DNA from: Alphaproteobacteria bacterium | GTDB lineage: Bacteria; Pseudomonadota; Alphaproteobacteria; UBA828 | Length of the DNA stretch: 64,000 nucleotides | Assembly: GCA_965214705.1 (NCBI GenBank) | Contig: CBDCCI010000002.1 | Coordinates: 32,001-96,000, forward strand | Direction of reading: 5' to 3' | Part shown: positions 1 through 64,000 of the stretch, one piece after another | Layout of the letters: each line of letters opens with the position of its first letter | Position numbering within the stretch: position 1 is the stretch's first letter | Position numbers and translations under genes: made by a program | Notes under the pieces: generated by a model | The model's input: the letters and a program-made list of their open reading frames with translations, nothing else | The model's database searches: none | Told to the model about the DNA's origin: nothing

Positions 1-266
1 TTGACCATGACGGTATCGCGCGCGCTCTCGGCGATGAGTGCGTGCACCCTGGGGCGGAGGCGCGCGAGGTCTTCCCCGCCCAGCGCCAATGGCGGTCGGG
101 GATCGAGGCGCCCGTACCAGTGGGCTTGGCTGTCGCCCGCCGTGAGCTCGGACATCCGGTTGATGTCGAAGGGCGTGCGCGCGTTCCGCAGCAGGTTGTG
201 CAAGAAGGCGCGCAGCCACGTGTTGCCCGACTTGGGGTAGGAGGCCAGCCACAGGATACCGCTCAT
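1..266 (-). CDS. Sulfotransferase (Sulfotransfer_1 type), copy 1, runs off window start
   Basis: Minus strand reads ATG AGC GGT ATC CTG TGG CTG GCC TCC TAC CCC AAG (MSGILWLASYPKSGNTW), near-identical to 5254-6120 and 52665-53531. Confidence 0.9.
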   Translation of the reverse strand, partial: MSGILWLASYPKSGNTWLRAFLHNLLRNARTPFDINRMSELTAGDSQAHWYGRLDPRPPLALGGEDLARLRPRVHALIAESARDTVMV

Positions 267-421
267 GAATTATCGCAGAGAGACCGAACGCTTATTGCGC
301 CGGCAATGCCTTTCCAGGTGGCCACGCAGCGCAAGTCCAGCAATAGCTGAACGCATCCAAGTCGTCTCCGCTTTCCCGTCCTATCGCCTCAGCCGCGCGT
401 GCGGCCCGCTGGAATCCGGTC

Positions 422-451
422 AAAGAAAAGGGAGCGGCCGAAGCCGCTCCC
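422..451 (-). terminator. Rho-independent terminator after porin 1
   Basis: GGGAGCGGC-TTCG-GCCGCTCCC followed by TTTTCTTT on the minus strand. Confidence 0.85.
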
Positions 452-477
452 CACGCTTTTGACAACAATGCTCCAGA

Positions 478-1485
478 CTAGAAGTTGAGCATCGTCCCCA
501 GGAGGATCTGAGTGAAGTCGTTCGCGCCCTTCTCGCCCGCGCCGACCTGCAGCCCGAGATCGATTCCCGGTCCGAGATTGTAGTTGGCGTTGAAGGCCAC
601 GATGCTGCTGTCGGTAGTCTCATTGTCGCCGTACTGAACACCCAGCATCATGGGGCCGTCGGTCCAGGACATGCCGATATCGGAATGCGAGGTCGTGACA
701 CCACCGATTTCCTTGTCGTACACGGCACCGCCTAGCGCGATCTGGTCGATGCTGATCGAGGCCCCGTAGCGCAGGCCCGAGGGATCCTCACCGTCGCCCT
801 CGTTCGTATAGCCCTCGTAGCCAACATTGGCGCTGAAGCTGCCGCCCATGACGTCGACCGAATAGCTAAGGGCGGCAGAGACCCCCTCCGAGTTCTGCCC
901 CTCTTCGTCATTGGCCATTCCGGCATAGGAGTCTGTCGAATCCTCGGGCGCGTAGCTCGCGGCAAGAGAGATGCCGTTGAAGACCGGCGAGAAGTAGAGG
1001 ACCTTGAGAGCATCCTCGTTCATGATGTAACCAGGCCCACCGGGGCCCGAATTCCACATGCCGCCGATGCCGTTGAACCAAGGCGACTTGATGCCGCCGA
1101 TCGGCACGCTCGAGCCTGGCGCCCAGATGACCGTCTGCTGCGCGGCGCCTTCGATTGCGCCGACGTGCAGGGAACCGAAGCTACCCTTGAAATAGACTTC
1201 CTGCTCGTCGCTGTGTTCGTAGTCATTGGCGGTGAAACGTACTCTGACACCAGAGGTAATGCCGTTGTCCAGCGTGGCCTCTGCCCTGAGTTGCATCTCC
1301 ATGTTCTGGTTGATGCCATGCCCGCGATTATTGACACCATCCTCGTCATAGCCGATGGCGGCGATTGTGTAGTAGCCTCCAACCCCGACTTCCATCGGCA
1401 CCATCATGTCCTGAGCATGTGCGGCGGTGCCGGCCAATCCGCCTGCAGCCACGAGCGCCGTTGTCGCCAGAAGAACTCGCTTCAT
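478..1485 (-). CDS. Alphaproteobacterial porin, copy 1
   Basis: Signal peptide MKRVLLATTALVAAG, TLDNGIT motif, GSFGSLHVG, alternating beta-strands, C-terminal Phe (LGTMLNF). Confidence 0.9.
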   Translation of the reverse strand: MKRVLLATTALVAAGGLAGTAAHAQDMMVPMEVGVGGYYTIAAIGYDEDGVNNRGHGINQNMEMQLRAEATLDNGITSGVRVRFTANDYEHSDEQEVYFKGSFGSLHVGAIEGAAQQTVIWAPGSSVPIGGIKSPWFNGIGGMWNSGPGGPGYIMNEDALKVLYFSPVFNGISLAASYAPEDSTDSYAGMANDEEGQNSEGVSAALSYSVDVMGGSFSANVGYEGYTNEGDGEDPSGLRYGASISIDQIALGGAVYDKEIGGVTTSHSDIGMSWTDGPMMLGVQYGDNETTDSSIVAFNANYNLGPGIDLGLQVGAGEKGANDFTQILLGTMLNF

Positions 1486-1842
1486 GCTTCTGTCTCCCCT
1501 TTTTCAGTGGTCCAAAGCTCAGGGGTCTCACACCGCCCCTTAACCCGGACCGGTCCCAACCCACCGATAGCGAAGAATGAGGCACCCCGACCCCGTCGCG
1601 CAACCGAATTCATGACAGAATGTTAACGGTCGGTCGTTTTCCCCTCGCACTGTGACCAAAATGCCACGACCCTGCCTCGCCACGGTATCTTGGCCCTCGG
1701 ACCCGGCCCGAAGGCCCTGACCCAATCTCGCCCTCACGCCGCGTCCACGGACCGGCTCGATCCAGTGCCGTTTGCAGGGAGTGGCCCCCGTCAGCAGCCG
1801 CTTCCGACTACCGAAATGTAGCGATTCGCCTACTCGTACCGT

Positions 1843-1962
1843 CAGGAGTACGCTTACGTTGTAATCAATCCGCTTCCCCTGCGCTTACGGAAATTTGCGC
1901 GTATCCGGCGAGAGGGCGTCGAGATCAGATATTATAACGCTATAACAACGCCGTATAGAATT
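1843..1962 (+). promoter_or_regulatory. Conserved upstream block of porin 2, shared with porin 3
   Basis: TACGCTTACGTTGTAATCAATCCGCTT...TGCGCTTACGGA and an AT-rich TATTA..TAACAACGC.GTA.AGAAT box recur at ~51302-51428. Confidence 0.55.
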
Positions 1963-2998
1963 GCTCCCAAAATGCCGCTCGCGAAGCATGAAGCGAGTTC
2001 TTTTGGGAACTACGGCACTCGTGGCCGCCAGCCTTCTGGTCACCAGCGTTGCCTACGCTGACGAGGAGGAGATGGCCGAAGAAGAGATGATGATGGAAGA
2101 GGAGATGATGGAGCCGGCCGGGCCGATCAGCGTAGGCGTGGGCGGCTACTACACCATCGCCGCCATCGGCTACGACCAGGACGGTGTCAATGATCGCGGC
2201 CACGGCATCAACCAGAACATGGAGATGCAGATCGCGGGCTCGACTACCCTCGACAATGGCATCACTGTTGGCGTCAGGGTCCGCTTCACCGCCAACGACT
2301 ACGAACACAGCGACGAGCAGGAAGTCACCTTTAGCGGCGGCTTCGGCTCCCTGCACGTCGGCGCAATCGAAGGCGCCGCGCAGCAGACGGTCGTCTGGGC
2401 GCCGGGCGGGACCGTGCCGATCGGTGGCATCAAGTCGCCGTGGTTCCAAGGAATTGGCGGCATGTGGACGACGAACGACATCATGAACGAGGATGCGCTC
2501 AAGGTTGTCTACTTCTCGCCGAGCTTCAACGGCATCTCCCTTGCCGCGAGCTACGCGCCTGAAAATTCAACGGACTCCTATGCCGGAAGGAGCGATACCG
2601 ACGCGGGGCAGAACTCGGAGGGGGTCGCTGCCGCCCTTAGCTACACGGTTGACGTCATGGGCGGCAGCTTCAGCGCCAATGTCGGCTATGAGGGCTATAC
2701 GAACGAGGGCGGCGGTGAGGATCCCGAGGGCTTGCGCTACGGGGCCTCGGTTAGCATCGACCAGATCGCGCTCGGCGGTGCCGTGTACGATCAGGAAATC
2801 GGCGGAGTCACGACCTCGAAGTCCGATATCGGCGTGTCCTGGACCGACGGTCCCATGATGCTGGGCGTTCAGTACGGCGACAACGAGATGACTAACAGCA
2901 ACATCGTGGCCTTCAATGCCAACTACAATCTCGGACCGGGAATCGATCTCGGGCTGCAGGTCGGCGCGGGCGAGAAGGGCATGGACGATTTCACTCAG

Positions 2999-5158
2999 CC
3001 CAAGTTGGCACTTTTCCGCTGCCTGTGTTCCCTATTGGTTTGATTCAACGCGATATTTTTCTCGGTCGATTCCAACATGGCCCCACATTTTGTGAGATTC
3101 TGTCAGCTCATCAGACGGGTCCTCGTGCGGTGGATGGCGGGGTCCACGCCCGCCGCCGAGGAGATTGCGGCAACCTCGGCGGCCGGGCGCGTGTCCTGGC
3201 GGTTGACGATCAAGGTGCCGTCGGTCTGGCGCAGGCGCGTGGTGATCCGCACCCAGGTCCGCATGCTCTCGCGGATCGACGCCCAGCACTTGTGGATGCC
3301 GCGCGCGGCCAGCCGGGTACGGATCAGATGCACGGCGTGGTAGGCCAGCACGGCGATCAGCAGGTGGGCCGCGATGCGCCGGTCGAGCTGGTGCCAGATC
3401 GGGCGAAGGCCGAGCTCGGATTTCAGGCTCCGGAATGTCGCCTCGATATCCGTGATCCGCCAGTACGTCCGCAGGACCGTCTCGATGTCCCAGTCGACGT
3501 GGCTGGTGCGCAGCACATAGGCACCGGCGCCCTCATCGGCCTCGTCGTATCGCGGCCTGCGCTTGAAGCGCACGGCGGTGGCATTGGGGCCGGTTTTCGC
3601 CCTCTCGACCGTGATCTCGTAGTGCCTGGCGACGGCGGAGAAGCGCTGCTTGAGGCGGCCTATGCTCTCCAGCACCTTGTCGTAGCGCTTGAGGCGGCCC
3701 TTGACCGCAAGGCCGCCGTGGAGCCTTTCCAGCGCCGCCTCGAAGCGGTTCCGCCTCAGGCCGATGATCGCGTTCTCGGCCTTCTTCTTGCCCTCGCTGA
3801 CGACGTAGAGCCGCGCCTCGCCGTCCTCGCTGGCAAGCCGCCAGGCCCGCACCTCGTGGCGCGCGCTGGTGATCAGCAGGGCCTCGGGTCCGCCCTCGGG
3901 CGGCGCAGGCCTGGCACCGCGGCTGACCGCGATCCAGTCGTAGCCCTGCTCGCCCAGCCACGCGATGTTTTTCTCGGTGGCGATGCCCGCGTCCATGACC
4001 ACCGTGGGCTTCGGCGCCGTGCCGCCGCACACCGCCTCGAGCCGCGCCAGCGCCTCGTGCAGCGTGCCCGGCTCGCTCACGTTGCCCGGCAGGATCTCGC
4101 AACTGCGCGGGAAGCCCGCGCCGTCGAGCGCCAGCGCCAGCGTGATGAGGGGACAGTCGTCGCGCTTCTGCTTGGAGCGCCCGAACCTGGGAAGCTCGCC
4201 GCCCGTGTGGCCGTGGTAGTGGACGTTGGTGAGATCGTAGAAGGCGATCGTCTCGGGCAGGTCGAGCAGTGCGCGCTCACGGTTGAACAGCTCCCGCTGG
4301 ATGGCGGCGCGGTGGCGCCAGAGCAGGTCGCCGATGCGGTAGAGCGTCTTGCGCCGCAGCGCCTTGCGGTCGCCCTCCAGGCCCAGGAGCTCGGCGGCCG
4401 CGCTGTCGTGGCGGAGCCAGCGGCTGGTATCACGCTCGCTGGCGGGATGGACCATCCTGGCGACGATCAGCGCGCTGGCGATGCGCCCGTCGCGGCCCTT
4501 GATGTCGAGGCCGTGGAGGATTTCGGCGAAGCCGAGGGCGTCGAGGGCCTTGAGGCACAGGCGCTCGCAGCCGACCGTGCGCGGGTTCTCGTGCTCCAGG
4601 GTATCGAGGTCGACGGTGGCGATGTCGGGCTTGCGCGCCTCTTCCTGCATCGCCTCGACGCGGAACCCCCTGGCCCTGAGCTTGGCGACGATGTCCTCGG
4701 CTGCGGCCCGCACATCCGCCTCGCCCTCGAACAGCGGCGGCTTGCCGTGAAGCAGCGCCTCGGCGAGTTCGGTGACGGCCTTCCACTTCTCGCGCGGCAC
4801 CGGATAGTCGGTGCCGAGATTGAGCAGCGTCCTGTGGCGCACCTTGTCGCCGACGCGCTGGGCGAGCACGAGGCGATGGCTTCGGACCGGCTGGCCGGCC
4901 TTGTCGGTGTGTGTCCTGGTTGCCTTGATGTACATGGCGGCGCCGTTTCTGCGATGCCTGTTTCGCATACACGGCGTTCGCGGCATCTGGCAAGAGGGAT
5001 ATCGACTCAACTCCAAAGTCCTGGCCCCACAATTGGCTTCCAGGACCACGAATGGCAAATGTGGGTCTCAGGTGTCCTCCAACCCCAACATCTAGTGGTT
5101 CAGCGCCGCAAAACTGGCTCGAACAGGCTCGGCTGGTCGGAAAAAGTGCCAACTTGGG
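2999..5158 (-). mobile_element. IS1634-family insertion sequence
   Basis: Terminal IR CCCAAGTTGGCACTTTT(T)CCG; 4-bp target duplication TCAG (2995-2998, 5159-5162). Confidence 0.9.
3103..4935 (-). CDS. IS1634-family DDE transposase
   Basis: FYDLTN, FGRSKQKRDDCP, VVMDAG, IEATFRSLKSELGLRPIWHQ motifs. Confidence 0.88.
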   Translation of the reverse strand: MYIKATRTHTDKAGQPVRSHRLVLAQRVGDKVRHRTLLNLGTDYPVPREKWKAVTELAEALLHGKPPLFEGEADVRAAAEDIVAKLRARGFRVEAMQEEARKPDIATVDLDTLEHENPRTVGCERLCLKALDALGFAEILHGLDIKGRDGRIASALIVARMVHPASERDTSRWLRHDSAAAELLGLEGDRKALRRKTLYRIGDLLWRHRAAIQRELFNRERALLDLPETIAFYDLTNVHYHGHTGGELPRFGRSKQKRDDCPLITLALALDGAGFPRSCEILPGNVSEPGTLHEALARLEAVCGGTAPKPTVVMDAGIATEKNIAWLGEQGYDWIAVSRGARPAPPEGGPEALLITSARHEVRAWRLASEDGEARLYVVSEGKKKAENAIIGLRRNRFEAALERLHGGLAVKGRLKRYDKVLESIGRLKQRFSAVARHYEITVERAKTGPNATAVRFKRRPRYDEADEGAGAYVLRTSHVDWDIETVLRTYWRITDIEATFRSLKSELGLRPIWHQLDRRIAAHLLIAVLAYHAVHLIRTRLAARGIHKCWASIRESMRTWVRITTRLRQTDGTLIVNRQDTRPAAEVAAISSAAGVDPAIHRTRTRLMS

Positions 5159-5218
5159 TCAGGTCCTTCTGGGGACGATGCTCAACTTCTAGTCTGGAGC
5201 ATTGTCGTCAAAAGCGTG

Positions 5219-5248
5219 GGGAGCGGCTTCGGCCGCTCCCTTCTCTTT
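5219..5248 (+). terminator. Rho-independent terminator after porin 2
   Basis: GGGAGCGGC-TTCG-GCCGCTCCC-TTCTCTTT. Confidence 0.8.
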
Positions 5249-5253
5249 GGCCC

Positions 5254-6120
5254 ATGAGCGGGATCCTGTGGCTCGCCTCCTACCCCAAGTCGGGCAACAC
5301 TTGGTTGCGTGCCTTCTTGCACAACCTGCTGCGGAACGCGCGCACGCCCTTCGACATCAACCGTATGTCCGAGCTCACGGCGGGCGACAGCCAAGCGCGC
5401 TGGTACAAGCGCCTCGATCCCCGACCGCCAGTGGCGCTGAATACGGAGGACCTCGCACGTCTCAGGCCCAGGGTGCACGCACTCATCGCGGAGAGAGCGC
5501 GCGATACCGTCATGGTCAAGACCCACAACGCCCTCGTCGAGGCCGATGGCGTGCCCATGATTACCCAGTCGCTCACGGCAGGGGCGATCTATGTCGTGCG
5601 CAACCCGCTCGACGTGGTCGTCTCCTACGCCCACCACCTGGGCCAGCCGACGGACGACGTCATCACGCTCATGGAGACTAGGGGATTCCATTCGCCCGCG
5701 ACCGCGGACCAAGTGCCTGAGCACCACAGCGACTGGTCCACCCATGTCGAGAGTTGGACCGCCAGCTCGCATCCGCAGCTCCACGTTGTGCGCTACGAAG
5801 ACATGAGTCGCCGGCCCGGCCCGACTTTTCGGACCATCGCGGCCTTCCTCGGCCTCAAGCCGCCGCGCGAGCGCCTGGAGCGGGCGATGCGGCACTCGTC
5901 CTTCCGCTCACTGCGCGCGCAGGAAGACCGCGTCGGCTTTATCGAGCGCACCCCGTCGCAGGACCGGTTCTTCCGGACCGGCAAGATGGGCGGCTGGCGG
6001 GAGGTGCTGGACGACGCACAGGTCCGCCGCGTGGTAGAGCGTCACCGCACCCAAATGGAGCGCTTCGGCTACTTGCCCTCCGGCTACGAGGGTACGGGTG
6101 AACGCAATACCGGCCGATGA
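5254..6120 (+). CDS. Sulfotransferase, copy 2 (288 aa)
   Basis: 5'-PSB loop SYPKSGNTW, VKTH, 3'-PB motif YVVRNPLDVVVSY, C-terminal FFRTGKMGGW. Confidence 0.9.
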   Translation: MSGILWLASYPKSGNTWLRAFLHNLLRNARTPFDINRMSELTAGDSQARWYKRLDPRPPVALNTEDLARLRPRVHALIAERARDTVMVKTHNALVEADGVPMITQSLTAGAIYVVRNPLDVVVSYAHHLGQPTDDVITLMETRGFHSPATADQVPEHHSDWSTHVESWTASSHPQLHVVRYEDMSRRPGPTFRTIAAFLGLKPPRERLERAMRHSSFRSLRAQEDRVGFIERTPSQDRFFRTGKMGGWREVLDDAQVRRVVERHRTQMERFGYLPSGYEGTGERNTGR

Positions 6121-6345
6121 GCAAAGACGCTGGCTGAGCGCCGCTTAAGGCGGACACGCGTCTCGACGCGCCGCAGCGTGACGTCCGCTTCACGCGAGAG
6201 GCTCATGTAACTTTCGGCTTACTTCCGTTGTTCAAGCAGCTCGGTAAGGAGTCGAACGTGATGATATGGGTCTGCCGCAAGACGTTCTACGATCATTGCC
6301 TCAACAAATGATCCTCCGCTGTCGCCATCGCGTTCTCCCAACTAG

Positions 6346-7993
6346 CCCGAATTTCTCACGAGCGGGAGGTGCATCGGGGCTCTGAACGTGAGAAAGAGCT
6401 TCTGCGACAAAGACCTAATCAGTTGCAGAGGAGCTCCCCGATGCCCGCAGAGTGTACCCCGCCTACGATGCAGTTTGAACGCCTCGATGGCCGCGCCGTG
6501 GTGGCCGACTTCGGCGGCGGCGTGATGACCTCGGACGCGGGCGCCTTGCTGCTGGGCGCCACGGACCGGGCGATCGGACTGGTGGATCGCTTCGCTGCCT
6601 GCTTCTCGGACGGGCGCGCGGGCGCTCGTGTGGTGCACGACGTCACCACCCTGGTGGGCCAGCGGGTGTTCGGCATCGCGTTGGGCTACGAGGACTTGAT
6701 CGACCACGACGCACTGCGCCACGACCCTGTGCTGGGTGTGGTGCTGGGGCGTCTGGAGGCCAAGCGGGCGGGCTGTGCGCCGCTTGCCGGCAAGTCGACG
6801 CTGAACCGTCTGGAGCACGCGCCCGCAGGTGCCCATCGCTATCGCCGGATCGGTCATGAGCCGGACGCCATCGAGACGCTCTTCGTCGATCTCTTCCTCG
6901 ACGCCCACGGGCAAGCCCCTGAGCGGTTGATCCTCGATCTGGACGCCACCGACGACCCGCTTCACGGTCATCAGGAAGGCCGCTTCTTCCACGGCTATTA
7001 CGACTGCTACTGCTATCTGCCGCTCTACGTCTTCTGCGGCGATCACCTGCTGGCGGCGAAGCTGAGGCGCTCCGACATCGACGCCAGCGCCGGCGCGACA
7101 GAGGAGGTGGCGCGTATCGTCGCGCGCATCCGGAAGCGCTGGCCAGAGGTGGCGATCGTGCTGCGCGCAGACTCTGGCTTCGCCCGCGAGGGGCTGATGG
7201 CCTGGTGCGAGGCGAACGGCGTGGACTATGTCTTCGGGCTCGCACGGAACCCGCGCCTGGTCGAGCGTATCGATGCCGACCTCGCCGGGGCCGAGCGCGA
7301 GGCCTGCCTTAGCGGCCAGACGACACGGCGCTTCGCCGACTTCCCCTGGACCACGCGCAAGAGCTGGAGCCGCGAACGCCGCGTCGTCGCCAAAGCCGAG
7401 TGGATGCCGGGCCGGGGCACCAACCCTCGCTTCGTCGTCACCTCGCTGAGCACGGCTGCCTTCGACCGGCGGGAGCTCTACGAGACCCTCTACTGCGCAC
7501 GCGGCGACATGGAGAACCGCATCAAGGAGTGTCAGCTCGACCTCTTCGCAGACCGCACCTCGGCTCAGACCATGCGCGCCAACCAGCTCCGCCTCTGGTT
7601 CGCCGCCATGGCCTACGTGCTGCTCGCAGCGCTCAGGCGCATCGCGCTCCCCCACACCCGCCTCGCCAGAGCCACCTGCGGCTCGATCCGCCTCAAGCTG
7701 CTGAAGATCGGCGCCCAGGTCCGCCTCAGTACCCGCCGCATCCGCATCGCCATGGCCTCAGGCGCACCCCACGCGCCCGAGTTCACACGCGCCCACGCCC
7801 GATTATGCAACTGACCTGAGACCCAGGACCCCACAACCCTCCCGCCAACAACGATGAACCCGCTCCAGACTCAACCGCGCCCCCGGCGCCACCGCCACTC
7901 CTGCGCCATGGCCCAGAAGGCGCCGCCAGGCCAACCAGAAAACCCCCGAAGCCAACCAAACACCCATCGCAGCCCACTCGTGAGAAATGCGGG
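6346..7993 (+). mobile_element. IS1380-family insertion sequence
   Basis: IR CCCG(A/C)ATTTCTCACGAG; CTAG on both sides (6342-6345, 7994-7997). Confidence 0.88.
6441..7814 (+). CDS. IS1380-family transposase
   Basis: FGGGVMTSDAG, LDLDATDDPLHGHQEG, RADSGF, YCARGDMENRIKE. Confidence 0.92.
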   Translation: MPAECTPPTMQFERLDGRAVVADFGGGVMTSDAGALLLGATDRAIGLVDRFAACFSDGRAGARVVHDVTTLVGQRVFGIALGYEDLIDHDALRHDPVLGVVLGRLEAKRAGCAPLAGKSTLNRLEHAPAGAHRYRRIGHEPDAIETLFVDLFLDAHGQAPERLILDLDATDDPLHGHQEGRFFHGYYDCYCYLPLYVFCGDHLLAAKLRRSDIDASAGATEEVARIVARIRKRWPEVAIVLRADSGFAREGLMAWCEANGVDYVFGLARNPRLVERIDADLAGAEREACLSGQTTRRFADFPWTTRKSWSRERRVVAKAEWMPGRGTNPRFVVTSLSTAAFDRRELYETLYCARGDMENRIKECQLDLFADRTSAQTMRANQLRLWFAAMAYVLLAALRRIALPHTRLARATCGSIRLKLLKIGAQVRLSTRRIRIAMASGAPHAPEFTRAHARLCN

Positions 7994-8911
7994 CTAGGGA
8001 TGGTGGATAGAACGAGGCCTGCAGGCCCGATGGCGACACTTTCTATCTGATTCAGCCAGGACGGCGCGACGCGAGTGCCGACGAACTTCGCAGCCAGGCC
8101 GTCGTGCCGTCGGGTGTGGGTTGGAAATCCCTGAATCGCCCTCTTGGTCAACCCCAGGCACGCAGAAATGCGCCAATCCGATGGTGTAAGAAAAATCTCA
8201 GATCTTCCGAAGCCCTTGCTCGCCAAGGGCTTCGCGACAGCGCACATGACTCACCGCGGACGCCGGCGAGTCGTTAGACTAAGGGACGGATCACGAGCGG
8301 GGACGTCTTGGGTGTTCCCCGCCGGCGCTAGGCGCTTAGTTGAGGTTCCTCACGTTCCCCTTGCCGACCAGTCTTTGCAGAAATTTACTGCCCTTCCGAT
8401 CCCCACTAACCATTCTTGAGCGGACCAACTTGCCTTTGTCGGAATATTCCCAGCAGCCCTTGCCCCATTCTGGATTCGTCCATTTGCTGCAAATCGCGTC
8501 GCCCTTTATTTTCCATATTCCAGTGACCCGATAACTCCAGCCTTCTCCCCATCCTTTGCCGACCGCCGATCCATCAGGATTAAGGTAGTACAAAACGTGC
8601 CATGGTTAAGGGTTGGGCAGGCTCTCTCTCGAGAGCCTGCCCAACCCTTTTGAACGAAGCCGCGGGCCACGAGAGGCGAAGTTGAGCTATGTGGAAAGTG
8701 CGCTGATGTCAGCGTCAGGCGGCATCCACCGGCAGCAGAGTTGCGCATAAAATCGACGCTCGCGCCGGTCTTTCGGCAGGCATGCGGGCGCACGCTGCGA
8801 GGACTGAGCGGGGTGTGAGCCGAGGGCTGTCAGCCCGGCTCAAGCGGAGACAGGTTCGGTCGTGCGTCGGCGCTTTGGCGCCGTTGCGCGGGGCCGAAGC
8901 GAGCGGGCGTC

Positions 8912-10154
8912 TCACGGTTTCCCCCTGTGGGTCGGCGGCAGCGCCGGCGGGCCGCGCGTCGAGCGGGGCTCATGGCGGCGGCGGATTTCGCGGACGAGGC
9001 GCATGACGCCGCCGCAGTGGGGGCAGGCCACGGGCGCGGTGCCGATCTCGGGCTCTTCGTCGGGCTCGGCCCGAGCGCCGTCCACGCTTCCCTCGGGGGC
9101 GGCGCAGCCGAGGGCGCCGAGAGCCTGGCGTGCTCTCTCCAGCGTGCTGGCGCGGCAGCCGTTGGCGAGGATGCCGAAGTAGCGAATGCGGTGCATGCCG
9201 TCCGGCAGGACGTGCCTCAGGAAGCGGCGGATGAACTCGTCGGCGCTCACGGTGGCGATGCCGTAGCGCGGCTTTCTCTGCCCCGGCGCCTTGGGCTTTC
9301 GGTGGCGGAAGGAGACCGTCTCGCCGTCGAAGGAGACGATGCGGCTGTCGGAGATGGCGATCCTGTGCGTGTAGTGCGAGAGGTACCGGAAGACCTGCTC
9401 AGGCCCGCGGAAGGGCCGCTTGGCGTAGACCACCCAGTCCCTGGCCCGGGCGGCGGCAAGCGTGGCGTGGAACTCGCCGGGATTGGCGAGGTGGGCGAGG
9501 GTGCCGTGGAACTCCAGGTCCCCCCCGGCCGTGGGCGCGGGCGAGCTCCTCGAGGAAGAGGCGGCGGAACAGGCTGCCGAGGACCTTGACGGGGGCGAGG
9601 AAGGTGGTGCTCCCCGTCTTCCACTCGCCACTGTCTACGTCGAAGCCCGCGTTGGGCACGACCACGTGCAGGTGCGGGTGGAAGCGGAGCTTCTGATCCC
9701 AGGTATGGAGGACCGCGGTGCCGCCGATGCGCATGCCGCCGTGGCGGGGATCGGCGGCGATGGTGCGCAGGGTCTCGGCGACGGCCCGGAAGAGGATGTC
9801 GAACACCACCCTGCGGTTGCAGAAGGCAATGGCGGCAACCTCCTTGGGCAGGGTGAAGACCACATGGAAGTAGGGCACCGGCAGGATGTCCCCGGCGCGC
9901 TCCTCGCTCCAGAGGTTGGCGGCGAGACCCTGGCAGGTGGGGCAGTGGCGGTTGCGGCAGGAGTTGAAGAGCGGATGCTCGCGCCCGCAGCCCTCGCAGG
10001 CGTACATGTGGCCGCCGAGCACGGCGGTGCGGCACGCCTCGATGGCGCCCATGACCTTGAGCCGGGCGGCGTCGATGCGCCCTTTGTGGCGCTCACGGAA
10101 AGCGGCGCCGGCGCGGCGGAAGATCTCCGCCACGCCCGCGCGTTCGGCCTCCAC
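8912..10154 (-). pseudogene. IS91-family (HUH/Y2) transposase with Zn-binding domain, +1 frameshift
   Basis: NSCRNRHCPTCQ, YFHVVFTLP, LHTW, HPHLH, YLSHYTHRIAIS, FIRRFLRHVLP, RIRYFG; frame changes at a G7 run (9520-9526). Confidence 0.88.
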
Positions 10155-10160
10155 GCGCCG

Positions 10161-11039
10161 TCAGTTGCGCAACGCTGCGAAGCCTGAGATCGGGTGGTCG
10201 AGGCCCTCGAACATCTTGCCGGTGACGCGGGCGTAGTGACGGGTCGTGTTCGCGCTTCGATGGCCGAGCATGTCCCGGATCACCTCGATATCGCCGCCGC
10301 GCTCGAGGAGATGGGTCGCCGCCGAATGGCGCAGGCAATGGAAGGTGTAGCTGCGGTCGAGCTCGGCAATGTCGCGCGCCCTCCTGAAGGCGGCCTGCAA
10401 GGTCTCCGTTGCGATGGGCCTGTCGAGCGAGACGCCGTAGAAGAGCCAGTTCGTCGGACGCGGCCAGATGTTCCTGTAGTAGACGCGCAAGTAGTGGATG
10501 ACGATGTCCGGCAACGGTGCCATTCTCTCGGTGCCGCCTTTGCCGGAGGGGATGTGCAGCAGCTTCTTCTCCGACAGGATGTCGCCGACCTTGATGGCCA
10601 AGGTCTCGGAGATGCGGAGCCCGCCGCCATAGCCGGTGACAATGGCAGCACGGTGGCGGAGGTCGGGTGTCGCAAGGATGAGGTGCTCGACCTCCTGCTC
10701 CGACATGTAGCGCGGCAGCTTGCCGGGCTTCTTGCGGGAGCGCAGGCCGGCGACATGGTCAGGCCAGCCGAGTGTGTCGATGTAGAGGAAGTTCAGCGCG
10801 GCGAAGGAGACGTTGGTCGTGCCCGGACTGAGCCCCTTGTCGATCCGCCCCAGGTACCACTGGCGCACCTGCTCGGCGTCGAGCTCGTCCGGCGAGGCGT
10901 CGTAGTACCTGGCCAGGTTCTTGATCTCGCAGATGTAGGCCTTGGACGTGCTCGCGGCCAGATTGGCGATGCGGAGCTGCTCCTCCATGCGCTGGCGAAG
11001 AGGGGTGACGGTGTTCGTGTCGCACGCGGTCCCGGTCAT
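10161..11039 (-). CDS. Tyrosine recombinase/integrase
   Basis: GLRISE, HCLRHSAATHLLE, LGHRSANTTRHY catalytic motifs. Confidence 0.92.
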   Translation of the reverse strand: MTGTACDTNTVTPLRQRMEEQLRIANLAASTSKAYICEIKNLARYYDASPDELDAEQVRQWYLGRIDKGLSPGTTNVSFAALNFLYIDTLGWPDHVAGLRSRKKPGKLPRYMSEQEVEHLILATPDLRHRAAIVTGYGGGLRISETLAIKVGDILSEKKLLHIPSGKGGTERMAPLPDIVIHYLRVYYRNIWPRPTNWLFYGVSLDRPIATETLQAAFRRARDIAELDRSYTFHCLRHSAATHLLERGGDIEVIRDMLGHRSANTTRHYARVTGKMFEGLDHPISGFAALRN

Positions 11040-11821
11040 TATCGATCTCCCTGGATCGCGACGGCGCGCCGCCGGACCGATCCGGCGACGGTCCGTCGCA
11101 GGGGTCGATGCTAACCACTGGTGATCGGGAGGCTGCTGGGGATCCGCCACCCGACGGGCGGAGCGCCACTGACGCAACCGGGAAGCGAACGCACAGAACA
11201 AACGGCACCCGCGACGCCTCGGAAATGAATGAACTCTACGCCGCTAACTCCGCGTAGCGGCTTCGTTCAATTGTTCTTGCCCTTGCCCCCAGTGGAGTAG
11301 AAGGTGTGATCCACCACTCTCGCCTGCAGTTCCTCGGCGGTCCACGCCCTTCCCTCTTCGGCCATCACCGGGTCTCCGGCGAGATCAAGGCCTGCCGTCA
11401 GTAAGGCTAGAAAACAAGCCAACGACAGGATTCTCGTTCCATGTCTCATTGCTATTCCTCCTTGACCACATTACAAAAATCTTTGCATAGCTTACGGATT
11501 ACAGAGGCATTCGTCTACGAGAGGAACGTGCGCTGTTGCATTTTTGGAGCGCGCGTTGCGGGGTGGATGCAACCGGGCTATCGTCCGCTCTCTCAATGGG
11601 GTCGAGCAGGATACGGGAGTTTTCGGCGGGATTCGAACGTCATATGAAAGTGAGCGGGGGTTAGCCGCGGCTTGTTCTCTGCCCGCAGGCGGCTTGGTTG
11701 AACTGCGATGTCGGAGGTCAGACAAACGGTCAGCCGGTGCCGAGGTCCGTCACGGCGGCGACCAAGGAGCGCATCTGTTCGACGTGGCCGGCCCGCCACA
11801 AGTGCCCGGATTCATAAGTTT

Positions 11822-12503
11822 CTATCCAACTTTGGCATGGACGCTGAGCGTGCGTTGGCAGAAGCGTTCGATGGACGCGAGAATGTCGTCGGCCGACTTG
11901 GTCCAGCGGAACGGTCGGGGATCGCGGTTATGGCTTTCGATGTAGCGCTCAATGGCGGCCTTGAGGTCGGCGGTGGAGCGATGTGCGCCGCGCTTGATCT
12001 GGCGCTCGGTAAGCAGCGCGAAGAAGCGCTCGACCTGATTGAGCCATGACGAGGATGTTGGTGTGAAGTGGCTGTGCCAGCGCGGCCGCTTGGCGAACCA
12101 GTCGCAGATCAGCTTGGTCTTGTGGCTGGATGCGTTGTCCATAACGACATGGATGTCGAGGTCGGCCGGCACGTTGCGCTCCACCTCGTCGAGGAAGGTG
12201 CGCAACTCGCGCGCCCGATGCCGCTTCATGCAGTTGCGGATGACCGCACCCGTCGCCACGTCCAGCGCCGCGAACAGTGTGATCGTGCCGTGGTGCGGTC
12301 GTGCCGTGGTGCTTGTAATCGTGGGTGCGCCGCTCCACTTGGCTAGGGCACATGGGCAGCATCGGCTGGCTGCGGTCGAGCGCCTGGATCTGGCTCTTCT
12401 CGTCGACGCACAGCACCAGCGCGCGGTCCGGAGGGTCGAGATAGAGGCCTATGATGTCGCGCACCTTGGCGACGAACAGCGGATCGCTCGACAGTTTGAA
12501 GCC
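11822..12503 (-). pseudogene. IS630-family transposase, 3' fragment with frameshift
   Basis: FKLSSDPLFVAKVRDIIGLY, VDEKSQIQALDR, VMDNASSHK, SWLNQVERFF. Confidence 0.85.
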
Positions 12504-13010
12504 TCCGAGCGTCTCCGGGGCGATGCTCTCCCAGCGCTCATACATGCTCTGGGTCAGCCGCTGTAGCGTGCTCACCGACGGCACCATTCCGCCTATCTTA
12601 GCGAAGAACTCCTCGGCTTCGCGCGGCGTACAGTGGCCCATCATCATCAGCCCGAGCTGTTCCGCCGGCCGCGTAGGGTAGTCTTCAATGAGGCCCAGGC
12701 TCTCGTCCGTCGGCACCAGCGACGTGCTACTCGCGCCGCTGCGGTAGCGTGCATGCCGATAGGTCACAGGACCGAGCGTCGTCAGGATCGTCTTCGGCGT
12801 CGCAGCCACTCGAAACCAGCTCTGTCCGTCGTGCTCGATCCGGCTCGCACCGTCGTCGCGGCTCTCGGCGTACGCCCCAAGAAGCTTGCAACCCAGACCG
12901 TTCATGGCGTCGCGCAGCCCCGTCTCAACTGTCTCGAACGCCTCCGCAGACGGGTTCGAGACAGCCTGTTCTCGACAGAACTCCACCACTTGGGCGCCCG
13001 CGTGCAAAAT
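12504..13010 (-). pseudogene. ISKra4/ISLre2-type transposase 5' fragment fused to the IS630 fragment
   Basis: QVVEFCREQA...SVSTLQRL...WESIAPETL is a diverged paralogue of 22501-23886. Confidence 0.8.
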
Positions 13011-13201
13011 CTGGCCGCATTTGACCGCAGTCTGGCGACATCTGACCGCGATTCCGGCGGGACTTGACCGCCGGAGGCCGGGTCTGAGGCCCGGCCCGAT
13101 CGCCCTGCGGGTGCCACCGACATCCATGTTTCCAGACGCGCCGATCCTCTCCCGGCTCAGCCTCATCGATCCACTGATCGACTCGAGGAGGCAGGGCCCC
13201 A

Positions 13202-14241
13202 ATGAAGAGGATCGACACCATGAGCATCAGGGACATCCTTCGGCACCATCACGACCTGGGCTTGCCCCGGGCGGAGACCGCGGTGGCCGTGAACGTGAGC
13301 GCGGGGACGGTATCGAACGTCCTGCAGCGCGCGCAGGCGGTGGGCCTGTCATGGCCTTTGCCGTCCGATCTCGACGATGAAGGGCTGTGCGCGGGCCTGT
13401 ATCCGCCGGCGCGGCGACGGCGATTATCTGGAGACGCTTTTCACTCGCACCCGCGCGATCCGGCGCGCCGTCATCGAGGCCAAGCAGGTTTAGCCTTTTC
13501 GTCGCTCACGGCAGCCGGCCTGCGGCCGGCGCCTGCGCGAGCGCGCCGCAGGAGCGGCGGGCCGCGGTCGCGACCTGTCGCGAGCCCCGCATGGGGCGTG
13601 CTCGCTCAAGCCCCGCGCCAACAGCCAGTTTTGCGCGCGCCTGAAGGCGCACCAGGGCAGCTGCGCCGGCTCGGCGCAGATGCACTTCGACTACGAGCCC
13701 GGGCTGTACGGGATGGCGGACTTCTCCGGCAAGACGCTGGCCCTGCGCACCGGGCGCGGCGAGACCGACGTGGAGATCTTCGTCGCGGTCCTGGCCCATT
13801 CGAACCTGATCTACGCCGGGGCGGTCCCCGACCAGACGGTGCGCCACTGGACCATGGCGCACCGGCGCGCGCTCGAGTACTTCGGCGGCACCCCCCGCCG
13901 GTGGATCATCGACAACCTCAAGTCGGGCGTGGACGATCCCGACCGCGATGATATCAGGCTCAACCCCTCCTACCGGGAGTTCGCGCGCGACTACAAGATC
14001 GCGGTGCTGCCCGCGCGCCGGTACCGGGCCACCGACAAGGGGCTGGTCGAGAGCTGCGTCAAGGCCGTCCAGACCCGTATCCTGCTGGCGCTGCGCCACC
14101 ACACCTTCTTCTCCCTCGAGACCATGAACGCGGCCATCCGCCGCGAGCTCGACCGCCTCAACGATGCCCCATGGCCAAGTGCGGCGAGAGCCGCCGCGCG
14201 CTCTTCGAGGCGAACGAGCGGGTGGCCCTGACCGCCCTGCC
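13202..14241 (+). pseudogene. istA: IS21-family IstA transposase, frameshifted and truncated
   Basis: MSIRDILR HTH, GLSWPLP, DFSGK, IIDNLKSGV, DKGLVESCV. Confidence 0.8.
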
Positions 14242-14389
14242 TGTCAACGGCGGCGGGATTATGCGCCAGAGCGGCAGAGTAAAATTGTACCACGGTCTCG
14301 GCGGTAGCTTGTCCCCGTAGTCCACGGGAGGGCCCCGCGCGCGGGGCGACGCGCCCTCCGCGTGGACCATTATTCCGCCGCCGTTAACA
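14242..14389. mobile_element. IS21-type miniature element (148 bp)
   Basis: TGTCAACGGCGGCGGGATTATG ... CATTATTCCGCCGCCGTTAACA inverted ends; no ORF, no clear TSD. Confidence 0.65.
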
Positions 14390-14422
14390 CTTCAGGCGGG
14401 TGACGGTCGCGACCATGGTTGC

Positions 14423-15370
14423 CTACTGCTCCGCCTTGGGGTCGAACTGCCCTTCGGACGGCACCTTGGTCAGAGTTCCCGGATAGAAGGGGACCGTCAC
14501 ATCCAGCGCGGGGTCGATATCCAGCCCGCACCGAATGGTTCTCTCGTCCAGACGGGCCTTCGACGCGCAGATTGCGAGCGACGGCGCGTAGTGCTCGGCG
14601 ACGAATTCGTTCCAAGCGTGCCGGGGGTCGCCGAAGGAGACCAAGTCAGTCTCGCGTTGCAGCACCGTGCCCAGCGCGAAGAAGACGAACGACGCGGCCG
14701 CCACGGCGAGACCGAACACCCAGTACCGCCACTGCAGTCTCTCGGCGATGCGGGACAAGTCGTTGCGGAGGGAGCACAGCTGGTCGCCGAGGGCCGTCGC
14801 CGACTGGTTCATGTCCTCGAGGCTGTGGGCGGCCACCGCTGACTGCCGATCCGTAGCGTGGATACGCTGGTCGAGGGCCTCGCCCTGCGTCTTCAGCGCG
14901 GCGGCGACCCCGGCCAGGGCACGCGCTGCCTCCGCCACCCCGTCCCGGTGCGAGGCTAATTCTGCCGCCTCGGCGAGCGTACTGCGCGCGTCGGCGACCG
15001 CCAGCGTCAGTGAGACCGTCTCGCGGGCAAGCGCCTCGGCCGTGTCCTGGCCCGGTCCCGGCTCGTCCTGGAGCACGTCCATGCGTGCGGCGGTGGCCCG
15101 CACCGTCGCGAGGATATCCGCGATGGCCGCGTCGTGCGCGCCGGGCTGCGGGGATGGCGCCGCCGGAGGCGCCCTTTTTGCCCCGGCAGCGGGCCTGCCT
15201 GCCGCCCCTTCCGGCCGGCCGACCAACAAGGTCGCGGCCCGCGAAATCGTCGTCTCCAGACTTCGGACCGCCGCGCCTCTCCTACTTCGGCGCCATGGTC
15301 GCCTCCCGACAACACGAATGGTTCGTCGTTTGTACCAAAGAGGAGGACCGACAGGCGGCACTTTCTTCAT
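14423..15370 (-). CDS. Hypothetical coiled-coil membrane protein (start uncertain)
   Basis: Ala-rich helical region followed by one TM segment (YWVFGLAVAAASFVFFALG). Confidence 0.5.
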   Translation of the reverse strand: MKKVPPVGPPLWYKRRTIRVVGRRPWRRSRRGAAVRSLETTISRAATLLVGRPEGAAGRPAAGAKRAPPAAPSPQPGAHDAAIADILATVRATAARMDVLQDEPGPGQDTAEALARETVSLTLAVADARSTLAEAAELASHRDGVAEAARALAGVAAALKTQGEALDQRIHATDRQSAVAAHSLEDMNQSATALGDQLCSLRNDLSRIAERLQWRYWVFGLAVAAASFVFFALGTVLQRETDLVSFGDPRHAWNEFVAEHYAPSLAICASKARLDERTIRCGLDIDPALDVTVPFYPGTLTKVPSEGQFDPKAEQ

Positions 15371-15518
15371 GAAGATGGCGTCGTCCTCGTACTCGGCGAT
15401 CTCAGGGGCTGTGTGGAGGAATCCCGGCAGATGGCGCGCGGTTCCGAGGCCCCGACCTCCCCTTAAGCCCGGCTCTTCACTCCCCTGCGGTCGGAGTGCT
15501 CGGACGGCGCCGCGCGGT

Positions 15519-16091
15519 CTACAGGTAGAACGCGCGACCCTGGACGATGTCGGACTCCCCGCTGTCGAGGTGGTGGGGTCCGCTCACGCGAAACCAATAC
15601 TCTATGGGGCCCCCGAAGTGGACTTGGTAGCAGTTGGTCTGGTGAAGCGTGTCCCAGACTCCCGAATAGCGCGGGCCGTCCCATGCGTCGTGCCCTCTGC
15701 GCCTGCGCAGCTCATCGACGGTGACACAGCGCGTGCCGTCCTCGTTGACTGACCACGTGCCGTCCGAGCGGTAATCTCCCTGAAGGGTCGTGAGCTGGAC
15801 CTTGATTGTTCCGTCGGGGAGGTAATGGGTCACGAACGTGCCGCCCCCTCCCGACATGGAGGTGGTATTGCCAGTCAGCGTAGCCACGACCTCCTCGGCC
15901 GTTGCTTGGCGGATGCCGCGCTCCTCCAGCGATTCCCGCAACTGCTGGGTCACGCGCTTTTCCATCTCGACTAGGTTCTCTTGCACGATCCGGGCCTCTT
16001 CCGGGGTTAGCGGCTCACCTCGCGGCATGCACGAGGCTAGCAGTCCAGCCACGGCCACCGCGATGCATGCGGCTCCGAGCATTCGTCTCAT
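15519..16091 (-). CDS. Lipoprotein (DUF995-like)
   Basis: Lipobox LLASC, RBS GGAG, TAEEVVATLTGNT...HYLPDG...GTWSVNEDGTRC. Confidence 0.7.
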   Translation of the reverse strand: MRRMLGAACIAVAVAGLLASCMPRGEPLTPEEARIVQENLVEMEKRVTQQLRESLEERGIRQATAEEVVATLTGNTTSMSGGGGTFVTHYLPDGTIKVQLTTLQGDYRSDGTWSVNEDGTRCVTVDELRRRRGHDAWDGPRYSGVWDTLHQTNCYQVHFGGPIEYWFRVSGPHHLDSGESDIVQGRAFYL

Positions 16092-16351
16092 GTGTTGCTC
16101 CTTTCTCCGTTGCAGATCGATGGCCCGCGAATGCCTTCCCGCGAACTGGCTTTCCGCACCAGCGGCATCCGCCGCCCGAGCCGCCGCACCAAAAGCCGGG
16201 CAAAGGGTGCCACATCGAGAATGGAATGGTCAGCCCCGACTTCAGCTCAACCCGCTCGACGAGCGGGCAATAAATTCGCCCTGCGCGCGGTTTGACCGAT
16301 ACAGGGGGCGATGTCAGTATCGGACATGATCGGACATGGCGAGATTCCACG

Positions 16352-16594
16352 ATGCCGAATGTTCACTTGACCGACCAGATGCACCGCTACGCCCAAGGGC
16401 AGATCGACGCTGGCGCCTACGCCAACCTGAGCGAGGTCGTGCGCGCCGGGCTGCGGCTGCTCATGGAACGCGACGGCGCACGGCAGTTTTACGCGCTGAA
16501 GGGAGAGCTGGAAGCGGCCGTGCGGGAAGCGGAAGCCGGCGAGTTCGAGGAATTCGATCCCGTGGTCTACGAATCGGACGTGGGATCGAGATAG
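16352..16594 (+). CDS. parD: ParD-family antitoxin (RHH)
   Basis: MPNVHLT...GAYANLSEVVRAGLRLL; TCGGACATG direct repeat upstream. Confidence 0.88.
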   Translation: MPNVHLTDQMHRYAQGQIDAGAYANLSEVVRAGLRLLMERDGARQFYALKGELEAAVREAEAGEFEEFDPVVYESDVGSR

Positions 16595-16604
16595 CCGCCG
16601 CGCC

Positions 16605-16922
16605 ATGACGATTCGTCTGTCGCGCCGGGCGCGCCGCGATCTGGACGAGATTCGGCGCTATACGATCAAGAGCTGGGGTCGCGAACAATGGCTTACCTAC
16701 TACGGTGGGCTGGTGCACACCTTCGAACGGATCGCTGCCGACCCCGACGGCGGGCGCGACCGGAGTCTGTTCGCGCCCGGACTGCGTTCCCTGACCTACC
16801 GGCGGCACCTGATATTCTTCGCCCGGATTGCCGCCGCCGACGATGCGCCGGTGGTCCTTCGTATCGTACATCAGCGCCGCAACCTGCCCGCGCTCGCCTA
16901 TTTCGAGGATATCGGCGGCTGA
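16605..16922 (+). CDS. parE: RelE/ParE-family toxin
   Basis: LSRRARRDLDEIRRYTIKSWG...HLIFF...VLRIVHQRR, directly after the antitoxin. Confidence 0.88.
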   Translation: MTIRLSRRARRDLDEIRRYTIKSWGREQWLTYYGGLVHTFERIAADPDGGRDRSLFAPGLRSLTYRRHLIFFARIAAADDAPVVLRIVHQRRNLPALAYFEDIGG

Positions 16923-16975
16923 GTTCGCGTCCCGATCCGTCACTCCGTGGCCTCGTCGAGGTTCTCCGCCTTTCG

Positions 16976-17700
16976 ATAGGGGCACGTCGTTGACGATGCT
17001 GTCGAGCAGCTACTTGCGCTTGGCGCGGAGTAATTCCTCGCAGCGGAGCGTGGTCAGCAGGTAGGCACCGCGGTTGATGTCCTTGATCAGCGCGAGGTGA
17101 CCGGGAGTGAGCGCAGCCTCTGCGGGCCGGGTGGAGACGCTCCTTGGCCGCGGCGAGCGTCACGGAGCGGACGAGTTGGTGAGCGGACGCGCAATTGCGC
17201 CCTGGTGCAACCGTGACGCACGAGCCCGGCATGCGCGAGACTGCAGACGCGGCCAGGCCTGGTCTCGGGGTCGCAGCAGCAGTTCCGACGCTGAAGACTT
17301 CCGTTTGGCGGCGATGCTCTGCGGCGCGATCATGACCACGACGAGGAGCCTGATCGGCGTATCCACCGCTGACTCCGTCGCCATGTTCATTTCCTGCTCA
17401 TCGATGGCCGCGCATGCTCTCGGCTTGCGCGAGCCTGCCTTGTTTGATCGTGGCGTCTATTTCGTCGCCCCTTCCGTCGCGGAGCATTTCGTCACGCTTG
17501 ACGGTCGAGATAAAGTAGGCGGGCTCGATCAGCATGGCGAGCCCTGCGGGGACCGCGCCAGCCGCACCGGCATGGAGGTTCAGGGCCCCGTGGCGGACGT
17601 ACTCGCCGGGCATCATGTCCTGCTCCTCGACCTGCGTCTGGATCACCTCCCATTCGGCGTCGGAGAATCTGATGGCGTGGGACTTTCTTCGGCGTGCACT
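16976..17700 (-). pseudogene. Two degraded paralogous RHH/MobC-like genes
   Basis: KSHAIRFSDAEWEVI...PGEYVRHGAL...AYFISTVKRDEML and a second remnant LALIKDINRGAYLLTTLRCEELL with an internal stop. Confidence 0.4.
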
Positions 17701-18292
17701 CTCCCCAAACCGTGATGCCGAAAACGGAGTCCTCCGTGAACGGTTTGGGGGCCTGTGACGGAAATACCGGTGACGATTCTGACTTGATAGTGCGCTCCTG
17801 AACGCAATATGCGGTAGTTGACCCTGTCCCCATCGCGGGTGCAGAACGCAATGCAGGTGCAGGACAAGGACTATGGCTATCGGAGCTCCATGCCCCAAGC
17901 TCTATCGAACGTGATGCACAAGCCGTTGCTTCGTAAGGGACAATTATTATGTAGCCCGAAGCGACGCAAAACGCGACGCACTCATTCCGGCGCCTCTCTG
18001 CTACGCTCTTCTACGAGATGTCGTAGCAGACTGTATCCTCCACGTGCCTGAGCGTAGGGTTGTCGTAGGCCTGCAGCGGGCTGCGTCAGGTGTGAGATAA
18101 CAAGCGCGCAAGCGTCGAGCGGGACACAAGTTCGACATAAGAAGGTTCAGGCCCCAACCCGATGAGGTGCCGCGGGAATAAGGCGCAGGAAAACGGCCTG
18201 GCGGCTCGTTGTTCAGGGTACACGGCGGTGGCCGGTGCAACCGGAACGGGCACCGGAAGTGTCACGCGATCAGGGGCGGCGCAGCAAGCGCA

Positions 18293-18940
18293 TCGTCATG
18301 ATCGTCGTGCGTGTCGGGCGGGGTGACGGTGGGCCATGCAGGCACGGCTGCGCCGTTGTCGGGCAAGGCGTCGTGGCGTTCGTCGCCATCGGCGACGGCG
18401 CTGACGCCGAGCGTGCACATGACGCGTGCAGCTCATCTCGCGCAGGCGAGTTGCTGCACGGCGGCGGCGTTCGCACTCGCCGATGCGCCGTCGCCATCAT
18501 CATGGTCATCATTGTCTTCGGCAGCGGGAGCGGTCGATGCGCGCGCAGGTGCGATGCTCGGCGAGCACGGCGTGCGGCTCCATCGCGGGCAGACGGTCGT
18601 GCGAGCACGGCGGTCGGGGCGACGGTCGATTGGAAGGCAACAGGGAGGATGTGCAGAGGCTCGCGATCACGATCGGCGCAGCGTGTCGATCGCCATGATC
18701 GTCACCGGTGTCGGGCTTGGTGACGCCGGGCCGTTCAGGCGCGGCGACACCGATGTCCGGCGAGGTGTCGTGGCGCTCGTCGCCATCGGCGACGGCACGG
18801 AGGCCGAGCGCTCGCATGGTGGACGTCCAGATCATCCGGGGGAGGTGCCGCACGCGGCGGCGTTCGCACTCATCGATGCGCCGTCGCCATGGACATCATC
18901 ACCGGCATAAGTGGGAGCGCGCGCGGTCGATGCGCTGGCC
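18293..18940. repeat. Diverged ~250-bp direct duplication, ~400-bp period
   Basis: CATGATCGTC..GTGTCGGGC..GTCGTGGCG(T/C)TCGTCGCCATCGGCGACGGC..GGCGGCGTTCGCACTC..CGATGCGCCGTCGCCAT at ~18293-18545 and ~18691-18936. Confidence 0.7.
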
Positions 18941-19227
18941 GATGCAGCGCTCGGCGGGGGCGGGCGGCTCGGCCGCAGGTAGAGCTTCGCGGACCAAACC
19001 GCAGTCGCATCGGCTGCTGCGAGGCGAGCGTCCGTCGACGGTGCGCAGCACCGAGGCAGACGCGATGCCAAAGCCGCGGCGGGAACGACACACTCGCCGG
19101 TTCGAGCGCGAGCGGCGCCTGCGCGAAGCGCGGCGGCGAGGGACATCGCTCGTGACGCCCGTCGTGAAACACGAAGAAAGCGGCCGATGCCTTGAGGCAC
19201 CGGCCGCTTGGTCGAGGCGCGCGCTGC

Positions 19228-20151
19228 TTACGCGGCCTTTATCTGCATAACCGGTATGCCGAGCTGCCGAGCTTTGTCGACGAGGTTGCCGGTGATGCCG
19301 CTGCCGGGGAAGGCGATGACGCCCTTGGGCAGGAAGTTCAGCAGCTCGTCGTTGCGGCGGAAGGGCGCGGCCTTGCCGTGCGCATTCCAGTCCGGGCGGC
19401 AGATGACCTGGTTGACGCCTCTCGCTTCTGCCCAGCTCGCGGCGATCTTCTCGACGCCGGGACCGCCACCATGTAGCAGCACCATGTCGCCGTACTTTGC
19501 GCGCGCCATGTCGAGCGTGCTCCAGACCGCGTCGGCATCGGCGACGGTCTTGCCGCCGGTGATCGCGACCAGGGTGCCCTCGGGCAGGTGCGCCCTCGTC
19601 TCGCGGTCCTTGCGAGCTCTGCGGAAGTCGCGCGCGTCGATGGCGGCGGAGGTGAGCTGTCCGGTCTGGCTCGTGTGCGAGCCGTGCCTCGGGCGCCATG
19701 TGTCGCCGGTCTCGACGCGGTAGGCGTCGGCGGCGAGGTCGCGGAGCTTCTCGAAGGCGTCGCGCCTGTCGCCGAGGTTCTGCGCCCTGTCAGTCATGGT
19801 CTGCAGCTCCCATGCCTTCACCTCCGATCCGTCCTGCGCCTTCTCGAGGTCGCGCATCTCGGGCGTGATGCGGTCGACGGCGCGGTCGAGGCGTGTGACC
19901 TGGCTGTGCAGCATGTTGGTCAGGCCCCACATCAGGGGCTCGCGCTCGTCGGCCATCTGCGTGCCGTCTACGGTGATGCCGTCGACGATGACGCGGATGG
20001 CTTCGTTCAGCGCATCGATGGCGTCGTCTTCGTCCCAGACGACGCGGCTGTCGAGCTCGCCGCGCTCGGGCGCTGCGCCGTAGAGGGCCATGCCCTCGCA
20101 GACCGTGGCAGTGGAAGAAGCTGATGCGGTAGCGCTGGTCGTGTCGATCAT
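19228..20151 (-). CDS. DUF2493 (YspA/SLOG) domain plasmid protein
   Basis: WRPRHGS, TSAAIDARDF, VLLHGGGPGVE, HGKAAPFRRND, FPGSGITGNL. Confidence 0.8.
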   Translation of the reverse strand: MIDTTSATASASSTATVCEGMALYGAAPERGELDSRVVWDEDDAIDALNEAIRVIVDGITVDGTQMADEREPLMWGLTNMLHSQVTRLDRAVDRITPEMRDLEKAQDGSEVKAWELQTMTDRAQNLGDRRDAFEKLRDLAADAYRVETGDTWRPRHGSHTSQTGQLTSAAIDARDFRRARKDRETRAHLPEGTLVAITGGKTVADADAVWSTLDMARAKYGDMVLLHGGGPGVEKIAASWAEARGVNQVICRPDWNAHGKAAPFRRNDELLNFLPKGVIAFPGSGITGNLVDKARQLGIPVMQIKAA

Positions 20152-22431
20152 GACGATCTCCTGTTGGTTCAACCTCCGGGACCCTGTGCCCCGTGGTGAT
20201 GTCCTTTGTGATTCACGCGCGCGCAGCGGCAGCACCTGGCCCTGGGAAGTCTTGGGCGGGTTTGGGTGCGGAAGTTCGGCGATGTCGGTGCGGAAGATGG
20301 CGCCGCCGTGCCGGTGGGAACGGTGCTCCGCAGCAAATCCATTCCAGTGGTCATTACGGCGCCGTGCCGGGCGGGCCCGCTTGGGCCTGCCCGGCGTCTA
20401 GGCGCCGCGACGAATGGTTCCGCGAATGGATTTGAGGCGGTGCAGCGTGACGCGTCGGCCCCGCGTCAGGGGCCGGCGCGCTGCAAGACGAGGCGGTTGG
20501 CAATTACACGCAAGCCATCTTCACGGTCGCCGAACTTCACGGCCCGCCTTAGACTTCCTTGGGTCAGGCCGTAGGGAGCGGAGCGACCGGAGGACCCGCA
20601 GGGTTGCTGTCGCGAGCACGTGTGAAATCCTCGGACATCACGACGGAGTGCGCTGTGAATACCAAGTAGGAGGAAAGCATGAAGTAAACCAAACACTTGG
20701 TAGTGCTGATGATCGACCGGTGGCTGAAACGCCACCCTGCCTGACGAGGGGTGTTGGGCGGAAGGGGATCGCTAAGCTCCGCCGGTTTCCGACGGTGGGG
20801 CGAAAGAGCTGCGATCTGAACTGTACCGGGTGCGGGCCGTCGCTCGCGGGCCGGGCTACCACAGGACCTATGGCGAGGTTGAACGAAGCACGTGACGGAA
20901 GCCTCTTTATTTAGATGTCCAACCCTCAATGGCCCGACGGGGCGGAGGGAGCGCGGTGAGAGCCGGTTGGTCTTCCGTCTGCCGACTGGCGGGTGTGTTG
21001 AACGCACCCGGGTACGGGTCAACCCTTCTATCCCGAACCCCAGAGCTGCAAGGGGTATAGCGTGCCGCCTAAGGGTCTCAGGTTTGTCATCGGAACACAG
21101 GAACCCATGCTGTTCGCCCGGCACGGAACCGGGCTAGCCGCGGAGAACGGAGACGGGCCGCATGGGGGCGGAGCCCTCGTAGTGTGTGCTGGGCAGCGCC
21201 CAGATCAGGTGGGTTCAAGTCCCACTGGCGCTCGGGTAAGGGGCGCCATATCCAAAAGTGGGGGTAATTCCTCACTGGCCGGAGTGAGCCGATAAGCGAA
21301 ACTCTAAACGGGCACGAAGCCGGAAACGGCGGAGACAGCCAAGGGAGGAGCTAAGTTGGTCCACTGTCGAAAGACAACCGGAAGGCAGGGTGTCCACCGC
21401 GAGGTGGAATCTGAAGGGCTTGCGGAGAAGTACCGGGCCGTAATCGAGGGGGCCACCCCATGATGAATCGGTCGGCCAAAGACGGGGCAAGGTCGAGCCG
21501 GCACTATGGCGGCGAAGGCGTTCTTACCCACCCGTCGCACCAAGGTGTTTGCGAGCGGCACGGTACGGAAGATCTGGACGTGACCCCAGGAGGGCTCGCC
21601 GCGTTCCCGGGTGGCACCGGGATAACGGACCCTATAAGCCGAAAGGCGAAATGGGAAAGGATGCGCGGCGAGCAATCGGACAACCGAATAGTACCTGAAG
21701 CCCGGCGAAAGCCGGGTGACCGCGCGAGCGGCGGCCGTGTGGGCCGGGGAAGTCGGTTGGCAGAGGTGGTCGGCGAGAGACAGCGATGAGTGAGTAAGGA
21801 CCATGACGCGGACAAGTTCCTTGAGCGAAAGACCCGGACATCATGGCCCGAGGAGACTCATCGACTGGATCAACCCGGCGGGTGACAGGAAGGTCCACTC
21901 ACTGGTGGACAAGGTGTACAAGCGGAAGAACCTTGAGGTGGCCTGGGAAAAGGTGAAGCGCAACCGGGGTGCCGGTGGCGTGGACGGAGAGGATTTAGCG
22001 GCGTTCGAGGCATCGCTGGATGCAAATCTCGATCGCCTGCACCGGGAGTTGCGGGACGGTGAGTATCACCCGCAGCCGGTTCTCCAATGCCTGATCCCCA
22101 AGGCGGGCCAGCCGGGGAAGTTCCGCCCGCTCGGCATCCCGACAATCTACGACCGGGTGTGCCAGCAGGCGCTGCTGAACCGGCTGGAACCGATCTTCGA
22201 GCCGGTGTTCGACGATGCCAACTACGGGTACCGGCAAGGAAGGTCTGCCCATGGAGCGTTACGCAAGATATGGAGGGAACTGGACGAGGGCAACGAGTGG
22301 GTTCTCGATGCGGATTTGAAAGACTTTTTCGGGTCCGTGGACCACGAAAAGCTCCTCGAACTCGTCAACCAGCGAGTCTCGGATGGCCGGGTATTAGGTC
22401 TGCTCAGGCAGATGCTCACGGCCGGGGTGGT

Positions 22432-24110
22432 GGGTGTGATTCTCGTATGGCGATATGCCAGTCGTGATGGCGCTAAAGGATATGGGCTGGTTCATTTTGG
22501 TCAAGCAGCGAGTGCCAGGACTTCGGTTGGGCTGATGTTGTCGTTAGCTGGTCCGGATCGGGCGTCCATGAGCGCATCCCATGCCCGGTCGAAGAGGCCG
22601 GATTTGATCAGGGCGCGGAAGGTCAGAACCGCCTGCCCGCCGTCGATCCGCCAGCGCATGCCCGAGCGTTTCAAGCGCTGCGCGACGAGGGTCTTGCAGG
22701 CCGCCTCGACCACACCCGAGCCGATGGCGATGCCCTCTTCCTTCAGGGCGTGGTAGCGCATCCGATGGCGGTGCTTTCGGAAGAAGGCCAGTTCGCGCTC
22801 GATCTCGGCCGGGTCCCCCTTTGCCCTGTCCAGGAGGTAGCGCAGTGCCCGGATCACCTTGTCGACGCCGCGGGGGTCGTGGCGCAGGATTTCGCGGTGC
22901 TTCTCGAACCAGTGGCGCGCCACCGCATGGTCAGAGGCCACGCGGAGATGCTCGCAAGCGTGCCAGAAGTCGATGACCTCGGTCTCGGGCGAGAGGCTTT
23001 CGAGGAAGGTCCAGTTGTCGGCGGCCCCGTCGGCGACGGCGCCGATCCTGATCTTCGGGCTCACACGGCGGATATGGGCGACCTCGCTTGCAAGTTGCGC
23101 TTTCAGCGCGGCCTTGCCGCTCTCGGGCATACGGCCGAGATAGAGGGTCTTCAGCCGTTGGCCCTCGGCGTCGTGGAAGGAGACCGTGCCGCAAGAGGCC
23201 TCGCGCCAGCACGCCTCGGCACGGCCGTCCTCGCCGGCCCGCAGCGCCACCATGACGCCGTCAAGGGAGACGGACGCGGTGACCGCATCGGGCGGTATGC
23301 CCTGGGTTTCACGGATGCTGGCCAGCGTCTCCGGGGCGACGCTCTCCCAGTGCTCATGCATGCTCAGGGCCAGGCGCTGCAGCGTGCTCACCGACGGCGT
23401 CATTCCGCCCATTTTCGCGAAGAACTCCTCCGCTTCACGCGGCGTACAGTGGCCCATCATCATCAGCCCGAGCTGCGCCGCCGGCCGCGTCAGGTAGTCG
23501 TCGATGAGGCCCAGGCTCTCGTCCACCGGCACCAGCGACGTGCTGCTCGCGCCGCTGCGATAGCGCGCACGCCGATAGGTCACGGGACCGAGCGTCGTCA
23601 TGATCGTCTTCGGCGTCGCCGCCACCCGGACCCAGCTCTGTCCGTCGCGCTCGATCCGGCTCGCACCGTCGTCGCGGCTCTCGGCGAAGGCCCCAAGGAG
23701 CTTGCAACCCAAGCCGTTCATGGCGTCCCGCAGCCCCGTCTCAACCGTTTCGAACGTCTCGGCAGACGGGTCAGACCCAGCCTGTTCGCGACAGAACTCC
23801 ACCACCTGGGCGACCGCTTCGGCGACTTCGGCAGGCAGGCCCAAAAGGTCGATGGACGAGGCGATGAGAGACTGCGACACTGGCATGGGAACGCTCCTGA
23901 TGTTGGGTCTGATGTTGGGTTGTCGGCGCGGCATCCTACCGCATCTCGCGGTGCGGAGCGTTCCCACCCACCACTGCTGGATGCCGCCGTTGTGACAAAA
24001 TCCGGCCCTGCACCGGCCGATTGTCACGAAAACCCGATTCTGGCTGCCTACGGCCACCCGCCAATCGCGCTAAATCAATGACTTACGATCGCCATGCCAG
24101 ACCTACACCC
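22432..24110 (-). mobile_element. ISKra4/ISLre2-type (prokaryotic Mutator-like) IS
   Basis: IR GGGTGT..ATGGCGAT; 8-bp TSD GGGGTGGT (22424-22431, 24111-24118). Confidence 0.88.
22501..23886 (-). CDS. ISKra4/ISLre2-type transposase
   Basis: SLDGVMV, VADGAADNW, IDFWHACEHL, IGSGVVEAACK, RLKRSGMRW. Confidence 0.85.
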   Translation of the reverse strand: MPVSQSLIASSIDLLGLPAEVAEAVAQVVEFCREQAGSDPSAETFETVETGLRDAMNGLGCKLLGAFAESRDDGASRIERDGQSWVRVAATPKTIMTTLGPVTYRRARYRSGASSTSLVPVDESLGLIDDYLTRPAAQLGLMMMGHCTPREAEEFFAKMGGMTPSVSTLQRLALSMHEHWESVAPETLASIRETQGIPPDAVTASVSLDGVMVALRAGEDGRAEACWREASCGTVSFHDAEGQRLKTLYLGRMPESGKAALKAQLASEVAHIRRVSPKIRIGAVADGAADNWTFLESLSPETEVIDFWHACEHLRVASDHAVARHWFEKHREILRHDPRGVDKVIRALRYLLDRAKGDPAEIERELAFFRKHRHRMRYHALKEEGIAIGSGVVEAACKTLVAQRLKRSGMRWRIDGGQAVLTFRALIKSGLFDRAWDALMDARSGPANDNISPTEVLALAA

Positions 24111-25624
24111 GGGGTGGTGGCCGACGGTAAGAGGCTGCCGACCGAACAGGGCACTCCGCAGGGCGGCATCGTTTCACCGCTGCTCAGCAATATCTTGCTG
24201 ACCCCGTTCGATTGGGAAATGCGTCGTCGCGGCTATCGACTAACGCGATACGCCGATGATTGGCTGATCACGTGCCGCACACGCGGGGAAGCCCGCGCAG
24301 CACTGGAGACGGCCAGGCGGATTCTGGCAAAGCTGGGTGTGTCCCTCAACGCCGGGAAGACCCGCATTGTCCATGTCAGGCACGGGTTTGAGTTCCTCGG
24401 CTACAAGATCAAGCAGGGCGAGCGGCCTCTCCGGCTGTCGTCCTCCAAGATCAAGAGCGGGGTTCGCGGGGGAGCGCGCTACGCGGTTCCGCGTGAGAAA
24501 TCCATCCGGCACTTCAAGGACCAGATTCGCCAGCGTACCCGGCGCAAGGCTCCTGTCAGCACGCAGGAGCTGATTGACGAGATCAACCCGATCATTCGGG
24601 GATGGGGCCAATACTATTGCAAGGCCCACGTCCGCGGGCTCTTCCACCAGCTTGACGGCTGGATCGTGCGGCGGCTCTGGTCGCATCGTCGCAAGCGCTG
24701 GCGCAACGCTGGCTGGAAACAGTTGCCGGAGCGCAAGCTGATCGACGAATACGGGCTTGTTCGCCTGATCTCACTGGTTCCGTCCTTGAACCTTCGTTGA
24801 GACACCTTTGTGAAAGCGGCTTACGGGAAAACCGTACGGGCCGTTTGAGCGGCGGACGGAGGCTAGCCTCGCGGGGCGCCTCCTCCGACCCGACAGTCGG
24901 AGTGCGGGAAAGCCGCATACATGGCGAAGGGGGGCAGAAGGTGGATCGGCTATCGACTGACGGAGGAACTATCCGTGGACTCGGATAATCAGGCCGACAT
25001 GGCCTGGCTCCTCAACGTGCAGCGGAAGTTGTATCGGTGGAGTAAGGAGACGCCTGAAGGCGCTTACGGCGATGTGTGGAACTGGGTAACCGATCCGCGC
25101 AATCTTCGCTGTGCATGGCACTCGATTGCCCAGAACAAGGGCAGACGAACGCCGGGCGTCGACGGGCTGACGGTGGCGAGCATTGCCGCTGGCGATGGAG
25201 GTGTACCGCTCTTTCTGGACGAGCTTCGGGAGGCGCTGCGCGATGGCAGCTACCGACCGTCGCCCGCCCGGCGGAAGTGGATTCCGAAGCCGGGCAAGCC
25301 GGGGAAGTTCCGACCCCTTGGTATCCCCACCGTTGCTGACCGCGTGGTGCAATGCGCGGTCAAGAACATCCTGGAGCCAATTTTCGAGGCGCGTTTCTGG
25401 CAGGTCTCCTACGGGTTCAGGCCCGGACGGGGCTGCCATGGCGCACTCGAACATATCCGGCTGACCACTCGGACTCACAAGTCGAGAACCGATGGGAAGC
25501 TTCGCGACCCTCCCTATCAATGGGTGATTGAAGGGTAAGCGGTATCGGGCCCCCATACTTCCAGCGGATCTGATTTCGGGGCTGACTCTCCGCCTTGACC
25601 ACGAGCCACACAGGAGAGATCGCG

Positions 25625-26050
25625 ATGACAGATTCGATTTTGGCATCTGGCGACGGTGTCGCTGTTGCTTCGGTTGAGATCCCAGCTTCTGAGGGAGCCG
25701 CCCCGGCTCCGTCTGAGCCGGCCCCCATGCGACGCTGGCCGGACGATGAGAAGGCGCGGATTGTCTCGGAGAGCTTTGAGCCGGGCTCTTCGGTTGCGGC
25801 GGTCGCGCGCCGCCATGGCGTCAGCGATACGACCCTGACCAAGTGGCGGCGGCGCGCGCGGGAGGGAACTCTTCCGGGCGCTCGGATTGGTGGCTCTGCA
25901 CCGCCATTTGTTCCCGTGGTGGTTGATAGCGTGACGTCCGAGCGGACGGTGGCGATCGAGGCGCTAGGCGTGGTCGTTCGCCTTCCGGTGGAGAGCGCGG
26001 TCGATCGGATTGTTGCGGTGGCCTCGGGCCTGGGCCGGGCGTCGTCATGA
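25625..26050 (+). CDS. tnpA: IS66 TnpA (HTH)
   Basis: RRWPDDEKARIVSES...SVAAVARRHGV. Confidence 0.88.
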   Translation: MTDSILASGDGVAVASVEIPASEGAAPAPSEPAPMRRWPDDEKARIVSESFEPGSSVAAVARRHGVSDTTLTKWRRRAREGTLPGARIGGSAPPFVPVVVDSVTSERTVAIEALGVVVRLPVESAVDRIVAVASGLGRASS

Positions 26051-26397
26051 TCGCGGCCCCCTCGCTTCGCATCGTGTTGGCGACGCGGCCGGTTGATTTT
26101 CGTCGCGGCCACGACGCGCTTGCGGCGACGGCGGCGGGGGAGCTGGACCTCGATATCTATTCCGGGGTGATCGTGATCTTCCGCTCGCGCCGCGGCGACA
26201 GGCTCAAGCTCCTTGCGTGGGACGGCAGCGGTCTGGTGATGACCTACAAGCGTCTGGAGCAGGGCCGCTTCGCCTGGCCTCGGATCGAGGATGGTGTGAT
26301 GCGCCTTACGAAGGGCCAGTTCGAGGCCCTCTTCGAGGGTCTGGACTGGCGCCGGGTGAAGGCCCGCCCGGTTCGCCGCCCGCTGGCGGCGGAGTGA
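26047..26397 (+). CDS. tnpB: IS66 accessory protein TnpB
   Basis: PVDFRRG, DRLKLLAWDGSG, KRLEQGRFAWP. Confidence 0.92.
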   Translation: MIAAPSLRIVLATRPVDFRRGHDALAATAAGELDLDIYSGVIVIFRSRRGDRLKLLAWDGSGLVMTYKRLEQGRFAWPRIEDGVMRLTKGQFEALFEGLDWRRVKARPVRRPLAAE

Positions 26398-26490
26398 GGC
26401 GGCACGCAGGCGGGGCCGCAGATTTCGGTCGCGGTCCCGCCTGCACTTTTCCCTGGTCATGCATTGGCGAATCGGATTAAGGGGTGGCCC

Positions 26491-28206
26491 ATGCCGAAGG
26501 TCACGCCCTCACCCCTCAGCAGCGCCGGTTCGCCGTCGCCTGCGGTGGTTTCGGCGGCGCTGGCGGCCCTGCATGCGGAGCTTGACGACGAGCGCGCGGC
26601 GCGCCGGGCGACGGAAGCAGCCCTATGCGAAGCGGAGCAGGCACGCGGCGCGGCGGAGGCGGCGAGGCAGACGGCGGAAGCGCGGGCGGCACGGCTGGAG
26701 GCCGAGAACGCGCAGAGCGCGGAGCAGATCAGCCGGCTTGAGCATCTCAACAAGGAGCTCAGGAAGGCGCTGTTCGGTCCGCGCTCCGAGAAGCTCGGCG
26801 AGGACGAGCGCCAGCTTACGTTCGAGGAGTTTTGGGCGGCGATCGCTGAAGCCGGCGGTCGGCCCGAGGCAGATGACCAGGAGCAGGACGAGGGGGCTGG
26901 CGGCAAGCGCCGGCGGCGCTCTTCCCGGGGGTCGCGCAGCGGGGTGCGCTTCGGGCCCCAGGTCGACCGGCGCGAGGAGGTGATCGAGCCGGACACGATC
27001 ATGTGCCCCTGCGGCTGCGGCGAGATGACGAAGATCGGCGAGGACCGCAGCGAGCGGCTGGACTATGAGCCGGCGAAGTTCACCGTCATCGAGACCGTGC
27101 GCCCCCGCTACGCCTGCAACAAGTGCAAGGGGGGCGGGGTGGTGCAGTCGCCGGCGCCGGCCGCTCTGGTCGAGGGCGGCCTTCCCACCGAGGCTCTTCT
27201 GGCGCAGGTGCTGATCGCGAAGTACGGCGATCATTGCCCGCTCTATCGCCAGTCGCAGATCTACGAGCGCTCGGGGATCGAGGTTCACCGTGCGACGCTG
27301 GCGACGTGGGTGGGCCAGGCGTCGTTTCACCTGCGCCCCGTGGTCGCTTGCCTGGAGGATGAGCTGAAGAAGTCGGATCACCTGGGTCTGGACGAGACCA
27401 CGATCCGCGTTCTCGACCCGGGCCGGGGCAAGACGAAGACGGGCTACATGTGGACCCTTGTGCGTGACGAGCGCCACTGGAGCGGCACGGACCCGCCGGG
27501 CGTCGTCTATCGCTATGCGCCCGGCCGCGGCGGCAAGTATGGCGCCGAGCTTATGGAGGGCTTTTCGGGGACGGTGCAGCTCGACGGCTACTCGGGCCAC
27601 AACATCCTGGCGCGGCCGGACCGGGCGGAAGGCCCTGTGACGCGGGCCCTCTGTTGGGCGCATGTAAGACGGAAGCTGAAAGAGGTATACGACTCGAGCG
27701 CATCGCCGATCGCGCTGGCCGGTCTGAATCGGATCGCGAAGCTCTATGCGATCGAGAAGAAGATCCGGGGCAAGCCGCCGGCGGAGCGCCGCGCGATCCG
27801 TTGGGAGGAGTCGGCGCCGATCGTGAACACCTTCGGTGTCTGGCTCGACGAGCAGCGCTCGCGCGTCTCACCGCGCTCGCGTCTCGGCGAGAAGCTGACC
27901 TATATCGCCAACCAGTGGGACGGGCTGCTGGAGTTCCTGCACGACGGTCGTGTCGAGATCGACTCGAACCTGGTGGAAAACCGAATCCGGCCGCTGAAGC
28001 TCACCGCCAAGAACGCGCTCTTCGCCGGCAACGACGAGGGTGCGCAAGCCTGGGCCCGCATCGCCTCGCTGATCGAGACCTGCAAGATGAACGGCGTCGA
28101 GCCCTACGCCTGGATGCGGAGCACGCTCGAGAAGATCGCCAAGGGCCACCCGCAGTCGGGCATCCAGGAGCTTCTGCCGTGGAACTTCCAGCCCGAGGCA
28201 AAATGA
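26491..28206 (+). CDS. tnpC: IS66 transposase TnpC
   Basis: LFGPRSEK, KYGDHCPLYRQ, DETT, CWAHVRRK, IDSNLVENRIR. Confidence 0.93.
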   Translation: MPKVTPSPLSSAGSPSPAVVSAALAALHAELDDERAARRATEAALCEAEQARGAAEAARQTAEARAARLEAENAQSAEQISRLEHLNKELRKALFGPRSEKLGEDERQLTFEEFWAAIAEAGGRPEADDQEQDEGAGGKRRRRSSRGSRSGVRFGPQVDRREEVIEPDTIMCPCGCGEMTKIGEDRSERLDYEPAKFTVIETVRPRYACNKCKGGGVVQSPAPAALVEGGLPTEALLAQVLIAKYGDHCPLYRQSQIYERSGIEVHRATLATWVGQASFHLRPVVACLEDELKKSDHLGLDETTIRVLDPGRGKTKTGYMWTLVRDERHWSGTDPPGVVYRYAPGRGGKYGAELMEGFSGTVQLDGYSGHNILARPDRAEGPVTRALCWAHVRRKLKEVYDSSASPIALAGLNRIAKLYAIEKKIRGKPPAERRAIRWEESAPIVNTFGVWLDEQRSRVSPRSRLGEKLTYIANQWDGLLEFLHDGRVEIDSNLVENRIRPLKLTAKNALFAGNDEGAQAWARIASLIETCKMNGVEPYAWMRSTLEKIAKGHPQSGIQELLPWNFQPEAK

Positions 28207-29465
28207 CTCGCGCGCTCACGGCGCTCCTCAAGAAATCCCCGTCGTAGTCAAGCCAGATTCCGGTATGGGGTCTGCGTACCGCTTACATTGAAGGCGACAT
28301 CGAGGGCTGCTTCGACAACATCGGCCATCACTACCTGATGGAGCGCGTACGGAAATCCGTCGCGGACCGGAAGGTCAACAGGCTGATCGTGCGGTTCCTC
28401 AAAGCCGGGGTATTGGAGGACGTCAACTACAATCCGACAACCACCGGCACGCCTCAAGGGGGTGTCCTGTCTCCCCTGCTGGCCAACATCGCGCTGAGCG
28501 CGATCGAGGAGCGGTACTGGTGGTGGGTGAGGCACCCGCATGATCCCAATATCCGGACTGACGGAAGGCGGATGGCCGCGACACGGCGATTTCGGGACAG
28601 GGAGGCCGGGCGAACGGTCTTCTACCCGGTCCGATATGCCGACGACTTCCTGATCTTCGTGGCGGGCGGTTACGACGATGCGGCTGCTGAGAAGCAGGCG
28701 CTCGCGGACTGGCTGCGCGAGGAGATGGGGCTGACGCTATCGGAGGAGAAGACGCGGATCACCAGACTGACGGAAGGATTCCGGTTCCTCGGATGCCGGG
28801 TTCGTCTCAAAGGGGACGACCATGACGGCTACATGTGCCGGGTCGAAATCCCGAAGGAGGCGATCAGTGACTTCTGCCGGCGGATCAAGCAAGTGCTGAA
28901 TCAGCGGACGCGGACGCGCTCGCTGAGAAGCGTGCTCCAGGAAATCAATCCAATCCTCCGGGGGTGGGGCCACTACTACCGCCACTGCATCGGGGCCAAG
29001 CGCATCCTGTCCAGTCTGGACTGGTATGTGTGGCGACGGCTCTGGCTGTGGATGCGGGGTAAGCACGACGGCGCCTCCCCGCGACGGGTGTACGCTTCTT
29101 GGTCGAGGCCGAGCCGGCAGTATCCCGGCGCTCGGGTCTGGGCCGATGGCGACACTGAGCTGTACCAAATGGGCCGGATTCCGGTCATGCAGTTCAAGCT
29201 CAATTGGATGAAAACTCCTGCCTTCACGAAAGCCTTTGGCGAGCCGGGTGCATAACGAAAGGTGCACGCCCGGTTCTGAGAGAGGGCGCGAGAAACCTGT
29301 GGTGCGTGAGGATCACCAGGCGCTCGCGTCCTACTCTACCGGACCCCTTGTTTTTGTTTCCCGCAAGCGGCGCGGCACCTCCCGCAGCGATGAAATGCGC
29401 GGTGCCGGCCGCGGGCCCGGCAACGGGATCGAGGGCGAGCCGCTCCCGGTGGCGCTCGTCACCGC

Positions 29466-29693
29466 TCACAGCATCGGGTGGGTGTCGAGGAGGTGTCGGG
29501 CGACCTCGCGGACGCGATGGCGCTCGTGCACCCTGACGGGCCCGCGGGGGTCTTCGCTGAGATGCACCACATGGAACACCGCGCCGCGGTTGAGGATGTC
29601 GTCCTGGCGGAAGACGTCGCCGACGTAGTCGCCGTCCTGATAGACGCGGGCCTCGTTCTCGCTCACCCGCCGGAACTTGATATCGCTGCTCAT
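29466..29693 (-). CDS. Hypothetical protein (75 aa)
   Basis: GGGGG RBS, GC3-biased codons, co-oriented after the toprim gene. Confidence 0.55.
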   Translation of the reverse strand: MSSDIKFRRVSENEARVYQDGDYVGDVFRQDDILNRGAVFHVVHLSEDPRGPVRVHERHRVREVARHLLDTHPML

Positions 29694-29770
29694 GGTCTTC
29701 CCCCCGTAGCGTGATGCCGGCGCGGAGAGGACTTTCTCTGCTCTCCATGCGGCTCGCCCGTTGGCTGCCC

Positions 29771-30754
29771 TCACCCGGGCTCCCGTTCTGCGAGCGCGGC
29801 CGCCGTCCAGGCGGCAAGCGCGGCGGGGCCGAACGCGAGGAGGTCGTCATTGAAATCTTCACCCCTGGGCGAGATGACCGTGGTGGCGATGCCCGCCCGC
29901 GCGCAGCGCTGGGCGAGGCGGAGAGCCGCGCGCTCTCCCTCGGCGTCGTTGTCGCGCGCGATCACGAGCCGCGTGACGCCGGCAGGCGGCGCGAATGCGC
30001 CGAGGCTGCCGGCGGACAGCGCTGCTGCTGCGACGGTGTCGGGGATGGCGGTGACGACGGACAGCACGGTCTCGATTCCCTCGCCGACCAGCAGCGTGCC
30101 GGCGCCGGGGTCGCCGAAGCGCACGGCATGACCGTGCACGCGCCCGAGCGCCTTGCGCGGCGATGAGAGGATTGCCTTCGCGGGACGCTGAGGGTCCAAC
30201 CACGTGCGATGGACACCGGTGACGATGTCGCCGTCGTGAGCGGTGACGGCGGCGACCAGCGCGGGCAGGCGGCGCACGCCGCCGCCGTCCCTGTAGAGCA
30301 ACGCGGGGTGGTAGCGAAGTGCCGGGAAGCGGCAGCGCGCGAGCCCGCGGGCGTGCAGATACGCTTCCGCGTGGGTGCCGTCGATGGCGCGGCAGCGTCG
30401 CCAGAGGCGGCGTGCCGCCTCGGTGGCGTCGTAGGTGTCGCCCGAGCCCGCAGCCGGCGCAGCCGACCGGGCGAGGAAGGCGCGGGCCTCGTCGAGCGCC
30501 GCGCGAAGCGTCGGCGCGCAGATGCGGTGGCGGATGATGTCGAGCAGGTCGCCGTGCTCATCGCTGCTTGCGTCGGTCCACTTCCCCGGGACGCCGGGGG
30601 GTGCCAGGCGGACGAAGAGTGACCGCCCCCGCGCGCCGTAGACGTCGCCGGCGGTCCAGTATCGGCCCTGCTTGCGGCCTTGGGGGAGGTAGCGGCGGCA
30701 CACCTCCTCGGCGCGTGCGCCGAGCGCGGCCGCGACGCGAGCGGCGGCGCTCAC
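29771..30754 (-). CDS. Toprim domain-containing primase-like plasmid protein
   Basis: GKWTD..EHGDLLDII, AEAYLHARG, TGVHRTWLD, VGEGIETVLS, IARDND. Confidence 0.82.
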   Translation of the reverse strand: MSAAARVAAALGARAEEVCRRYLPQGRKQGRYWTAGDVYGARGRSLFVRLAPPGVPGKWTDASSDEHGDLLDIIRHRICAPTLRAALDEARAFLARSAAPAAGSGDTYDATEAARRLWRRCRAIDGTHAEAYLHARGLARCRFPALRYHPALLYRDGGGVRRLPALVAAVTAHDGDIVTGVHRTWLDPQRPAKAILSSPRKALGRVHGHAVRFGDPGAGTLLVGEGIETVLSVVTAIPDTVAAAALSAGSLGAFAPPAGVTRLVIARDNDAEGERAALRLAQRCARAGIATTVISPRGEDFNDDLLAFGPAALAAWTAAALAEREPG

Positions 30755-31413
30755 GATGCACACCTCGGGCACCTGGGAGAACCGGCGGAGCCGGGCCTGT
30801 GAGCGGGGATGGGGCGCATGAGAGACCTCTCCGGAGGCTACGTGGGGCGCGCCCCGGTCCCGGCCTCGACCGGCCTCTCGCCGGCGCCGCGACGGCAGGC
30901 GCCGCGCGAAGCGCATGGCGCGCCGTCCGGCCAATGGCGGACTCGGATCAGGCTGCACGAAAAAGCCCGCCCCGCGCGGGAGGAACGCGGGGCGGGCTCT
31001 GGGGCGAGCGGGCGGGGAGGGCCCGCTGCGGGGACTGACTCAGAATGGGATATGGGTCCCCTGAGCGTCGGCCGATGCGGGCGCCGCATCGCCATCATCG
31101 GACGCCGCGGCGCCGTTGCCGTTGGCCCCGGCAGGCCGATCAAGAAACTGCACCCGGCCGCCCGGGACCAGCAGGATCTCGGTCGAGAAACGCCAGGAGT
31201 CGTCGCCGTCCTTCTTCCAGCGGCGGGTCTGGAGCTTGCCCTCGATGTAGACCAGGCGGCCCTTGGTGGCGTGCTTCTCGAGCATGTCGATCAGCCCCTC
31301 CTGGAAGGTGACGCCCCGGTGCCACTCGGTCCGGTCCTTCCGCTCGCCGCTCTGGCGGACGACCGTTTCCAAATGCAGGCAGTTACGCCGCAGCGGGTGA
31401 TCATCAGGATGCT

Positions 31414-31689
31414 TTGATTACCCACCCGTTTCATCCGCTCAGCGGCCGAACGATTCGGGTTTACGACCGCGTGAGCGGGAGCAGAAGAGCGATCGTTCGC
31501 TACTTCGTGGACCGCCCGCCGGGCGCGGTCCTTGCCAGTATCCCGATTTCCTGGACGTCGCTGCGGCGCGTCGACGACTTCGAGCGCGTTGCGTCGGGCC
31601 GCAGTCTGTTCCGCGCGGACGACCTGGTTGAGCTTGGCGAGGTCGTGGACTCGATGCTTTCGCCGGCCACGAAGCGTGATCAGAAATAA
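31414..31689 (+). CDS. DUF5372 / Y4bD-like protein (5' end supplied by attP)
   Basis: ITHPFHPLSG motif and SIPISWTS; frame open back to the att junction. Confidence 0.7.
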   Translation: MITHPFHPLSGRTIRVYDRVSGSRRAIVRYFVDRPPGAVLASIPISWTSLRRVDDFERVASGRSLFRADDLVELGEVVDSMLSPATKRDQK

Positions 31690-31862
31690 TGGCGCTATGT
31701 GATCAGAAACTAGGGCGCTCAGGCGCGGCGGTGTCCGGCATGGAATGCCGGATAATAGCTGGAATACTGCCATATAGAGCGAGATTGTCGCGGTTGGGTG
31801 TTGACGTGGTGGCGAATGATGGCGTATTATTTATTGAAACAGTTTCGGAGGGCCGCACCGCC

Positions 31863-32342
31863 ATGGCAGACCGTCGCGACGACACCGAAAAACAGGACCG
31901 GCTCAGGGAGGCCGGAACCCTCAACCGGACGCCGGAAAAGATCAGCGATCCGATGTTCGTCGCCGGCGACTTCTTCGATGCCCGCGACCTGCTCCAGGTC
32001 CGCTACGAGATGGTCCGGGTGGTCCGGCTGGGCGAGGCCACGCTTGCGCAGGCGGCGGCGCGGTTCGGAGTCTCGCGGCCGACCTGCTTCCGCATGGTCA
32101 AGGCGTTCGACGGGGGCGGGCTGCAGGAGCTCGTCCCGGCGCGGCGCGGGCCGCGGGGGCCGCACAAGATCAGCCCGGAGATACTGCGCTTCGTCGAGAA
32201 CTACAGGGCCCGGCACGGCCGGGTAGGCGCGCGCCGGCTGGCGCCGCTGATCGAGGCCGAGTTCGGCGTGAGGGTCCATCCGCGCGGCCTCGAGAAGGCG
32301 CTCGAGAGGGTTCAAAAAAAACTGCTGGAAGCTGGGCCGTGA
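31863..32342 (+). CDS. Helix-turn-helix protein of the recombinase element
   Basis: FFDARDLLQVRYEMVR, FGVSRPT, RGPRGPHK; GGAGG RBS. Confidence 0.8.
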   Translation: MADRRDDTEKQDRLREAGTLNRTPEKISDPMFVAGDFFDARDLLQVRYEMVRVVRLGEATLAQAAARFGVSRPTCFRMVKAFDGGGLQELVPARRGPRGPHKISPEILRFVENYRARHGRVGARRLAPLIEAEFGVRVHPRGLEKALERVQKKLLEAGP

Positions 32343-32644
32343 TGCGCGACGACGCCTGGAAGACCTACGAGAGTTGGCGGCGGCACTGGCTGTCGGGCGG
32401 GGACAGCAACGCGATCGCCGCGCTGCGCTTCCACGGTCTGCGCGGCGCCCTGGCCGTGACCGGGGCGGCGTGCGGGCGCAGCCGCCCGCACCTGCCGTCG
32501 CCTTCGGCCGTCAACGTGGAGTTGCCCATCGCCAATGCGGCGATCGCCGAGGTCGCCAGCCAGGTCCGGCGCCTGCTGCGCGTGCCGTCGCCTCCGGGGC
32601 TCGCCAGGACCGCGTGGGAACAGGAGGAGAATCGTCATGTCTGA
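32339..32644 (+). CDS. Hypothetical protein of the recombinase element
   Basis: Overlaps the neighbouring stop/start codons on both sides (operon coupling). Confidence 0.6.
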   Translation: MMRDDAWKTYESWRRHWLSGGDSNAIAALRFHGLRGALAVTGAACGRSRPHLPSPSAVNVELPIANAAIAEVASQVRRLLRVPSPPGLARTAWEQEENRHV

Positions 32645-34247
32645 GGCGCAAACCCGCAAGATCGCGCCGCATCATCTGGAGCGCGAGGCCTGCCTCTACG
32701 TGCGGCAGTCCTCGCTTCGCCAGGTCATGCGAAACACCGAGAGCACGCGGCGCCAGTACGGGCTGAGGCAGAGGGCGACGGCGCTCGGCTGGCCGATGGA
32801 ACGGATCCGGGTGATCGACGAGGACCAGGGCAAGTCGGGAGCCTACAGCGAAAACCGCAGCGGCTTCCGCGACCTGATGGGAAGCATCGCCGCCGGCGAG
32901 GTGGGCATCGTTCTCGGCCTGGAGGTCTCGCGCCTGGCGCGGGACAACGCCGACTGGCACCAGCTGCTGCGGATCGCCGGCATCACCAACACCCTGATCC
33001 TCGACGAGACCGGCATCTACGATCCCAACGACAGCAACGATAGGCTCCTTCTCGGCATGAAAGGAACGATGTCCGAGTTCGAGCTTCAGGGGATCAAGGC
33101 GCGGCTGCTCGGCGGCCAGCGCAACGCCGCCGCGCGCGGCGCGCTGAAGATCCGGCTGCCGACCGGCCTGGCCTACAACGGCAAGGACGAGGTTGTGTTC
33201 GACCCCGACCAGTCCGTCGTCGATGCGATCAGCCTCGTGTTCGACAGCTTCCGCCGGATGGGGTCGGCGAAGGCGGTGGCGACATGGATGCAGCGCGAGA
33301 ATATCGCGCTGCCGTCACGGCCGCGAAGCGGGCCGGTCTACGGCGAGCTGCGCTGGGCGCCACCGCGTGTGCCCCAAATCGCCCGCATCCTGAGAAATCC
33401 GCGCTACGCCGGCGCCTACGTGTATGGTCAGACGCATGTCGAGCGGCAGGCGGACGGGACCGGAAGATTGCGTGTCGTGCCGATGGAGAACTGGCTCGTC
33501 TGCATCCAGGACGCCCATGTGGGCTTCATCGATTGGGACGAGTATCTTCGCAATCGAGCCACGCTGAGAGGCAATGCAGCCTCCTTCCTGGAATCGCCCG
33601 CGCGCACGGCGGGACCCCGCGAGGGGGCGGCGCTGTTGCAGTCGCGGGTGATCTGCGGCCACTGCGGCCGGCGCATGACCATGCAGTACAACAACGCTCT
33701 TCCGCACCGCAACCGGCCGGCGCGCTACATCTACATCTGCAACACAGAGGCTAACCATTACGGACGGAAGACCTGCCAGAGCATGCGCGGCGATCTCGTC
33801 GACGCCGAGATATCGCGCTTCGTGATCGACGCGTTGAACCGCGAAAACATCGATGTTGCCCTGGCGGTACAACAGCAGGTCGATGTGGAGTTCGCCGAGG
33901 CCGATGCGCAGCGCGCCAGGCGCATCGAGGGTATCCGCTACGAGGCCGACCTGGCGCGGCGCAGGTTCTTCGAGGTCGACCCCGCCAACCGGCTGGTGGC
34001 GGCGTCGCTCGAAGCCGATTGGAACGAGCGCCTGCGCGAGCTGGACGAGGCCTGCGCGGAACGCGAGGCCCGCGCCGCGGCGCGGGATACCGAGCTCTCC
34101 GAGCGGCAGGTCGAGCGCATCCGGGAACTGGCGCGCGACTTCGAGCAGGTATGGAACGTAAGCGGTATCGGGCCCCCATACTTCCAGCGGATCTGATTTC
34201 GGGGCTGACTCTCCGCCTTGACCACGAGCCACACAGGAGAGATCGCG

Positions 34248-34673
34248 ATGACAGATTCGATTTTGGCATCTGGCGACGGTGTCGCTGTTGCTTCGGTTGA
34301 GATCCCAGCTTCTGAGGGAGCCGCCCCGGCTCCGTCTGAGCCGGCCCCCATGCGACGCTGGCCGGACGATGAGAAGGCGCGGATTGTCTCGGAGAGCTTT
34401 GAGCCGGGCTCTTCGGTTGCGGCGGTCGCGCGCCGCCATGGCGTCAGCGATACGACCCTGACCAAGTGGCGGCGGCGCGCGCGGGAGGGAACTCTTCCGG
34501 GCGCTCGGATTGGTGGCTCTGCACCGCCATTTGTTCCCGTGGTGGTTGATAGCGTGACGTCCGAGCGGACGGTGGCGATCGAGGCGCTAGGCGTGGTCGT
34601 TCGCCTTCCGGTGGAGAGCGCGGTCGATCGGATTGTTGCGGTGGCCTCGGGCCTGGGCCGGGCGTCGTCATGA
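34248..34673 (+). CDS. tnpA: IS66 TnpA
   Basis: Identical translation to copy 1. Confidence 0.88.
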   Translation: MTDSILASGDGVAVASVEIPASEGAAPAPSEPAPMRRWPDDEKARIVSESFEPGSSVAAVARRHGVSDTTLTKWRRRAREGTLPGARIGGSAPPFVPVVVDSVTSERTVAIEALGVVVRLPVESAVDRIVAVASGLGRASS

Positions 34674-35020
34674 TCGCGGCCCCCTCGCTTCGCATCGTGT
34701 TGGCGACGCGGCCGGTTGATTTTCGTCGCGGCCACGACGCGCTTGCGGCGACGGCGGCGGGGGAGCTGGACCTCGATATCTATTCCGGGGTGATCGTGAT
34801 CTTCCGCTCGCGCCGCGGCGACAGGCTCAAGCTCCTTGCGTGGGACGGCAGCGGTCTGGTGATGACCTACAAGCGTCTGGAGCAGGGCCGCTTCGCCTGG
34901 CCTCGGATCGAGGATGGTGTGATGCGCCTTACGAAGGGCCAGTTCGAGGCCCTCTTCGAGGGTCTGGACTGGCGCCGGGTGAAGGCCCGCCCGGTTCGCC
35001 GCCCGCTGGCGGCGGAGTGA
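34670..35020 (+). CDS. tnpB: IS66 TnpB
   Basis: Identical translation to copy 1. Confidence 0.92.
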   Translation: MIAAPSLRIVLATRPVDFRRGHDALAATAAGELDLDIYSGVIVIFRSRRGDRLKLLAWDGSGLVMTYKRLEQGRFAWPRIEDGVMRLTKGQFEALFEGLDWRRVKARPVRRPLAAE

Positions 35021-35113
35021 GGCGGCACGCAGGCGGGGCCGCAGATTTCGGTCGCGGTCCCGCCTGCACTTTTCCCTGGTCATGCATTGGCGAATCGGAT
35101 TAAGGGGTGGCCC

Positions 35114-36829
35114 ATGCCGAAGGTCACGCCCTCACCCCTCAGCAGCGCCGGTTCGCCGTCGCCTGCGGTGGTTTCGGCGGCGCTGGCGGCCCTGCATGCG
35201 GAGCTTGACGACGAGCGCGCGGCGCGCCGGGCGACGGAAGCAGCCCTATGCGAAGCGGAGCAGGCACGCGGCGCGGCGGAGGCGGCGAGGCAGACGGCGG
35301 AAGCGCGGGCGGCACGGCTGGAGGCCGAGAACGCGCAGAGCGCGGAGCAGATCAGCCGGCTTGAGCATCTCAACAAGGAGCTCAGGAAGGCGCTGTTCGG
35401 TCCGCGCTCCGAGAAGCTCGGCGAGGACGAGCGCCAGCTTACGTTCGAGGAGTTTTGGGCGGCGATCGCTGAAGCCGGCGGTCGGCCCGAGGCAGATGAC
35501 CAGGAGCAGGACGAGGGGGCTGGCGGCAAGCGCCGGCGGCGCTCTTCCCGGGGGTCGCGCAGCGGGGTGCGCTTCGGGCCCCAGGTCGACCGGCGCGAGG
35601 AGGTGATCGAGCCGGACACGATCATGTGCCCCTGCGGCTGCGGCGAGATGACGAAGATCGGCGAGGACCGCAGCGAGCGGCTGGACTATGAGCCGGCGAA
35701 GTTCACCGTCATCGAGACCGTGCGCCCCCGCTACGCCTGCAACAAGTGCAAGGGGGGCGGGGTGGTGCAGTCGCCGGCGCCGGCCGCTCTGGTCGAGGGC
35801 GGCCTTCCCACCGAGGCTCTTCTGGCGCAGGTGCTGATCGCGAAGTACGGCGATCATTGCCCGCTCTATCGCCAGTCGCAGATCTACGAGCGCTCGGGGA
35901 TCGAGGTTCACCGTGCGACGCTGGCGACGTGGGTGGGCCAGGCGTCGTTTCACCTGCGCCCCGTGGTCGCTTGCCTGGAGGATGAGCTGAAGAAGTCGGA
36001 TCACCTGGGTCTGGACGAGACCACGATCCGCGTTCTCGACCCGGGCCGGGGCAAGACGAAGACGGGCTACATGTGGACCCTTGTGCGTGACGAGCGCCAC
36101 TGGAGCGGCACGGACCCGCCGGGCGTCGTCTATCGCTATGCGCCCGGCCGCGGCGGCAAGTATGGCGCCGAGCTTATGGAGGGCTTTTCGGGGACGGTGC
36201 AGCTCGACGGCTACTCGGGCCACAACATCCTGGCGCGGCCGGACCGGGCGGAAGGCCCTGTGACGCGGGCCCTCTGTTGGGCGCATGTAAGACGGAAGCT
36301 GAAAGAGGTATACGACTCGAGCGCATCGCCGATCGCGCTGGCCGGTCTGAATCGGATCGCGAAGCTCTATGCGATCGAGAAGAAGATCCGGGGCAAGCCG
36401 CCGGCGGAGCGCCGCGCGATCCGTTGGGAGGAGTCGGCGCCGATCGTGAACACCTTCGGTGTCTGGCTCGACGAGCAGCGCTCGCGCGTCTCACCGCGCT
36501 CGCGTCTCGGCGAGAAGCTGACCTATATCGCCAACCAGTGGGACGGGCTGCTGGAGTTCCTGCACGACGGTCGTGTCGAGATCGACTCGAACCTGGTGGA
36601 AAACCGAATCCGGCCGCTGAAGCTCACCGCCAAGAACGCGCTCTTCGCCGGCAACGACGAGGGTGCGCAAGCCTGGGCCCGCATCGCCTCGCTGATCGAG
36701 ACCTGCAAGATGAACGGCGTCGAGCCCTACGCCTGGATGCGGAGCACGCTCGAGAAGATCGCCAAGGGCCACCCGCAGTCGGGCATCCAGGAGCTTCTGC
36801 CGTGGAACTTCCAGCCCGAGGCAAAATGA
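35114..36829 (+). CDS. tnpC: IS66 transposase TnpC
   Basis: Identical translation to copy 1. Confidence 0.93.
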   Translation: MPKVTPSPLSSAGSPSPAVVSAALAALHAELDDERAARRATEAALCEAEQARGAAEAARQTAEARAARLEAENAQSAEQISRLEHLNKELRKALFGPRSEKLGEDERQLTFEEFWAAIAEAGGRPEADDQEQDEGAGGKRRRRSSRGSRSGVRFGPQVDRREEVIEPDTIMCPCGCGEMTKIGEDRSERLDYEPAKFTVIETVRPRYACNKCKGGGVVQSPAPAALVEGGLPTEALLAQVLIAKYGDHCPLYRQSQIYERSGIEVHRATLATWVGQASFHLRPVVACLEDELKKSDHLGLDETTIRVLDPGRGKTKTGYMWTLVRDERHWSGTDPPGVVYRYAPGRGGKYGAELMEGFSGTVQLDGYSGHNILARPDRAEGPVTRALCWAHVRRKLKEVYDSSASPIALAGLNRIAKLYAIEKKIRGKPPAERRAIRWEESAPIVNTFGVWLDEQRSRVSPRSRLGEKLTYIANQWDGLLEFLHDGRVEIDSNLVENRIRPLKLTAKNALFAGNDEGAQAWARIASLIETCKMNGVEPYAWMRSTLEKIAKGHPQSGIQELLPWNFQPEAK

Positions 36830-37624
36830 CTCGCGCGCTCACGGCGCTCCTCAAGAAATCCCCGTCGTAGTCAAGCCAGATTCCGGTATGGGGTCTGCGT
36901 ACCGCTTACTATGGAACGCCGCCGAGACCGGAAACGCGGACCGCAAGCGGCTGCTCGGGCTTCTGATCGAGGATGCGACGCTGACCCGGGACGGCTCCGA
37001 GGTGACGATCGGCCTGCGCATGCGCGGAGGACGCTCCCTGACGCTGGAGCCGCTTCAACTGCCAAGACCGATGGCGGAGATCCGCAAGACACCTCCGGAG
37101 ACCGTCGCCGCGGTCGACCGGCTCCTGGAAGATCATGGCGACCACGGCACCGCACGGGAGCTGAACACGATGGGGCGCCGAAACTGGAAGGGCGAGCTCT
37201 ACTCGGCCTCGCACGTGGGCAGGATACGGCGGGCTTACGGCTTGCCCAATTACCTCGAGCGCAAGAAGAAACGGCTTCGCGACCAGGGCTTCTCGACCGC
37301 AGCGGAAGTAGCCGCTCAAATCGGCTTCAACGAGAGGGTCGTCCGGTTGATGGGAAGAACGGCAGCGGACACGAGGGTGGAGCGGGTCATCGTTCCGACC
37401 GAAGGCCGGCGGCGGTTCTGCATGTACAGAGCCAACTGCGCCGGCGAAACGGCGCCGTTGCCGGAACCCGCGTCGTGAGAGTGACAATGCCCCCAGGGAA
37501 CGAAACCGTCGCGGCGGCCAGTCGGCCCGGGCGGCGGTGGAGACTCGAAGCCCTCACCAAAAAAGGGGCCAGCGCCGAAGCGCCGGCCCCCGAGTTGGGA
37601 GGGAGGAACGAAGGGAAGCGGTCG

Positions 37625-38071
37625 CTAGAAGGGGATCGGATCCGCCGTATCCGCGGACGTGGCCGAACCGTTGGGGGCCTCGGCGGTGGCGGTCGCGCCG
37701 TTGCCGTTGGCCCCGTTCGGCTTGTCGAGGAACTGGACGCGGCCACCGGGCACGAGCAGGATCTCGGTGGAGAACCGGTCCGAGTCCTCGCCGTCCTTGC
37801 GGAAGCGGCGGGTCTGCATCTTGCCCGCGACGTAGACCAGCCGGCCCTTCTTCGCGTGCTTCTCCAGCATGTCGATCAGGCCGTCCTGGAACGTCACGCA
37901 GCGGTGCCACTCGGTCTTGTCGACCCGGTCGCCGCTGCCGTTCCGGTCGATGTAGCTCTCGTCGGTCGCCACGCTCATGTTGGCCACGCGGCCCCCGGAG
38001 GCGAGATGGTTGACGGTGACGTCGGCGCCGAGGCGGCCAATGACTTCCGCGCGGTTGAGTCCGAAGCTCAT
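37625..38071 (-). CDS. ssb: Single-stranded DNA-binding protein, intact cargo copy (148 aa)
   Basis: LNRAEVIGRLGAD, SVATDESY, TEWHR, KGRLVYVAGKMQTR, C-terminal DPIPF; AAGGAG RBS. Confidence 0.93.
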   Translation of the reverse strand: MSFGLNRAEVIGRLGADVTVNHLASGGRVANMSVATDESYIDRNGSGDRVDKTEWHRCVTFQDGLIDMLEKHAKKGRLVYVAGKMQTRRFRKDGEDSDRFSTEILLVPGGRVQFLDKPNGANGNGATATAEAPNGSATSADTADPIPF

Positions 38072-38694
38072 GGTCTTCTCCTTGAGTTCTGGTTGATGAC
38101 GATGGAATGCGAACGGCCGGGACGACTCTCTTCGCCCCCTTCTCCGTTCACCCTTCCCGCGCTTCACTCCAACTCCGGTCTGACGCCAGACCCGGTATCG
38201 GAGGAAATGGAACAATGTGGTGTGAGTTCGGCTGCACCATATGAAGTGCAACGGGACGGAAGGATCACCAGATCTGGCGGATCAACCTCACAGTCCCAAC
38301 AAGGTGCATCATGAAACACGAGACCGGTCGATATAGGATTCGTCGGTCGCCACCGACATATTGGCGACGCGCCCGCCGGAGGCGAGGTTGCTGATGGTCG
38401 CATCGGCGCCCAGCCGGCCGATGATCTGAGCGGAGTTGAGTCCGAACGCCATGATCGTGTCTCCTTGGGATTCGAGTTGATGACGAAGGTTGACGAGCGG
38501 GCTGGAGCCTCTCCTCGGCCCCGCCCTGCTCACCTTCTCCAAGCTCCCCTTCACTCTCGTCTGCCGCCGCTCCGAGGCCCGCCGGGTTCACGAGGCCTCG
38601 CGGACCGCACGGCCGGTGACTGCCGTGGCGCTGGTTCGGGATAGGGGACGTCAAGAGCGGTGTCACCTTCGGAAGGCCAGCGGCGGGTCCGCAC

Positions 38695-39507
38695 TCATGA
38701 GGGAGAAAGCGCCAGCAAGGGAACGTTGGAGAGGATCTCCACTTGCTCAGGGCGCAGGCGGGCGAAGGCGATGCAGGCGGCCGCTTCGGATTCGGTCTCG
38801 AAGACGCCCAGTTCCTCGCCCGTCTCCGAGTCGACCACGGTGATCTGCGGCGGCCAGAGCGCCGCCAGATGCCGCTCGGGCGCGCGGGAGTTGGAGCGAT
38901 ATGCGCAGCGCGGACAGCGCGCGGCGCCACCGGCACGGGCCGTGCAATCCACGCATTCGCCTCTTGCACGCCTCGCAACGTAGCGTTTCTTGGCGGTGGC
39001 ACTCTCGCGCTCGGGACAGACGCGCTCCTTCTCCAGCGCGAGGCACCGGCCGCAGCGCGACAGGCCCCCGACCGTGGGCTGCGTGCAGCGCACGCAGCGG
39101 CCGGCGGCGCGGCGCGCGTCATAGCGGCGGCGGTCGAGTGCGCGGCGTGCCTCGCGGCATGGCTCGCAGACAGAGCGGCTCTCCTCCGGCCGGCGGCGGC
39201 CGCAGGATGTACACAGCCCTGCCTCCTTCCACGCCCTCCGCCGCCGCCTGTCGCCGGCGCGGTCGGCGCGGCGGCACTGCTCCGGATTGCGGCCGCCGTA
39301 CGGCATCCCCTGCTGCCGGGCTCTGGCACGGCGGGCGCGGTCGGCGGCGCGGCGCTTCTCGGCACAGCCGGTGCACACTTTGCGACCGGGCTCGGGAGGA
39401 CGCTTGCCACATCTTGGGCAGAGCCCCTGCTCGGTGCGCTCGGCACGGAGCTGCTGCTGGCGGCTGAGATTGCAGGCCCCCTCGTGGACTGGCTTCTCCA
39501 GCGGCAT
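38695..39507 (-). CDS. Arg-rich protein with four tandem CxxC..CxxC modules
   Basis: GLCPRC..VCTGC, GLCTSC..VCEPC, GRCVRC..RCGRC, GECVDC..RCPRC. Confidence 0.75.
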   Translation of the reverse strand: MPLEKPVHEGACNLSRQQQLRAERTEQGLCPRCGKRPPEPGRKVCTGCAEKRRAADRARRARARQQGMPYGGRNPEQCRRADRAGDRRRRRAWKEAGLCTSCGRRRPEESRSVCEPCREARRALDRRRYDARRAAGRCVRCTQPTVGGLSRCGRCLALEKERVCPERESATAKKRYVARRARGECVDCTARAGGAARCPRCAYRSNSRAPERHLAALWPPQITVVDSETGEELGVFETESEAAACIAFARLRPEQVEILSNVPLLALSPS

Positions 39508-39517
39508 GACAGGCCAG

Positions 39518-39841
39518 TCAGCGCGTAGTGCGCACGAGACCCAGGCCCGCCGCAGCACAGCCCCAGATCTGCACTCCGGAGCGGGCCAGCTTGACCCCGG
39601 TGCAGATGATGATCTCGTCGCGTTCGGGTCGCATCTTCCTGACGGCAGCCAAGCTCGCGATCGTGCGCCGTTGCTTGCGTCGGCCCTTCGTTCCGGGCTG
39701 CTCCGGCTGGACGGGTTCGATCTGGCCGTCGGGACGGGAGCGGTATTTCTCGACCACATAACGATTGTCCTCGAGTCCTTGCCCGAACAGGTGGATCAGA
39801 AAGGTCTGCGCGTCGCGATGGAACATCCGGCCGGTCCGCAT
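39518..39841 (-). CDS. Hypothetical protein
   Basis: GGGGAG RBS, ends 10 nt before the Cys-rich gene. Confidence 0.4.
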   Translation of the reverse strand: MRTGRMFHRDAQTFLIHLFGQGLEDNRYVVEKYRSRPDGQIEPVQPEQPGTKGRRKQRRTIASLAAVRKMRPERDEIIICTGVKLARSGVQIWGCAAAGLGLVRTTR

Positions 39842-40045
39842 GGCGCTGTCTCCCCCGGTGGTGGCTGCCGACGGCGGGGACACGCTCCGCAGCGCCGCCC
39901 CCGCCGCCCGCGTCACGGCCGACCTCTCGCTCCTGGCGGCGCTCGGCGCGGGCGCGATGAGGGACGGCTGTCGTTGATTGTCCAGACCCGCTCACCCGCG
40001 CGCACTTGCTCTGATTCAGGCGCTTGATCCCGGTTGCGGTGCAGC

Positions 40046-40137
40046 TGTTGATCGGCGCGTAAATTGGACGCTGATCGGCGCGCTAACTCATTGATTTTGC
40101 GTGACCCGGTGGGGTCAAAATTCGGCGCCGAACAACA
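40046..40137. mobile_element. IS21-type miniature element (92 bp)
   Basis: TGTTGATCGGCGCGTAAATTGGAC ... GTCAAAATTCGGCGCCGAACAACA inverted ends, internal TGATCGGCGCG repeat. Confidence 0.6.
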
Positions 40138-40359
40138 ACCGAGGGACATACCGATTTTGCCCGTCTCCAAGAGGGAATGCCCCTCCTCAGGGAGGGTTTC
40201 ACGGTGCGATGGGGCGCGTAGTATTGGTGACGCCGCCGATGGCGGGGCTTCGTTTTCTTGTGCCAGCGCTGGAGGATCAGTTGTCGTGCAGGGCGGACGG
40301 ACGAAGGCATCGCGGTGGCAACGCCGGCGCCTGAAACCGGCGACGGAACCGCGACCAAC

Positions 40360-41511
40360 ATGAGGCGGCAAGATCTGTTCGAACGTCTCCTCGAATCGTT
40401 GCACGCGGCGGCGCTCGACGATGCGCGGTGGGGTGCGACGTCGGCGCTTCTCGACGAGATGTGCGAGGCAAAGGGCAACACTCTGGTGGTCGGAGATGGC
40501 GTCTCGCGCGAGGACGTCGACATTTTCTTCGTCCGAGTCCTCTATCGCGGGGAGCCGCGTCCCGAGCTCGAACGGGAGTATTTCGAGGTCTACCACCCCG
40601 TGGACGAGCGGCTGCCGCGCCTGAGGCGGTTGCCCGACAGCCGGATCGTCCACGTAGGGGAGCTATTCACCGAAGAGGAGAAGAAGGCATCGGCGACGTA
40701 TCGCTGGCTCCCGCGCTCCGACAACGGCAACTGCCTGCACACGCGTCTCGACGGGCCGGACGGCTCGCGCATCGTGTGGACGGTCGCCGATCCGGTGGAT
40801 ACGGAGGGGTGGACCTCGGAGCGGGTCGAGACGGTCGGGCGGCTCCTTCCCCATCTTCGCCAGTTCGTGCGGTTGCGGCACGCGCTGGTGGATGCGCGGG
40901 CCTTGAAGGCGACCTTCGCCGGGCTGCTTGAGAACACGGGCTTGGGCGTGGTCCACCTCGACCGGCGCGGACGGATGGCGGGGGCGAACGACCGCGCCCT
41001 GGCGGTTCTGCGCAAGCGCGACGGACTGTGCGACGAGGACGGGCACTTGCGCGCGGTGCTCCCCGACGAGGACAAGACGCTCCAGGAGCTGGTGGCCCAC
41101 GCGGTGCCGTATCCGGGCGGAGGGGGCGTGGGCGGCTCGATGATGGTGAGCCGCGAGTATGCGGTGTCGCGGCTTCAGGTGCATGTGAGCCCGGTCGTCT
41201 CGGATGGATCGAACGAGTCGAGGTCGGGCCGGATCGGCGCGCTTGTGCTGGTCATCGACCCGGCGGAGCGCCTCAAGCTGGACCCTGAGGCTCTGGGAGC
41301 GCTGCTCGGGCTCACGCGCGCGGAGAGCCACGTGGCGGCATCGCTGGTCGAGGGCAAGCCGGCCCACGACATCGCGGCGGAGACAGGGCGGAGCGTGACG
41401 ACGGTGAAATGGCACATGCGGCATATCTTCGCCAAGCACGAGCTCTCCGGTCAGACGGATTTGGTGCGGCTCGCGCTGTCGCTGGCCGACAGTCCCGGCG
41501 TGCGGCGCTGA
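40360..41511 (+). CDS. LuxR-type HTH transcriptional regulator with PAS-like domain
   Basis: LLPHLRQFV, GVVHLDRRG, C-terminal LGLTRAESHVA...TVKWHMRHIFAK..QTDLVRL. Confidence 0.85.
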   Translation: MRRQDLFERLLESLHAAALDDARWGATSALLDEMCEAKGNTLVVGDGVSREDVDIFFVRVLYRGEPRPELEREYFEVYHPVDERLPRLRRLPDSRIVHVGELFTEEEKKASATYRWLPRSDNGNCLHTRLDGPDGSRIVWTVADPVDTEGWTSERVETVGRLLPHLRQFVRLRHALVDARALKATFAGLLENTGLGVVHLDRRGRMAGANDRALAVLRKRDGLCDEDGHLRAVLPDEDKTLQELVAHAVPYPGGGGVGGSMMVSREYAVSRLQVHVSPVVSDGSNESRSGRIGALVLVIDPAERLKLDPEALGALLGLTRAESHVAASLVEGKPAHDIAAETGRSVTTVKWHMRHIFAKHELSGQTDLVRLALSLADSPGVRR

Positions 41512-41595
41512 CGCGGACGGCAGCGATCGGCCGCCTGGCACGGATTGAACCGAAGCCGGTGGCGAGGGCGCTTTGCCGCCGCCGGCCTGGAATTA

Positions 41596-41858
41596 CCGTA
41601 AAGCCTGTCGGCATCGTCGCCGCGATGGATCGTGTCGTTGCCCCCGCCGGCACTGACGTCGTCTTCACCCTTCCCGCAATGGATCGTGACGGTGCCTCCG
41701 TAGCCCGTGATCACGTCGCGGCCGTCGCTGCCGGTCTTGGAACGAGGAGAATCAGGGATGGCAATGAGGCGTTACGAGACCGAGGAGGCTGTGAGCCTGC
41801 TGCGATGGGCAGACGTTCTGCACGGCCACGGAATGTCGACGGCCGATGCGATCCGTCG
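41596..41858 (+). repeat. Direct repeat copy 1 (RTX-like Ca-binding remnant on minus strand + IS3 orfA 5' remnant)
   Basis: Matches 44223-44442; minus GGGNDTIHRGDDADRLYGN; plus MAMRRYETEEAVSLLRWADVLHGHGMSTADAIR. Confidence 0.7.
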
Positions 41859-42520
41859 ATGTTGTTTCCCGGATTATCTGGCAAGGGTGCTGCCCTTCAT
41901 GGGCAGGCCCGGTGCAAAGGATTCGATGCGGCCGATCCGCGCCGATTCCGTGCCGGGACTCTTTCTGCATGTGAACTCCCTGCACGGCGAAAAGCCGGCG
42001 CTCGGTCCGGGCCGCGTGGCTGGCCTCATTCCGGTGGTGGACCCGACGTAGCGAACGGACGTCGGCTCGGACCGCGTGGACGAAGTCCCGGGCCTCACGC
42101 CGGCAGAGAGATCGCCGGTCATCGACATCTGCTCGCGAAGGGCAGGACCAACGACGAAACCGCCGCCACTGGAGCACCGGACCGCGGTCAAGTAGCACGC
42201 TCGGCACATCTCCTGCGAGCACGGGCTTTCCCATCGGTTGGGACTGGTCATGTTGAAGATGTCGGTAGTCCAGATTCCAGGCGGCGGCGCTTGAGACAGC
42301 GACCCTCGGGCGCCGCCGGCTATTCGCACCTTCTTCTCTGTTGGTTGAATTAATTCTTGGACCCCCTCCCGCAGGAGGGCGCCAAGACGCGGACCAACGA
42401 GTAACCTTCACTACGGTTTTTTCGATTGGGACCAGTCCAATGGACGCAAACTCGAAAGACTTGAGTCCACATCGGCTCAACGCAGGCAGAACTTGGTCGA
42501 GCGACCGGAATGGGGTGCCA

Positions 42521-43960
42521 GTGCGCAAGAAGCGCACGCTGAGCGCGTGGGGCGCCGTCGCCTGCACAGCGACACTCCTGGCGCTTGCCGCCTGCGGCGG
42601 CGGAGGCGGTGGCCCGGAGACGGGCGGTTCCATGCCGCCGGACACCGGTTCCATGCCGCCGGACGGCGGCCAGGACCCCATCGTCTCCGAGCCCGTCCCC
42701 GAACTGGTTCTGCCGCCGGCTCAAGCCGCAGGGGCCCAGCAGGCCCCCGTCATCCAGTTCGATGACGAACTTCGCGTCGGCGCCATGCCGCCGCCCGAGC
42801 AAAGTGGCCTGACGCCCGCTACAACCCATGATGGCGCGTCCGTGCGCCACGGACGCCTCGGCGACGGTCTCGGCGCAACCGCTCTAACCAGCTATCTCAA
42901 CGAGGACGCCAGACTTACCCGCAACATCCTGCTCCGCTTCGCCGATGCGCCGGTCGTGCGCTTTGTCGAAGGCACCAGTGCCGCGCAGATCGACGAGATC
43001 GTCCGCGCCGTGCGGCTCCTCAACGCGAACCTGCCGCGCGACTTCCAGCTCACGGTCGATTCCACGCCCGTCTCTGCGGCGGACGATGCCGCCGGCGACA
43101 ACCACGACACCCTCGCGCCGGACCAGATCCTTGTCGAGTTCGACCGCCGCGAGGACTGGGAGCTGCCTTACGGAGGCGCTCCCGTCGGCAACACGAGGAC
43201 CTGGTCCATTGATGGAGCGATCCTCACGGCCAGAGTCTGGGTCGACCACACTCGTCACGCCAACGCCTCCGACCGCATGGTCACGCTCGTGCACGAGCTC
43301 ATCCATGCCCTCGGCCGCCAGCACGCGGACTCCGCGCGCTTCCCCTCCACCATCATGCACGTGATCGGGGTGGGGACGGAAGGTTACGTGATGCACCAAC
43401 TCGACCGCGAGGCCCTGCTCGCCGTCTACGGCGTGCTCGAGCCGGGTGCCGCGCTGGCCGACATCGCCGCCGACCTCGGCCCCTGGGAGAGCCAATCGCT
43501 CCACGTGCGCGGCGACCTCGGCGATCTCGCCTTCGGCGCCTCGCTGCGCAACGGCCTGGCGCGGCCCTGGGCGCTGGGCCCCCGTCCCGGCATCGACCTT
43601 GCCGACAATACAGATCTCATGGGAAGCGCCAGTTGGTCCGGCCGCCTCCTCGGTCTTACGCCTTCGGGCGAGACCGTCGCCGGTGCCGCCGGCCTCGCCA
43701 TCGATCTCGCGTCCCTCGACGGCGACCTCAACTTTACGTCTCTCGAGTCCTGGACCGGCGCTCCCGGCGAACTTGGCACCGGCACCATGTGGGGCGACGG
43801 CGACCTGAGCTACGACATCACCGTCGAAGGCAACGTCTTCGCGCGCACCGGCGGCGACGAGGGGCACGTCACCGGCACGTTCTTCGGCGCTTCCCACGAG
43901 GGCATGGGCGGCACCCTCGTCCGCGACGACCTCGGCGCCGGCTTCGCCGGAGTCCGCTGA
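42521..43960 (+). CDS. Surface lipoprotein with metzincin protease motif and TbpB-like C-terminal barrel
   Basis: Lipobox LAAC-GGGGGG, HELIHALGRQH (HExxHxxGxxH) + STIM Met-turn, GTFFGASHEGMGG...GAGFAG; start codon uncertain. Confidence 0.75.
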   Translation: MRKKRTLSAWGAVACTATLLALAACGGGGGGPETGGSMPPDTGSMPPDGGQDPIVSEPVPELVLPPAQAAGAQQAPVIQFDDELRVGAMPPPEQSGLTPATTHDGASVRHGRLGDGLGATALTSYLNEDARLTRNILLRFADAPVVRFVEGTSAAQIDEIVRAVRLLNANLPRDFQLTVDSTPVSAADDAAGDNHDTLAPDQILVEFDRREDWELPYGGAPVGNTRTWSIDGAILTARVWVDHTRHANASDRMVTLVHELIHALGRQHADSARFPSTIMHVIGVGTEGYVMHQLDREALLAVYGVLEPGAALADIAADLGPWESQSLHVRGDLGDLAFGASLRNGLARPWALGPRPGIDLADNTDLMGSASWSGRLLGLTPSGETVAGAAGLAIDLASLDGDLNFTSLESWTGAPGELGTGTMWGDGDLSYDITVEGNVFARTGGDEGHVTGTFFGASHEGMGGTLVRDDLGAGFAGVR

Positions 43961-44222
43961 ACCGAGCTTGTGGATGCCCACCTCTTAGCCGTCGTGCGAG
44001 CCGCTGAGCCCCTTCTCTTGGAATCTCCAGCCCCCGCACTTGATTGCCGACCGGGCGTTCGGCGGCTGCGATTGGTGCCGGAGCATGCTCGCCGCCTCGG
44101 CGTTTTCGTCGACGGCGCCAGCCACGTACTTCGACACAATCGGCATGTAGAATGCCATTGTAAGAGTTATCCGTCTGTCCCACTAACTTTAGTGTCCGTT
44201 ATCAGTAGTTCTTACATTGTTG

Positions 44223-44442
44223 CCGTAAAGCCTGTCGGCATCGTCGCCTCCACCCTTCCCGCATGAATAGTGTCGGCGCCTGCGTAGCCCATGATCGCGT
44301 CGTGGCCGTCGCTGCCGGTCTTGGAACGAGGAGAATCAGGGATGGCAATGAGGCGTTACGAGACCGAGGAAGTTGTGAGCCTGCTGCGATGGGCAGACGT
44401 TCTGCACGGCCACGGAATGTCGACGGTCGATGCGATCCGTCG
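44223..44442 (+). repeat. Direct repeat copy 2
   Basis: Matches 41596-41858 with an internal deletion. Confidence 0.7.
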
Positions 44443-45105
44443 GCCGGAGGCTCAGCGAGGTGACATTCAATCTCTGTTGACGGCCCTACCGGCGCAGCCG
44501 ATGTCGGGGAGAGCCTCCGGATAAGTTGCAAACATCCAACCGGCATCGATCGTGTCTGTGTGCCCGAATGGAAATGCCGCGCGCACGCACCTTTACTGGG
44601 AAGCCGCGCGGACTTGCAACTCCTGCGGCGGCGCTCCGGGTGGCGACGACCGCGGCAACGGCGAGCGAGGGCTCAGGATCGCCAGGGTGGAAGCCCGGCG
44701 GACGGCCTACATGAACCCGTCGAACAGGGAGAGACATCTGTGCGCTACAGCCCGGTACCGTCCCCTCTCCGTGAGGGCGGCATAGAGGCAACGGCCCGTT
44801 TCGAAGAAGTCGTCAGCAAGCGCAACCCGTGCTTCCCTCCCGACTTGGCCCTCGACGATTTCAAGCCGCCACAATGCAATGCCGCGCCCTGCAACAGCCG
44901 CCTCCAGCAAAGACACTGATGGGCCGCCGCCCCGAATCCCGCCTCGCCTTCATCCAGACCCACGCCGACCGGGTGGGCGCGCTCGACCTGCGATACGGCC
45001 GGCGAACCACGGCCTCGTAGTGCGTTACGCCGCGCGGCGCAGCTGAGATTTGACCGTCCTCCCGCCTATCGTATCGTGATCCGGTAGGCGGAGGAGTTAT
45101 CGACG

Positions 45106-45417
45106 ATGGGGACCTTGACGCGTGCGGATCTAGCGGCAGCGGTGAGCCAGGAGACGGGATGGACGCATCGGGACGCGAGGAAGTTTGTCGACGCGGCATT
45201 CGAGGCGATCATGTCCCGCCTTGAGGCGGGGTAGACGGTGAAGCTCACCGGCTTCGGCAGCTTCAACCTGCGCGACAAGAGCGAGCGGCTGGGCCGCAAT
45301 CCCCATACCCTGGAGGCGGCGCCGATAGCGCCACGCCGTGTGGTGGTCTTCCGGGCTTGCCAGGTGCTGAAGAAACGAATCGCCAAGGGACTGCCGGGCG
45401 GCCGGGACGGCAGTTAG
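45106..45417 (+). pseudogene. ihfA: Integration host factor alpha-like gene with in-frame TAG at codon 43
   Basis: GGAGGAG RBS; MGTLTRADLAAAV...[35 protein letters not shown]. Confidence 0.85.
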
Positions 45418-45483
45418 GAATTTGCAGGCCGCGCTGCTACAAGTGCGCGGCACGTTCACCAATTGCCAGGAAAACACCGGATC

Positions 45484-45771
45484 ATGGACCAGGAAACATC
45501 GAGTGGAATTGACGAGAGTTCTCTCTCCAAGGGTGAGATTCGCAAGTTGAACGCGTTGCGCAAGTCCGTGGGCGATGAGATCGGCGACAAGGCGTTCGCC
45601 GAATGGCTGTCGTCACGCTCGGCCGGGTCGAACGAGAAAGACCCGAACGCAGAGACGATCGTCGATACGCTATGGCCGCTCGTCGAAGAGGGCCGGCTGA
45701 TGATCCCGCGTGGTGGCTATTTGCTCAAGCGTGGCCGCGGCAGGATCATCGTGAAACCGGCGCGGCCGTAG
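45484..45771 (+). CDS. Hypothetical protein (95 aa)
   Basis: Clean ORF LSKGEIRKLNALRKSVGDEIGDKAFAEWL...RGGYLLKRGRGRIIV. Confidence 0.65.
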   Translation: MDQETSSGIDESSLSKGEIRKLNALRKSVGDEIGDKAFAEWLSSRSAGSNEKDPNAETIVDTLWPLVEEGRLMIPRGGYLLKRGRGRIIVKPARP

Positions 45772-45927
45772 ACCGTTCTGCCCCCGCTTCGGCCAGTTCC
45801 CGGTGGTCATGGAGGTACGGAGTATTCTCCGCTGTTCGGGCCGCGCCCGCGACGGACGGTACCTCTGGACCATCTACATTAGGGCTTGCTCTCTCGCCGG
45901 CAACCCGCTCCGTCTGACGCGGCAGCC

Positions 45928-46285
45928 ATGGAAAAGGCGCGGTCTCGCCGCTGCAGCCATCGCGGTTGCAACGACGACGACATCCGGCGCCGGGACGGCG
46001 GAAGACTTCCATTTGCGCGCCGGGATAGGCATCGACCGGTTCGAGGACGCGGCGTTCACGGACGACGACTGCTCAAGCGAGTCTCCGGTCGCGGTCTACG
46101 GCTGCGGCCGGGGCGGCGACGGCGCCAACCGGCTTGCGGGCTGCCGGCGGACGAGCTGAGACCGCTGGCATCGCGGCTTCTGGAAGTGTCCGACGACCTG
46201 ATCCGCTCCGCGCTCGAATTGGAGTTGGCCGAAGGCATCGTGGTCGCGGACACGGTGGAGGACACCCCCTGCATCTTCCTCGGCG
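45928..46285 (+). pseudogene. Fused fragments: outer-membrane beta-barrel N-terminus and RecD2-like helicase piece
   Basis: FHLRAGIGID...DCSSESPVAVYGCG, then CGLPADELRPLASRLLEV...ELELAEGIVVADTV..PCIFL. Confidence 0.5.
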
Positions 46286-46438
46286 GTCGCCCCGTGCCGC
46301 TGCGCGCACGCGGAGCTTACCGCCAGGAACATGCGTGCGGGGCCGGCGGCGCCGGTCCCTGGCCTCGCCCCGAGCCCTCGGCTACGATCCCGCCCGACGG
46401 TTGCATCATGAGCGCGGCCGACCTGAGAGGATGCGGCC

Positions 46439-47506
46439 ATGCGCTACGACCAAGTCTACAAGTCGATTTTCTCGCACAGCATCGCGGTGGAGCACCTGCT
46501 CCGCTTCGTCGCCGGCATGATCGATGACGGCCCGGCGTGGCTCGCCGCTATCGACCCCGAGATCCTGGAGCAGGTGCCCACCGAGCGCATCGACGAGACC
46601 CTGCACCGGCACCTGAGCGACCTGGTCTGGCGCGTGCGCCTGCGCGAGGGCGGCGACGAGGACTGGGCCTACCTCTTCGTGCTGATCGAGTTCCAGTCTG
46701 CGGTGGACCATCTGATGGCGCTGCGGGTGCGCACCTACGTGGACCTGCTATATCGAGGTCTGTGGCGGGAGCGGCGCTTCGGCGCCTCGGACCGTCTGCC
46801 GCCGGTGCTGCCCGTGGTGCTCTACAACGGGGCGTCTCCGTGGACTGCGGCGGCGAGCGTGGAGGACCTTGTCGCACCTGAGGGCCGACCTGCCAGTCCG
46901 GCAGGTCCGGTGGCGTTTTTCGCGGGCTCGCGTTATCTGGCGCTTGACGTGGGGCGTGCCGAGGTTGGAGAGTCGGATCCGGAGGATGTTGTTTCTCTCG
47001 TGATCGGCATTGAGCGGATGTCGTCGCACGAAGAGGGCTACACGACTCTGGCGTCGGCGTTTTCCGTACTTCGCGGTGCCGGGCACCGGGAGTTGCGCCG
47101 AGTGTTCCATACGTGGTTCAGTCTGCTGGTCGGGTCTGGCGCCGGTGGCGCCGCAATCGAGGGGTTCGAGGAGATGGAGCGACTGGAAGAGGCGGGCGAG
47201 CTGCGGACAGCGGTCCAGGACCGTGTCCGCGCATGGCGCGAGGCGGACCGCGAACAGGGCCGCGCGGAAGGCGTCGAGCAAGGCCGAGCGGAAGGCGTCG
47301 AGCAAGGCCGAGCGGAAGGCGTCGAGCAGGAGCGGTCGCTGCTGCTGCGCCAGGCCGAGCGGAAGTTCGGCGCCGAAGCGACCGGGCGCCTAGCGGACCT
47401 GCTGACCGGGATCGAGGATCCGGAGCGCTTGGCGGACGTCGGCGAGTTGATCATCGACTGCGCTTCGGGCGACGAGCTGATCGCGCGGCTGGAGAGTTCG
47501 GCTTAG
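46439..47506 (+). CDS. Rpn-family recombination-promoting nuclease / putative transposase
   Basis: DQVYKSIFSH, SDLVWRV, LIEFQS, LPPVLPVVLYNG, three 24-bp EQGRAEGV repeats (47252-47323). Confidence 0.88.
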   Translation: MRYDQVYKSIFSHSIAVEHLLRFVAGMIDDGPAWLAAIDPEILEQVPTERIDETLHRHLSDLVWRVRLREGGDEDWAYLFVLIEFQSAVDHLMALRVRTYVDLLYRGLWRERRFGASDRLPPVLPVVLYNGASPWTAAASVEDLVAPEGRPASPAGPVAFFAGSRYLALDVGRAEVGESDPEDVVSLVIGIERMSSHEEGYTTLASAFSVLRGAGHRELRRVFHTWFSLLVGSGAGGAAIEGFEEMERLEEAGELRTAVQDRVRAWREADREQGRAEGVEQGRAEGVEQGRAEGVEQERSLLLRQAERKFGAEATGRLADLLTGIEDPERLADVGELIIDCASGDELIARLESSA

Positions 47507-47877
47507 GTCCGATCGTCCGCCCCTGCGGGACGGTGCCGGGGGTAGCGCTGCTTCGATGAGAAGCGGCATGCGCGGCCCCGCAGTCCGGCCCGCACCAGGT
47601 CGCCGTTTGTCGCCCCACGCCCATTCCCTGTGGGTGATCACAAACGACCATGGCGAGTGTCGGACGGCCGCCGGCTGGCGGTCGCAGGCACAAAGGTCGG
47701 CCCCGGCAGAGACCGCCACCGCCGACCAGATTCGGCCCGACGGCCGTGTCGAAAATCGCCTTTCGGCGGGCCGTTTTGATTCCGGTTTCGGGGGCACCGT
47801 CGACGGGCTCGCGCAGAGTTTCGGCCGAGTCGCTACGGGTCGCGTAATGGTTCGGTAATGCCGTGGAGGGGCCGGGT

Positions 47878-48759
47878 TCAGCGATTGAGGGCCCGTTTCC
47901 AGTCTTTTCGCAGCGGCCTGAGCCAGATGTCCTTCCTGGGCTTGTCGTAGAGCTTGTGCCGGTCGTAGCGCCCACGCCCCTGGGTGTTTCCGACGCGGAT
48001 CCAGCCGGATGCCTTGTAGACGGCGCCGGTGTAGCGCGGGGTCTGGACGAAGGTCTCGATGAGTACGGGCGCGGTGTTGTAGCGCTCGGCCCAGTCGATG
48101 GGCAGACGGCGGCGGACGATGGCGAGGATGTGCGAGCCCAGGTTGGGGATCTTGATCCAGGGCAGGATCAGGAACCTGGGATTGTCGACCACCAGCGGCA
48201 GGTTCTTCTCGCGCATCTCAGGGGTCCAGCCGACGAAGGCATCGCGCGGCGCCAGCTTCCAGGCGGCGGTTGAGAAGCCGAGCATGGCGAGCGGCCAGCC
48301 GTTCCGGTCGTGGACGGCGTAGCGCATCTGGGCGCCGACCAGGGTCTTGTAACCGAGGTAGTGGTAGCGGGCGACGAACTCGTTCCAGAGCTTGCCCTCT
48401 CGGGTTCCGCGCACGACGGTGCGCATGTTGAGCGGGCGGACCTCGTCCAGCGCCGTCGGGGCGGGGAAGAGCGGCGGCTCGGTGTCGGGCCCGAAGACGA
48501 TCGGCTTTGGCGGACCCGGTTGCCACCTCGGCGGCGGCAGGGTGATCAGACCATCCTTGTGCATGGCCAGCATGGTGACGCGGGCCATCATGTCCTTCAG
48601 GCCTCCGTCGGGCTTGAGCCAGCCGATGCGCCGGCAGAACTCCCTGGACAACGCATGGCGGCTGAGCGGCGGGGGTCCGGCGATCAGCGCGCGCAGCAGC
48701 GCCATCTCTTCAGCGCTGAAGTCTCGCCCGTAATAGCGGCACTCCACGGTGCCGCTCAC
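47878..48759 (-). CDS. DUF4338 (DruA-like) protein
   Basis: LWNEFVARYHYLGY, RFLILPWIKIPNLGS, LIETFV, YKASGW..GRGR; GTG overlaps the transposase TGA. Confidence 0.82.
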   Translation of the reverse strand: MSGTVECRYYGRDFSAEEMALLRALIAGPPPLSRHALSREFCRRIGWLKPDGGLKDMMARVTMLAMHKDGLITLPPPRWQPGPPKPIVFGPDTEPPLFPAPTALDEVRPLNMRTVVRGTREGKLWNEFVARYHYLGYKTLVGAQMRYAVHDRNGWPLAMLGFSTAAWKLAPRDAFVGWTPEMREKNLPLVVDNPRFLILPWIKIPNLGSHILAIVRRRLPIDWAERYNTAPVLIETFVQTPRYTGAVYKASGWIRVGNTQGRGRYDRHKLYDKPRKDIWLRPLRKDWKRALNR

Positions 48760-50993
48760 CCCGGCACCAGGAACTCGCGCCTGCGCTTCTCGCTCATCGA
48801 CCACGGCAGCCACGGCTTGAGGTCTTCCGGCGGTTGGCCGCCATTCTCCGCGCACGCCTCCAGCCATGCCCGAAGCCAGCGCAGGATGTCGATGTCGTTC
48901 ATCTTGAGGGTGCACACGACCGTGTACATCATCGCCGTGAACTCGGCACCGCGCTCGCTGTCGGAGCCGAAGCTGAGGCGTCTTCCGATCACCGGCGCCC
49001 TCAGCACGCGCTCGGCAAAATTGTTGTCCATCGGGACCGGTGGGTGGTCGACGAAGACGCGCAATCCCTTGCGGTGGTTCAGCAGCGAGCGCAGCGCCTT
49101 GCCCTCGCGTGCCCCGGCCGGCAGGTCGGACAGCTGCCGTTCAGCCTCGGAGAACAAGGCGTCGAGCCCCTCCTTCAGCGCGCCCTGTGCGGCGTCGAAC
49201 TCCGGCGTCCGGCGCGCGCAGCCGGGGTCGTAGTGCTTCAGCCGCTCATCGTTCAAGCGGTAGATCTCCGCGATCCGCTCGATCCATCCCTGGCACCACT
49301 CCGTCAGCCGCACCTGGCCGGCCGCGCAGTCGATGAATGTCCGGCGTTGATGCGCCCAACACCACTGCAGGATCATCTTGCCGGCGAGATCGCGTGCCAG
49401 CTTCTTGTAGGCGGACAGGCGGTCGCACACCAGGATCGTGCTGCCGGCGGTGTCGCCGAACAACTTCATCGCGACCTCTGCGGAACGCGAGGGATCGCTA
49501 TGGAAGAAGGCCGCGTCTTCGGTCACCGAGGTCCACAGCCAGGAGCGGGCGGAGCCGCCCGTCTCGCGTAGCGAACGGATGCGCCAGCCGGTCTCGTCGC
49601 CGTGGCGCACCGCCGCCTTGTTCTGGTGATCGAGGATCGCTTCCGCCACCGGCTTGAACAGCGGCACGAAGGGCTTGACGCTGCTGCCCAGCGTCCCCGG
49701 CGAGATCGAAAGGCCCATATCGGACATCCATGCCGCGACCCGCTTGAGCGGGCGGAAGCAGGCGTAGCGCTCGTATAGATACTGCGACCAGACGCTGATC
49801 CCGTAGGGCGTCCTGTCGAACAGGCGCGGCACCGGAGGCGCGATCACCTCCTGGGGCGAGGACGCGCACTCGCAGGCCCGGCGCCAGCGGGGACGGACGA
49901 TCCTGCGCTTGTGGGCCTTGACCTCGATCTCGAAGATGGCGCTCTCTTCCGTGCCGTTCGGCGCGTAGGGCTTGCCGCAACAGGAACAGATGAGCGCGTC
50001 CTCCGGCGGGGTCTTCTCTTCTTTCCGCTCCTCGAGCCCGGGCCGCTGGGTGCGGCCATGGCCGGGTGCGCCGCGCTGCTGGCCGCGCGTGCGCCCAGTG
50101 GACGGCTTCTTCTGCTTCTCGCTCTTCCTGCCAAACAGCGTCCTGGATAGCGCCGCTCCGGTCGCGCGAAGCTTGGAAACCCGCGCCTCCAGCGCCGCGA
50201 TCCGGGCCTGCGACGTCTTCGCGGCCTTGCGCAGCCGGACGTTCTTCCGGGTCAACGACTTGATCGTGGCCTTCTGGCGCCTCGATCTCCGCAGGGCCTT
50301 GCGCAGATCGGCGTCGGCGCCGGACAAAGCTTCCCTGTGGGCTTTCGATATCCGCAAGACCCTGGCCACCCGGGCCTTCAACGTCTCTTCCCTCGCGTCG
50401 GCACCCTTCACCGAATGGCGCAACCAGAAGACCTCGTCGGTCAGCGAGATAACTCTGTCCGCCTGATCGCGCCGGTGCCTCAGCTCCGCGTGAAGCTCAA
50501 TGACCTCGCCGGACAGCTTTCTACCGGTCGCCTTGAGGTCCTCCGTGCGCTGCCTCTCCTGGTCCAGCTTCCGGGTCAGACGGCTGACCTCTCTGCGCAG
50601 CCCAGTAACCTCTTTGCGCAGCTCACCACGCTCCGCGCGCAGAGACTCGATCGCCTGCTGGCTCTTCGCTGAGGCCGGAGCGTGGTGACGCCTGCCGCGA
50701 GCCGGTGACGCGGACTTTGGCCCGCCAGCGCCAGCCTGGCCAGCCGGCGGAGGCGACTTGGGCCTGCCAGTGCCAGCCTCCGGTCTCCCCAGCGCACGAC
50801 GCAGCCGACGAACATCGTCGAGCAGCTCCTGCACTCGTGCCTCGGCCGCCTTCGCGCGCTTCAGCTCCCGCTCGTACAGAGATTTCCAGTTGCGCGGCGC
50901 GCTCGACGGGGTTGCGGCGGGCGGCGACCAGTTTCCATCGTCGCCCTCGACCAGCGCCAGGTCCGCGCTGAAATCCTCGTCGCGAATCGCCAT
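48756..50993 (-). CDS. IS66-family transposase with long N-terminal coiled coil (no tnpA/tnpB)
   Basis: LFGRKSEK, CSCCG, HGDETGW, CWAHQRR, MDNNFAERVLR. Confidence 0.88.
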   Translation of the reverse strand: MAIRDEDFSADLALVEGDDGNWSPPAATPSSAPRNWKSLYERELKRAKAAEARVQELLDDVRRLRRALGRPEAGTGRPKSPPPAGQAGAGGPKSASPARGRRHHAPASAKSQQAIESLRAERGELRKEVTGLRREVSRLTRKLDQERQRTEDLKATGRKLSGEVIELHAELRHRRDQADRVISLTDEVFWLRHSVKGADAREETLKARVARVLRISKAHREALSGADADLRKALRRSRRQKATIKSLTRKNVRLRKAAKTSQARIAALEARVSKLRATGAALSRTLFGRKSEKQKKPSTGRTRGQQRGAPGHGRTQRPGLEERKEEKTPPEDALICSCCGKPYAPNGTEESAIFEIEVKAHKRRIVRPRWRRACECASSPQEVIAPPVPRLFDRTPYGISVWSQYLYERYACFRPLKRVAAWMSDMGLSISPGTLGSSVKPFVPLFKPVAEAILDHQNKAAVRHGDETGWRIRSLRETGGSARSWLWTSVTEDAAFFHSDPSRSAEVAMKLFGDTAGSTILVCDRLSAYKKLARDLAGKMILQWCWAHQRRTFIDCAAGQVRLTEWCQGWIERIAEIYRLNDERLKHYDPGCARRTPEFDAAQGALKEGLDALFSEAERQLSDLPAGAREGKALRSLLNHRKGLRVFVDHPPVPMDNNFAERVLRAPVIGRRLSFGSDSERGAEFTAMMYTVVCTLKMNDIDILRWLRAWLEACAENGGQPPEDLKPWLPWSMSEKRRREFLVPG

Positions 50994-51454
50994 GCGCTCG
51001 ACGATATCGCATCCGAAAAACCGTTACCAGCCCCCGCGCGGGGGCGCTCAGCGCGGCGTCGGCGAGCCCGACGCCGCCTCATCGAGACCTTCGTCCAGAC
51101 CCCGCGCTACACCGGCGCCGTCTACAAGGCATCCGGCTGGATCCGCGTCGGAAACACCCAGGGGCGTGGGCGCTACGACCGGCACAAGCTCTACGACAAG
51201 CCCAGGAAGGACATCTGGCTCAGGCCGCTGCGAAAAGACTGGAAACGGGCCCTCAATCGCTGAACCCGCCCCCTCCACGGCATTACCGAACCGTTACGAC
51301 AGGAGTACGCAGGCCTACGCTTACGTTGTAATCAATCCGCTTCCAGTGCGCTTACGGAGATCCTCAGACGAACGGCCTCAGCGCGTCAGGACCTCATATT
51401 AGAACATTGTAACAACGCTGTACAGAATCACCCCCAAAATCGCGCTCGCGAAGC

Positions 51455-52453
51455 ATGAAGCGAGTTCTCTTGGGAACTACGGCACTCGTAGCTGCCGGTG
51501 CCTTCGCGGTCGGCGCAGCGGAAGCGGACGAGATGATGGCCGAGCCGATCAGCGTCGGCGTGGGCGGCTACTACACCACCGCTCTCGTCGCCCGGGACAT
51601 GGACGGTGCCATGGATGATCGCGGCCACGTCATCCAGCAGAACATGGAGATGCAGATCGCCGGCTCGTCTACCCTCGACAACGGCATCACTGTCGGCGTC
51701 AGGGTCCGCTTCACCGCCAACGACTACGAGCACAGCGACGAGCAGGAAGTCACCTTTAGCGGCGGCTTCGGCTCCCTGCACGTCGGCGCAATCGAGGGCG
51801 CCGCGCAGCAGACGGTCGTCTGGGCGCCAGGCGGGACCGTGCCGATCGGCGGCATCAAGTCGCCCTGGTTCGGCGGCATCGGCGGCATGTGGACGACGAA
51901 CGTCATCATGAACGAGGATGCGATCAAGGTTGTCTACTTCTCGCCGAGCTTTAACGGCATCTCTCTTGCCGCGAGCTACGCGCCTGAGAATACGACAGAT
52001 TCCTATGGCGGAACGGGCACTGCCGACCCGGGGCAGAACTCGGAGGGGGTCTCCGCCGCCCTTAGCTATTCGGTCGACGTCATGGGCGGCAGCTTCAGCG
52101 CCAATGTCGGCTACGAGGGCTACACGAACGAGGACGGCGGTGAGGATCCCTCGGGCTTGCGCTACGGGGCCTCGATCAGCATCGACCAGATCGCGCTCGG
52201 CGGCGCCGTGTACGATCAGGAAATCGGTGGTGTCACGACCTCGAAGTCCGATATCGGCGTGTCCTGGACCGACGGCCCCATGATGCTGGGTGTTCAGTAC
52301 GGCGACAACGAGTCCAACAACAGCAACATCGTGGCCTTCAATGCCAACTACAATCTCGGACCGGGAATCGATCTCGGGCTGCAGATCGGCGCGGGCGAGA
52401 GTGGCGCGAACGACTTCACTCAGCTCCTTCTGGGGACGATGCTCAACTTCTAA
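51455..52453 (+). CDS. Alphaproteobacterial porin, copy 3
   Basis: Paralogue of copies 1 and 2; signal peptide and terminal Phe intact. Confidence 0.9.
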   Translation: MKRVLLGTTALVAAGAFAVGAAEADEMMAEPISVGVGGYYTTALVARDMDGAMDDRGHVIQQNMEMQIAGSSTLDNGITVGVRVRFTANDYEHSDEQEVTFSGGFGSLHVGAIEGAAQQTVVWAPGGTVPIGGIKSPWFGGIGGMWTTNVIMNEDAIKVVYFSPSFNGISLAASYAPENTTDSYGGTGTADPGQNSEGVSAALSYSVDVMGGSFSANVGYEGYTNEDGGEDPSGLRYGASISIDQIALGGAVYDQEIGGVTTSKSDIGVSWTDGPMMLGVQYGDNESNNSNIVAFNANYNLGPGIDLGLQIGAGESGANDFTQLLLGTMLNF

Positions 52454-52479
52454 TCTCGAGCATTGTCGTCAAGAGTGTG

Positions 52480-52509
52480 GGGAGCGGCTTCGGCCGCTCC
52501 CTTTTCTTT
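52480..52509 (+). terminator. Rho-independent terminator after porin 3
   Basis: GGGAGCGGC-TTCG-GCCGCTCCC-TTTTCTTT. Confidence 0.85.
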
Positions 52510-52664
52510 GGGCGGATTCCAGCCGACCGCACGCGCGGCTGAGGCGATAGGACGGGAAAGCGGAGACGACTTGGATGCGTTCAATTCACACTGTATCTGT
52601 GCCGCTCCGGTCGCCTAGTAGGGCCTTGCCGGCGTAATAGGCGTCGGTCACCCTGCGCTGACCC

Positions 52665-53531
52665 ATGAGCGGTATCCTGTGGCTGGCCTCCTACCCCAAG
52701 TCGGGCAATACTTGGCTGCGTGCCTTCTTGCACAACCTGCTGCGGAATTCGCGCACGTCCTTCGACATCAACCGAATGTCCGAGTTGACGGCGGGCGACA
52801 GCCAAGCCCACTGGTACGGGCGTCTCGATCCCCGACCGCCGGCGGCGCTGGATGCGGAGGACCTCGCACGCCTCAGGCCCAGGGTGCACTCACTCATCGC
52901 GGAGAGAGCGCGCGATACCGTCATGGTCAAGACCCACAACGCCCTCGTCGAGGCCGATGGCGTGCCCATGATTACCCAGTCGCTCACGGCAGGGGCGATC
53001 TACGTCGTACGCAACCCGCTCGACGTGGTCGTCTCCTACGCCCACCACCTGGGCCAGCCGACGGACGACGTCATCACGCTCATGGAGACAAGGGGATTCC
53101 ATTCTCCCGCGACCGCGGACCAAGTGCCTGAGCACCACAGCGACTGGTCCACCCATGTCGAGAGTTGGACCGCCAGCTCGCATCCGCAGCTCCACGTCGT
53201 GCGCTACGAAGACATGAGCCGCCGGCCCGGCCCGACTTTTCGCGCCATTTCGGCCTTCCTCGGCCTCAAGCCGCCGCGCGAGCGCCTGGAGCGGGCGATG
53301 CGGCACTCGTCCTTCCGCTCACTGCGCGCGCAGGAAGACCGCACCGGCTTTATCGAGCGCACCCCGTCGCAGGACCGCTTCTTCCGGACCGGCAAGATGG
53401 GCGGCTGGCGGGAGGTGCTGGACGACGCGCAGGTCCGCCGCGTGGTAGAGCGTCACCGCACCCAAATGGAACGCTTCGGCTACTTGCCCTCCGGCTACGA
53501 GGGTACGCGCGAGCGCGATGCCGGCGGATGA
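52665..53531 (+). CDS. Sulfotransferase, copy 3 (288 aa)
   Basis: Same PAPS-binding motifs; nearly identical to copy 2. Confidence 0.9.
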   Translation: MSGILWLASYPKSGNTWLRAFLHNLLRNSRTSFDINRMSELTAGDSQAHWYGRLDPRPPAALDAEDLARLRPRVHSLIAERARDTVMVKTHNALVEADGVPMITQSLTAGAIYVVRNPLDVVVSYAHHLGQPTDDVITLMETRGFHSPATADQVPEHHSDWSTHVESWTASSHPQLHVVRYEDMSRRPGPTFRAISAFLGLKPPRERLERAMRHSSFRSLRAQEDRTGFIERTPSQDRFFRTGKMGGWREVLDDAQVRRVVERHRTQMERFGYLPSGYEGTRERDAGG

Positions 53532-54475
53532 GAAAAGAGGCGGGCTGAGCGCTGCAAATGATTGTCCAAGGAGCATAGAATTTTGTCCACCGACACCAGA
53601 TGACGTGCTGTTCGCGTTGATACGATATCACGCATGTCGGTCATGCAAACTGAACGAGATCATTATCTTTTCGGGCATCGCCGCCACGGGCACACCGAAC
53701 CCCTATATTGAGCTTTCCGAATACAGCGCTCTTGCCATCGAAATTACTACGACACGTGGTTCGCATTCGTCGTCCCGGCAATCCTAGTCGATACGTGGTT
53801 TAGGAAACGGCCGCGGTCTCGGCAGAGTCCTGTTCCTCGGTGTTTCCGGAAAGCATATGCACGGCGTTAAGCGCGACGCCATCAGGTTCGATCTCGGGCT
53901 CCACGCTGGCGAGAAAGGCTATCGCTTCCTCTATGATCTCGGGCTCCATCCCCCGATGTCATGGCCGCCGGGGAGCCAGCAGTAAGGCGGATGGCGTGGA
54001 CAACCGGCGCGCACGCTTCCTCGGCGAAGCCTCCGTCTGCGAGAAGCTGTGCGGCCCTGAGCTTGTGATCGGCCACGGCCCGCGAGCGCCTGAGCCTGGA
54101 GCTGGCCTTCCTGCTCGTCCTTACCCTCTTGTTCTCCGGGCAGGGGGAAAATCGCTCTCTTTTTCCGTTGTCTCTGTCAGTAAAGGGATCAGCACGGACT
54201 GAGCCAGCTGCAGCATCGCCTCTTGAGTCGTGAGATCGATCGCCATGACCGCGCGCTCCGCAAGTCCTGGCAGACGTTTCTTTCTTCGCTAATCCCGATG
54301 GCCGGGAGGTCAATTGCAGCCAGATTCGCTCATTCCCTTGGTCTACAAGCACTTTTTCCCCGCACCCCTTCACCCAACTGCAAGATTTAGAGCGAACTCT
54401 TGCTCCGACGGTTCGTATCAACCGGCAATTGCTGTCTTGAGTGCCCCCCGGTTCCGCTATAGCGTGTGCCTCGAG

Positions 54476-54497
54476 AATGTAGTCATATACCTACATT
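54476..54497. promoter_or_regulatory. Putative TA operator palindrome
   Basis: AATGTAG-N8-CTACATT just upstream of the antitoxin. Confidence 0.55.
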
Positions 54498-54514
54498 CAT
54501 CGTGAAAGGTGGGC

Positions 54515-54769
54515 ATGAGCATCACAACCATCACCAGTCGAAAACTCAATCACAACATTGCACGCGCGAAGAAAGCCGCGAAGTCGGGGCCCGTTTTCAT
54601 AACCGACCGGGGCAAGCTGGCGCATGTGCTGCTCAGCATTGAGGACTACCGACGCCTTACAGGAAAGCGTCGCAGCATAGTGGAATCATTGTCCATGCCG
54701 GGATTGTCTGACATCGACCTGAAACCGCCGCGTCTGAACATCAATACTCCCGCCGCTAATCTTCCTTGA
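54515..54769 (+). CDS. Phd/YefM-family antitoxin
   Basis: TTITSR..AKKAA..GPVFITDRG..HVLLSIEDYRRL. Confidence 0.88.
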   Translation: MSITTITSRKLNHNIARAKKAAKSGPVFITDRGKLAHVLLSIEDYRRLTGKRRSIVESLSMPGLSDIDLKPPRLNINTPAANLP

Positions 54770-55191
54770 TGTTCCTACTGGACACGAACGTGTTGTCTGA
54801 ACTTCGCAAGGTTGGAGATGGCAGGGCTGACACGCGTGTGACCGCATGGGTCTCCAGACAGGACGCCGCGAACTTCTACATCTTTGCACTAACTCTTATG
54901 GAAATTGAGATCGGCATCCTGCGTGTTGAACGGCGTGACGCTGAACAGGAAGAACGGCTGCGGTCATGGATGGAGCGGCATGTCCTACCGGAGTTCCTGG
55001 AGCGCACGTTGCCGGTTGATTCTAATGTCGCCCTTACGTGTGCCCGGTTGCATGTGCCCGACCCACGGGGCGAACGAGACGCACTTATCGCCGCGACGGC
55101 CATCGTGCATGGGATGACAGTGGTTACCGGCAACTTGGTTGACTTCGAAGCAACCAGTGTGCCGCTGATTGATCCGTGGACCGAGCCATGA
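54769..55191 (+). CDS. vapC: VapC (PIN) toxin
   Basis: FLLDTNVLSELRK, DALIAATAIVHGMTVVT.N..DF; TGATG overlap. Confidence 0.9.
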   Translation: MFLLDTNVLSELRKVGDGRADTRVTAWVSRQDAANFYIFALTLMEIEIGILRVERRDAEQEERLRSWMERHVLPEFLERTLPVDSNVALTCARLHVPDPRGERDALIAATAIVHGMTVVTGNLVDFEATSVPLIDPWTEP

Positions 55192-55467
55192 CTAGGCGCA
55201 TAGTGAGGCACGAAAGAAACAACGACTCTCCGCATAGGGCGGCGTGCCAGCGAAAGAACCGTTCCGGGCCGCGCTTGATCTCAACGGATTAATTCCTCGC
55301 TCAGCGCGCCAGAAGCAGGCGCTGGCCCGAGACGCGAGTCGTCATGGCTAGAGGCTCCCTCCACCCGATCGCGATTATCCCATCGTGGCTCAAGGCGCAT
55401 AGAAATTCTGACAGAGTTTGGACGTCCTCTACCTTTGGAAGCAAGAGAAAACGGCGGGTTTTCGCTT

Positions 55468-56207
55468 GGACCGCATCCGTTTTAGACGGAACCATATCCG
55501 ACGTTTCGGATGTAGTTTTGGCATTCGCTGGGCTCGATGGTGGCGATGAGGTGTCCGAGATGGCGCCAAGTGTCCTCAAAGTCGCGCTTCTGCGCGCTTC
55601 GCATCCAGTGCTTGATCTTGGCGAAGGCCTGCTCGATGGGATTGAGGTCGGGTGAGTAGGGCGGCAGGAACCAGAGGCGGGCACCGGTACTGCGGATGGC
55701 CTGGCGGACCGCCTTGCCTTTGTGGCTTGTGAGATTGTCGAGGATGACGATGTCGCCGGGCTTGAGGGTGGGGACGAGCTCTTGGTTGCCCCAGGCCTGG
55801 AAGCAGCGTGTGTTGATGGGGCCGTCGAAGACGCGAGGGGCACTGATCCCGTCTGCGCGCAGGGCGGCGAGGAAGGTCATGGTGCGCCAGTGGCCGTGAG
55901 GCGCATATCCCTTCAGGCGCTGCCCTCGCTGCGCCCAGCCCCTGAGCGGTGCCATGTTGGTCTTGATCCAGGTCTTGTCCACGAAGACCAGGCGGTCCGG
56001 GTCGAGGTGGCGCTTGAGCCCCTGCCAGCGCGCCGCCACTTGGCGGATCGGCTCGCCCGCCAGATGAGCCCGCACCACGCGCTCGCGAAGATCACTCGAA
56101 TAGGGTTGTGTCATCCATGCTGGCCTCCTTCACCAGTAGCCAGCTTGAATCACATTCCCTAACCAATGGGAATTCCTAACGATGCTCTCAATAACCGATA
56201 GGCTCTA
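55468..56207 (-). pseudogene. IS630-family element with internal deletion
   Basis: MTQPYSSDLRERV fused directly to RWQGLK..FVDKTW (catalytic DE altered), ILDNL, LPPYSPDLNPIE. Confidence 0.8.
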
Positions 56208-56370
56208 GAGTACCCTGATCCAGGTACGCGCGGGTCTCGCGGTCCCTGCAGGCGCGGCGGAATTCCCGGGCGTCGATGGCAACGGCGGTTAGCACTCCCA
56301 TCTGAATCGTGTGATCGGATCGCCGCGCGCTGCTCGCAACTGAGGGGGACGCAGAGTTGTCGAGCGAGCC

Positions 56371-59337
56371 TCACAAACGTTGGCGGAACGTGAAGTAGAT
56401 CGCGCGAAATCGATCGCGAGGATGATCGTGCAATTCAACCTTTATCCTGGAGTTCGGGGTGTCGCGAAGGTCAGCACCCAAGGTTCGCCGAACCGAGCTC
56501 TCGCCCTGATAGCGAACTAAGCCAACGTAGGGCCGCATCGCTCCGAAAAGAGGCCCACCCCACAGGCTGTAACCAGCCTCGCCCCGCAAACCGGCGTCGG
56601 ACGGCACTCCATCGCCGACAGACACGAGATGTGTGTCAAGCTCCAGCTCCAGACCGCGACGCGTCCCTTCGGGAGCAAAACGCACGCCGATGCCAAGGCC
56701 CCAGGCAGTCTGTTCGTAGCCACCGAGGCTAAACGAGCCCTCGGCACTTCCGATCAGGGTAAGGCGGGGATCGAATATGCCTTCCACGGACACGGAACCT
56801 TCTGCCTCCAGCTGACTGCCTTGGGGTCCATCTCCGGTCAAGCGCTTGTAGGCCACGGCTAGTGAAGGTGTGCCGGGGACCGGCGCACTCCACGCAAGGC
56901 CGGCGCGATAGTCGAGGCCGCGCATGGTGGGCAGTGACGACGAAATGCTGCCGCCACCCTCGATCTTCAAAGCAAATGACTCGATGCCGGCTTCGGCTTG
57001 AAGCTCTCCGGACAAGACATCGGCGACCGGAACGGAGGCGCCCACGTCATACGCGAGAAGGCTCACGTCGGAGCGCGACCAGGAGGGGAAGCCTAGGTCG
57101 TCGCGGTGGCGCAGGTGACCCAATCCGGCGCCTACCGACGCCCAGAGGTGCCCGCCCCAAGGAATGTGCCACGCAGCGAAGGGATGCACGGAGAGGATTT
57201 CGGTATTGTGCTCTCCGGCGAGATAGCCGCGTTCAAAGAGGTTCGCCCCTGCGCGGTAATCAAGATCGGAGTGGGTGAACGAGGCAACCAGTCCCGCCTG
57301 CCAAGAGCCGGCCCCCAGTTCCGCTCCAGTGCTCAGCGACCCGCTGGATCCGGTGTAGTTGAAGCTTTCGCTCTGCCCGGACAGCGAACCCATGGCAACA
57401 GCGGGTGAAATCGCGGAGAGTACGCGCGGGACGCCGGGCGACCAGCTGCGAACGCGATTCCGAACGGCAGTGTGGGCGACATCGACGGCGCGTCGCGCAT
57501 GAATGGGCGCGAGCGCGGTGTGGACGGGGTTGGAGACGATTTCGCTTTGAGCGGCGGAGCGCGGTGCCGGTGCGGTGGTGTCAGGACACCGATACTCTCG
57601 CACGCTTTCGTCCCAGTACGCGTCGTCGCGCACTTGAAGCTGGATGTGAACAAGGTGATCGGGCTCGAGGTCGCCAGAGGGGTCGGGACAGAAGCCACCG
57701 CCGGGATTGAACTGGACGTCCAGGCAGAGAGCGTCATCGGCATTCTCCGCGCTCACTCCCGCGGTGCCGACCAGATAGCGATATGTGTTGGGAGTGCCGA
57801 GGATTGGAACCGTAGACGGATGAATATACGTAAGTCGACGCGTGATCCGGTTGAATTCCAGGAAGGGAATGTGGGGGCGATCAAGCAGTTCGTAAACGTC
57901 TTGGCCGACTTCTCCACCATGCGCATGGGGCAATATAGCGACGTCTGTGGGAGTTCCGGGGTTGGGAAGTACGCAAGGCCCACCGGGCTCGACCGTACGC
58001 GTCCTGAAGCGCCACGCCTCCCCCAGATCGAGAGGGTCGACGATCAACGCGAAATCGCGCGAGACGCTGGCAGGAGTAAGAGCGCTGTCGGTCACCCGGT
58101 AGGTGCAATCCGGACCTCTATAGGCCTCCAGCGGTGAGCCGGACAGAGTGCGGGCGTCCTGGCTGAAGCGTAATCCGGAAGGGAGCTCGCATCCGAGAAT
58201 TTCGTAGGTGTAAGGCGCCACACCCCCCGTTGCGGGTGCGAAGGTCACCCTGGCGCGCCGCTCCATGGGGAGAGAGACGACGGCGCCTGGGGGGGAGGTG
58301 AGCACGAAATCCTGGGGAAGCGAGAGGGGGGTGACAGCGCGGCCTGACACCTCGACCTCGACGGCCCTTGAGGCCGTCACTGCGGGCTGCGAACTGTCCG
58401 TTGCGGTATAGGTGCACGAATCGCGGAAGCGAGCGTCCGGAGTTCCGGCGAACACACGGGTCTCCGGCGCGAAGCCCAACCCCGACGGCAGCTGCCCCCC
58501 GGCGCAGGTGAAGGAATAAGTATATGGCTCGACGCCGCCGGCAGCAGCCGGCAGCGCCGCGCCGTGATAGTTCCCGACGGTCAGGCTCAGCTTTTCCGGG
58601 GAGGGAAGCGAGAGGGTGGCGGCGCGGCTTGACACCTCGACCTCTACCGCCCTCGAGACCATCACTGCGGGCTGCGAACTGTCCGTAGCGGTATAGGTGC
58701 ACGAATCGCGGAAGCGGGCGTCCGGAGTGCCAGCGAACACGCGAGTCTCGGGCCCGAAGCCCATCCCGGATGGCAGCACACCTCCGATGCACGTGAAAGA
58801 ATACGTATACGGTGGACCGCCGCCAGCAGCAGCTGGGAGCTCTTCGCTGTGGAAAGTTCCGACAGCAAGATTTACCTTGCTGAGTTGCGGAAGTGAGAGG
58901 CTGTCAGCAGCTTTCGAGGAACCAACTACAAGGCGAAGCCCATGCGATAAAGCGCGCCTCCCAAAAATAGCAGAATCGGTAATGAGGTAAGTGCAGAAGA
59001 AAGTCCTACCATGATCTTCGACGGGAGCGGAGCCTGCAAGGATCCCCTGGTCGGAGAAGAGGGTCACCCAGTCAGGGCAGTCGTTGATACTTGACTTGAA
59101 CGGGGGGACACCGCCGGGAATACGAAATGGCAACTGATGCTCCACAGCGCCCCCTGGGGGAAACTCGAGCTGAAGCGTTCTGCTTTTCTCCTCCAGAGCC
59201 GAGACGGAAGGTTTGCCTGAGCCGCCGCAGGCAGCAAGCGCGAACGAGAGAGCGATGCAGGCAAAGGCGGCAATTCCGTGGTGTATCATCCGATCAAACC
59301 GACCGTTGGGGCACGCGGAATGCGGTTCCACGCTCAT
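56371..59337 (-). CDS. Autotransporter-like adhesin with putative Ig-like repeats and lipobox
   Basis: LAAC-GGSG, repeated GG..PYTY...LPSG..F.PETR..GTP...TYTATDS modules, C-terminal beta-barrel (SVHPFAAW, MRPYVG). Confidence 0.75.
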   Translation of the reverse strand: MSVEPHSACPNGRFDRMIHHGIAAFACIALSFALAACGGSGKPSVSALEEKSRTLQLEFPPGGAVEHQLPFRIPGGVPPFKSSINDCPDWVTLFSDQGILAGSAPVEDHGRTFFCTYLITDSAIFGRRALSHGLRLVVGSSKAADSLSLPQLSKVNLAVGTFHSEELPAAAGGGPPYTYSFTCIGGVLPSGMGFGPETRVFAGTPDARFRDSCTYTATDSSQPAVMVSRAVEVEVSSRAATLSLPSPEKLSLTVGNYHGAALPAAAGGVEPYTYSFTCAGGQLPSGLGFAPETRVFAGTPDARFRDSCTYTATDSSQPAVTASRAVEVEVSGRAVTPLSLPQDFVLTSPPGAVVSLPMERRARVTFAPATGGVAPYTYEILGCELPSGLRFSQDARTLSGSPLEAYRGPDCTYRVTDSALTPASVSRDFALIVDPLDLGEAWRFRTRTVEPGGPCVLPNPGTPTDVAILPHAHGGEVGQDVYELLDRPHIPFLEFNRITRRLTYIHPSTVPILGTPNTYRYLVGTAGVSAENADDALCLDVQFNPGGGFCPDPSGDLEPDHLVHIQLQVRDDAYWDESVREYRCPDTTAPAPRSAAQSEIVSNPVHTALAPIHARRAVDVAHTAVRNRVRSWSPGVPRVLSAISPAVAMGSLSGQSESFNYTGSSGSLSTGAELGAGSWQAGLVASFTHSDLDYRAGANLFERGYLAGEHNTEILSVHPFAAWHIPWGGHLWASVGAGLGHLRHRDDLGFPSWSRSDVSLLAYDVGASVPVADVLSGELQAEAGIESFALKIEGGGSISSSLPTMRGLDYRAGLAWSAPVPGTPSLAVAYKRLTGDGPQGSQLEAEGSVSVEGIFDPRLTLIGSAEGSFSLGGYEQTAWGLGIGVRFAPEGTRRGLELELDTHLVSVGDGVPSDAGLRGEAGYSLWGGPLFGAMRPYVGLVRYQGESSVRRTLGADLRDTPNSRIKVELHDHPRDRFRAIYFTFRQRL

Positions 59338-59719
59338 TCAGTGCCTCGGTGGTATCCTCGCTTGTCATCTTCAGCCCGCCAATCCTGCCGGTTTGACCGG
59401 TCAGAAAAGCTCTCCTCTCAACAAGACGCCCGTCAACTCTCGAGGATTGGCGAGATAATTCGAGACCGCTAATTGTCAAACTATTAGCGAATGCAGAACA
59501 TCATGATGGTGAAGGTGGAACAAGCTAAATTTTGTAATAGTGACTTTTAGAAAACTCCACAATTGAGAATTCAGAAACACAAATTTCTGAAAGGGTACGT
59601 CTCGGCGTCGTTTCTTGCAAACACCGGGGCCAACATTCTTTCTGTCGTACTTTCGGCGCTCGCTCTTCCCAGCACAACCCGACTGGCAAGCCCGCTGCGA
59701 TGTACCTCCTGCTGCGTCC

Positions 59720-60334
59720 TAGACCGCATCCGTTTTAGACGGAACCATATCCGGCGTTTCGGATGTAGTTCTGACATTCGCTTGGCTCGATGGTGGCGAT
59801 GAGGTGGCCGAGATGGCGCCAAGTGTCCTCGAAGTTGCGCTTCTGCGCGTTGCGCATCCAGTGCTTGATCTTGGCGAAGGTCTGCTCGGTGGGGTTTGAG
59901 GTCGGGTGAGTAGGGCGGCAGGAACCAGAGGCGGGCGCCGGTGCTGCGGATGGCCTGGCGGACCGCCTTGCCTTTGTGGCTTGTGAGATTGTCGAGGATG
60001 ACGATGTCGCCGGGCTTGAGGGTGGGGACGAGCTCTTGGTTGCCCCAGGCCTGGAAGCAGCGTGTGTTGATAGGGCCGTCGAAGACGCAAGGGGCGCTGA
60101 TCCCGTCTGTGCGCAGGGCGGCAAGGAAGGTCATAGTGCGCCAGTGGCCGTGAGGCGCATATCCCTTCAGGCGCTGGCCTCGCTGTGCCCAGCCCCTGAG
60201 CGGTGCCATGTTGGTCTTGATCCAGGTCTCGTCCACGAAGACCGGGTGGTCCGGGTCGAGGTGGCGCTTGAGCGCCTGCCAGCGTGCTCTCTTGCGGGCA
60301 ACGGCGGCGCGCGCCTGCTCAGTCACGAACTGCG
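59720..60334 (-). pseudogene. IS630-family 3' fragment, frameshifted
   Basis: Near-identical to 55468-56028; FVDETWIKTNM; frameshift after PDLK. Confidence 0.8.
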
Positions 60335-60748
60335 GCGCGACAAACAAGATGAGGAGCGCCGAGCTAACTGGCGCAGGGGAGTCGGTGAGAGTCCGACGGG
60401 AAGGAAAGGCTAACCACTACTTCCACCGCGAGCCGTGCGGCGGCATCCGTGAGGGTGCGGTCGAAGCGTCGGTAGCGGCGCGTGTGGCCGGGATGATTGA
60501 GCATCGAAAATGTTATGGTCCGGAGTGCCGAGGTTTTCTCATCGGCCGAAGGCGACACCCGCAGGACCGCTCTGGTGAGGCACTGCGGGGCTCCGCGTTG
60601 TCTGAGGAATCCATGGACGCACGTACACCCCTGTGCCGGGACTCGGGAGGGCTTCGACTTGCCCCGGTGGTCGTACCGGGGCCGCGGAAGAAAGGAGGAT
60701 ATCCGAATCGAAGATGTACGAGTCGAAGCAATCTGATTCGGCCATAGT

Positions 60749-62772
60749 GTGTGCTGGGCAGCGCCCAGATCAGGTGGGTTCAAGTCCCACTGGCGCTCGG
60801 GTAAGGGGCGCCATATCCAAAAGTGGGGGTAATTCCTCACTGGCCGGAGTGAGCCGATAAGCGAAACTCTAAACGGGCACGAAGCCGGAAACGGCGGAGA
60901 CAGCCAAGGGAGGAGCTAAGTTGGTCCACTGTCGAAAGACAACCGGAAGGCAGGGTGTCCACCGCGAGGTGGAATCTGAAGGGCTTGCGGAGAAGTACCG
61001 GGCCGTAATCGAGGGGGCCACCCCATGATGAATCGGTCGGCCAAAGACGGGGCAAGGTCGAGCCGGCACTATGGCGGCGAAGGCGTTCTTACCCACCCGT
61101 CGCACCAAGGTGTTTGCGAGCGGCACGGTACGGAAGATCTGGACGTGACCCCAGGAGGGCTCGCCGCGTTCCCGGGTGGCACCGGGATAACGGACCCTAT
61201 AAGCCGAAAGGCGAAATGGGAAAGGATGCGCGGCGAGCAATCGGACAACCGAATAGTACCTGAAGCCCGGCGAAAGCCGGGTGACCGCGCGAGCGGCGGC
61301 CGTGTGGGCCGGGGAAGTCGGTTGGCAGAGGTGGTCGGCGAGAGACAGCGATGAGTGAGTAAGGACCATGACGCGGACAAGTTCCTTGAGCGAAAGACCC
61401 GGACATCATGGCCCGAGGAGACTCATCGACTGGATCAACCCGGCGGGTGACAGGAAGGTCCACTCACTGGTGGACAAGGTGTACAAGCGGAAGAACCTTG
61501 AGGTGGCCTGGGAAAAGGTGAAGCGCAACCGGGGTGCCGGTGGCGTGGACGGAGAGGATTTAGCGGCGTTCGAGGCATCGCTGGATGCAAATCTCGATCG
61601 CCTGCACCGGGAGTTGCGGGACGGTGAGTATCACCCGCAGCCGGTTCTCCAATGCCTGATCCCCAAGGCGGGCCAGCCGGGGAAGTTCCGCCCGCTCGGC
61701 ATCCCGACAATCTACGACCGGGTGTGCCAGCAGGCGCTGCTGAACCGGCTGGAACCGATCTTCGAGCCGGTGTTCGACGATGCCAACTACGGGTACCGGC
61801 AAGGAAGGTCTGCCCATGGAGCGTTACGCAAGATATGGAGGGAACTGGACGAGGGCAACGAGTGGGTTCTCGATGCGGATTTGAAAGACTTTTTCGGGTC
61901 CGTGGACCACGAAAAGCTCCTCGAACTCGTCAACCAGCGAGTCTCGGATGGCCGGGTATTAGGTCTGCTCAGGCAGATGCTCACGGCCGGGGTGGTGGCC
62001 GACGGTAAGAGGCTGCCGACCGAACAGGGCACTCCGCAGGGCGGCATCGTTTCACCGCTGCTCAGCAATATCTTGCTGACCCCGTTCGATTGGGAAATGC
62101 GTCGTCGCGGCTATCGACTAACGCGATACGCCGATGATTGGCTGATCACGTGCCGCACACGCGGGGAAGCCCGCGCAGCACTGGAGACGGCCAGGCGGAT
62201 TCTGGCAAAGCTGGGTGTGTCCCTCAACGCCGGGAAGACCCGCATTGTCCATGTCAGGCACGGGTTTGAGTTCCTCGGCTACAAGATCAAGCAGGGCGAG
62301 CGGCCTCTCCGGCTGTCGTCCTCCAAGATCAAGAGCGGGGTTCGCGGGGGAGCGCGCTACGCGGTTCCGCGTGAGAAATCCATCCGGCACTTCAAGGACC
62401 AGATTCGCCAGCGTACCCGGCGCAAGGCTCCTGTCAGCACGCAGGAGCTGATTGACGAGATCAACCCGATCATTCGGGGATGGGGCCAATACTATTGCAA
62501 GGCCCACGTCCGCGGGCTCTTCCACCAGCTTGACGGCTGGATCGTGCGGCGGCTCTGGTCGCATCGTCGCAAGCGCTGGCGCAACGCTGGCTGGAAACAG
62601 TTGCCGGAGCGCAAGCTGATCGACGAATACGGGCTTGTTCGCCTGATCTCACTGGTTCCGTCCTTGAACCTTCGTTGAGACACCTTTGTGAAAGCGGCTT
62701 ACGGGAAAACCGTACGGGCCGTTTGAGCGGCGGACGGAGGCTAGCCTCGCGGGGCGCCTCCTCCGACCCGAC
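60749..62772 (+). mobile_element. Group II intron B, copy 2 (intact, 2024 nt)
   Basis: 5' GTGTG, DV AAGCGGCTTACGGGAAAACCGTACGGGCCGTTT, 3' CCGAC. Confidence 0.93.
61368..62678 (+). CDS. ltrA: Group II intron RT/maturase, 436 aa, no endonuclease domain seen
   Basis: GAGGVDG, RPLGIPT, DADLKDFF, GTPQGG, RYADD, FLGY, NPIIRGWGQYY. Confidence 0.95.
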   Translation: MTRTSSLSERPGHHGPRRLIDWINPAGDRKVHSLVDKVYKRKNLEVAWEKVKRNRGAGGVDGEDLAAFEASLDANLDRLHRELRDGEYHPQPVLQCLIPKAGQPGKFRPLGIPTIYDRVCQQALLNRLEPIFEPVFDDANYGYRQGRSAHGALRKIWRELDEGNEWVLDADLKDFFGSVDHEKLLELVNQRVSDGRVLGLLRQMLTAGVVADGKRLPTEQGTPQGGIVSPLLSNILLTPFDWEMRRRGYRLTRYADDWLITCRTRGEARAALETARRILAKLGVSLNAGKTRIVHVRHGFEFLGYKIKQGERPLRLSSSKIKSGVRGGARYAVPREKSIRHFKDQIRQRTRRKAPVSTQELIDEINPIIRGWGQYYCKAHVRGLFHQLDGWIVRRLWSHRRKRWRNAGWKQLPERKLIDEYGLVRLISLVPSLNLR

Positions 62773-62890
62773 AGCGATGAAGTCGGCGAACAAGGGGCCG
62801 CGAGGTCCGGCGGAGCCGATGAAGCGAAGGGCCGGAACCGAGAGGAATCCGCGACGCGAAAGCACGCGCCGGACGCAGAGCCGGGAAAGC

Positions 62891-64000
62891 GTGTCCCAGG
62901 CCGCCGAGCGGATACGGCAAACTGCAACGAGGAAGCCGCGGGAGAAGCTGACGGCGCTCTTGCATCATGTCACGCCGGACGCGCTGCGCTGGGCCTTCCA
63001 CGCGCTGAAGCGGGACGCCGCAGCGGGGGTAGACGGCATGACATGGGCTCAGTACGCGGAGGGGCTGGAAGAGCGGCTGCTCGACCTTCACCGTCGCGTA
63101 CAGACCGGAGCGTATCGGGCGCCGCCGGTCCGGCGGGTAGAGATACCCAAGCCAGACGGCGGGACACGACCGCTCGGCGTCGCCGCGCTAGAGGACAAGA
63201 TCGTCCAGAAGGCGGTGACGGAGATTATCCTGACGCCAATTTACGAGCCGGCCTTCCTCGGGTTCAGCTATGGGTTCCGTCCGGGGCGTGGGGCGCACGA
63301 CGCGCTCGATGCTCTGGCGTACGGGATCGACCGACGCCGGGTCAACTGGATCGTTGACGCCGACATCCGTGGGTTCTTCGATAACCTGGACAGGAACTGG
63401 ACGCTCCGGTTCTTGGGCCATCGCATCGGGGATCGGCGGGCACTCCGGCTGATCGCCAAGTGGCTCAACGCGGGCGTCATCGAAGAGGGCGCATGGTCAG
63501 ACACGCTGGTGGGCACCCCGCAAGGGGCGGTGGCTTCGCCGATTCTCGCGAACGTCTACCTCCACTATGTGCTCGACCTGTGGTTCCAGAAATGGCGTTC
63601 GCGGACGGCCTGCGGCGACACGATCATCGTGCGTTACGCCGATGATTTTGTGGTCGGTTTCGAGCACAAGAGCGACGCGGAACGGTTCCTGCGCGACTTG
63701 AAGGCGAGGCTGGCTTTGTTCTCGCTCGACCTCCACCCGGACAAGACGCGGCTCATCGAGTTTGGCCAGCGGGCGATCGCACGCCGGCGGGCGCGAGGCG
63801 AGCGGCGTCCCGAAACGTTCGACTTCCTCGGGTTCACGCATTACTGCCGGACCACGAGGACCGGACGTCCCGGTCTGGGCCGGAAACCGATGCGAAGCCG
63901 GGTCAACCGAACCCTCAAGCGCATCAAGGCCGAACTGCGCCGAAGGATGCACCATGACCGGTACGAGGTTGCAAAATGGCTTGGGAGGGTCGTGGACGGA
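62891..64000 (+). CDS. ltrA: Group II intron RT/maturase of intron C (runs off the window; absent from the ORF track)
   Basis: Manual translation from GTG: KLTALLHHV, AAGVDG, RPLGVAALEDK, YGFRPGR, DADIRGFFD, GTPQGA, RYADD, FDFLGFTH. Confidence 0.9.
   Translation, partial: MSQAAERIRQTATRKPREKLTALLHHVTPDALRWAFHALKRDAAAGVDGMTWAQYAEGLEERLLDLHRRVQTGAYRAPPVRRVEIPKPDGGTRPLGVAALEDKIVQKAVTEIILTPIYEPAFLGFSYGFRPGRGAHDALDALAYGIDRRRVNWIVDADIRGFFDNLDRNWTLRFLGHRIGDRRALRLIAKWLNAGVIEEGAWSDTLVGTPQGAVASPILANVYLHYVLDLWFQKWRSRTACGDTIIVRYADDFVVGFEHKSDAERFLRDLKARLALFSLDLHPDKTRLIEFGQRAIARRRARGERRPETFDFLGFTHYCRTTRTGRPGLGRKPMRSRVNRTLKRIKAELRRRMHHDRYEVAKWLGRVVDG

Follow-up and report, generated by a model that had tools for sequence, protein, structure and literature searches.

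The 64,000-nt window, by which we mean the whole stretch of DNA analysed here, holds two copies of the same group II intron, intron B, each inside a different, larger group II intron (host introns A and C; Table 1). Both loci are twintrons, with B lying within the boundaries of the outer intron. For host A these are given by the 5' end at 20648, the RT pieces and a DV at 29239-29339, and for host C by a match to RF02005 at 60388-60610 and an RT that begins at about 62819. The sequence features quoted in a first-pass annotation, made from the letters alone, were all found where it had placed them.

Table 1. Features of the two twintrons and of the elements inserted in them (window coordinates)
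Feature	Position	Strand	Remarks
Host intron A	20648..29339	+	5' GUGCG; composite 8692 nt, about 2222 nt minus two inserts
Host A DI to DIII 5' strand	20648..21183	+	
Host A DIII 5' strand	21170..21183	+	Basal stem GCCCUC and loop GUAGU; last six bases CGUAGU = IBS1
Intron B copy 1	21184..24894	+	Interrupted; 100% identical to copy 2 in two blocks
EBS1 (ACUAUG), copy 1	21503..21508	+	Covariation with IBS1 in relatives
EBS3 (U, B nt 365), copy 1	21548..21548	+	Covariation with +1 base
ISLre2-like IS within B copy 1	22434..24108	-	1675 nt; transposase ORF 22501-24057 on minus strand
Host A DIII 3' part	24895..24941	+	AGUCGG...GGCGAAGGGGGGC
Host A RT ORF, N-terminal piece	24921..25538	+	RVT_1 profile positions 1-65
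IS66-family element in host A RT ORF	25535..28292	+	DDE_Tnp_IS66, E 1e-96
Host A RT ORF, C-terminal piece	28338..29255	+	RVT_1 100-205 and GIIM
Host intron C	60354..64000	+	5' GAGCG; continues past window, end placed by paralogues about 290 nt beyond
Host C DIII 5' strand	60736..60748	+	Basal stem UUCGGCC and loop AUAGU; last six bases CAUAGU = IBS1
Intron B copy 2	60749..62772	+	Uninterrupted, 2024 nt; GUGUG...CCCGAC ends
EBS1 (ACUAUG), copy 2	61068..61073	+	Covariation with IBS1 in relatives
EBS3 (U, B nt 365), copy 2	61113..61113	+	Covariation with +1 base
B's own DIII	61246..61324	+	CAACCG / AAUAGUA ... GAAG / UCGGUUG
B RT/maturase ORF	61368..62678	+	436 aa, YADD at residue 254
B DV/DVI	62690..62772	+	RF00029, 29.1 bits, under cutoff of 40; copy 1 equivalent at 24812-24894
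Host C DIII 3' part	62773..62840	+	AGCGAUGAAG...GCGAAGGGCCGGAA
Host C RT ORF	62819..64000	+	Open at window end; RVT_1; TIGR04416 323 bits

The ends of B fit those of a group II intron, with GUGUG at 60749 (GUGYG rule) and, at the 3' end, DV, DVI and ..CCCGAC at 62772 (AY). The DV/DVI region that stays below the RF00029 cutoff in B reaches it in several relatives (42.1 bits in L061, L077 and L079, among others). Domains I to III are full-size, about 620 nt, and B's own domain III (B nt 498-576) stands upstream of the ORF, which begins at nt 620; compensatory changes in the family alignment affect its basal stem, and the MFE fold agrees. The encoded protein matches RVT_1 (E 3e-40), GIIM (E 2e-19) and TIGR04416 (383.8 bits, cutoff 300), and a profile search of the 436-aa ORF found no endonuclease domain. 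From its sequence, B is classed as an RT-encoding group II intron, IIB-like and devoid of an endonuclease domain, for which autonomous mobility is predicted; the near-identity of its 20 full copies in the genome speaks indirectly for activity. The first-pass annotation had the same 2024-nt element in both hosts. This holds for sequence and flanks, as self-BLAST aligns 21180-22433 and 24109-24896 with 60745-61998 and 61987-62774, but not for the length of copy 1, which totals 3711 nt owing to a 1675-nt insertion sequence (IS) at about 22434-24108 that the first pass had overlooked. Contigs from RNA libraries contain the joined form 60748-62773, as do a DNA run and empty paralogues.

The two hosts had been called unrelated. 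They do belong to different group II families: host C matches RF02005 (152 bits), no D1-D4 Rfam model matched host A, and host RTs are only 27-43% identical to one another; "unrelated" is nevertheless too strong a word. Paralogues define the boundaries of both, the ends of host A being the points where paralogous copies begin or cease to match, and the DV/DVI of host A is a 50.8-bit match to RF00029. B interrupts them at ..GGAGCCCUCGUAGU/B/AGUCGG.. in host A and at ..UGAUUCGGCCAUAGU/B/AGCGAUG... in host C.

How B recognizes these junctions could be read from covariation across 34 relatives. The loop ACUAUG had been proposed to pair fully with CATAGT and through one G-U with CGTAGT, and its role as EBS1 is borne out by the family: all six EBS1/IBS1 pairs form in 29 of 35 members and five of six in the other six, with compensatory changes at eight loci (L044, L046/L047, L056, L060, L064 and L071/L072). 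EBS3 and IBS3 are complementary in 31/31 cases (U-A at 29 loci, C-G at L060, A-U at L064). The C that stands 5' of EBS1 is unable to pair with the +1 A, and B recognizes its 3' exon by EBS3-IBS3, the IIB/IIC mode, rather than by delta-delta'. A candidate EBS2 (B 281-288), also proposed in the first pass, had to be dropped: it forms 7 bp with host C only, is invariant regardless of target and shows no covariation. In a systematic scan of the B family for EBS2, the best candidate was fully paired in 15/32.

Both sites had been placed at equivalent positions in domain III, and the folds of empty sites and RF01998 agree with this, with no split between domains. When four natural empty sites and B's own domain III are folded for minimum free energy (MFE), the insertion point comes to lie on the 5' strand of an internal loop that tops a stem of 6-7 bp (6 bp in the host A empty copy). 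The RF01998 consensus GcCAUAGUA...GAAGGgC forms the last hairpin of that model (..GcCAUAGUAgccgcc..ggcggcGAAGGgC), and partial RF01998 matches stop at B's 5' junction. At 24 loci the host RT starts at most 700 nt downstream of the B site, mostly 70-215 nt. The target, then, is probably the 5' strand of the domain III internal loop, (A/G)UAGUA opposite GAAG, in the hairpin just before the ORF-bearing domain IV, an assignment that draws on position, folds and Rfam models rather than on a solved structure. A site in domain IV, as in Thermosynechococcus elongatus, was ruled out, as the B site lies upstream of that domain and in a different hairpin. A domain III internal loop has been described as a class-diagnostic feature (PMC5088586), and domain III adenosines as stacking beneath DV (PMC4476101). 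The target hairpin aligns with B's own hairpin, which has the same architecture but carries A at -6 (AAUAGU/AC at 21687-21693), the mismatch that the first pass had pointed out.

Genome-wide, B is present in 20 full copies and one truncated copy of 98.9-100% identity. NRUAGU lies directly 5' of all 21 (CAUAGU 13, CGUAGU 6, UAUAGU 1, GAUAGU 1), and A occupies +1 in all 20 that have a 3' end. Domain III of another group II intron is the site of 17/21 copies: 12 stand 120-241 nt past an RF02005 match and one more does so with an extra insertion between, one lies past an RF02003 match, one is in host A with its own RT and DV, and two have a host DV downstream. The remaining four are outside introns, one antisense in a Hydantoinase_B gene, two at related sites next to a DDE transposase and one next to an AAA_22 ATPase gene. 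Natural empty sites with exactly joined flanks exist in four host families, with six copies of the host A type, five of the ORF-less type and two each of the host C and CAA types; they show that insertion of B is exact.

The same preference extends to other genomes. Of 63 related loci gathered, we mapped the junction in 52, of which 35 (37 if two inferred junctions are counted) sit inside another intron, either just before its RT or DV or beyond its D1-D4 match; seven have long flanks without a domain III context, and eight more were left unjudged in this respect. Collecting the flanks of RT homologues was the check that the first-pass annotation had suggested, and most of the mapped loci prove to be nested in other introns rather than outside them. 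Their hosts match RF02005 (11), RF02001 with or without RF01998 (7), RF02003 (5) and RF01999 (2-3), that is, four D1-D4 model groups comprising five Rfam accessions. L064, a member of the clade, has its site precisely at the border of DV and DVI in another intron, and its EBS1 is altered to match the DV 3' strand. In the RT tree the B family, whose RTs diverge to 56% identity (50% if the L090 row is included), forms a single clade (SH-aLRT 99), separate from the host RTs, which make up at least three deep clades. Domain III insertion occurs on every sub-branch, and a single change of state suffices to explain it. Its members come from MAGs and genomes whose labels span more than 10 phyla, and by this phylogeny domain III insertion is a trait of the whole B RT clade.

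Taken together, B is very probably an endonuclease-less, IIB-like mobile intron that retrohomes into the domain III internal loop of other introns, on its 5' strand, and is in that sense a parasite of parasites. This is in essence what the first pass had proposed, a target motif common to several intron classes, and it is upheld by the nested copies and relatives, by the EBS1 and EBS3 covariation and by the RF01998 consensus. The spliced B RNA picks its site through EBS1, which pairs with CAUAGU or, by one G-U, with CGUAGU, and through EBS3 (U), which pairs with the A that opens the 3' exon. B can enter hosts of different families because the (A/G)UAGUA loop opposite GAAG is conserved among several of them, and every entry into a host intron makes a twintron. 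The first pass had further proposed that hosts must remove B before they fold; such ordered splicing may well be needed. B would presumably integrate by reverse-splicing into DNA with priming from replication forks, the way other endonuclease-less introns do, and a mobile, dispensable host may serve B both as safe site and as vehicle.

Whether pairing is enough can be judged from the sites B leaves empty. Of the C[AG]TAGTA sites in domain III, 15 are occupied and 15 are not, against 4 occupied and 564 unoccupied elsewhere (15/30 versus 4/568; odds ratio 141, p 2e-18). With each host family entered a single time, the figures are 8/1 in domain III and 3/438 elsewhere (p 4e-14). Targeting of domain III is strongly biased, yet non-exclusive. 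Outside introns, 80 perfect CAUAGUA sites are unoccupied, and EBS1 plus EBS3 are therefore not the whole targeting rule; a further determinant, or selection, may restrict B to domain III. Under a bolder reading, which we regard as possible but somewhat doubtful, life as an "intron of introns" is obligate for the B clade, which recognizes the conserved J2/3-domain III module, as DNA or as folded host RNA, in addition to the EBS1 and EBS3 targets, rides host introns across phyla and can retarget to other invariant ribozyme motifs, as in L064. If so, conserved catalytic-core motifs would be universal homing sites for hyperparasitic introns.

The bias could also be a by-product. B would then be an ordinary retrohoming intron at home in the domain III of one host family and reaching the others through conservation of the loop, with purifying selection against gene insertions, and no extra recognition, leaving the pattern we see. 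Only seven target bases are demonstrably recognized, the scan found no EBS2, and the four non-intron insertions, including a disrupted cellular gene, indicate that B can land elsewhere. Domain III sites are moreover occupied according to match, CAUAGUA in 13/17 and CGUAGUA in 2/13. Set against this are the 80 empty CAUAGUA sites outside introns beside the 13/17 occupied inside, the many unoccupied outside sites that lie in repeated IS copies, where insertion should do no harm, and a trait kept across a clade of such divergent RTs with hosts in at least three deep RT clades. We consider this explanation unlikely, though it deserves weight.

Occupancy also differs among host families: matching domain III sites are filled in 0/5 ORF-less hosts and 1/7 of the host A type, and B is present in every one of the five GTAA-type hosts, which have the same flanks around it and are spread over four or more genomic locations. 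Copies within one host family are non-independent events, and the GTAA 5/5 may partly reflect composite movement. B alleles at nt 570 and nt 88 cut across host families, and therefore insertions have been repeated. It is improbable that B lariats invade at the RNA level, reverse-splicing into the single-stranded domain III loop of an abundant host RNA, with the composite reaching DNA by host retrohoming. Such a route would account for the bias without extra sequence determinants and for B in every copy of one mobile host family, but non-intron insertions, one of them antisense to a gene, are hard to obtain via RNA, and both B570 alleles are found inside the GTAA family. Least credible of all is a single ancient insertion after which the composite twintron spread as a unit: the GTAA pattern would suit it and Mohr et al. 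(PMC2882425) name composite mobility as one route, but empty copies are known for four host families, B copies are 99.9-100% identical in hosts whose RTs are so dissimilar, the B570 and B88 alleles cross host families, hosts span four D1-D4 model groups, and one genome has EBS1 ACUUUG at CAAAGU together with EBS1 ACUAUG at CAUAGU.

Twintron-forming homing itself is already known; the novel aspect is that a whole RT clade lands on a conserved piece of ribozyme. In T. elongatus, F1 introns (TeI4a-e) harbour ORF-less F3 introns (TeI3a-e; Mohr, Ghanem and Lambowitz 2010, PMC2882425). The rationale given there, proliferation into non-essential DNA, would apply to B as well, but as described in that work the inner intron lacks an ORF, the site is in domain IV, after the first ATG of the host ORF and before the second, and one closely related host family in one genome is involved, whereas B encodes its own RT and targets a domain III ribozyme motif in four D1-D4 groups, with its clade in many phyla. 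The nested introns of Methanosarcina acetivorans share with B the repeated site-specific homing into group II introns, described as a perpetual homing site (PMC4424553), but according to the title of the original paper (Dai and Zimmerly 2003) their targets are related intron ORFs in one archaeal genome, not domain III. In the Trichodesmium twintron (Pfreundt and Hess 2015, PMC4649490) the inner intron likewise breaks a ribozyme domain, and sequential removal is reported to be required there; its site, however, is in domain I beside the theta interaction site at a single locus, unlike the lineage-wide target of B.

Euglena and red-algal plastid twintrons are also introns within introns, but organellar (PMC4424553; PMC4476101). 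One inner intron of Porphyridium occupies two different outer introns, as B does, with its site in domain IV (Perrineau et al. 2015, PMC4476101), and neither of these two accounts, as far as they describe the plastid cases, has a conserved ribozyme motif acting as a landing pad for introns at large. Class C (IIC) introns, which insert after terminators or attC hairpins, resemble B in lacking an endonuclease and in having an unusual, structure-linked and widespread target (PMC4424553), and the RTs of solved structure nearest to that of B are IIC RTs (6ar1, E 1e-63; 7uim, E 3e-63). Unlike them, B has a 6-nt EBS1 plus EBS3 and full-size domains I to III, and its target is a sequence in another ribozyme gene instead of a hairpin.

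A landing site shared among ribozymes lets one element colonize introns of different group II families, and domain III homing offers a natural account of the repeated origin of twintrons. With EBS1, EBS3, a 7-nt target and a putative further determinant, B is a defined system for studying what confines retrohoming to a structured context. One published intron-finding pipeline is, by its authors' own account, unable to detect the outer member of a twintron (PMC8919778), so hosts like A and C would be missed.

The layering of selfish elements goes one level deeper in this window, where an IS lies within intron B within host intron A. The IS in B copy 1 matches PF06782 (UPF0236, E 6.9e-8), which goes by the family name ISLre2, and has 24 near-full copies in the genome with at least 99.9% identity and 8-bp target duplications. 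The IS66-family element that splits the host A RT ORF belongs to a 2759-nt repeat with a second copy at 34158-36916 (99.9% identity).

Self-comparison of the window, together with Rfam and Pfam scans, revealed a three-level nest of mobile elements, whose features are collected in the table below with those from other genomic regions. The innermost group II intron, B (2024 nt, encoding its own reverse transcriptase, RT), lies within two outer introns, hosts A and C. The first-pass annotation had recognized the same intron B in both hosts, and its quoted flanks match the sequence in each case; what it overlooked is the insertion sequence (IS) inside copy 1. This 1675-nt IS occurs in 24 genome copies of at least 99.9% identity and generates 8-bp duplications; we take it, with its UPF0236 transposase, to be ISLre2-like. 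Three separate B copies have been struck by it, at three distinct positions. The ORF at 22750-24081 was rejected as the IS gene: it gave low recognition in the Atlas search and the real gene is on the opposite strand. A DDE_3 transposase ORF and one member of a repeat pair lie directly upstream of host C, which therefore sits beside or within an IS.

Coordinates of the nested elements and of features in other contigs (G000, the window's own genome; L064, a B-related locus from another genome)
Feature	Position	Remarks
Host intron A	20648 (GUGCG) to ~29339	DV/DVI match RF00029, 50.8 bits
B copy 1	21184-24894	inserted 536 nt into host A
1675-nt IS inside B copy 1	~22434-24108	UPF0236 transposase on minus strand
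1675-nt IS in further B copies	G000 C1:1696070-1697746, C3:1610866-1612543	
IS66-family element, 2759 nt	25535-28292	splits host A RT ORF
Large serine recombinase ORF	32535-34196 (+)	Resolvase, Recombinase and Zn_ribbon_recom domains; adjoins second IS66 copy
Second IS66-family copy, 2759 nt	34158-36916	99.9% identity to 25535-28292 copy
Repeat pair	55469-56030 / 59722-60284	95% identical; second member immediately upstream of host C 5' end
DDE_3 transposase ORF	59571-60347 (-)	immediately 5' of host C start
Host intron C	starts 60354 (GAGCG)	RF02005 match 60388-60610, 152 bits
B copy 2, intact	60749-62772	within host C
Host C RT ORF	3' of B copy 2	continues past window end
ORF-less mini-introns	G000 C1:1859822-1861187, C1:421559-422232, C1:2635785, C3:1789174	two form a head-to-tail tandem pair
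L064 flanks around insertion	~2920-2951 and 4903-4950	DV, DVI read by eye

The genome (7.92 Mb, three contigs, 67% G+C) holds 20 full-length-equivalent B copies of 98.9-100% identity, 11 of them uninterrupted (one with a 16-nt deletion) and nine interrupted by other insertions, and an additional 292-nt fragment of the 5' part only. NRUAGU stands immediately 5' of all 21 (CAUAGU 13, CGUAGU 6, UAUAGU 1, GAUAGU 1), and the first 3' base is A in all 20 copies having a 3' end. Seventeen of the 21 lie within other group II introns: 12 are 120-241 nt 3' of an RF02005 match, one more has such a match upstream with extra DNA intervening, and the remaining four comprise one 3' of an RF02003 match, the copy in host A and two with a host DV downstream. 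Neither RF02001 nor RF01999 matched anywhere in this genome. Among the four copies outside introns, one is antisense within a Hydantoinase_B gene, which it splits into a 409-aa and a 183-aa piece, two at mutually related sites adjoin a DDE transposase, and one adjoins an AAA_22 ATPase gene, its paralogous site being unoccupied. At one RF02005-type host (C1:2612759-2614327), about 1.2 kb of unrelated DNA separates ..GGGGCCAUAG from ..UUUCCAUAGU preceding B, and another host (C1:1694283) is foreign in its 5' part.

Target choice was examined by aligning the 5'-terminal 640 nt of B and 34 relatives. The ACUAUG loop noted in the first-pass annotation is present at B nt 320-325, and across the alignment this loop forms six of six pairs with the hexamer immediately 5' of the insertion in 29 of 35 members and five of six in the other six. 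Compensatory changes in this EBS1 pair ACCAUG with CAUGGU (L060, L071, L072), ACUUUG with CAAAGU (L056), AUUAUG with GUAAU (L046, L047) and AGUAUG with CGUAUU (L044), while EBS1 of L064 is entirely retargeted. A column scan found that B nt 365 tracks the first 3'-exon base (U-A at 29 loci, C-G in L060, A-U in L064), so the 3' exon is read by B via EBS3, a mode shared with IIB and IIC introns. The EBS2 proposed earlier is invariant regardless of target, and no convincing EBS2 emerged when it and all DI 5-mers were compared with positions -24 to -7. A conserved GUCNGA upstream of the site looks like host J2/3; it is weakly present at non-intron sites (G at -14 in 5/9, C at -16 in 4/9).

Position, Rfam matches, homology and folding agree in placing the insertion site in the predicted domain III (DIII) of the host. 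A second RT starts at most 700 nt past the 3' end of B in 24 related loci, mostly after 70-215 nt. In RF01998, a curated D1-D4 model, the last hairpin has the consensus GcC-AUAGUA-gccgcc...ggcggc-GAAG-GgC; the match to this model in occupied hosts stops at the B 5' junction, and an unoccupied copy on the same contig matches fully. B's own hairpin (nt 498-576, just upstream of the ORF) shares the layout of the target: AGUCGGA is followed by a basal stem, in which compensatory changes occur, and by AAUAGUA opposite GAAG. The AAUAGU|A site is as the first-pass annotation gave it. When B's own hairpin and four naturally empty sites were folded by minimum free energy, the insertion point fell each time in the 5' strand of an internal loop that tops a 6-7 bp stem. 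The internal loop of DIII is described as diagnostic of intron class (PMC5088586), and adenosines of DIII as stacking under DV (PMC4476101). Contiguous pairing of the 5' flank with the stretch after NAA was discarded as a DIII test: it is too strict, as the basal stem of many hosts (the RF01998 type, for example) is only 3 bp long. Nor did the duplex energy of the 8 nt upstream against the 120 nt downstream distinguish occupied sites from 579 controls in this 67% G+C genome. Rfam matches, a downstream host RT or DV, and folds of natural empty sites were used instead.

Unoccupied C[AG]TAGTA sites number 579 in the genome, including 84 CATAGTA, which is near the 670 that base composition predicts. 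B occupies 15 of 30 such sites in predicted DIII but 4 of 568 outside it (odds ratio 141, p 2e-18), and the enrichment persists with each host family counted once (p 4e-14). The seven recognized bases are therefore insufficient for the DIII bias, and a further determinant, selection or both must contribute. Occupancy by host family is given below. Empty host copies equal both flanks exactly joined, and B insertion is therefore precise. In DNA this rich in G+C, open frames spanning empty sites built in silico were uninformative. The ORF-less mini-introns are RF02005-type, with their own DV, and all five carry a CGUAGUA site in predicted DIII.

Occupancy of host-intron families by B in the window's genome
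Host family	Site	Copies with B
GTAA type (RF02005)	CAUAGU	5/5
CAA type	CAUAGU	3/5, plus a chimeric sixth
Host C type	CAUAGU	2/4
ORF-less 671-nt type	CGUAGU	0/5
Host A type	CGUAGU	1/7
RF02003-type intron	CGUAGU	1/1
Relatives of RF02003-type intron	CGUAAG	0/4

B copies in the genome vary at few positions, of which two are informative, nt 570 (T/G) and nt 88 (C/G). Both nt-570 alleles occur within GTAA hosts and both nt-88 alleles within CAA hosts, and each allele is found in several unrelated contexts. Because the alleles cross host families, B appears to have spread by repeated insertion events rather than as a single inherited composite. The RTs of hosts A and C are 27-43% identical. Contigs from three RNA libraries and from one DNA run contain the joint 60748-62773; it is uninformative on splicing, since empty paralogues exist and the joined form is also DNA, and B contigs from RNA libraries are no proof of transcription.

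In a genome of the same genus, B occurs at ~91% nucleotide identity in RF02005-type and RF01999-type hosts, again 3' of CAUAGU and CGUAGU. A search with B's RT, taking one genome per species, gave 63 loci, whose amino-acid identity the search itself put at 50-93%, with record titles naming Nitrospirales, Alpha- and Gammaproteobacteria, Thermodesulfobacteriota, Gemmatimonadota, Ca. Entotheonella, Acidobacteriota, Planctomycetota, Chloroflexota, Ignavibacteriae and others. Nesting was scored from a same-strand D1-D4 match ending at most 450 nt upstream, a second RT at most 700 nt downstream, or a downstream host DV. The count of homologue flanks proposed in the first-pass annotation came out in favor of its reading: 35 of the 52 loci with mapped junctions are nested in another intron (37 counting two with an inferred junction), seven long-flanked loci have no intron context and eight are unjudgeable. 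Of the 27 loci that were scanned with Rfam and had both a mapped 5' junction and 450 nt or more of upstream sequence, 21 show the D1-D4 match and two others a host RT and DV. The host models are RF02005 (11), RF02001 with or without RF01998 (7), RF02003 (5) and RF01999 (2-3). A single record (L046, L047, L054) holds one B variant in an RF02005 host, an RF02003 host and a non-intron site.

The RT tree was built from the window's own B, those 27 relatives that gave a single full-length match free of stops (the other 36 loci did not enter as B sequences) and 15 host RTs, one of which, L090, is a divergent B-family member mislabelled by the cut-off. The B family forms one clade (SH-aLRT 99), distinct from three or more deep clades of host RTs, and every sub-branch includes a predicted DIII insertion. 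A single change of state is enough, since the tree contains no more than two non-DIII members and these form a nested pair. The tree is discordant with record taxonomy, which points to horizontal spread of the family. Loci L042-L056, with B-type RTs 88-93% identical to the window's, come from records titled Nitrospirales, Thermodesulfobacteriota, Longimicrobiales, Ca. Entotheonella, Paracoccaceae and Alphaproteobacteria; this similarity across taxa suggests recent horizontal transfer, or binning of shared mobile DNA.

Twintrons as such are already known in bacteria and archaea. In the reported cases the inner intron lies in DIV, between two start codons, in Thermosynechococcus elongatus (PMC2882425), in intron ORFs in Methanosarcina acetivorans (via the review PMC4424553) and in DI in Trichodesmium (PMC4649490), whereas the B site is a conserved motif of the predicted DIII ribozyme. 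According to Waldern et al. 2020 (PMC7306698), the commonest neighbours of introns are other introns. A full-text literature search, with supplements and two key papers outside its scope, found no description of a DIII-homing intron lineage. The DIII motif as target, the host range and a trait marking a widespread RT clade were thus not found described, and would be B's additions.

The L064 intron, whose RT is 69% identical to B's, is inserted outside DIII, precisely where DV meets DVI in a D1D4-3-type intron. EBS1 has become CCCACCGUA, which fits the 3' strand of DV (UACGGUGG; DV and DVI read by eye), and EBS3 has become A, which fits the U at +1. This appears to be a second conserved ribozyme motif serving as target. 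Two B variants on one contig (L045 and L056) occupy predicted DIII of one host family, with EBS1 ACUAUG at CAUAGU and EBS1 ACUUUG at CAAAGU; an unoccupied CAAAGUA copy lies at L045:5519-5601.

Follow-up and report, generated by a model that had tools for sequence, protein, structure and literature searches.

How can a mobile element enter the middle of a conserved gene and leave its host with the function of that gene? Site-specific integrases usually spare their targets by rebuilding a gene end or by excising on cue. A locus in a genome labeled Alphaproteobacteria bacterium (UBA828; GCA_965214705.1) suggests an unusual answer, in which the element brings along a spare copy of the whole gene. 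The locus lies in a stretch of 64,000 nt, here called the window (forward strand of the 3.0-Mb contig CBDCCI010000002.1, positions 32,001-96,000), whose numbering is used below. An ssb gene is interrupted there at codon 43/44 by a mobile unit of 4.2 kb, which consists of a DUF5372 gene, an HTH gene, the gene for a 693-aa large serine recombinase (LSR), and a complete ssb; the LSR gene was later broken by an IS66 insertion. We propose, with a probability of roughly 0.6, that the unit is an integrative element moved by the LSR and that its spare ssb replaces the function of the ssb that it breaks.

The boundaries of the unit were read on the - strand. The 5′ part of the host ssb (38327..38452, - strand), as read from the sequence, comprises codons 1-42, and the core completes codon 43. 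It adjoins attL (38305..38326, - strand), made up of the core CG (38326-38325) and a 20-nt P′ arm (38324-38305), so that the junction reads ...TCC TAT ATC GAC-CG-GTCTCGTGTTTCATGATGCA. At the other end, attR (31356..31377, - strand) comprises a 20-nt P arm (31377-31358) and the core CG (31357-31356), reads TGCATTTGGAAACGGTCGTC-CG-C CAG AGC GGC GAG, and leads into the 3′ part of the host ssb (31040..31355, - strand), which supplies the third base of codon 43, codons 44-147, and the stop, ends HIPF, and matches Pfam SSB (3.1e-11, profile positions 40-98). The preliminary description of this locus had given the span as 31356-38327 and the cut as YID-R-QSGE with the halves in frame; the span is accurate to 1-2 nt, and the host pieces read ...ESYID-R-QSGERKD... 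in one frame. Its attP, said to be symmetric about a CG core, likewise holds, as the string given earlier is the reverse complement of both arms plus the core, and the two inverted arms are imperfect, being symmetric at 12/20 positions. There is no duplication at the junctions beyond the 2-nt core. Because intact ssb paralogues of the same genome carry the stretch uninterrupted (e.g., ...GAT CGC CAG AGC GGC GAG CGG...), the insertion was precise and conservative, with the core as the sole gain or loss. In the inserted state, the frame of the 5′ piece (aa 1-44 of which match the spare ssb at 80% by tblastn) enters the P′ arm for 5 codons and ends there at a TGA. The same P′ arm is found in relatives, including those without cargo, with at most 4 mismatches.

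Between the arms, the + strand carries an operon that begins with the gene for the 91-aa DUF5372 protein (31414..31689; Pfam PF17342, 6.4e-14), followed by that for a 217-aa HTH protein (31689..32342; Pfam HTH_29, HTH_32, and HTH_28), which adjoins the LSR in relatives too. The 5′ part of the LSR gene (32637..34157, + strand) encodes the resolvase catalytic domain, the recombinase domain, and the zinc ribbon, as assigned by Pfam, and the probable start of a coiled coil, and its 3′ part (36910..37478, + strand; about 186 codons after the IS66) was recognized by tblastn to the C-terminal parts of intact homologues of 690-695 aa. The complete spare ssb (37625..38071; 148 aa) and its spacer and leader (38072..38304) lie on the - strand, as does the broken gene, in agreement with the co-orientation noted before. 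A complete ssb had been described as the only cargo; it is present, but the DUF5372 and HTH genes are also carried. The genes 3′ of the host ssb have been displaced by 4.2 kb and now lie behind the opposed operon.

The secondary insertion is an IS66-family element of 2752 bp (34158..36909, + strand; tnpA, tnpB, and tnpC) that splits the LSR near residue 507. It is flanked by a target duplication, TATGGAAC, at 34150-34157 and 36910-36917, accounts for 2760 bp of the span, and has an identical second copy at 25535-28286. An IS-free allele was found in public sequencing data: three runs each yielded a contig in which 34149 is followed directly by 36910. Thus, the window's copy is disabled by the IS66 in its LSR, and an IS-free allele is present in other samples. 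Matches making up a small share of a run came from sponge and coral metagenomes and were not used to name a habitat. A free attP junction was found in none of the collected loci or the genome, nor was a circle joint present among the run-contig joints listed. Two joints (31357>38328 and 31349>38327) resemble empty sites, but their sides are just 22-31 nt and match other ssb paralogues, and they were not taken as an empty allele of the window's locus.

To what extent is this arrangement peculiar to the window? In total, the same layout was found at 24 loci in 15 genomes. Because 23 of these loci are additional to the window's, the layout is more than a chance arrangement. The 3′ ssb piece adjoins 19 of the 24 loci and the 5′ piece 18, and at the remaining loci the sequence on the given side ends, is truncated, or is rearranged; a 5′ ssb fragment (aa 1-42/44) adjoins 17 related elements. 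No flank other than ssb was seen among the readable flanks of the 24 loci, and the cut is always at the same codon. The lengths of the 13 units that have both ends and lack a secondary insertion fall between 4163 and 4213 bp. The original identification of an ssb-targeting serine-recombinase element with a full ssb is therefore borne out at all 24 loci of the clade, wherever sequence exists.

In two genomes, pairs of copies (L011/L012 and L023/L032) show no difference in any 60-nt segment from junction to junction (100% identity), the ssb included; outside, the ssb flanks are 78-86% identical, and farther out the value drops to about 45%. The identical units occupy different ssb paralogues within one genome. 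Since the identical blocks span junction to junction with the ssb inside them, the mobile unit includes the spare ssb. The same observations bear on the explanation that the layout arose by a local rearrangement, by a tandem duplication of ssb, or by Campbell-type homologous recombination between two ssb genes. With 21 further near-full-length ssb paralogues in the genome, such an origin has some initial appeal, but the junction is identical at one codon across the 24 loci, inverted arms are present at both ends, and the blocks of 100% identity stop exactly at the junctions. Homologous recombination, moreover, predicts two hybrid full-length genes, not two fragments. The shared junctions and identity blocks refute this explanation, to which we assign next to no probability, and the junction-to-junction copies in other genomes rule out a rearrangement unique to this contig. 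One of the genome's four other ssb fragments, a 5′ fragment 1.4 kb from a paralogous operon copy (C2), was not counted, having another end position and an unrelated junction; the junctions of the other three fragments are unrelated too.

The spare gene itself is predicted to encode a canonical bacterial-type SSB. It matches PF00436 (2e-21, residues 5-106) and TIGR00621 (87.4 bits versus a cut-off of 53.95), and its translation ends ...SADTADPIPF. An acidic-hydrophobic tip with a D-x-I-P-F type motif is the typical end of an SSB tail. In DNA, it shares 79% and 76% identity with the host halves; in protein, it shares 74-82% with the genome's full-length ssb paralogues, apart from two at 67-68%. 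The spare gene is intact in 19/19 complete copies (141-152 aa), and its dN/dS has a median of 0.28 and a maximum of 0.48 (54 pairs of 11 distinct copies). The leader was examined by local alignment, by an alignment of 51 distinct leaders, and by DNA folding. Over its final 75-120 nt it resembles the leaders of the host ssb and of the ssb family at large, including a hairpin that pairs GAACGG with CCGTTC and rests on single folds and visual inspection. The similarity of the two leaders that had been pointed out is thus real, although it is shared by the entire ssb family and not specific to the pair of host and spare gene. The cargo leader folds with z = -2.87, whereas the host leader does no better than shuffles (z = -0.47). 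RNAalifold on the 51 leaders gave no consensus structure, the alignment being gappy, and Rfam matched only parts of a group II intron.

These features weigh against the view that the ssb is a neutral passenger, picked up once in some imprecise event and without a role. Small elements do capture neighboring DNA, and the ssb tree has little resolving power, but the spare ssb has stayed intact in all 19 complete copies while the LSR is broken in several copies; its median dN/dS and conserved leader, together with a constant position and orientation at all loci, make a passenger very improbable. The ssb phylogeny that the preliminary description had proposed (68 shared columns) does not group the spare genes in one clade; 6 changes are needed, and one origin is recovered in 0/200 bootstrap trees. 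A tree on 68 columns lacks resolution, and the partial cargo gene of one locus (L009) is mislabeled in it as a host piece. Either the data are too short or spare and host ssb sequences may have been exchanged.

Does the tree of the recombinase tell the same story? The LSR has an N-terminal resolvase domain (PF00239, 1e-18, residues 19-169), a recombinase domain (PF07508, 1e-10), and a zinc ribbon (PF13408, 2.7e-9), followed by an extra C-terminal part of about 190 aa with no Pfam match. In 14 LSR homologues, R23, Q24, and S25 (YVRQSS) are invariant, as are C340, C343, C368, and C380; from its position, S25 is probably the nucleophile. The LSRs of elements with an ssb target and ssb cargo form one clade (SH-aLRT 99; 19 rows of the LSR tree) that is nested among cargo-less relatives and whose sister comprises cargo-less elements targeting IS21. 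The LSR tree supports a single origin of the elements that target and carry ssb. A survey of LSR homologues, their target genes, and the co-occurrence of ssb, suggested at the outset, found ssb cargo confined to the ssb-targeting clade. Insertion in unrelated genes was seen just in distant relatives (LSR identity ≤78%), which occupy IS21, IS110, or IS481-like transposase genes and have no ssb, and leaves the ssb clade unaffected; their sites include a DK/xxVE motif in IS21 istA and K/ND in the IS110 transposase. Because the transposase-hitting relatives carry no ssb, the ssb cargo is tied to the ssb target. Paralogues of the DUF5372-HTH-LSR operon also occur in the window's own genome (C1, C2, and C3; 37-55% identity), and their ends were not found with the arm motifs.

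The conserved operon partner of the LSR offers a candidate for the control of recombination. A complex prediction of the DUF5372 protein with the LSR gave an ipSAE of 0.68, versus 0.00 for the best control; the mark used was reached by 58/80 solved complexes and 2/110 mismatched pairs, counts that are rough because own alignments were used. The model is consistent between runs, which share at least 85% of contacts, with a partner pLDDT of at least 71. On the LSR, the modeled interface comprises residues 339-345, 399-419, and 487-549, at the junction of the zinc ribbon and the coiled coil, and integrase-RDF contacts are placed at this kind of region in the abstract of PMC11795197. The DUF5372 protein is thus a predicted partner of the LSR and a candidate directionality factor. 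Literature searches, with supplementary target tables outside their scope, returned no description of DUF5372, of this element, or of whole-gene replacement. The term ssb has 0 occurrences in the main text of PMC10083194, whose target-gene tables could list ssb or transposase targets.

The modeled partnership also bears on the idea that the spare SSB serves the element itself, as a moonlighting directionality factor or integrase cofactor, and is no substitute for the host gene. There is a precedent, since the RDF of the phage TG1 integrase is described in the consulted part of PMC11795197 as a functional ssDNA-binding protein. Here, however, the predicted partner of the LSR, from a single modeled complex, is the DUF5372 protein and not the SSB, and ssb is absent from sister clades that share the DUF5372-HTH-LSR operon. 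Furthermore, the spare SSB is canonical, and its leader and C-terminal tip are those of the residents, any of which would do equally well. We consider a role confined to the element unlikely.

A different use for the spare gene is suggested by the core dinucleotide, which is AA at 16 loci, CG at 3, and ambiguous between GC and CG at 3. At the corresponding position, every one of the 19 spare genes reads CG or AG. Integration by φC31 and Bxb1 requires attP and attB to share the same central dinucleotide. The spare ssb might therefore serve mainly in competition, turning an insertion-sensitive allele into an immune one and blocking the site to further elements, with compensation as a by-product; the CG or AG alleles of the AA-core lineages fit this idea. 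Insertion destroys attB regardless, however, and blocking would need no spare gene. In the window's lineage, in addition, both the core and the spare gene read CG, the sole difference being one extra codon in the B′ arm; because of this match, immunity by core mismatch is inapplicable to the window's copy. Competition as the main role appears improbable. CG is also palindromic, so that in this lineage it would not by itself determine the orientation of insertion; the orientation is the same in 3/3 CG-type loci, which are too few to judge.

Under the favored explanation, replacement of the broken gene, the LSR would recombine a circular attP (P arm, core, and P′ arm) with attB inside ssb, and the asymmetric AA core of most lineages would set the orientation. 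The spare ssb would thus always be co-oriented with the target and lie about 250 nt past the truncated 5′ piece, which stops at the TGA of the P′ arm. With its own family-type leader, the spare gene would stand in for the broken one; the host module would retain an SSB, and the element could spread through many module copies at little cost. In the AA-core lineages, the spare allele, with CG or AG at the core, would not be a substrate for the element's own integrase. From the intactness of the spare gene, the purifying selection on it, its retained leader, and its co-orientation, we infer that it would render the insertion harmless.

What kind of gene is the target? The target ssb belongs to a six-gene module with 14 loci in the genome. 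Pfam returned nothing for orf354, orf132, and orf102 of this module. The presence of four other ssb fragments in the genome indicates that loss of a module ssb is survivable, a point against the replacement explanation. The target had been taken for a conserved plasmid gene, with the element riding conjugative backbones. The evidence bearing on this part of the proposal is mixed. The contig is 3.0 Mb, the module occurs at 14 loci, and a search for VirB4 (PF03135) gave 0 matches in either the window's genome, which is 98.5% complete, or three further host genomes. No transfer genes were found around one intact module copy (C1:2.80-2.84 Mb), where the neighbors are IS elements, a group II intron, and genes of ordinary kinds. 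A megablast search of 29500-40000 against plasmids returned pieces of IS66 and nothing else. Coupling-protein-like ORFs (PF02534) do occur at 5/7 insertions elsewhere, 15-18 kb from 4/4 insertions in one genome (G002) and 8 kb from 1/3 in another (G001); there is none in a third (G003) and none near the window's locus.

Several known systems resemble the element in part. Serine-recombinase IMEs are inserted in the Maff2-like, SNF2-like, and traG genes of Tn5252-superfamily ICEs of Firmicutes (PMC5704250) and resemble it in that a site-specific serine recombinase places a small element within a conserved gene of a carrier mobile element. As far as the consulted text of that source goes, their target stays disrupted, no spare copy is described, and mobilization genes are carried, whereas the window's element brings a whole replacement gene, has no relaxase among its four ORFs (DUF5372, HTH, LSR, and SSB), and resides in Proteobacteria-labeled metagenome genomes. 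Islands and IMEs with tyrosine integrases that rebuild the target end from a partial duplicate serve the same purpose, in that the target function survives, but in the passages available they supply just a 3′ or 5′ end within the att site (PMC5704250). In our element, by contrast, the target is cut internally, neither host piece is functional, and what is supplied is an entire second gene with a leader of its own. Compared with phage LSRs and their directionality factors (φC31, Bxb1, TG1, and SPβ; PMC11795197, PMC11722253, and PMC12286644), the element is only 4.2 kb, has no phage genes, and pairs the LSR with a candidate DUF5372 partner and the additional C-terminal part. Tn4451/Tn5397-type transposons are, in the portions consulted of PMC5704250 and PMC10083194, also small elements with one LSR and a circular form, which is proposed here. 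The latter source, in the same portions, describes a multi-targeting LSR clade that commonly has DUF4368 and relaxed targets. Unlike this TnpX/TndX clade, the window's LSR has no DUF4368 match in Pfam, and all 24 loci are at one codon of one gene family. Helper-embedded satellites in prophage late genes are alike in that an integrase clade repeatedly targets a gene of another mobile element, and no replacement of the helper gene is mentioned in the opening of the abstract of PMC10111431.

A broader reading, which we hold tentatively and at somewhat less than even odds, is that the DUF5372-HTH-LSR units constitute an undescribed minimal hyperparasitic lineage that homes into one conserved codon of mobile-element genes (IS21, IS110, IS481-like, and the module ssb), with DUF5372 as a new family of directionality factors. 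The transposase-hitting clade would kill its host IS; the clade that entered a needed gene would have gained a complete ssb under its native leader, which in AA-core lineages would also be an allele with a mismatched core, immune to the element itself. If so, this would be a fourth form of harmless entry into a conserved gene, the others being splicing, programmed excision, and a partial duplicate within the att site, and the units would be mobile elements specialized in parasitizing other mobile elements in symbiont genomes crowded with them. A mid-gene cut with a whole working copy behind the old promoter would be a different route to harmless insertion and a natural example of "gene swap" integration. 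The lineage would also furnish a compact integrase set (about 4.2 kb per unit, with att arms some 20 nt long) whose natural attB sites are known and which comes in the natural core variants AA and CG, besides a candidate new directionality-factor family in DUF5372.

Operons of this type extend to plasmids, and the literature searched holds no description of the plasmid DUF5372-HTH-recombinase operons as mobile elements. The rhizobial plasmid pNGR234a has the same operon at 33989-37258 of its own sequence, with no ssb cargo in the annotated stretch and a recombinase about 49% identical to the window's. Relatives were found in 530 plasmid records.

The element at 31356-38327 interrupts a host ssb gene, and its structure is settled. 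On the minus strand, the 5′ part of the host gene covers 42 codons from its start at 38452 up to ...TCC TAT ATC GAC; at the left junction (attL) this GAC is followed by the dinucleotide CG and then by GTCTCGTGTTTCATGATGCA. At the right junction (attR), also on the minus strand, TGCATTTGGAAACGGTCGTC is followed by CG and then by C CAG AGC GGC GAG..., from which the remainder of ssb continues to its stop at 31040. The two halves fuse in frame (...ESYID-R-QSGE...), and the same stretch is uninterrupted in intact paralogues of the genome (e.g., ...GAT CGC CAG AGC GGC GAG CGG...). The 20-nt arms that surround the core, P on the attR side and P′ on the attL side, are reverse-complementary at 12/20 positions. 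With the junctions read at both ends, the insertion into ssb and the span proposed in the preliminary description were correct to within 1 to 2 nt. Between the arms, a DUF5372 gene (31414-31689), an HTH gene (31689-32342), and a large serine recombinase gene (from 32637; resolvase, recombinase, and zinc-ribbon domains) lie on the plus strand, followed by the spare ssb, a complete gene of 148 aa on the minus strand (37625-38071). The unit measures ∼4.2 kb when an IS66-family insertion is subtracted, and movement by serine recombination is well founded on the family membership of the enzyme. An ORF of 110 aa (31040-31372, minus strand) has a TTG start within the P arm and is in frame with the 3′ host piece, so the inserted state could yield a truncated C-terminal SSB fragment.

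The recombinase was used to scan one genome per species, which yielded 78 loci; with the window counted, 24 loci in 15 genomes carry a recombinase of the same clade. The DUF5372 end was abutted by a 3′ ssb piece in 19/24 loci and the opposite end by a 5′ piece (aa 1-42/44) in 18/24, whereas the loci that lack a readable piece are explained by a contig end, an element-only contig, or further rearrangement; homology was lost abruptly within the unit in L016 and L027. No flank other than ssb was found among the 24 loci. In 19 loci the recombinase and the 5′ piece have a complete ssb between them, and a 20th such ssb is truncated by a contig end. Unit length was 4163 to 4213 bp in the 13 units with both ends present and no secondary insertion. 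In each of two genomes, a pair of copies occupies separate ssb paralogues, and the pair is 100% identical in every 60-nt window from junction to junction, spare ssb included, while identity falls to 78 to 86% in the ssb pieces and ∼45% farther out. Thus, the complete ssb belongs to the mobile unit, which moved recently. A local rearrangement unique to this contig, one of the outcomes that would have undone the initial proposal, is ruled out by the 24 loci in 15 genomes and the identical copy pairs. One locus, L017, is a 4213-bp contig that extends exactly from P arm to P′ arm without flanking sequence, at a high coverage according to its title. A collapsed multicopy repeat is a more probable explanation than a circle, and a free form of the element is not the favored reading.

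Within the window, the recombinase gene is split near residue 507 by the IS66-family element (34158-36909; 2752 bp), which has the 8-bp duplication TATGGAAC on both sides. Contigs from four public sequencing runs were placed along 29800-39700. Position 34149 is joined to 36910 on one contig in each of X1, X3, and X4, as expected for recombinase genes without IS66, indicating that the insertion is recent and polymorphic. In X1 the joint lies on a 1033-nt contig that is otherwise identical to the window, and another X1 contig crosses the attR junction; the joints listed for X17, which covers most of the region and may be the run from which it came, do not include the one from 34149 to 36910. Many near-perfect attB sites in the genome are still empty and the element is present as a single copy, which, its recombinase being broken, cannot have spread to them. 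Secondary insertions within the operon also occur in L029, L015, L033, L035, and L053, that of L029 (2757 bp) being similar in size to the IS66 insertion of the window but located elsewhere; these small elements often receive insertions themselves. An identical second IS66 copy with a different duplication, ATTGAAGG, occupies 25535-28286 and lies directly upstream of an N-terminally truncated reverse-transcriptase ORF of a group II intron (28338-29339), with an Rfam Intron_gpII match at 29239-29339; the intron was apparently interrupted by this copy.

The interrupted ssb is one member of a conserved gene run (orf132, orf354, ssb, a DUF7146/Toprim protein gene, orf102, and a YspA/SLOG protein gene) that is complete or nearly so at 14 loci of the window's genome, the window included, and is also found beside insertions in other genomes. 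The genome holds 21 further near-full-length ssb genes of the family and four fragments. This host module is plainly repetitive and probably mobile; the conjugative backbone supposed in the preliminary description would be one possible carrier. VirB4 (PF03135) was detected neither in this genome (98.5% complete) nor in three other host genomes. Weak matches to the coupling-protein family were obtained for ORFs of ∼710 to 740 aa located 15 to 18 kb downstream of 4/4 insertions in one genome and for one such ORF 8 kb from 1/3 insertions in another; a third genome and the surroundings of the window's locus yielded none. Module copies such as C1:2817682-2822630 and C3:1279326-1284268 sit in a 7.9-Mb genome, several are interrupted by IS elements, and orf354 is Cys-rich. 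The window carries a dense set of IS elements and integrase genes as well as a group II intron. A DruA (Druantia) domain (2.8e-38) is encoded by an ORF at 47878-48915 on the minus strand, which adjoins a 745-aa IS66-family transposase.

In a tree of 65 recombinases, built by a quick method with SH-aLRT as the sole support value, the elements that combine the ssb target with ssb cargo group in a single clade (19 rows, support 99). Its sister comprises elements at 75 to 76% identity, with IS110-targeting elements next (support 98). Relatives outside the clade have the conserved P′ arm and AA as the core, but their flanks are different and they carry no ssb, so cargo and target are coupled: ssb is found only in the clade that hits ssb. 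Nine loci (L024, L025, L026, L038, L039, L044-L046, and L056; right ends near 12060-12146) interrupt an IS21-family transposase gene (NCBIfam 166.5 bits in L024 and 150.8 bits in L026, against a cutoff of 160) at an identical cut, ...RDK|xxVE, Rhodothermales elements at 55% recombinase identity among them. Others cut an IS110-family transposase gene ahead of ...NDxxDA (...K|NDxxDA; 73 bits, partial N terminus), and further relatives target an IS481-like transposase (weak match); the loci listed for these targets are L030, L035, L055, L034, and L036, and L053 and L054. The family thus seems to specialize in genes of other mobile elements. Its operon occurs in 530 plasmid records at ∼49% recombinase identity, and in pNGR234a it is annotated as a DUF5372 family protein, an HTH protein, and a recombinase. 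Six further paralogous loci at 37 to 55% identity are present in the window's genome (C1:21411-24553, C2:22375-25517, C1:1814386-1817708, C3:588805-592222, C3:595896-601705, and C3:2070558-2072003), five adjoining DUF5372 or HTH genes and the sixth a recombinase alone; two are mutually identical, two are degraded, and for all six the ends and targets were not found.

The core dinucleotide bears on whether an element can attack its own cargo. In φC31 and Bxb1, the attP and attB cores have to match, and an asymmetric core sets the orientation. The crossover holds AA in 16 loci, within a Lys or Asn codon that follows Asp, Asn, or Ser, and CG in the window, L080, and L033, within an Arg codon; in three loci of one genome the core is ambiguous by one base (GC versus CG). 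All copies of the spare ssb have CG or AG at the equivalent position, and by this comparison the spare gene of the AA lineages should be immune to its own enzyme. The argument fails for the window's CG lineage, whose spare ssb also has CG and differs from the site solely in the downstream half-site, by one extra codon; this lineage is evidence against a general claim of immunity.

The spare ssb is open in 19/19 complete copies (141 to 152 aa), and among 11 distinct copies the median pairwise dN/dS was 0.28 and the highest value 0.48 (54 pairs). It retains 75 to 120 nt of the leader common to every ssb of the family, including a predicted hairpin in which GAACGG pairs with CCGTTC. The truncated host frame stops at a TGA inside the P′ arm, ∼250 nt ahead of the spare start codon, and the orientation of the spare gene is identical in all loci. 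Together, these features suggest that the spare gene is expressed instead of the broken one, and the best-supported reading, to which we assign a probability of roughly 0.6, is that it compensates for the broken host ssb. The SSB of the element could instead serve as a cofactor of the integrase, as the directionality factor of TG1 is an SSB according to PMC11795197; this is improbable, since sister clades lack ssb and any resident SSB of the family would serve equally. The leader, conserved over ∼75 nt ahead of the start codon in 51 distinct examples (38453-38580 and 38072-38200 in the window, minus strand), includes a compensated hairpin variant (GAGCGGG with CCCGCTC), with CATCGTCATCAAC after the hairpin, and has no Rfam match; possible roles are those of a regulatory RNA or a single-strand promoter.

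In the Firmicutes ICEs described in PMC5704250, serine-recombinase elements lie inside conserved genes and leave the target disrupted, whereas the present element carries a complete spare ssb along; the same review documents integrating elements that restore the end of their target gene from the att site. Our literature search, which covered article texts and abstracts, returned no paper on DUF5372 and no account of the DUF5372-HTH-recombinase operon as a mobile element or of an integrating element that supplies a replacement for a whole gene. Both the swap-in gene and the homing of the family into genes of other mobile elements would surprise a specialist.

To model the recombinase with its DUF5372 protein, a complex was predicted from an intact recombinase and its neighbor (14-sequence alignments for each). 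The prediction passed, with an ipSAE of 0.68 versus 0.00 for the best of three controls; the mark is reached by 58/80 solved complexes and 2/110 mismatched pairs, counts that are rough here because the alignments were self-made. At least 85% of contacts were shared between runs, and the DUF5372 partner had a pLDDT of at least 71. The predicted contacts on the recombinase involve residues 339-345 (zinc ribbon), 399-419, and 487-549, the kind of region at which PMC11795197 places integrase-RDF contacts, which makes the DUF5372 protein a candidate directionality factor of the recombinase.
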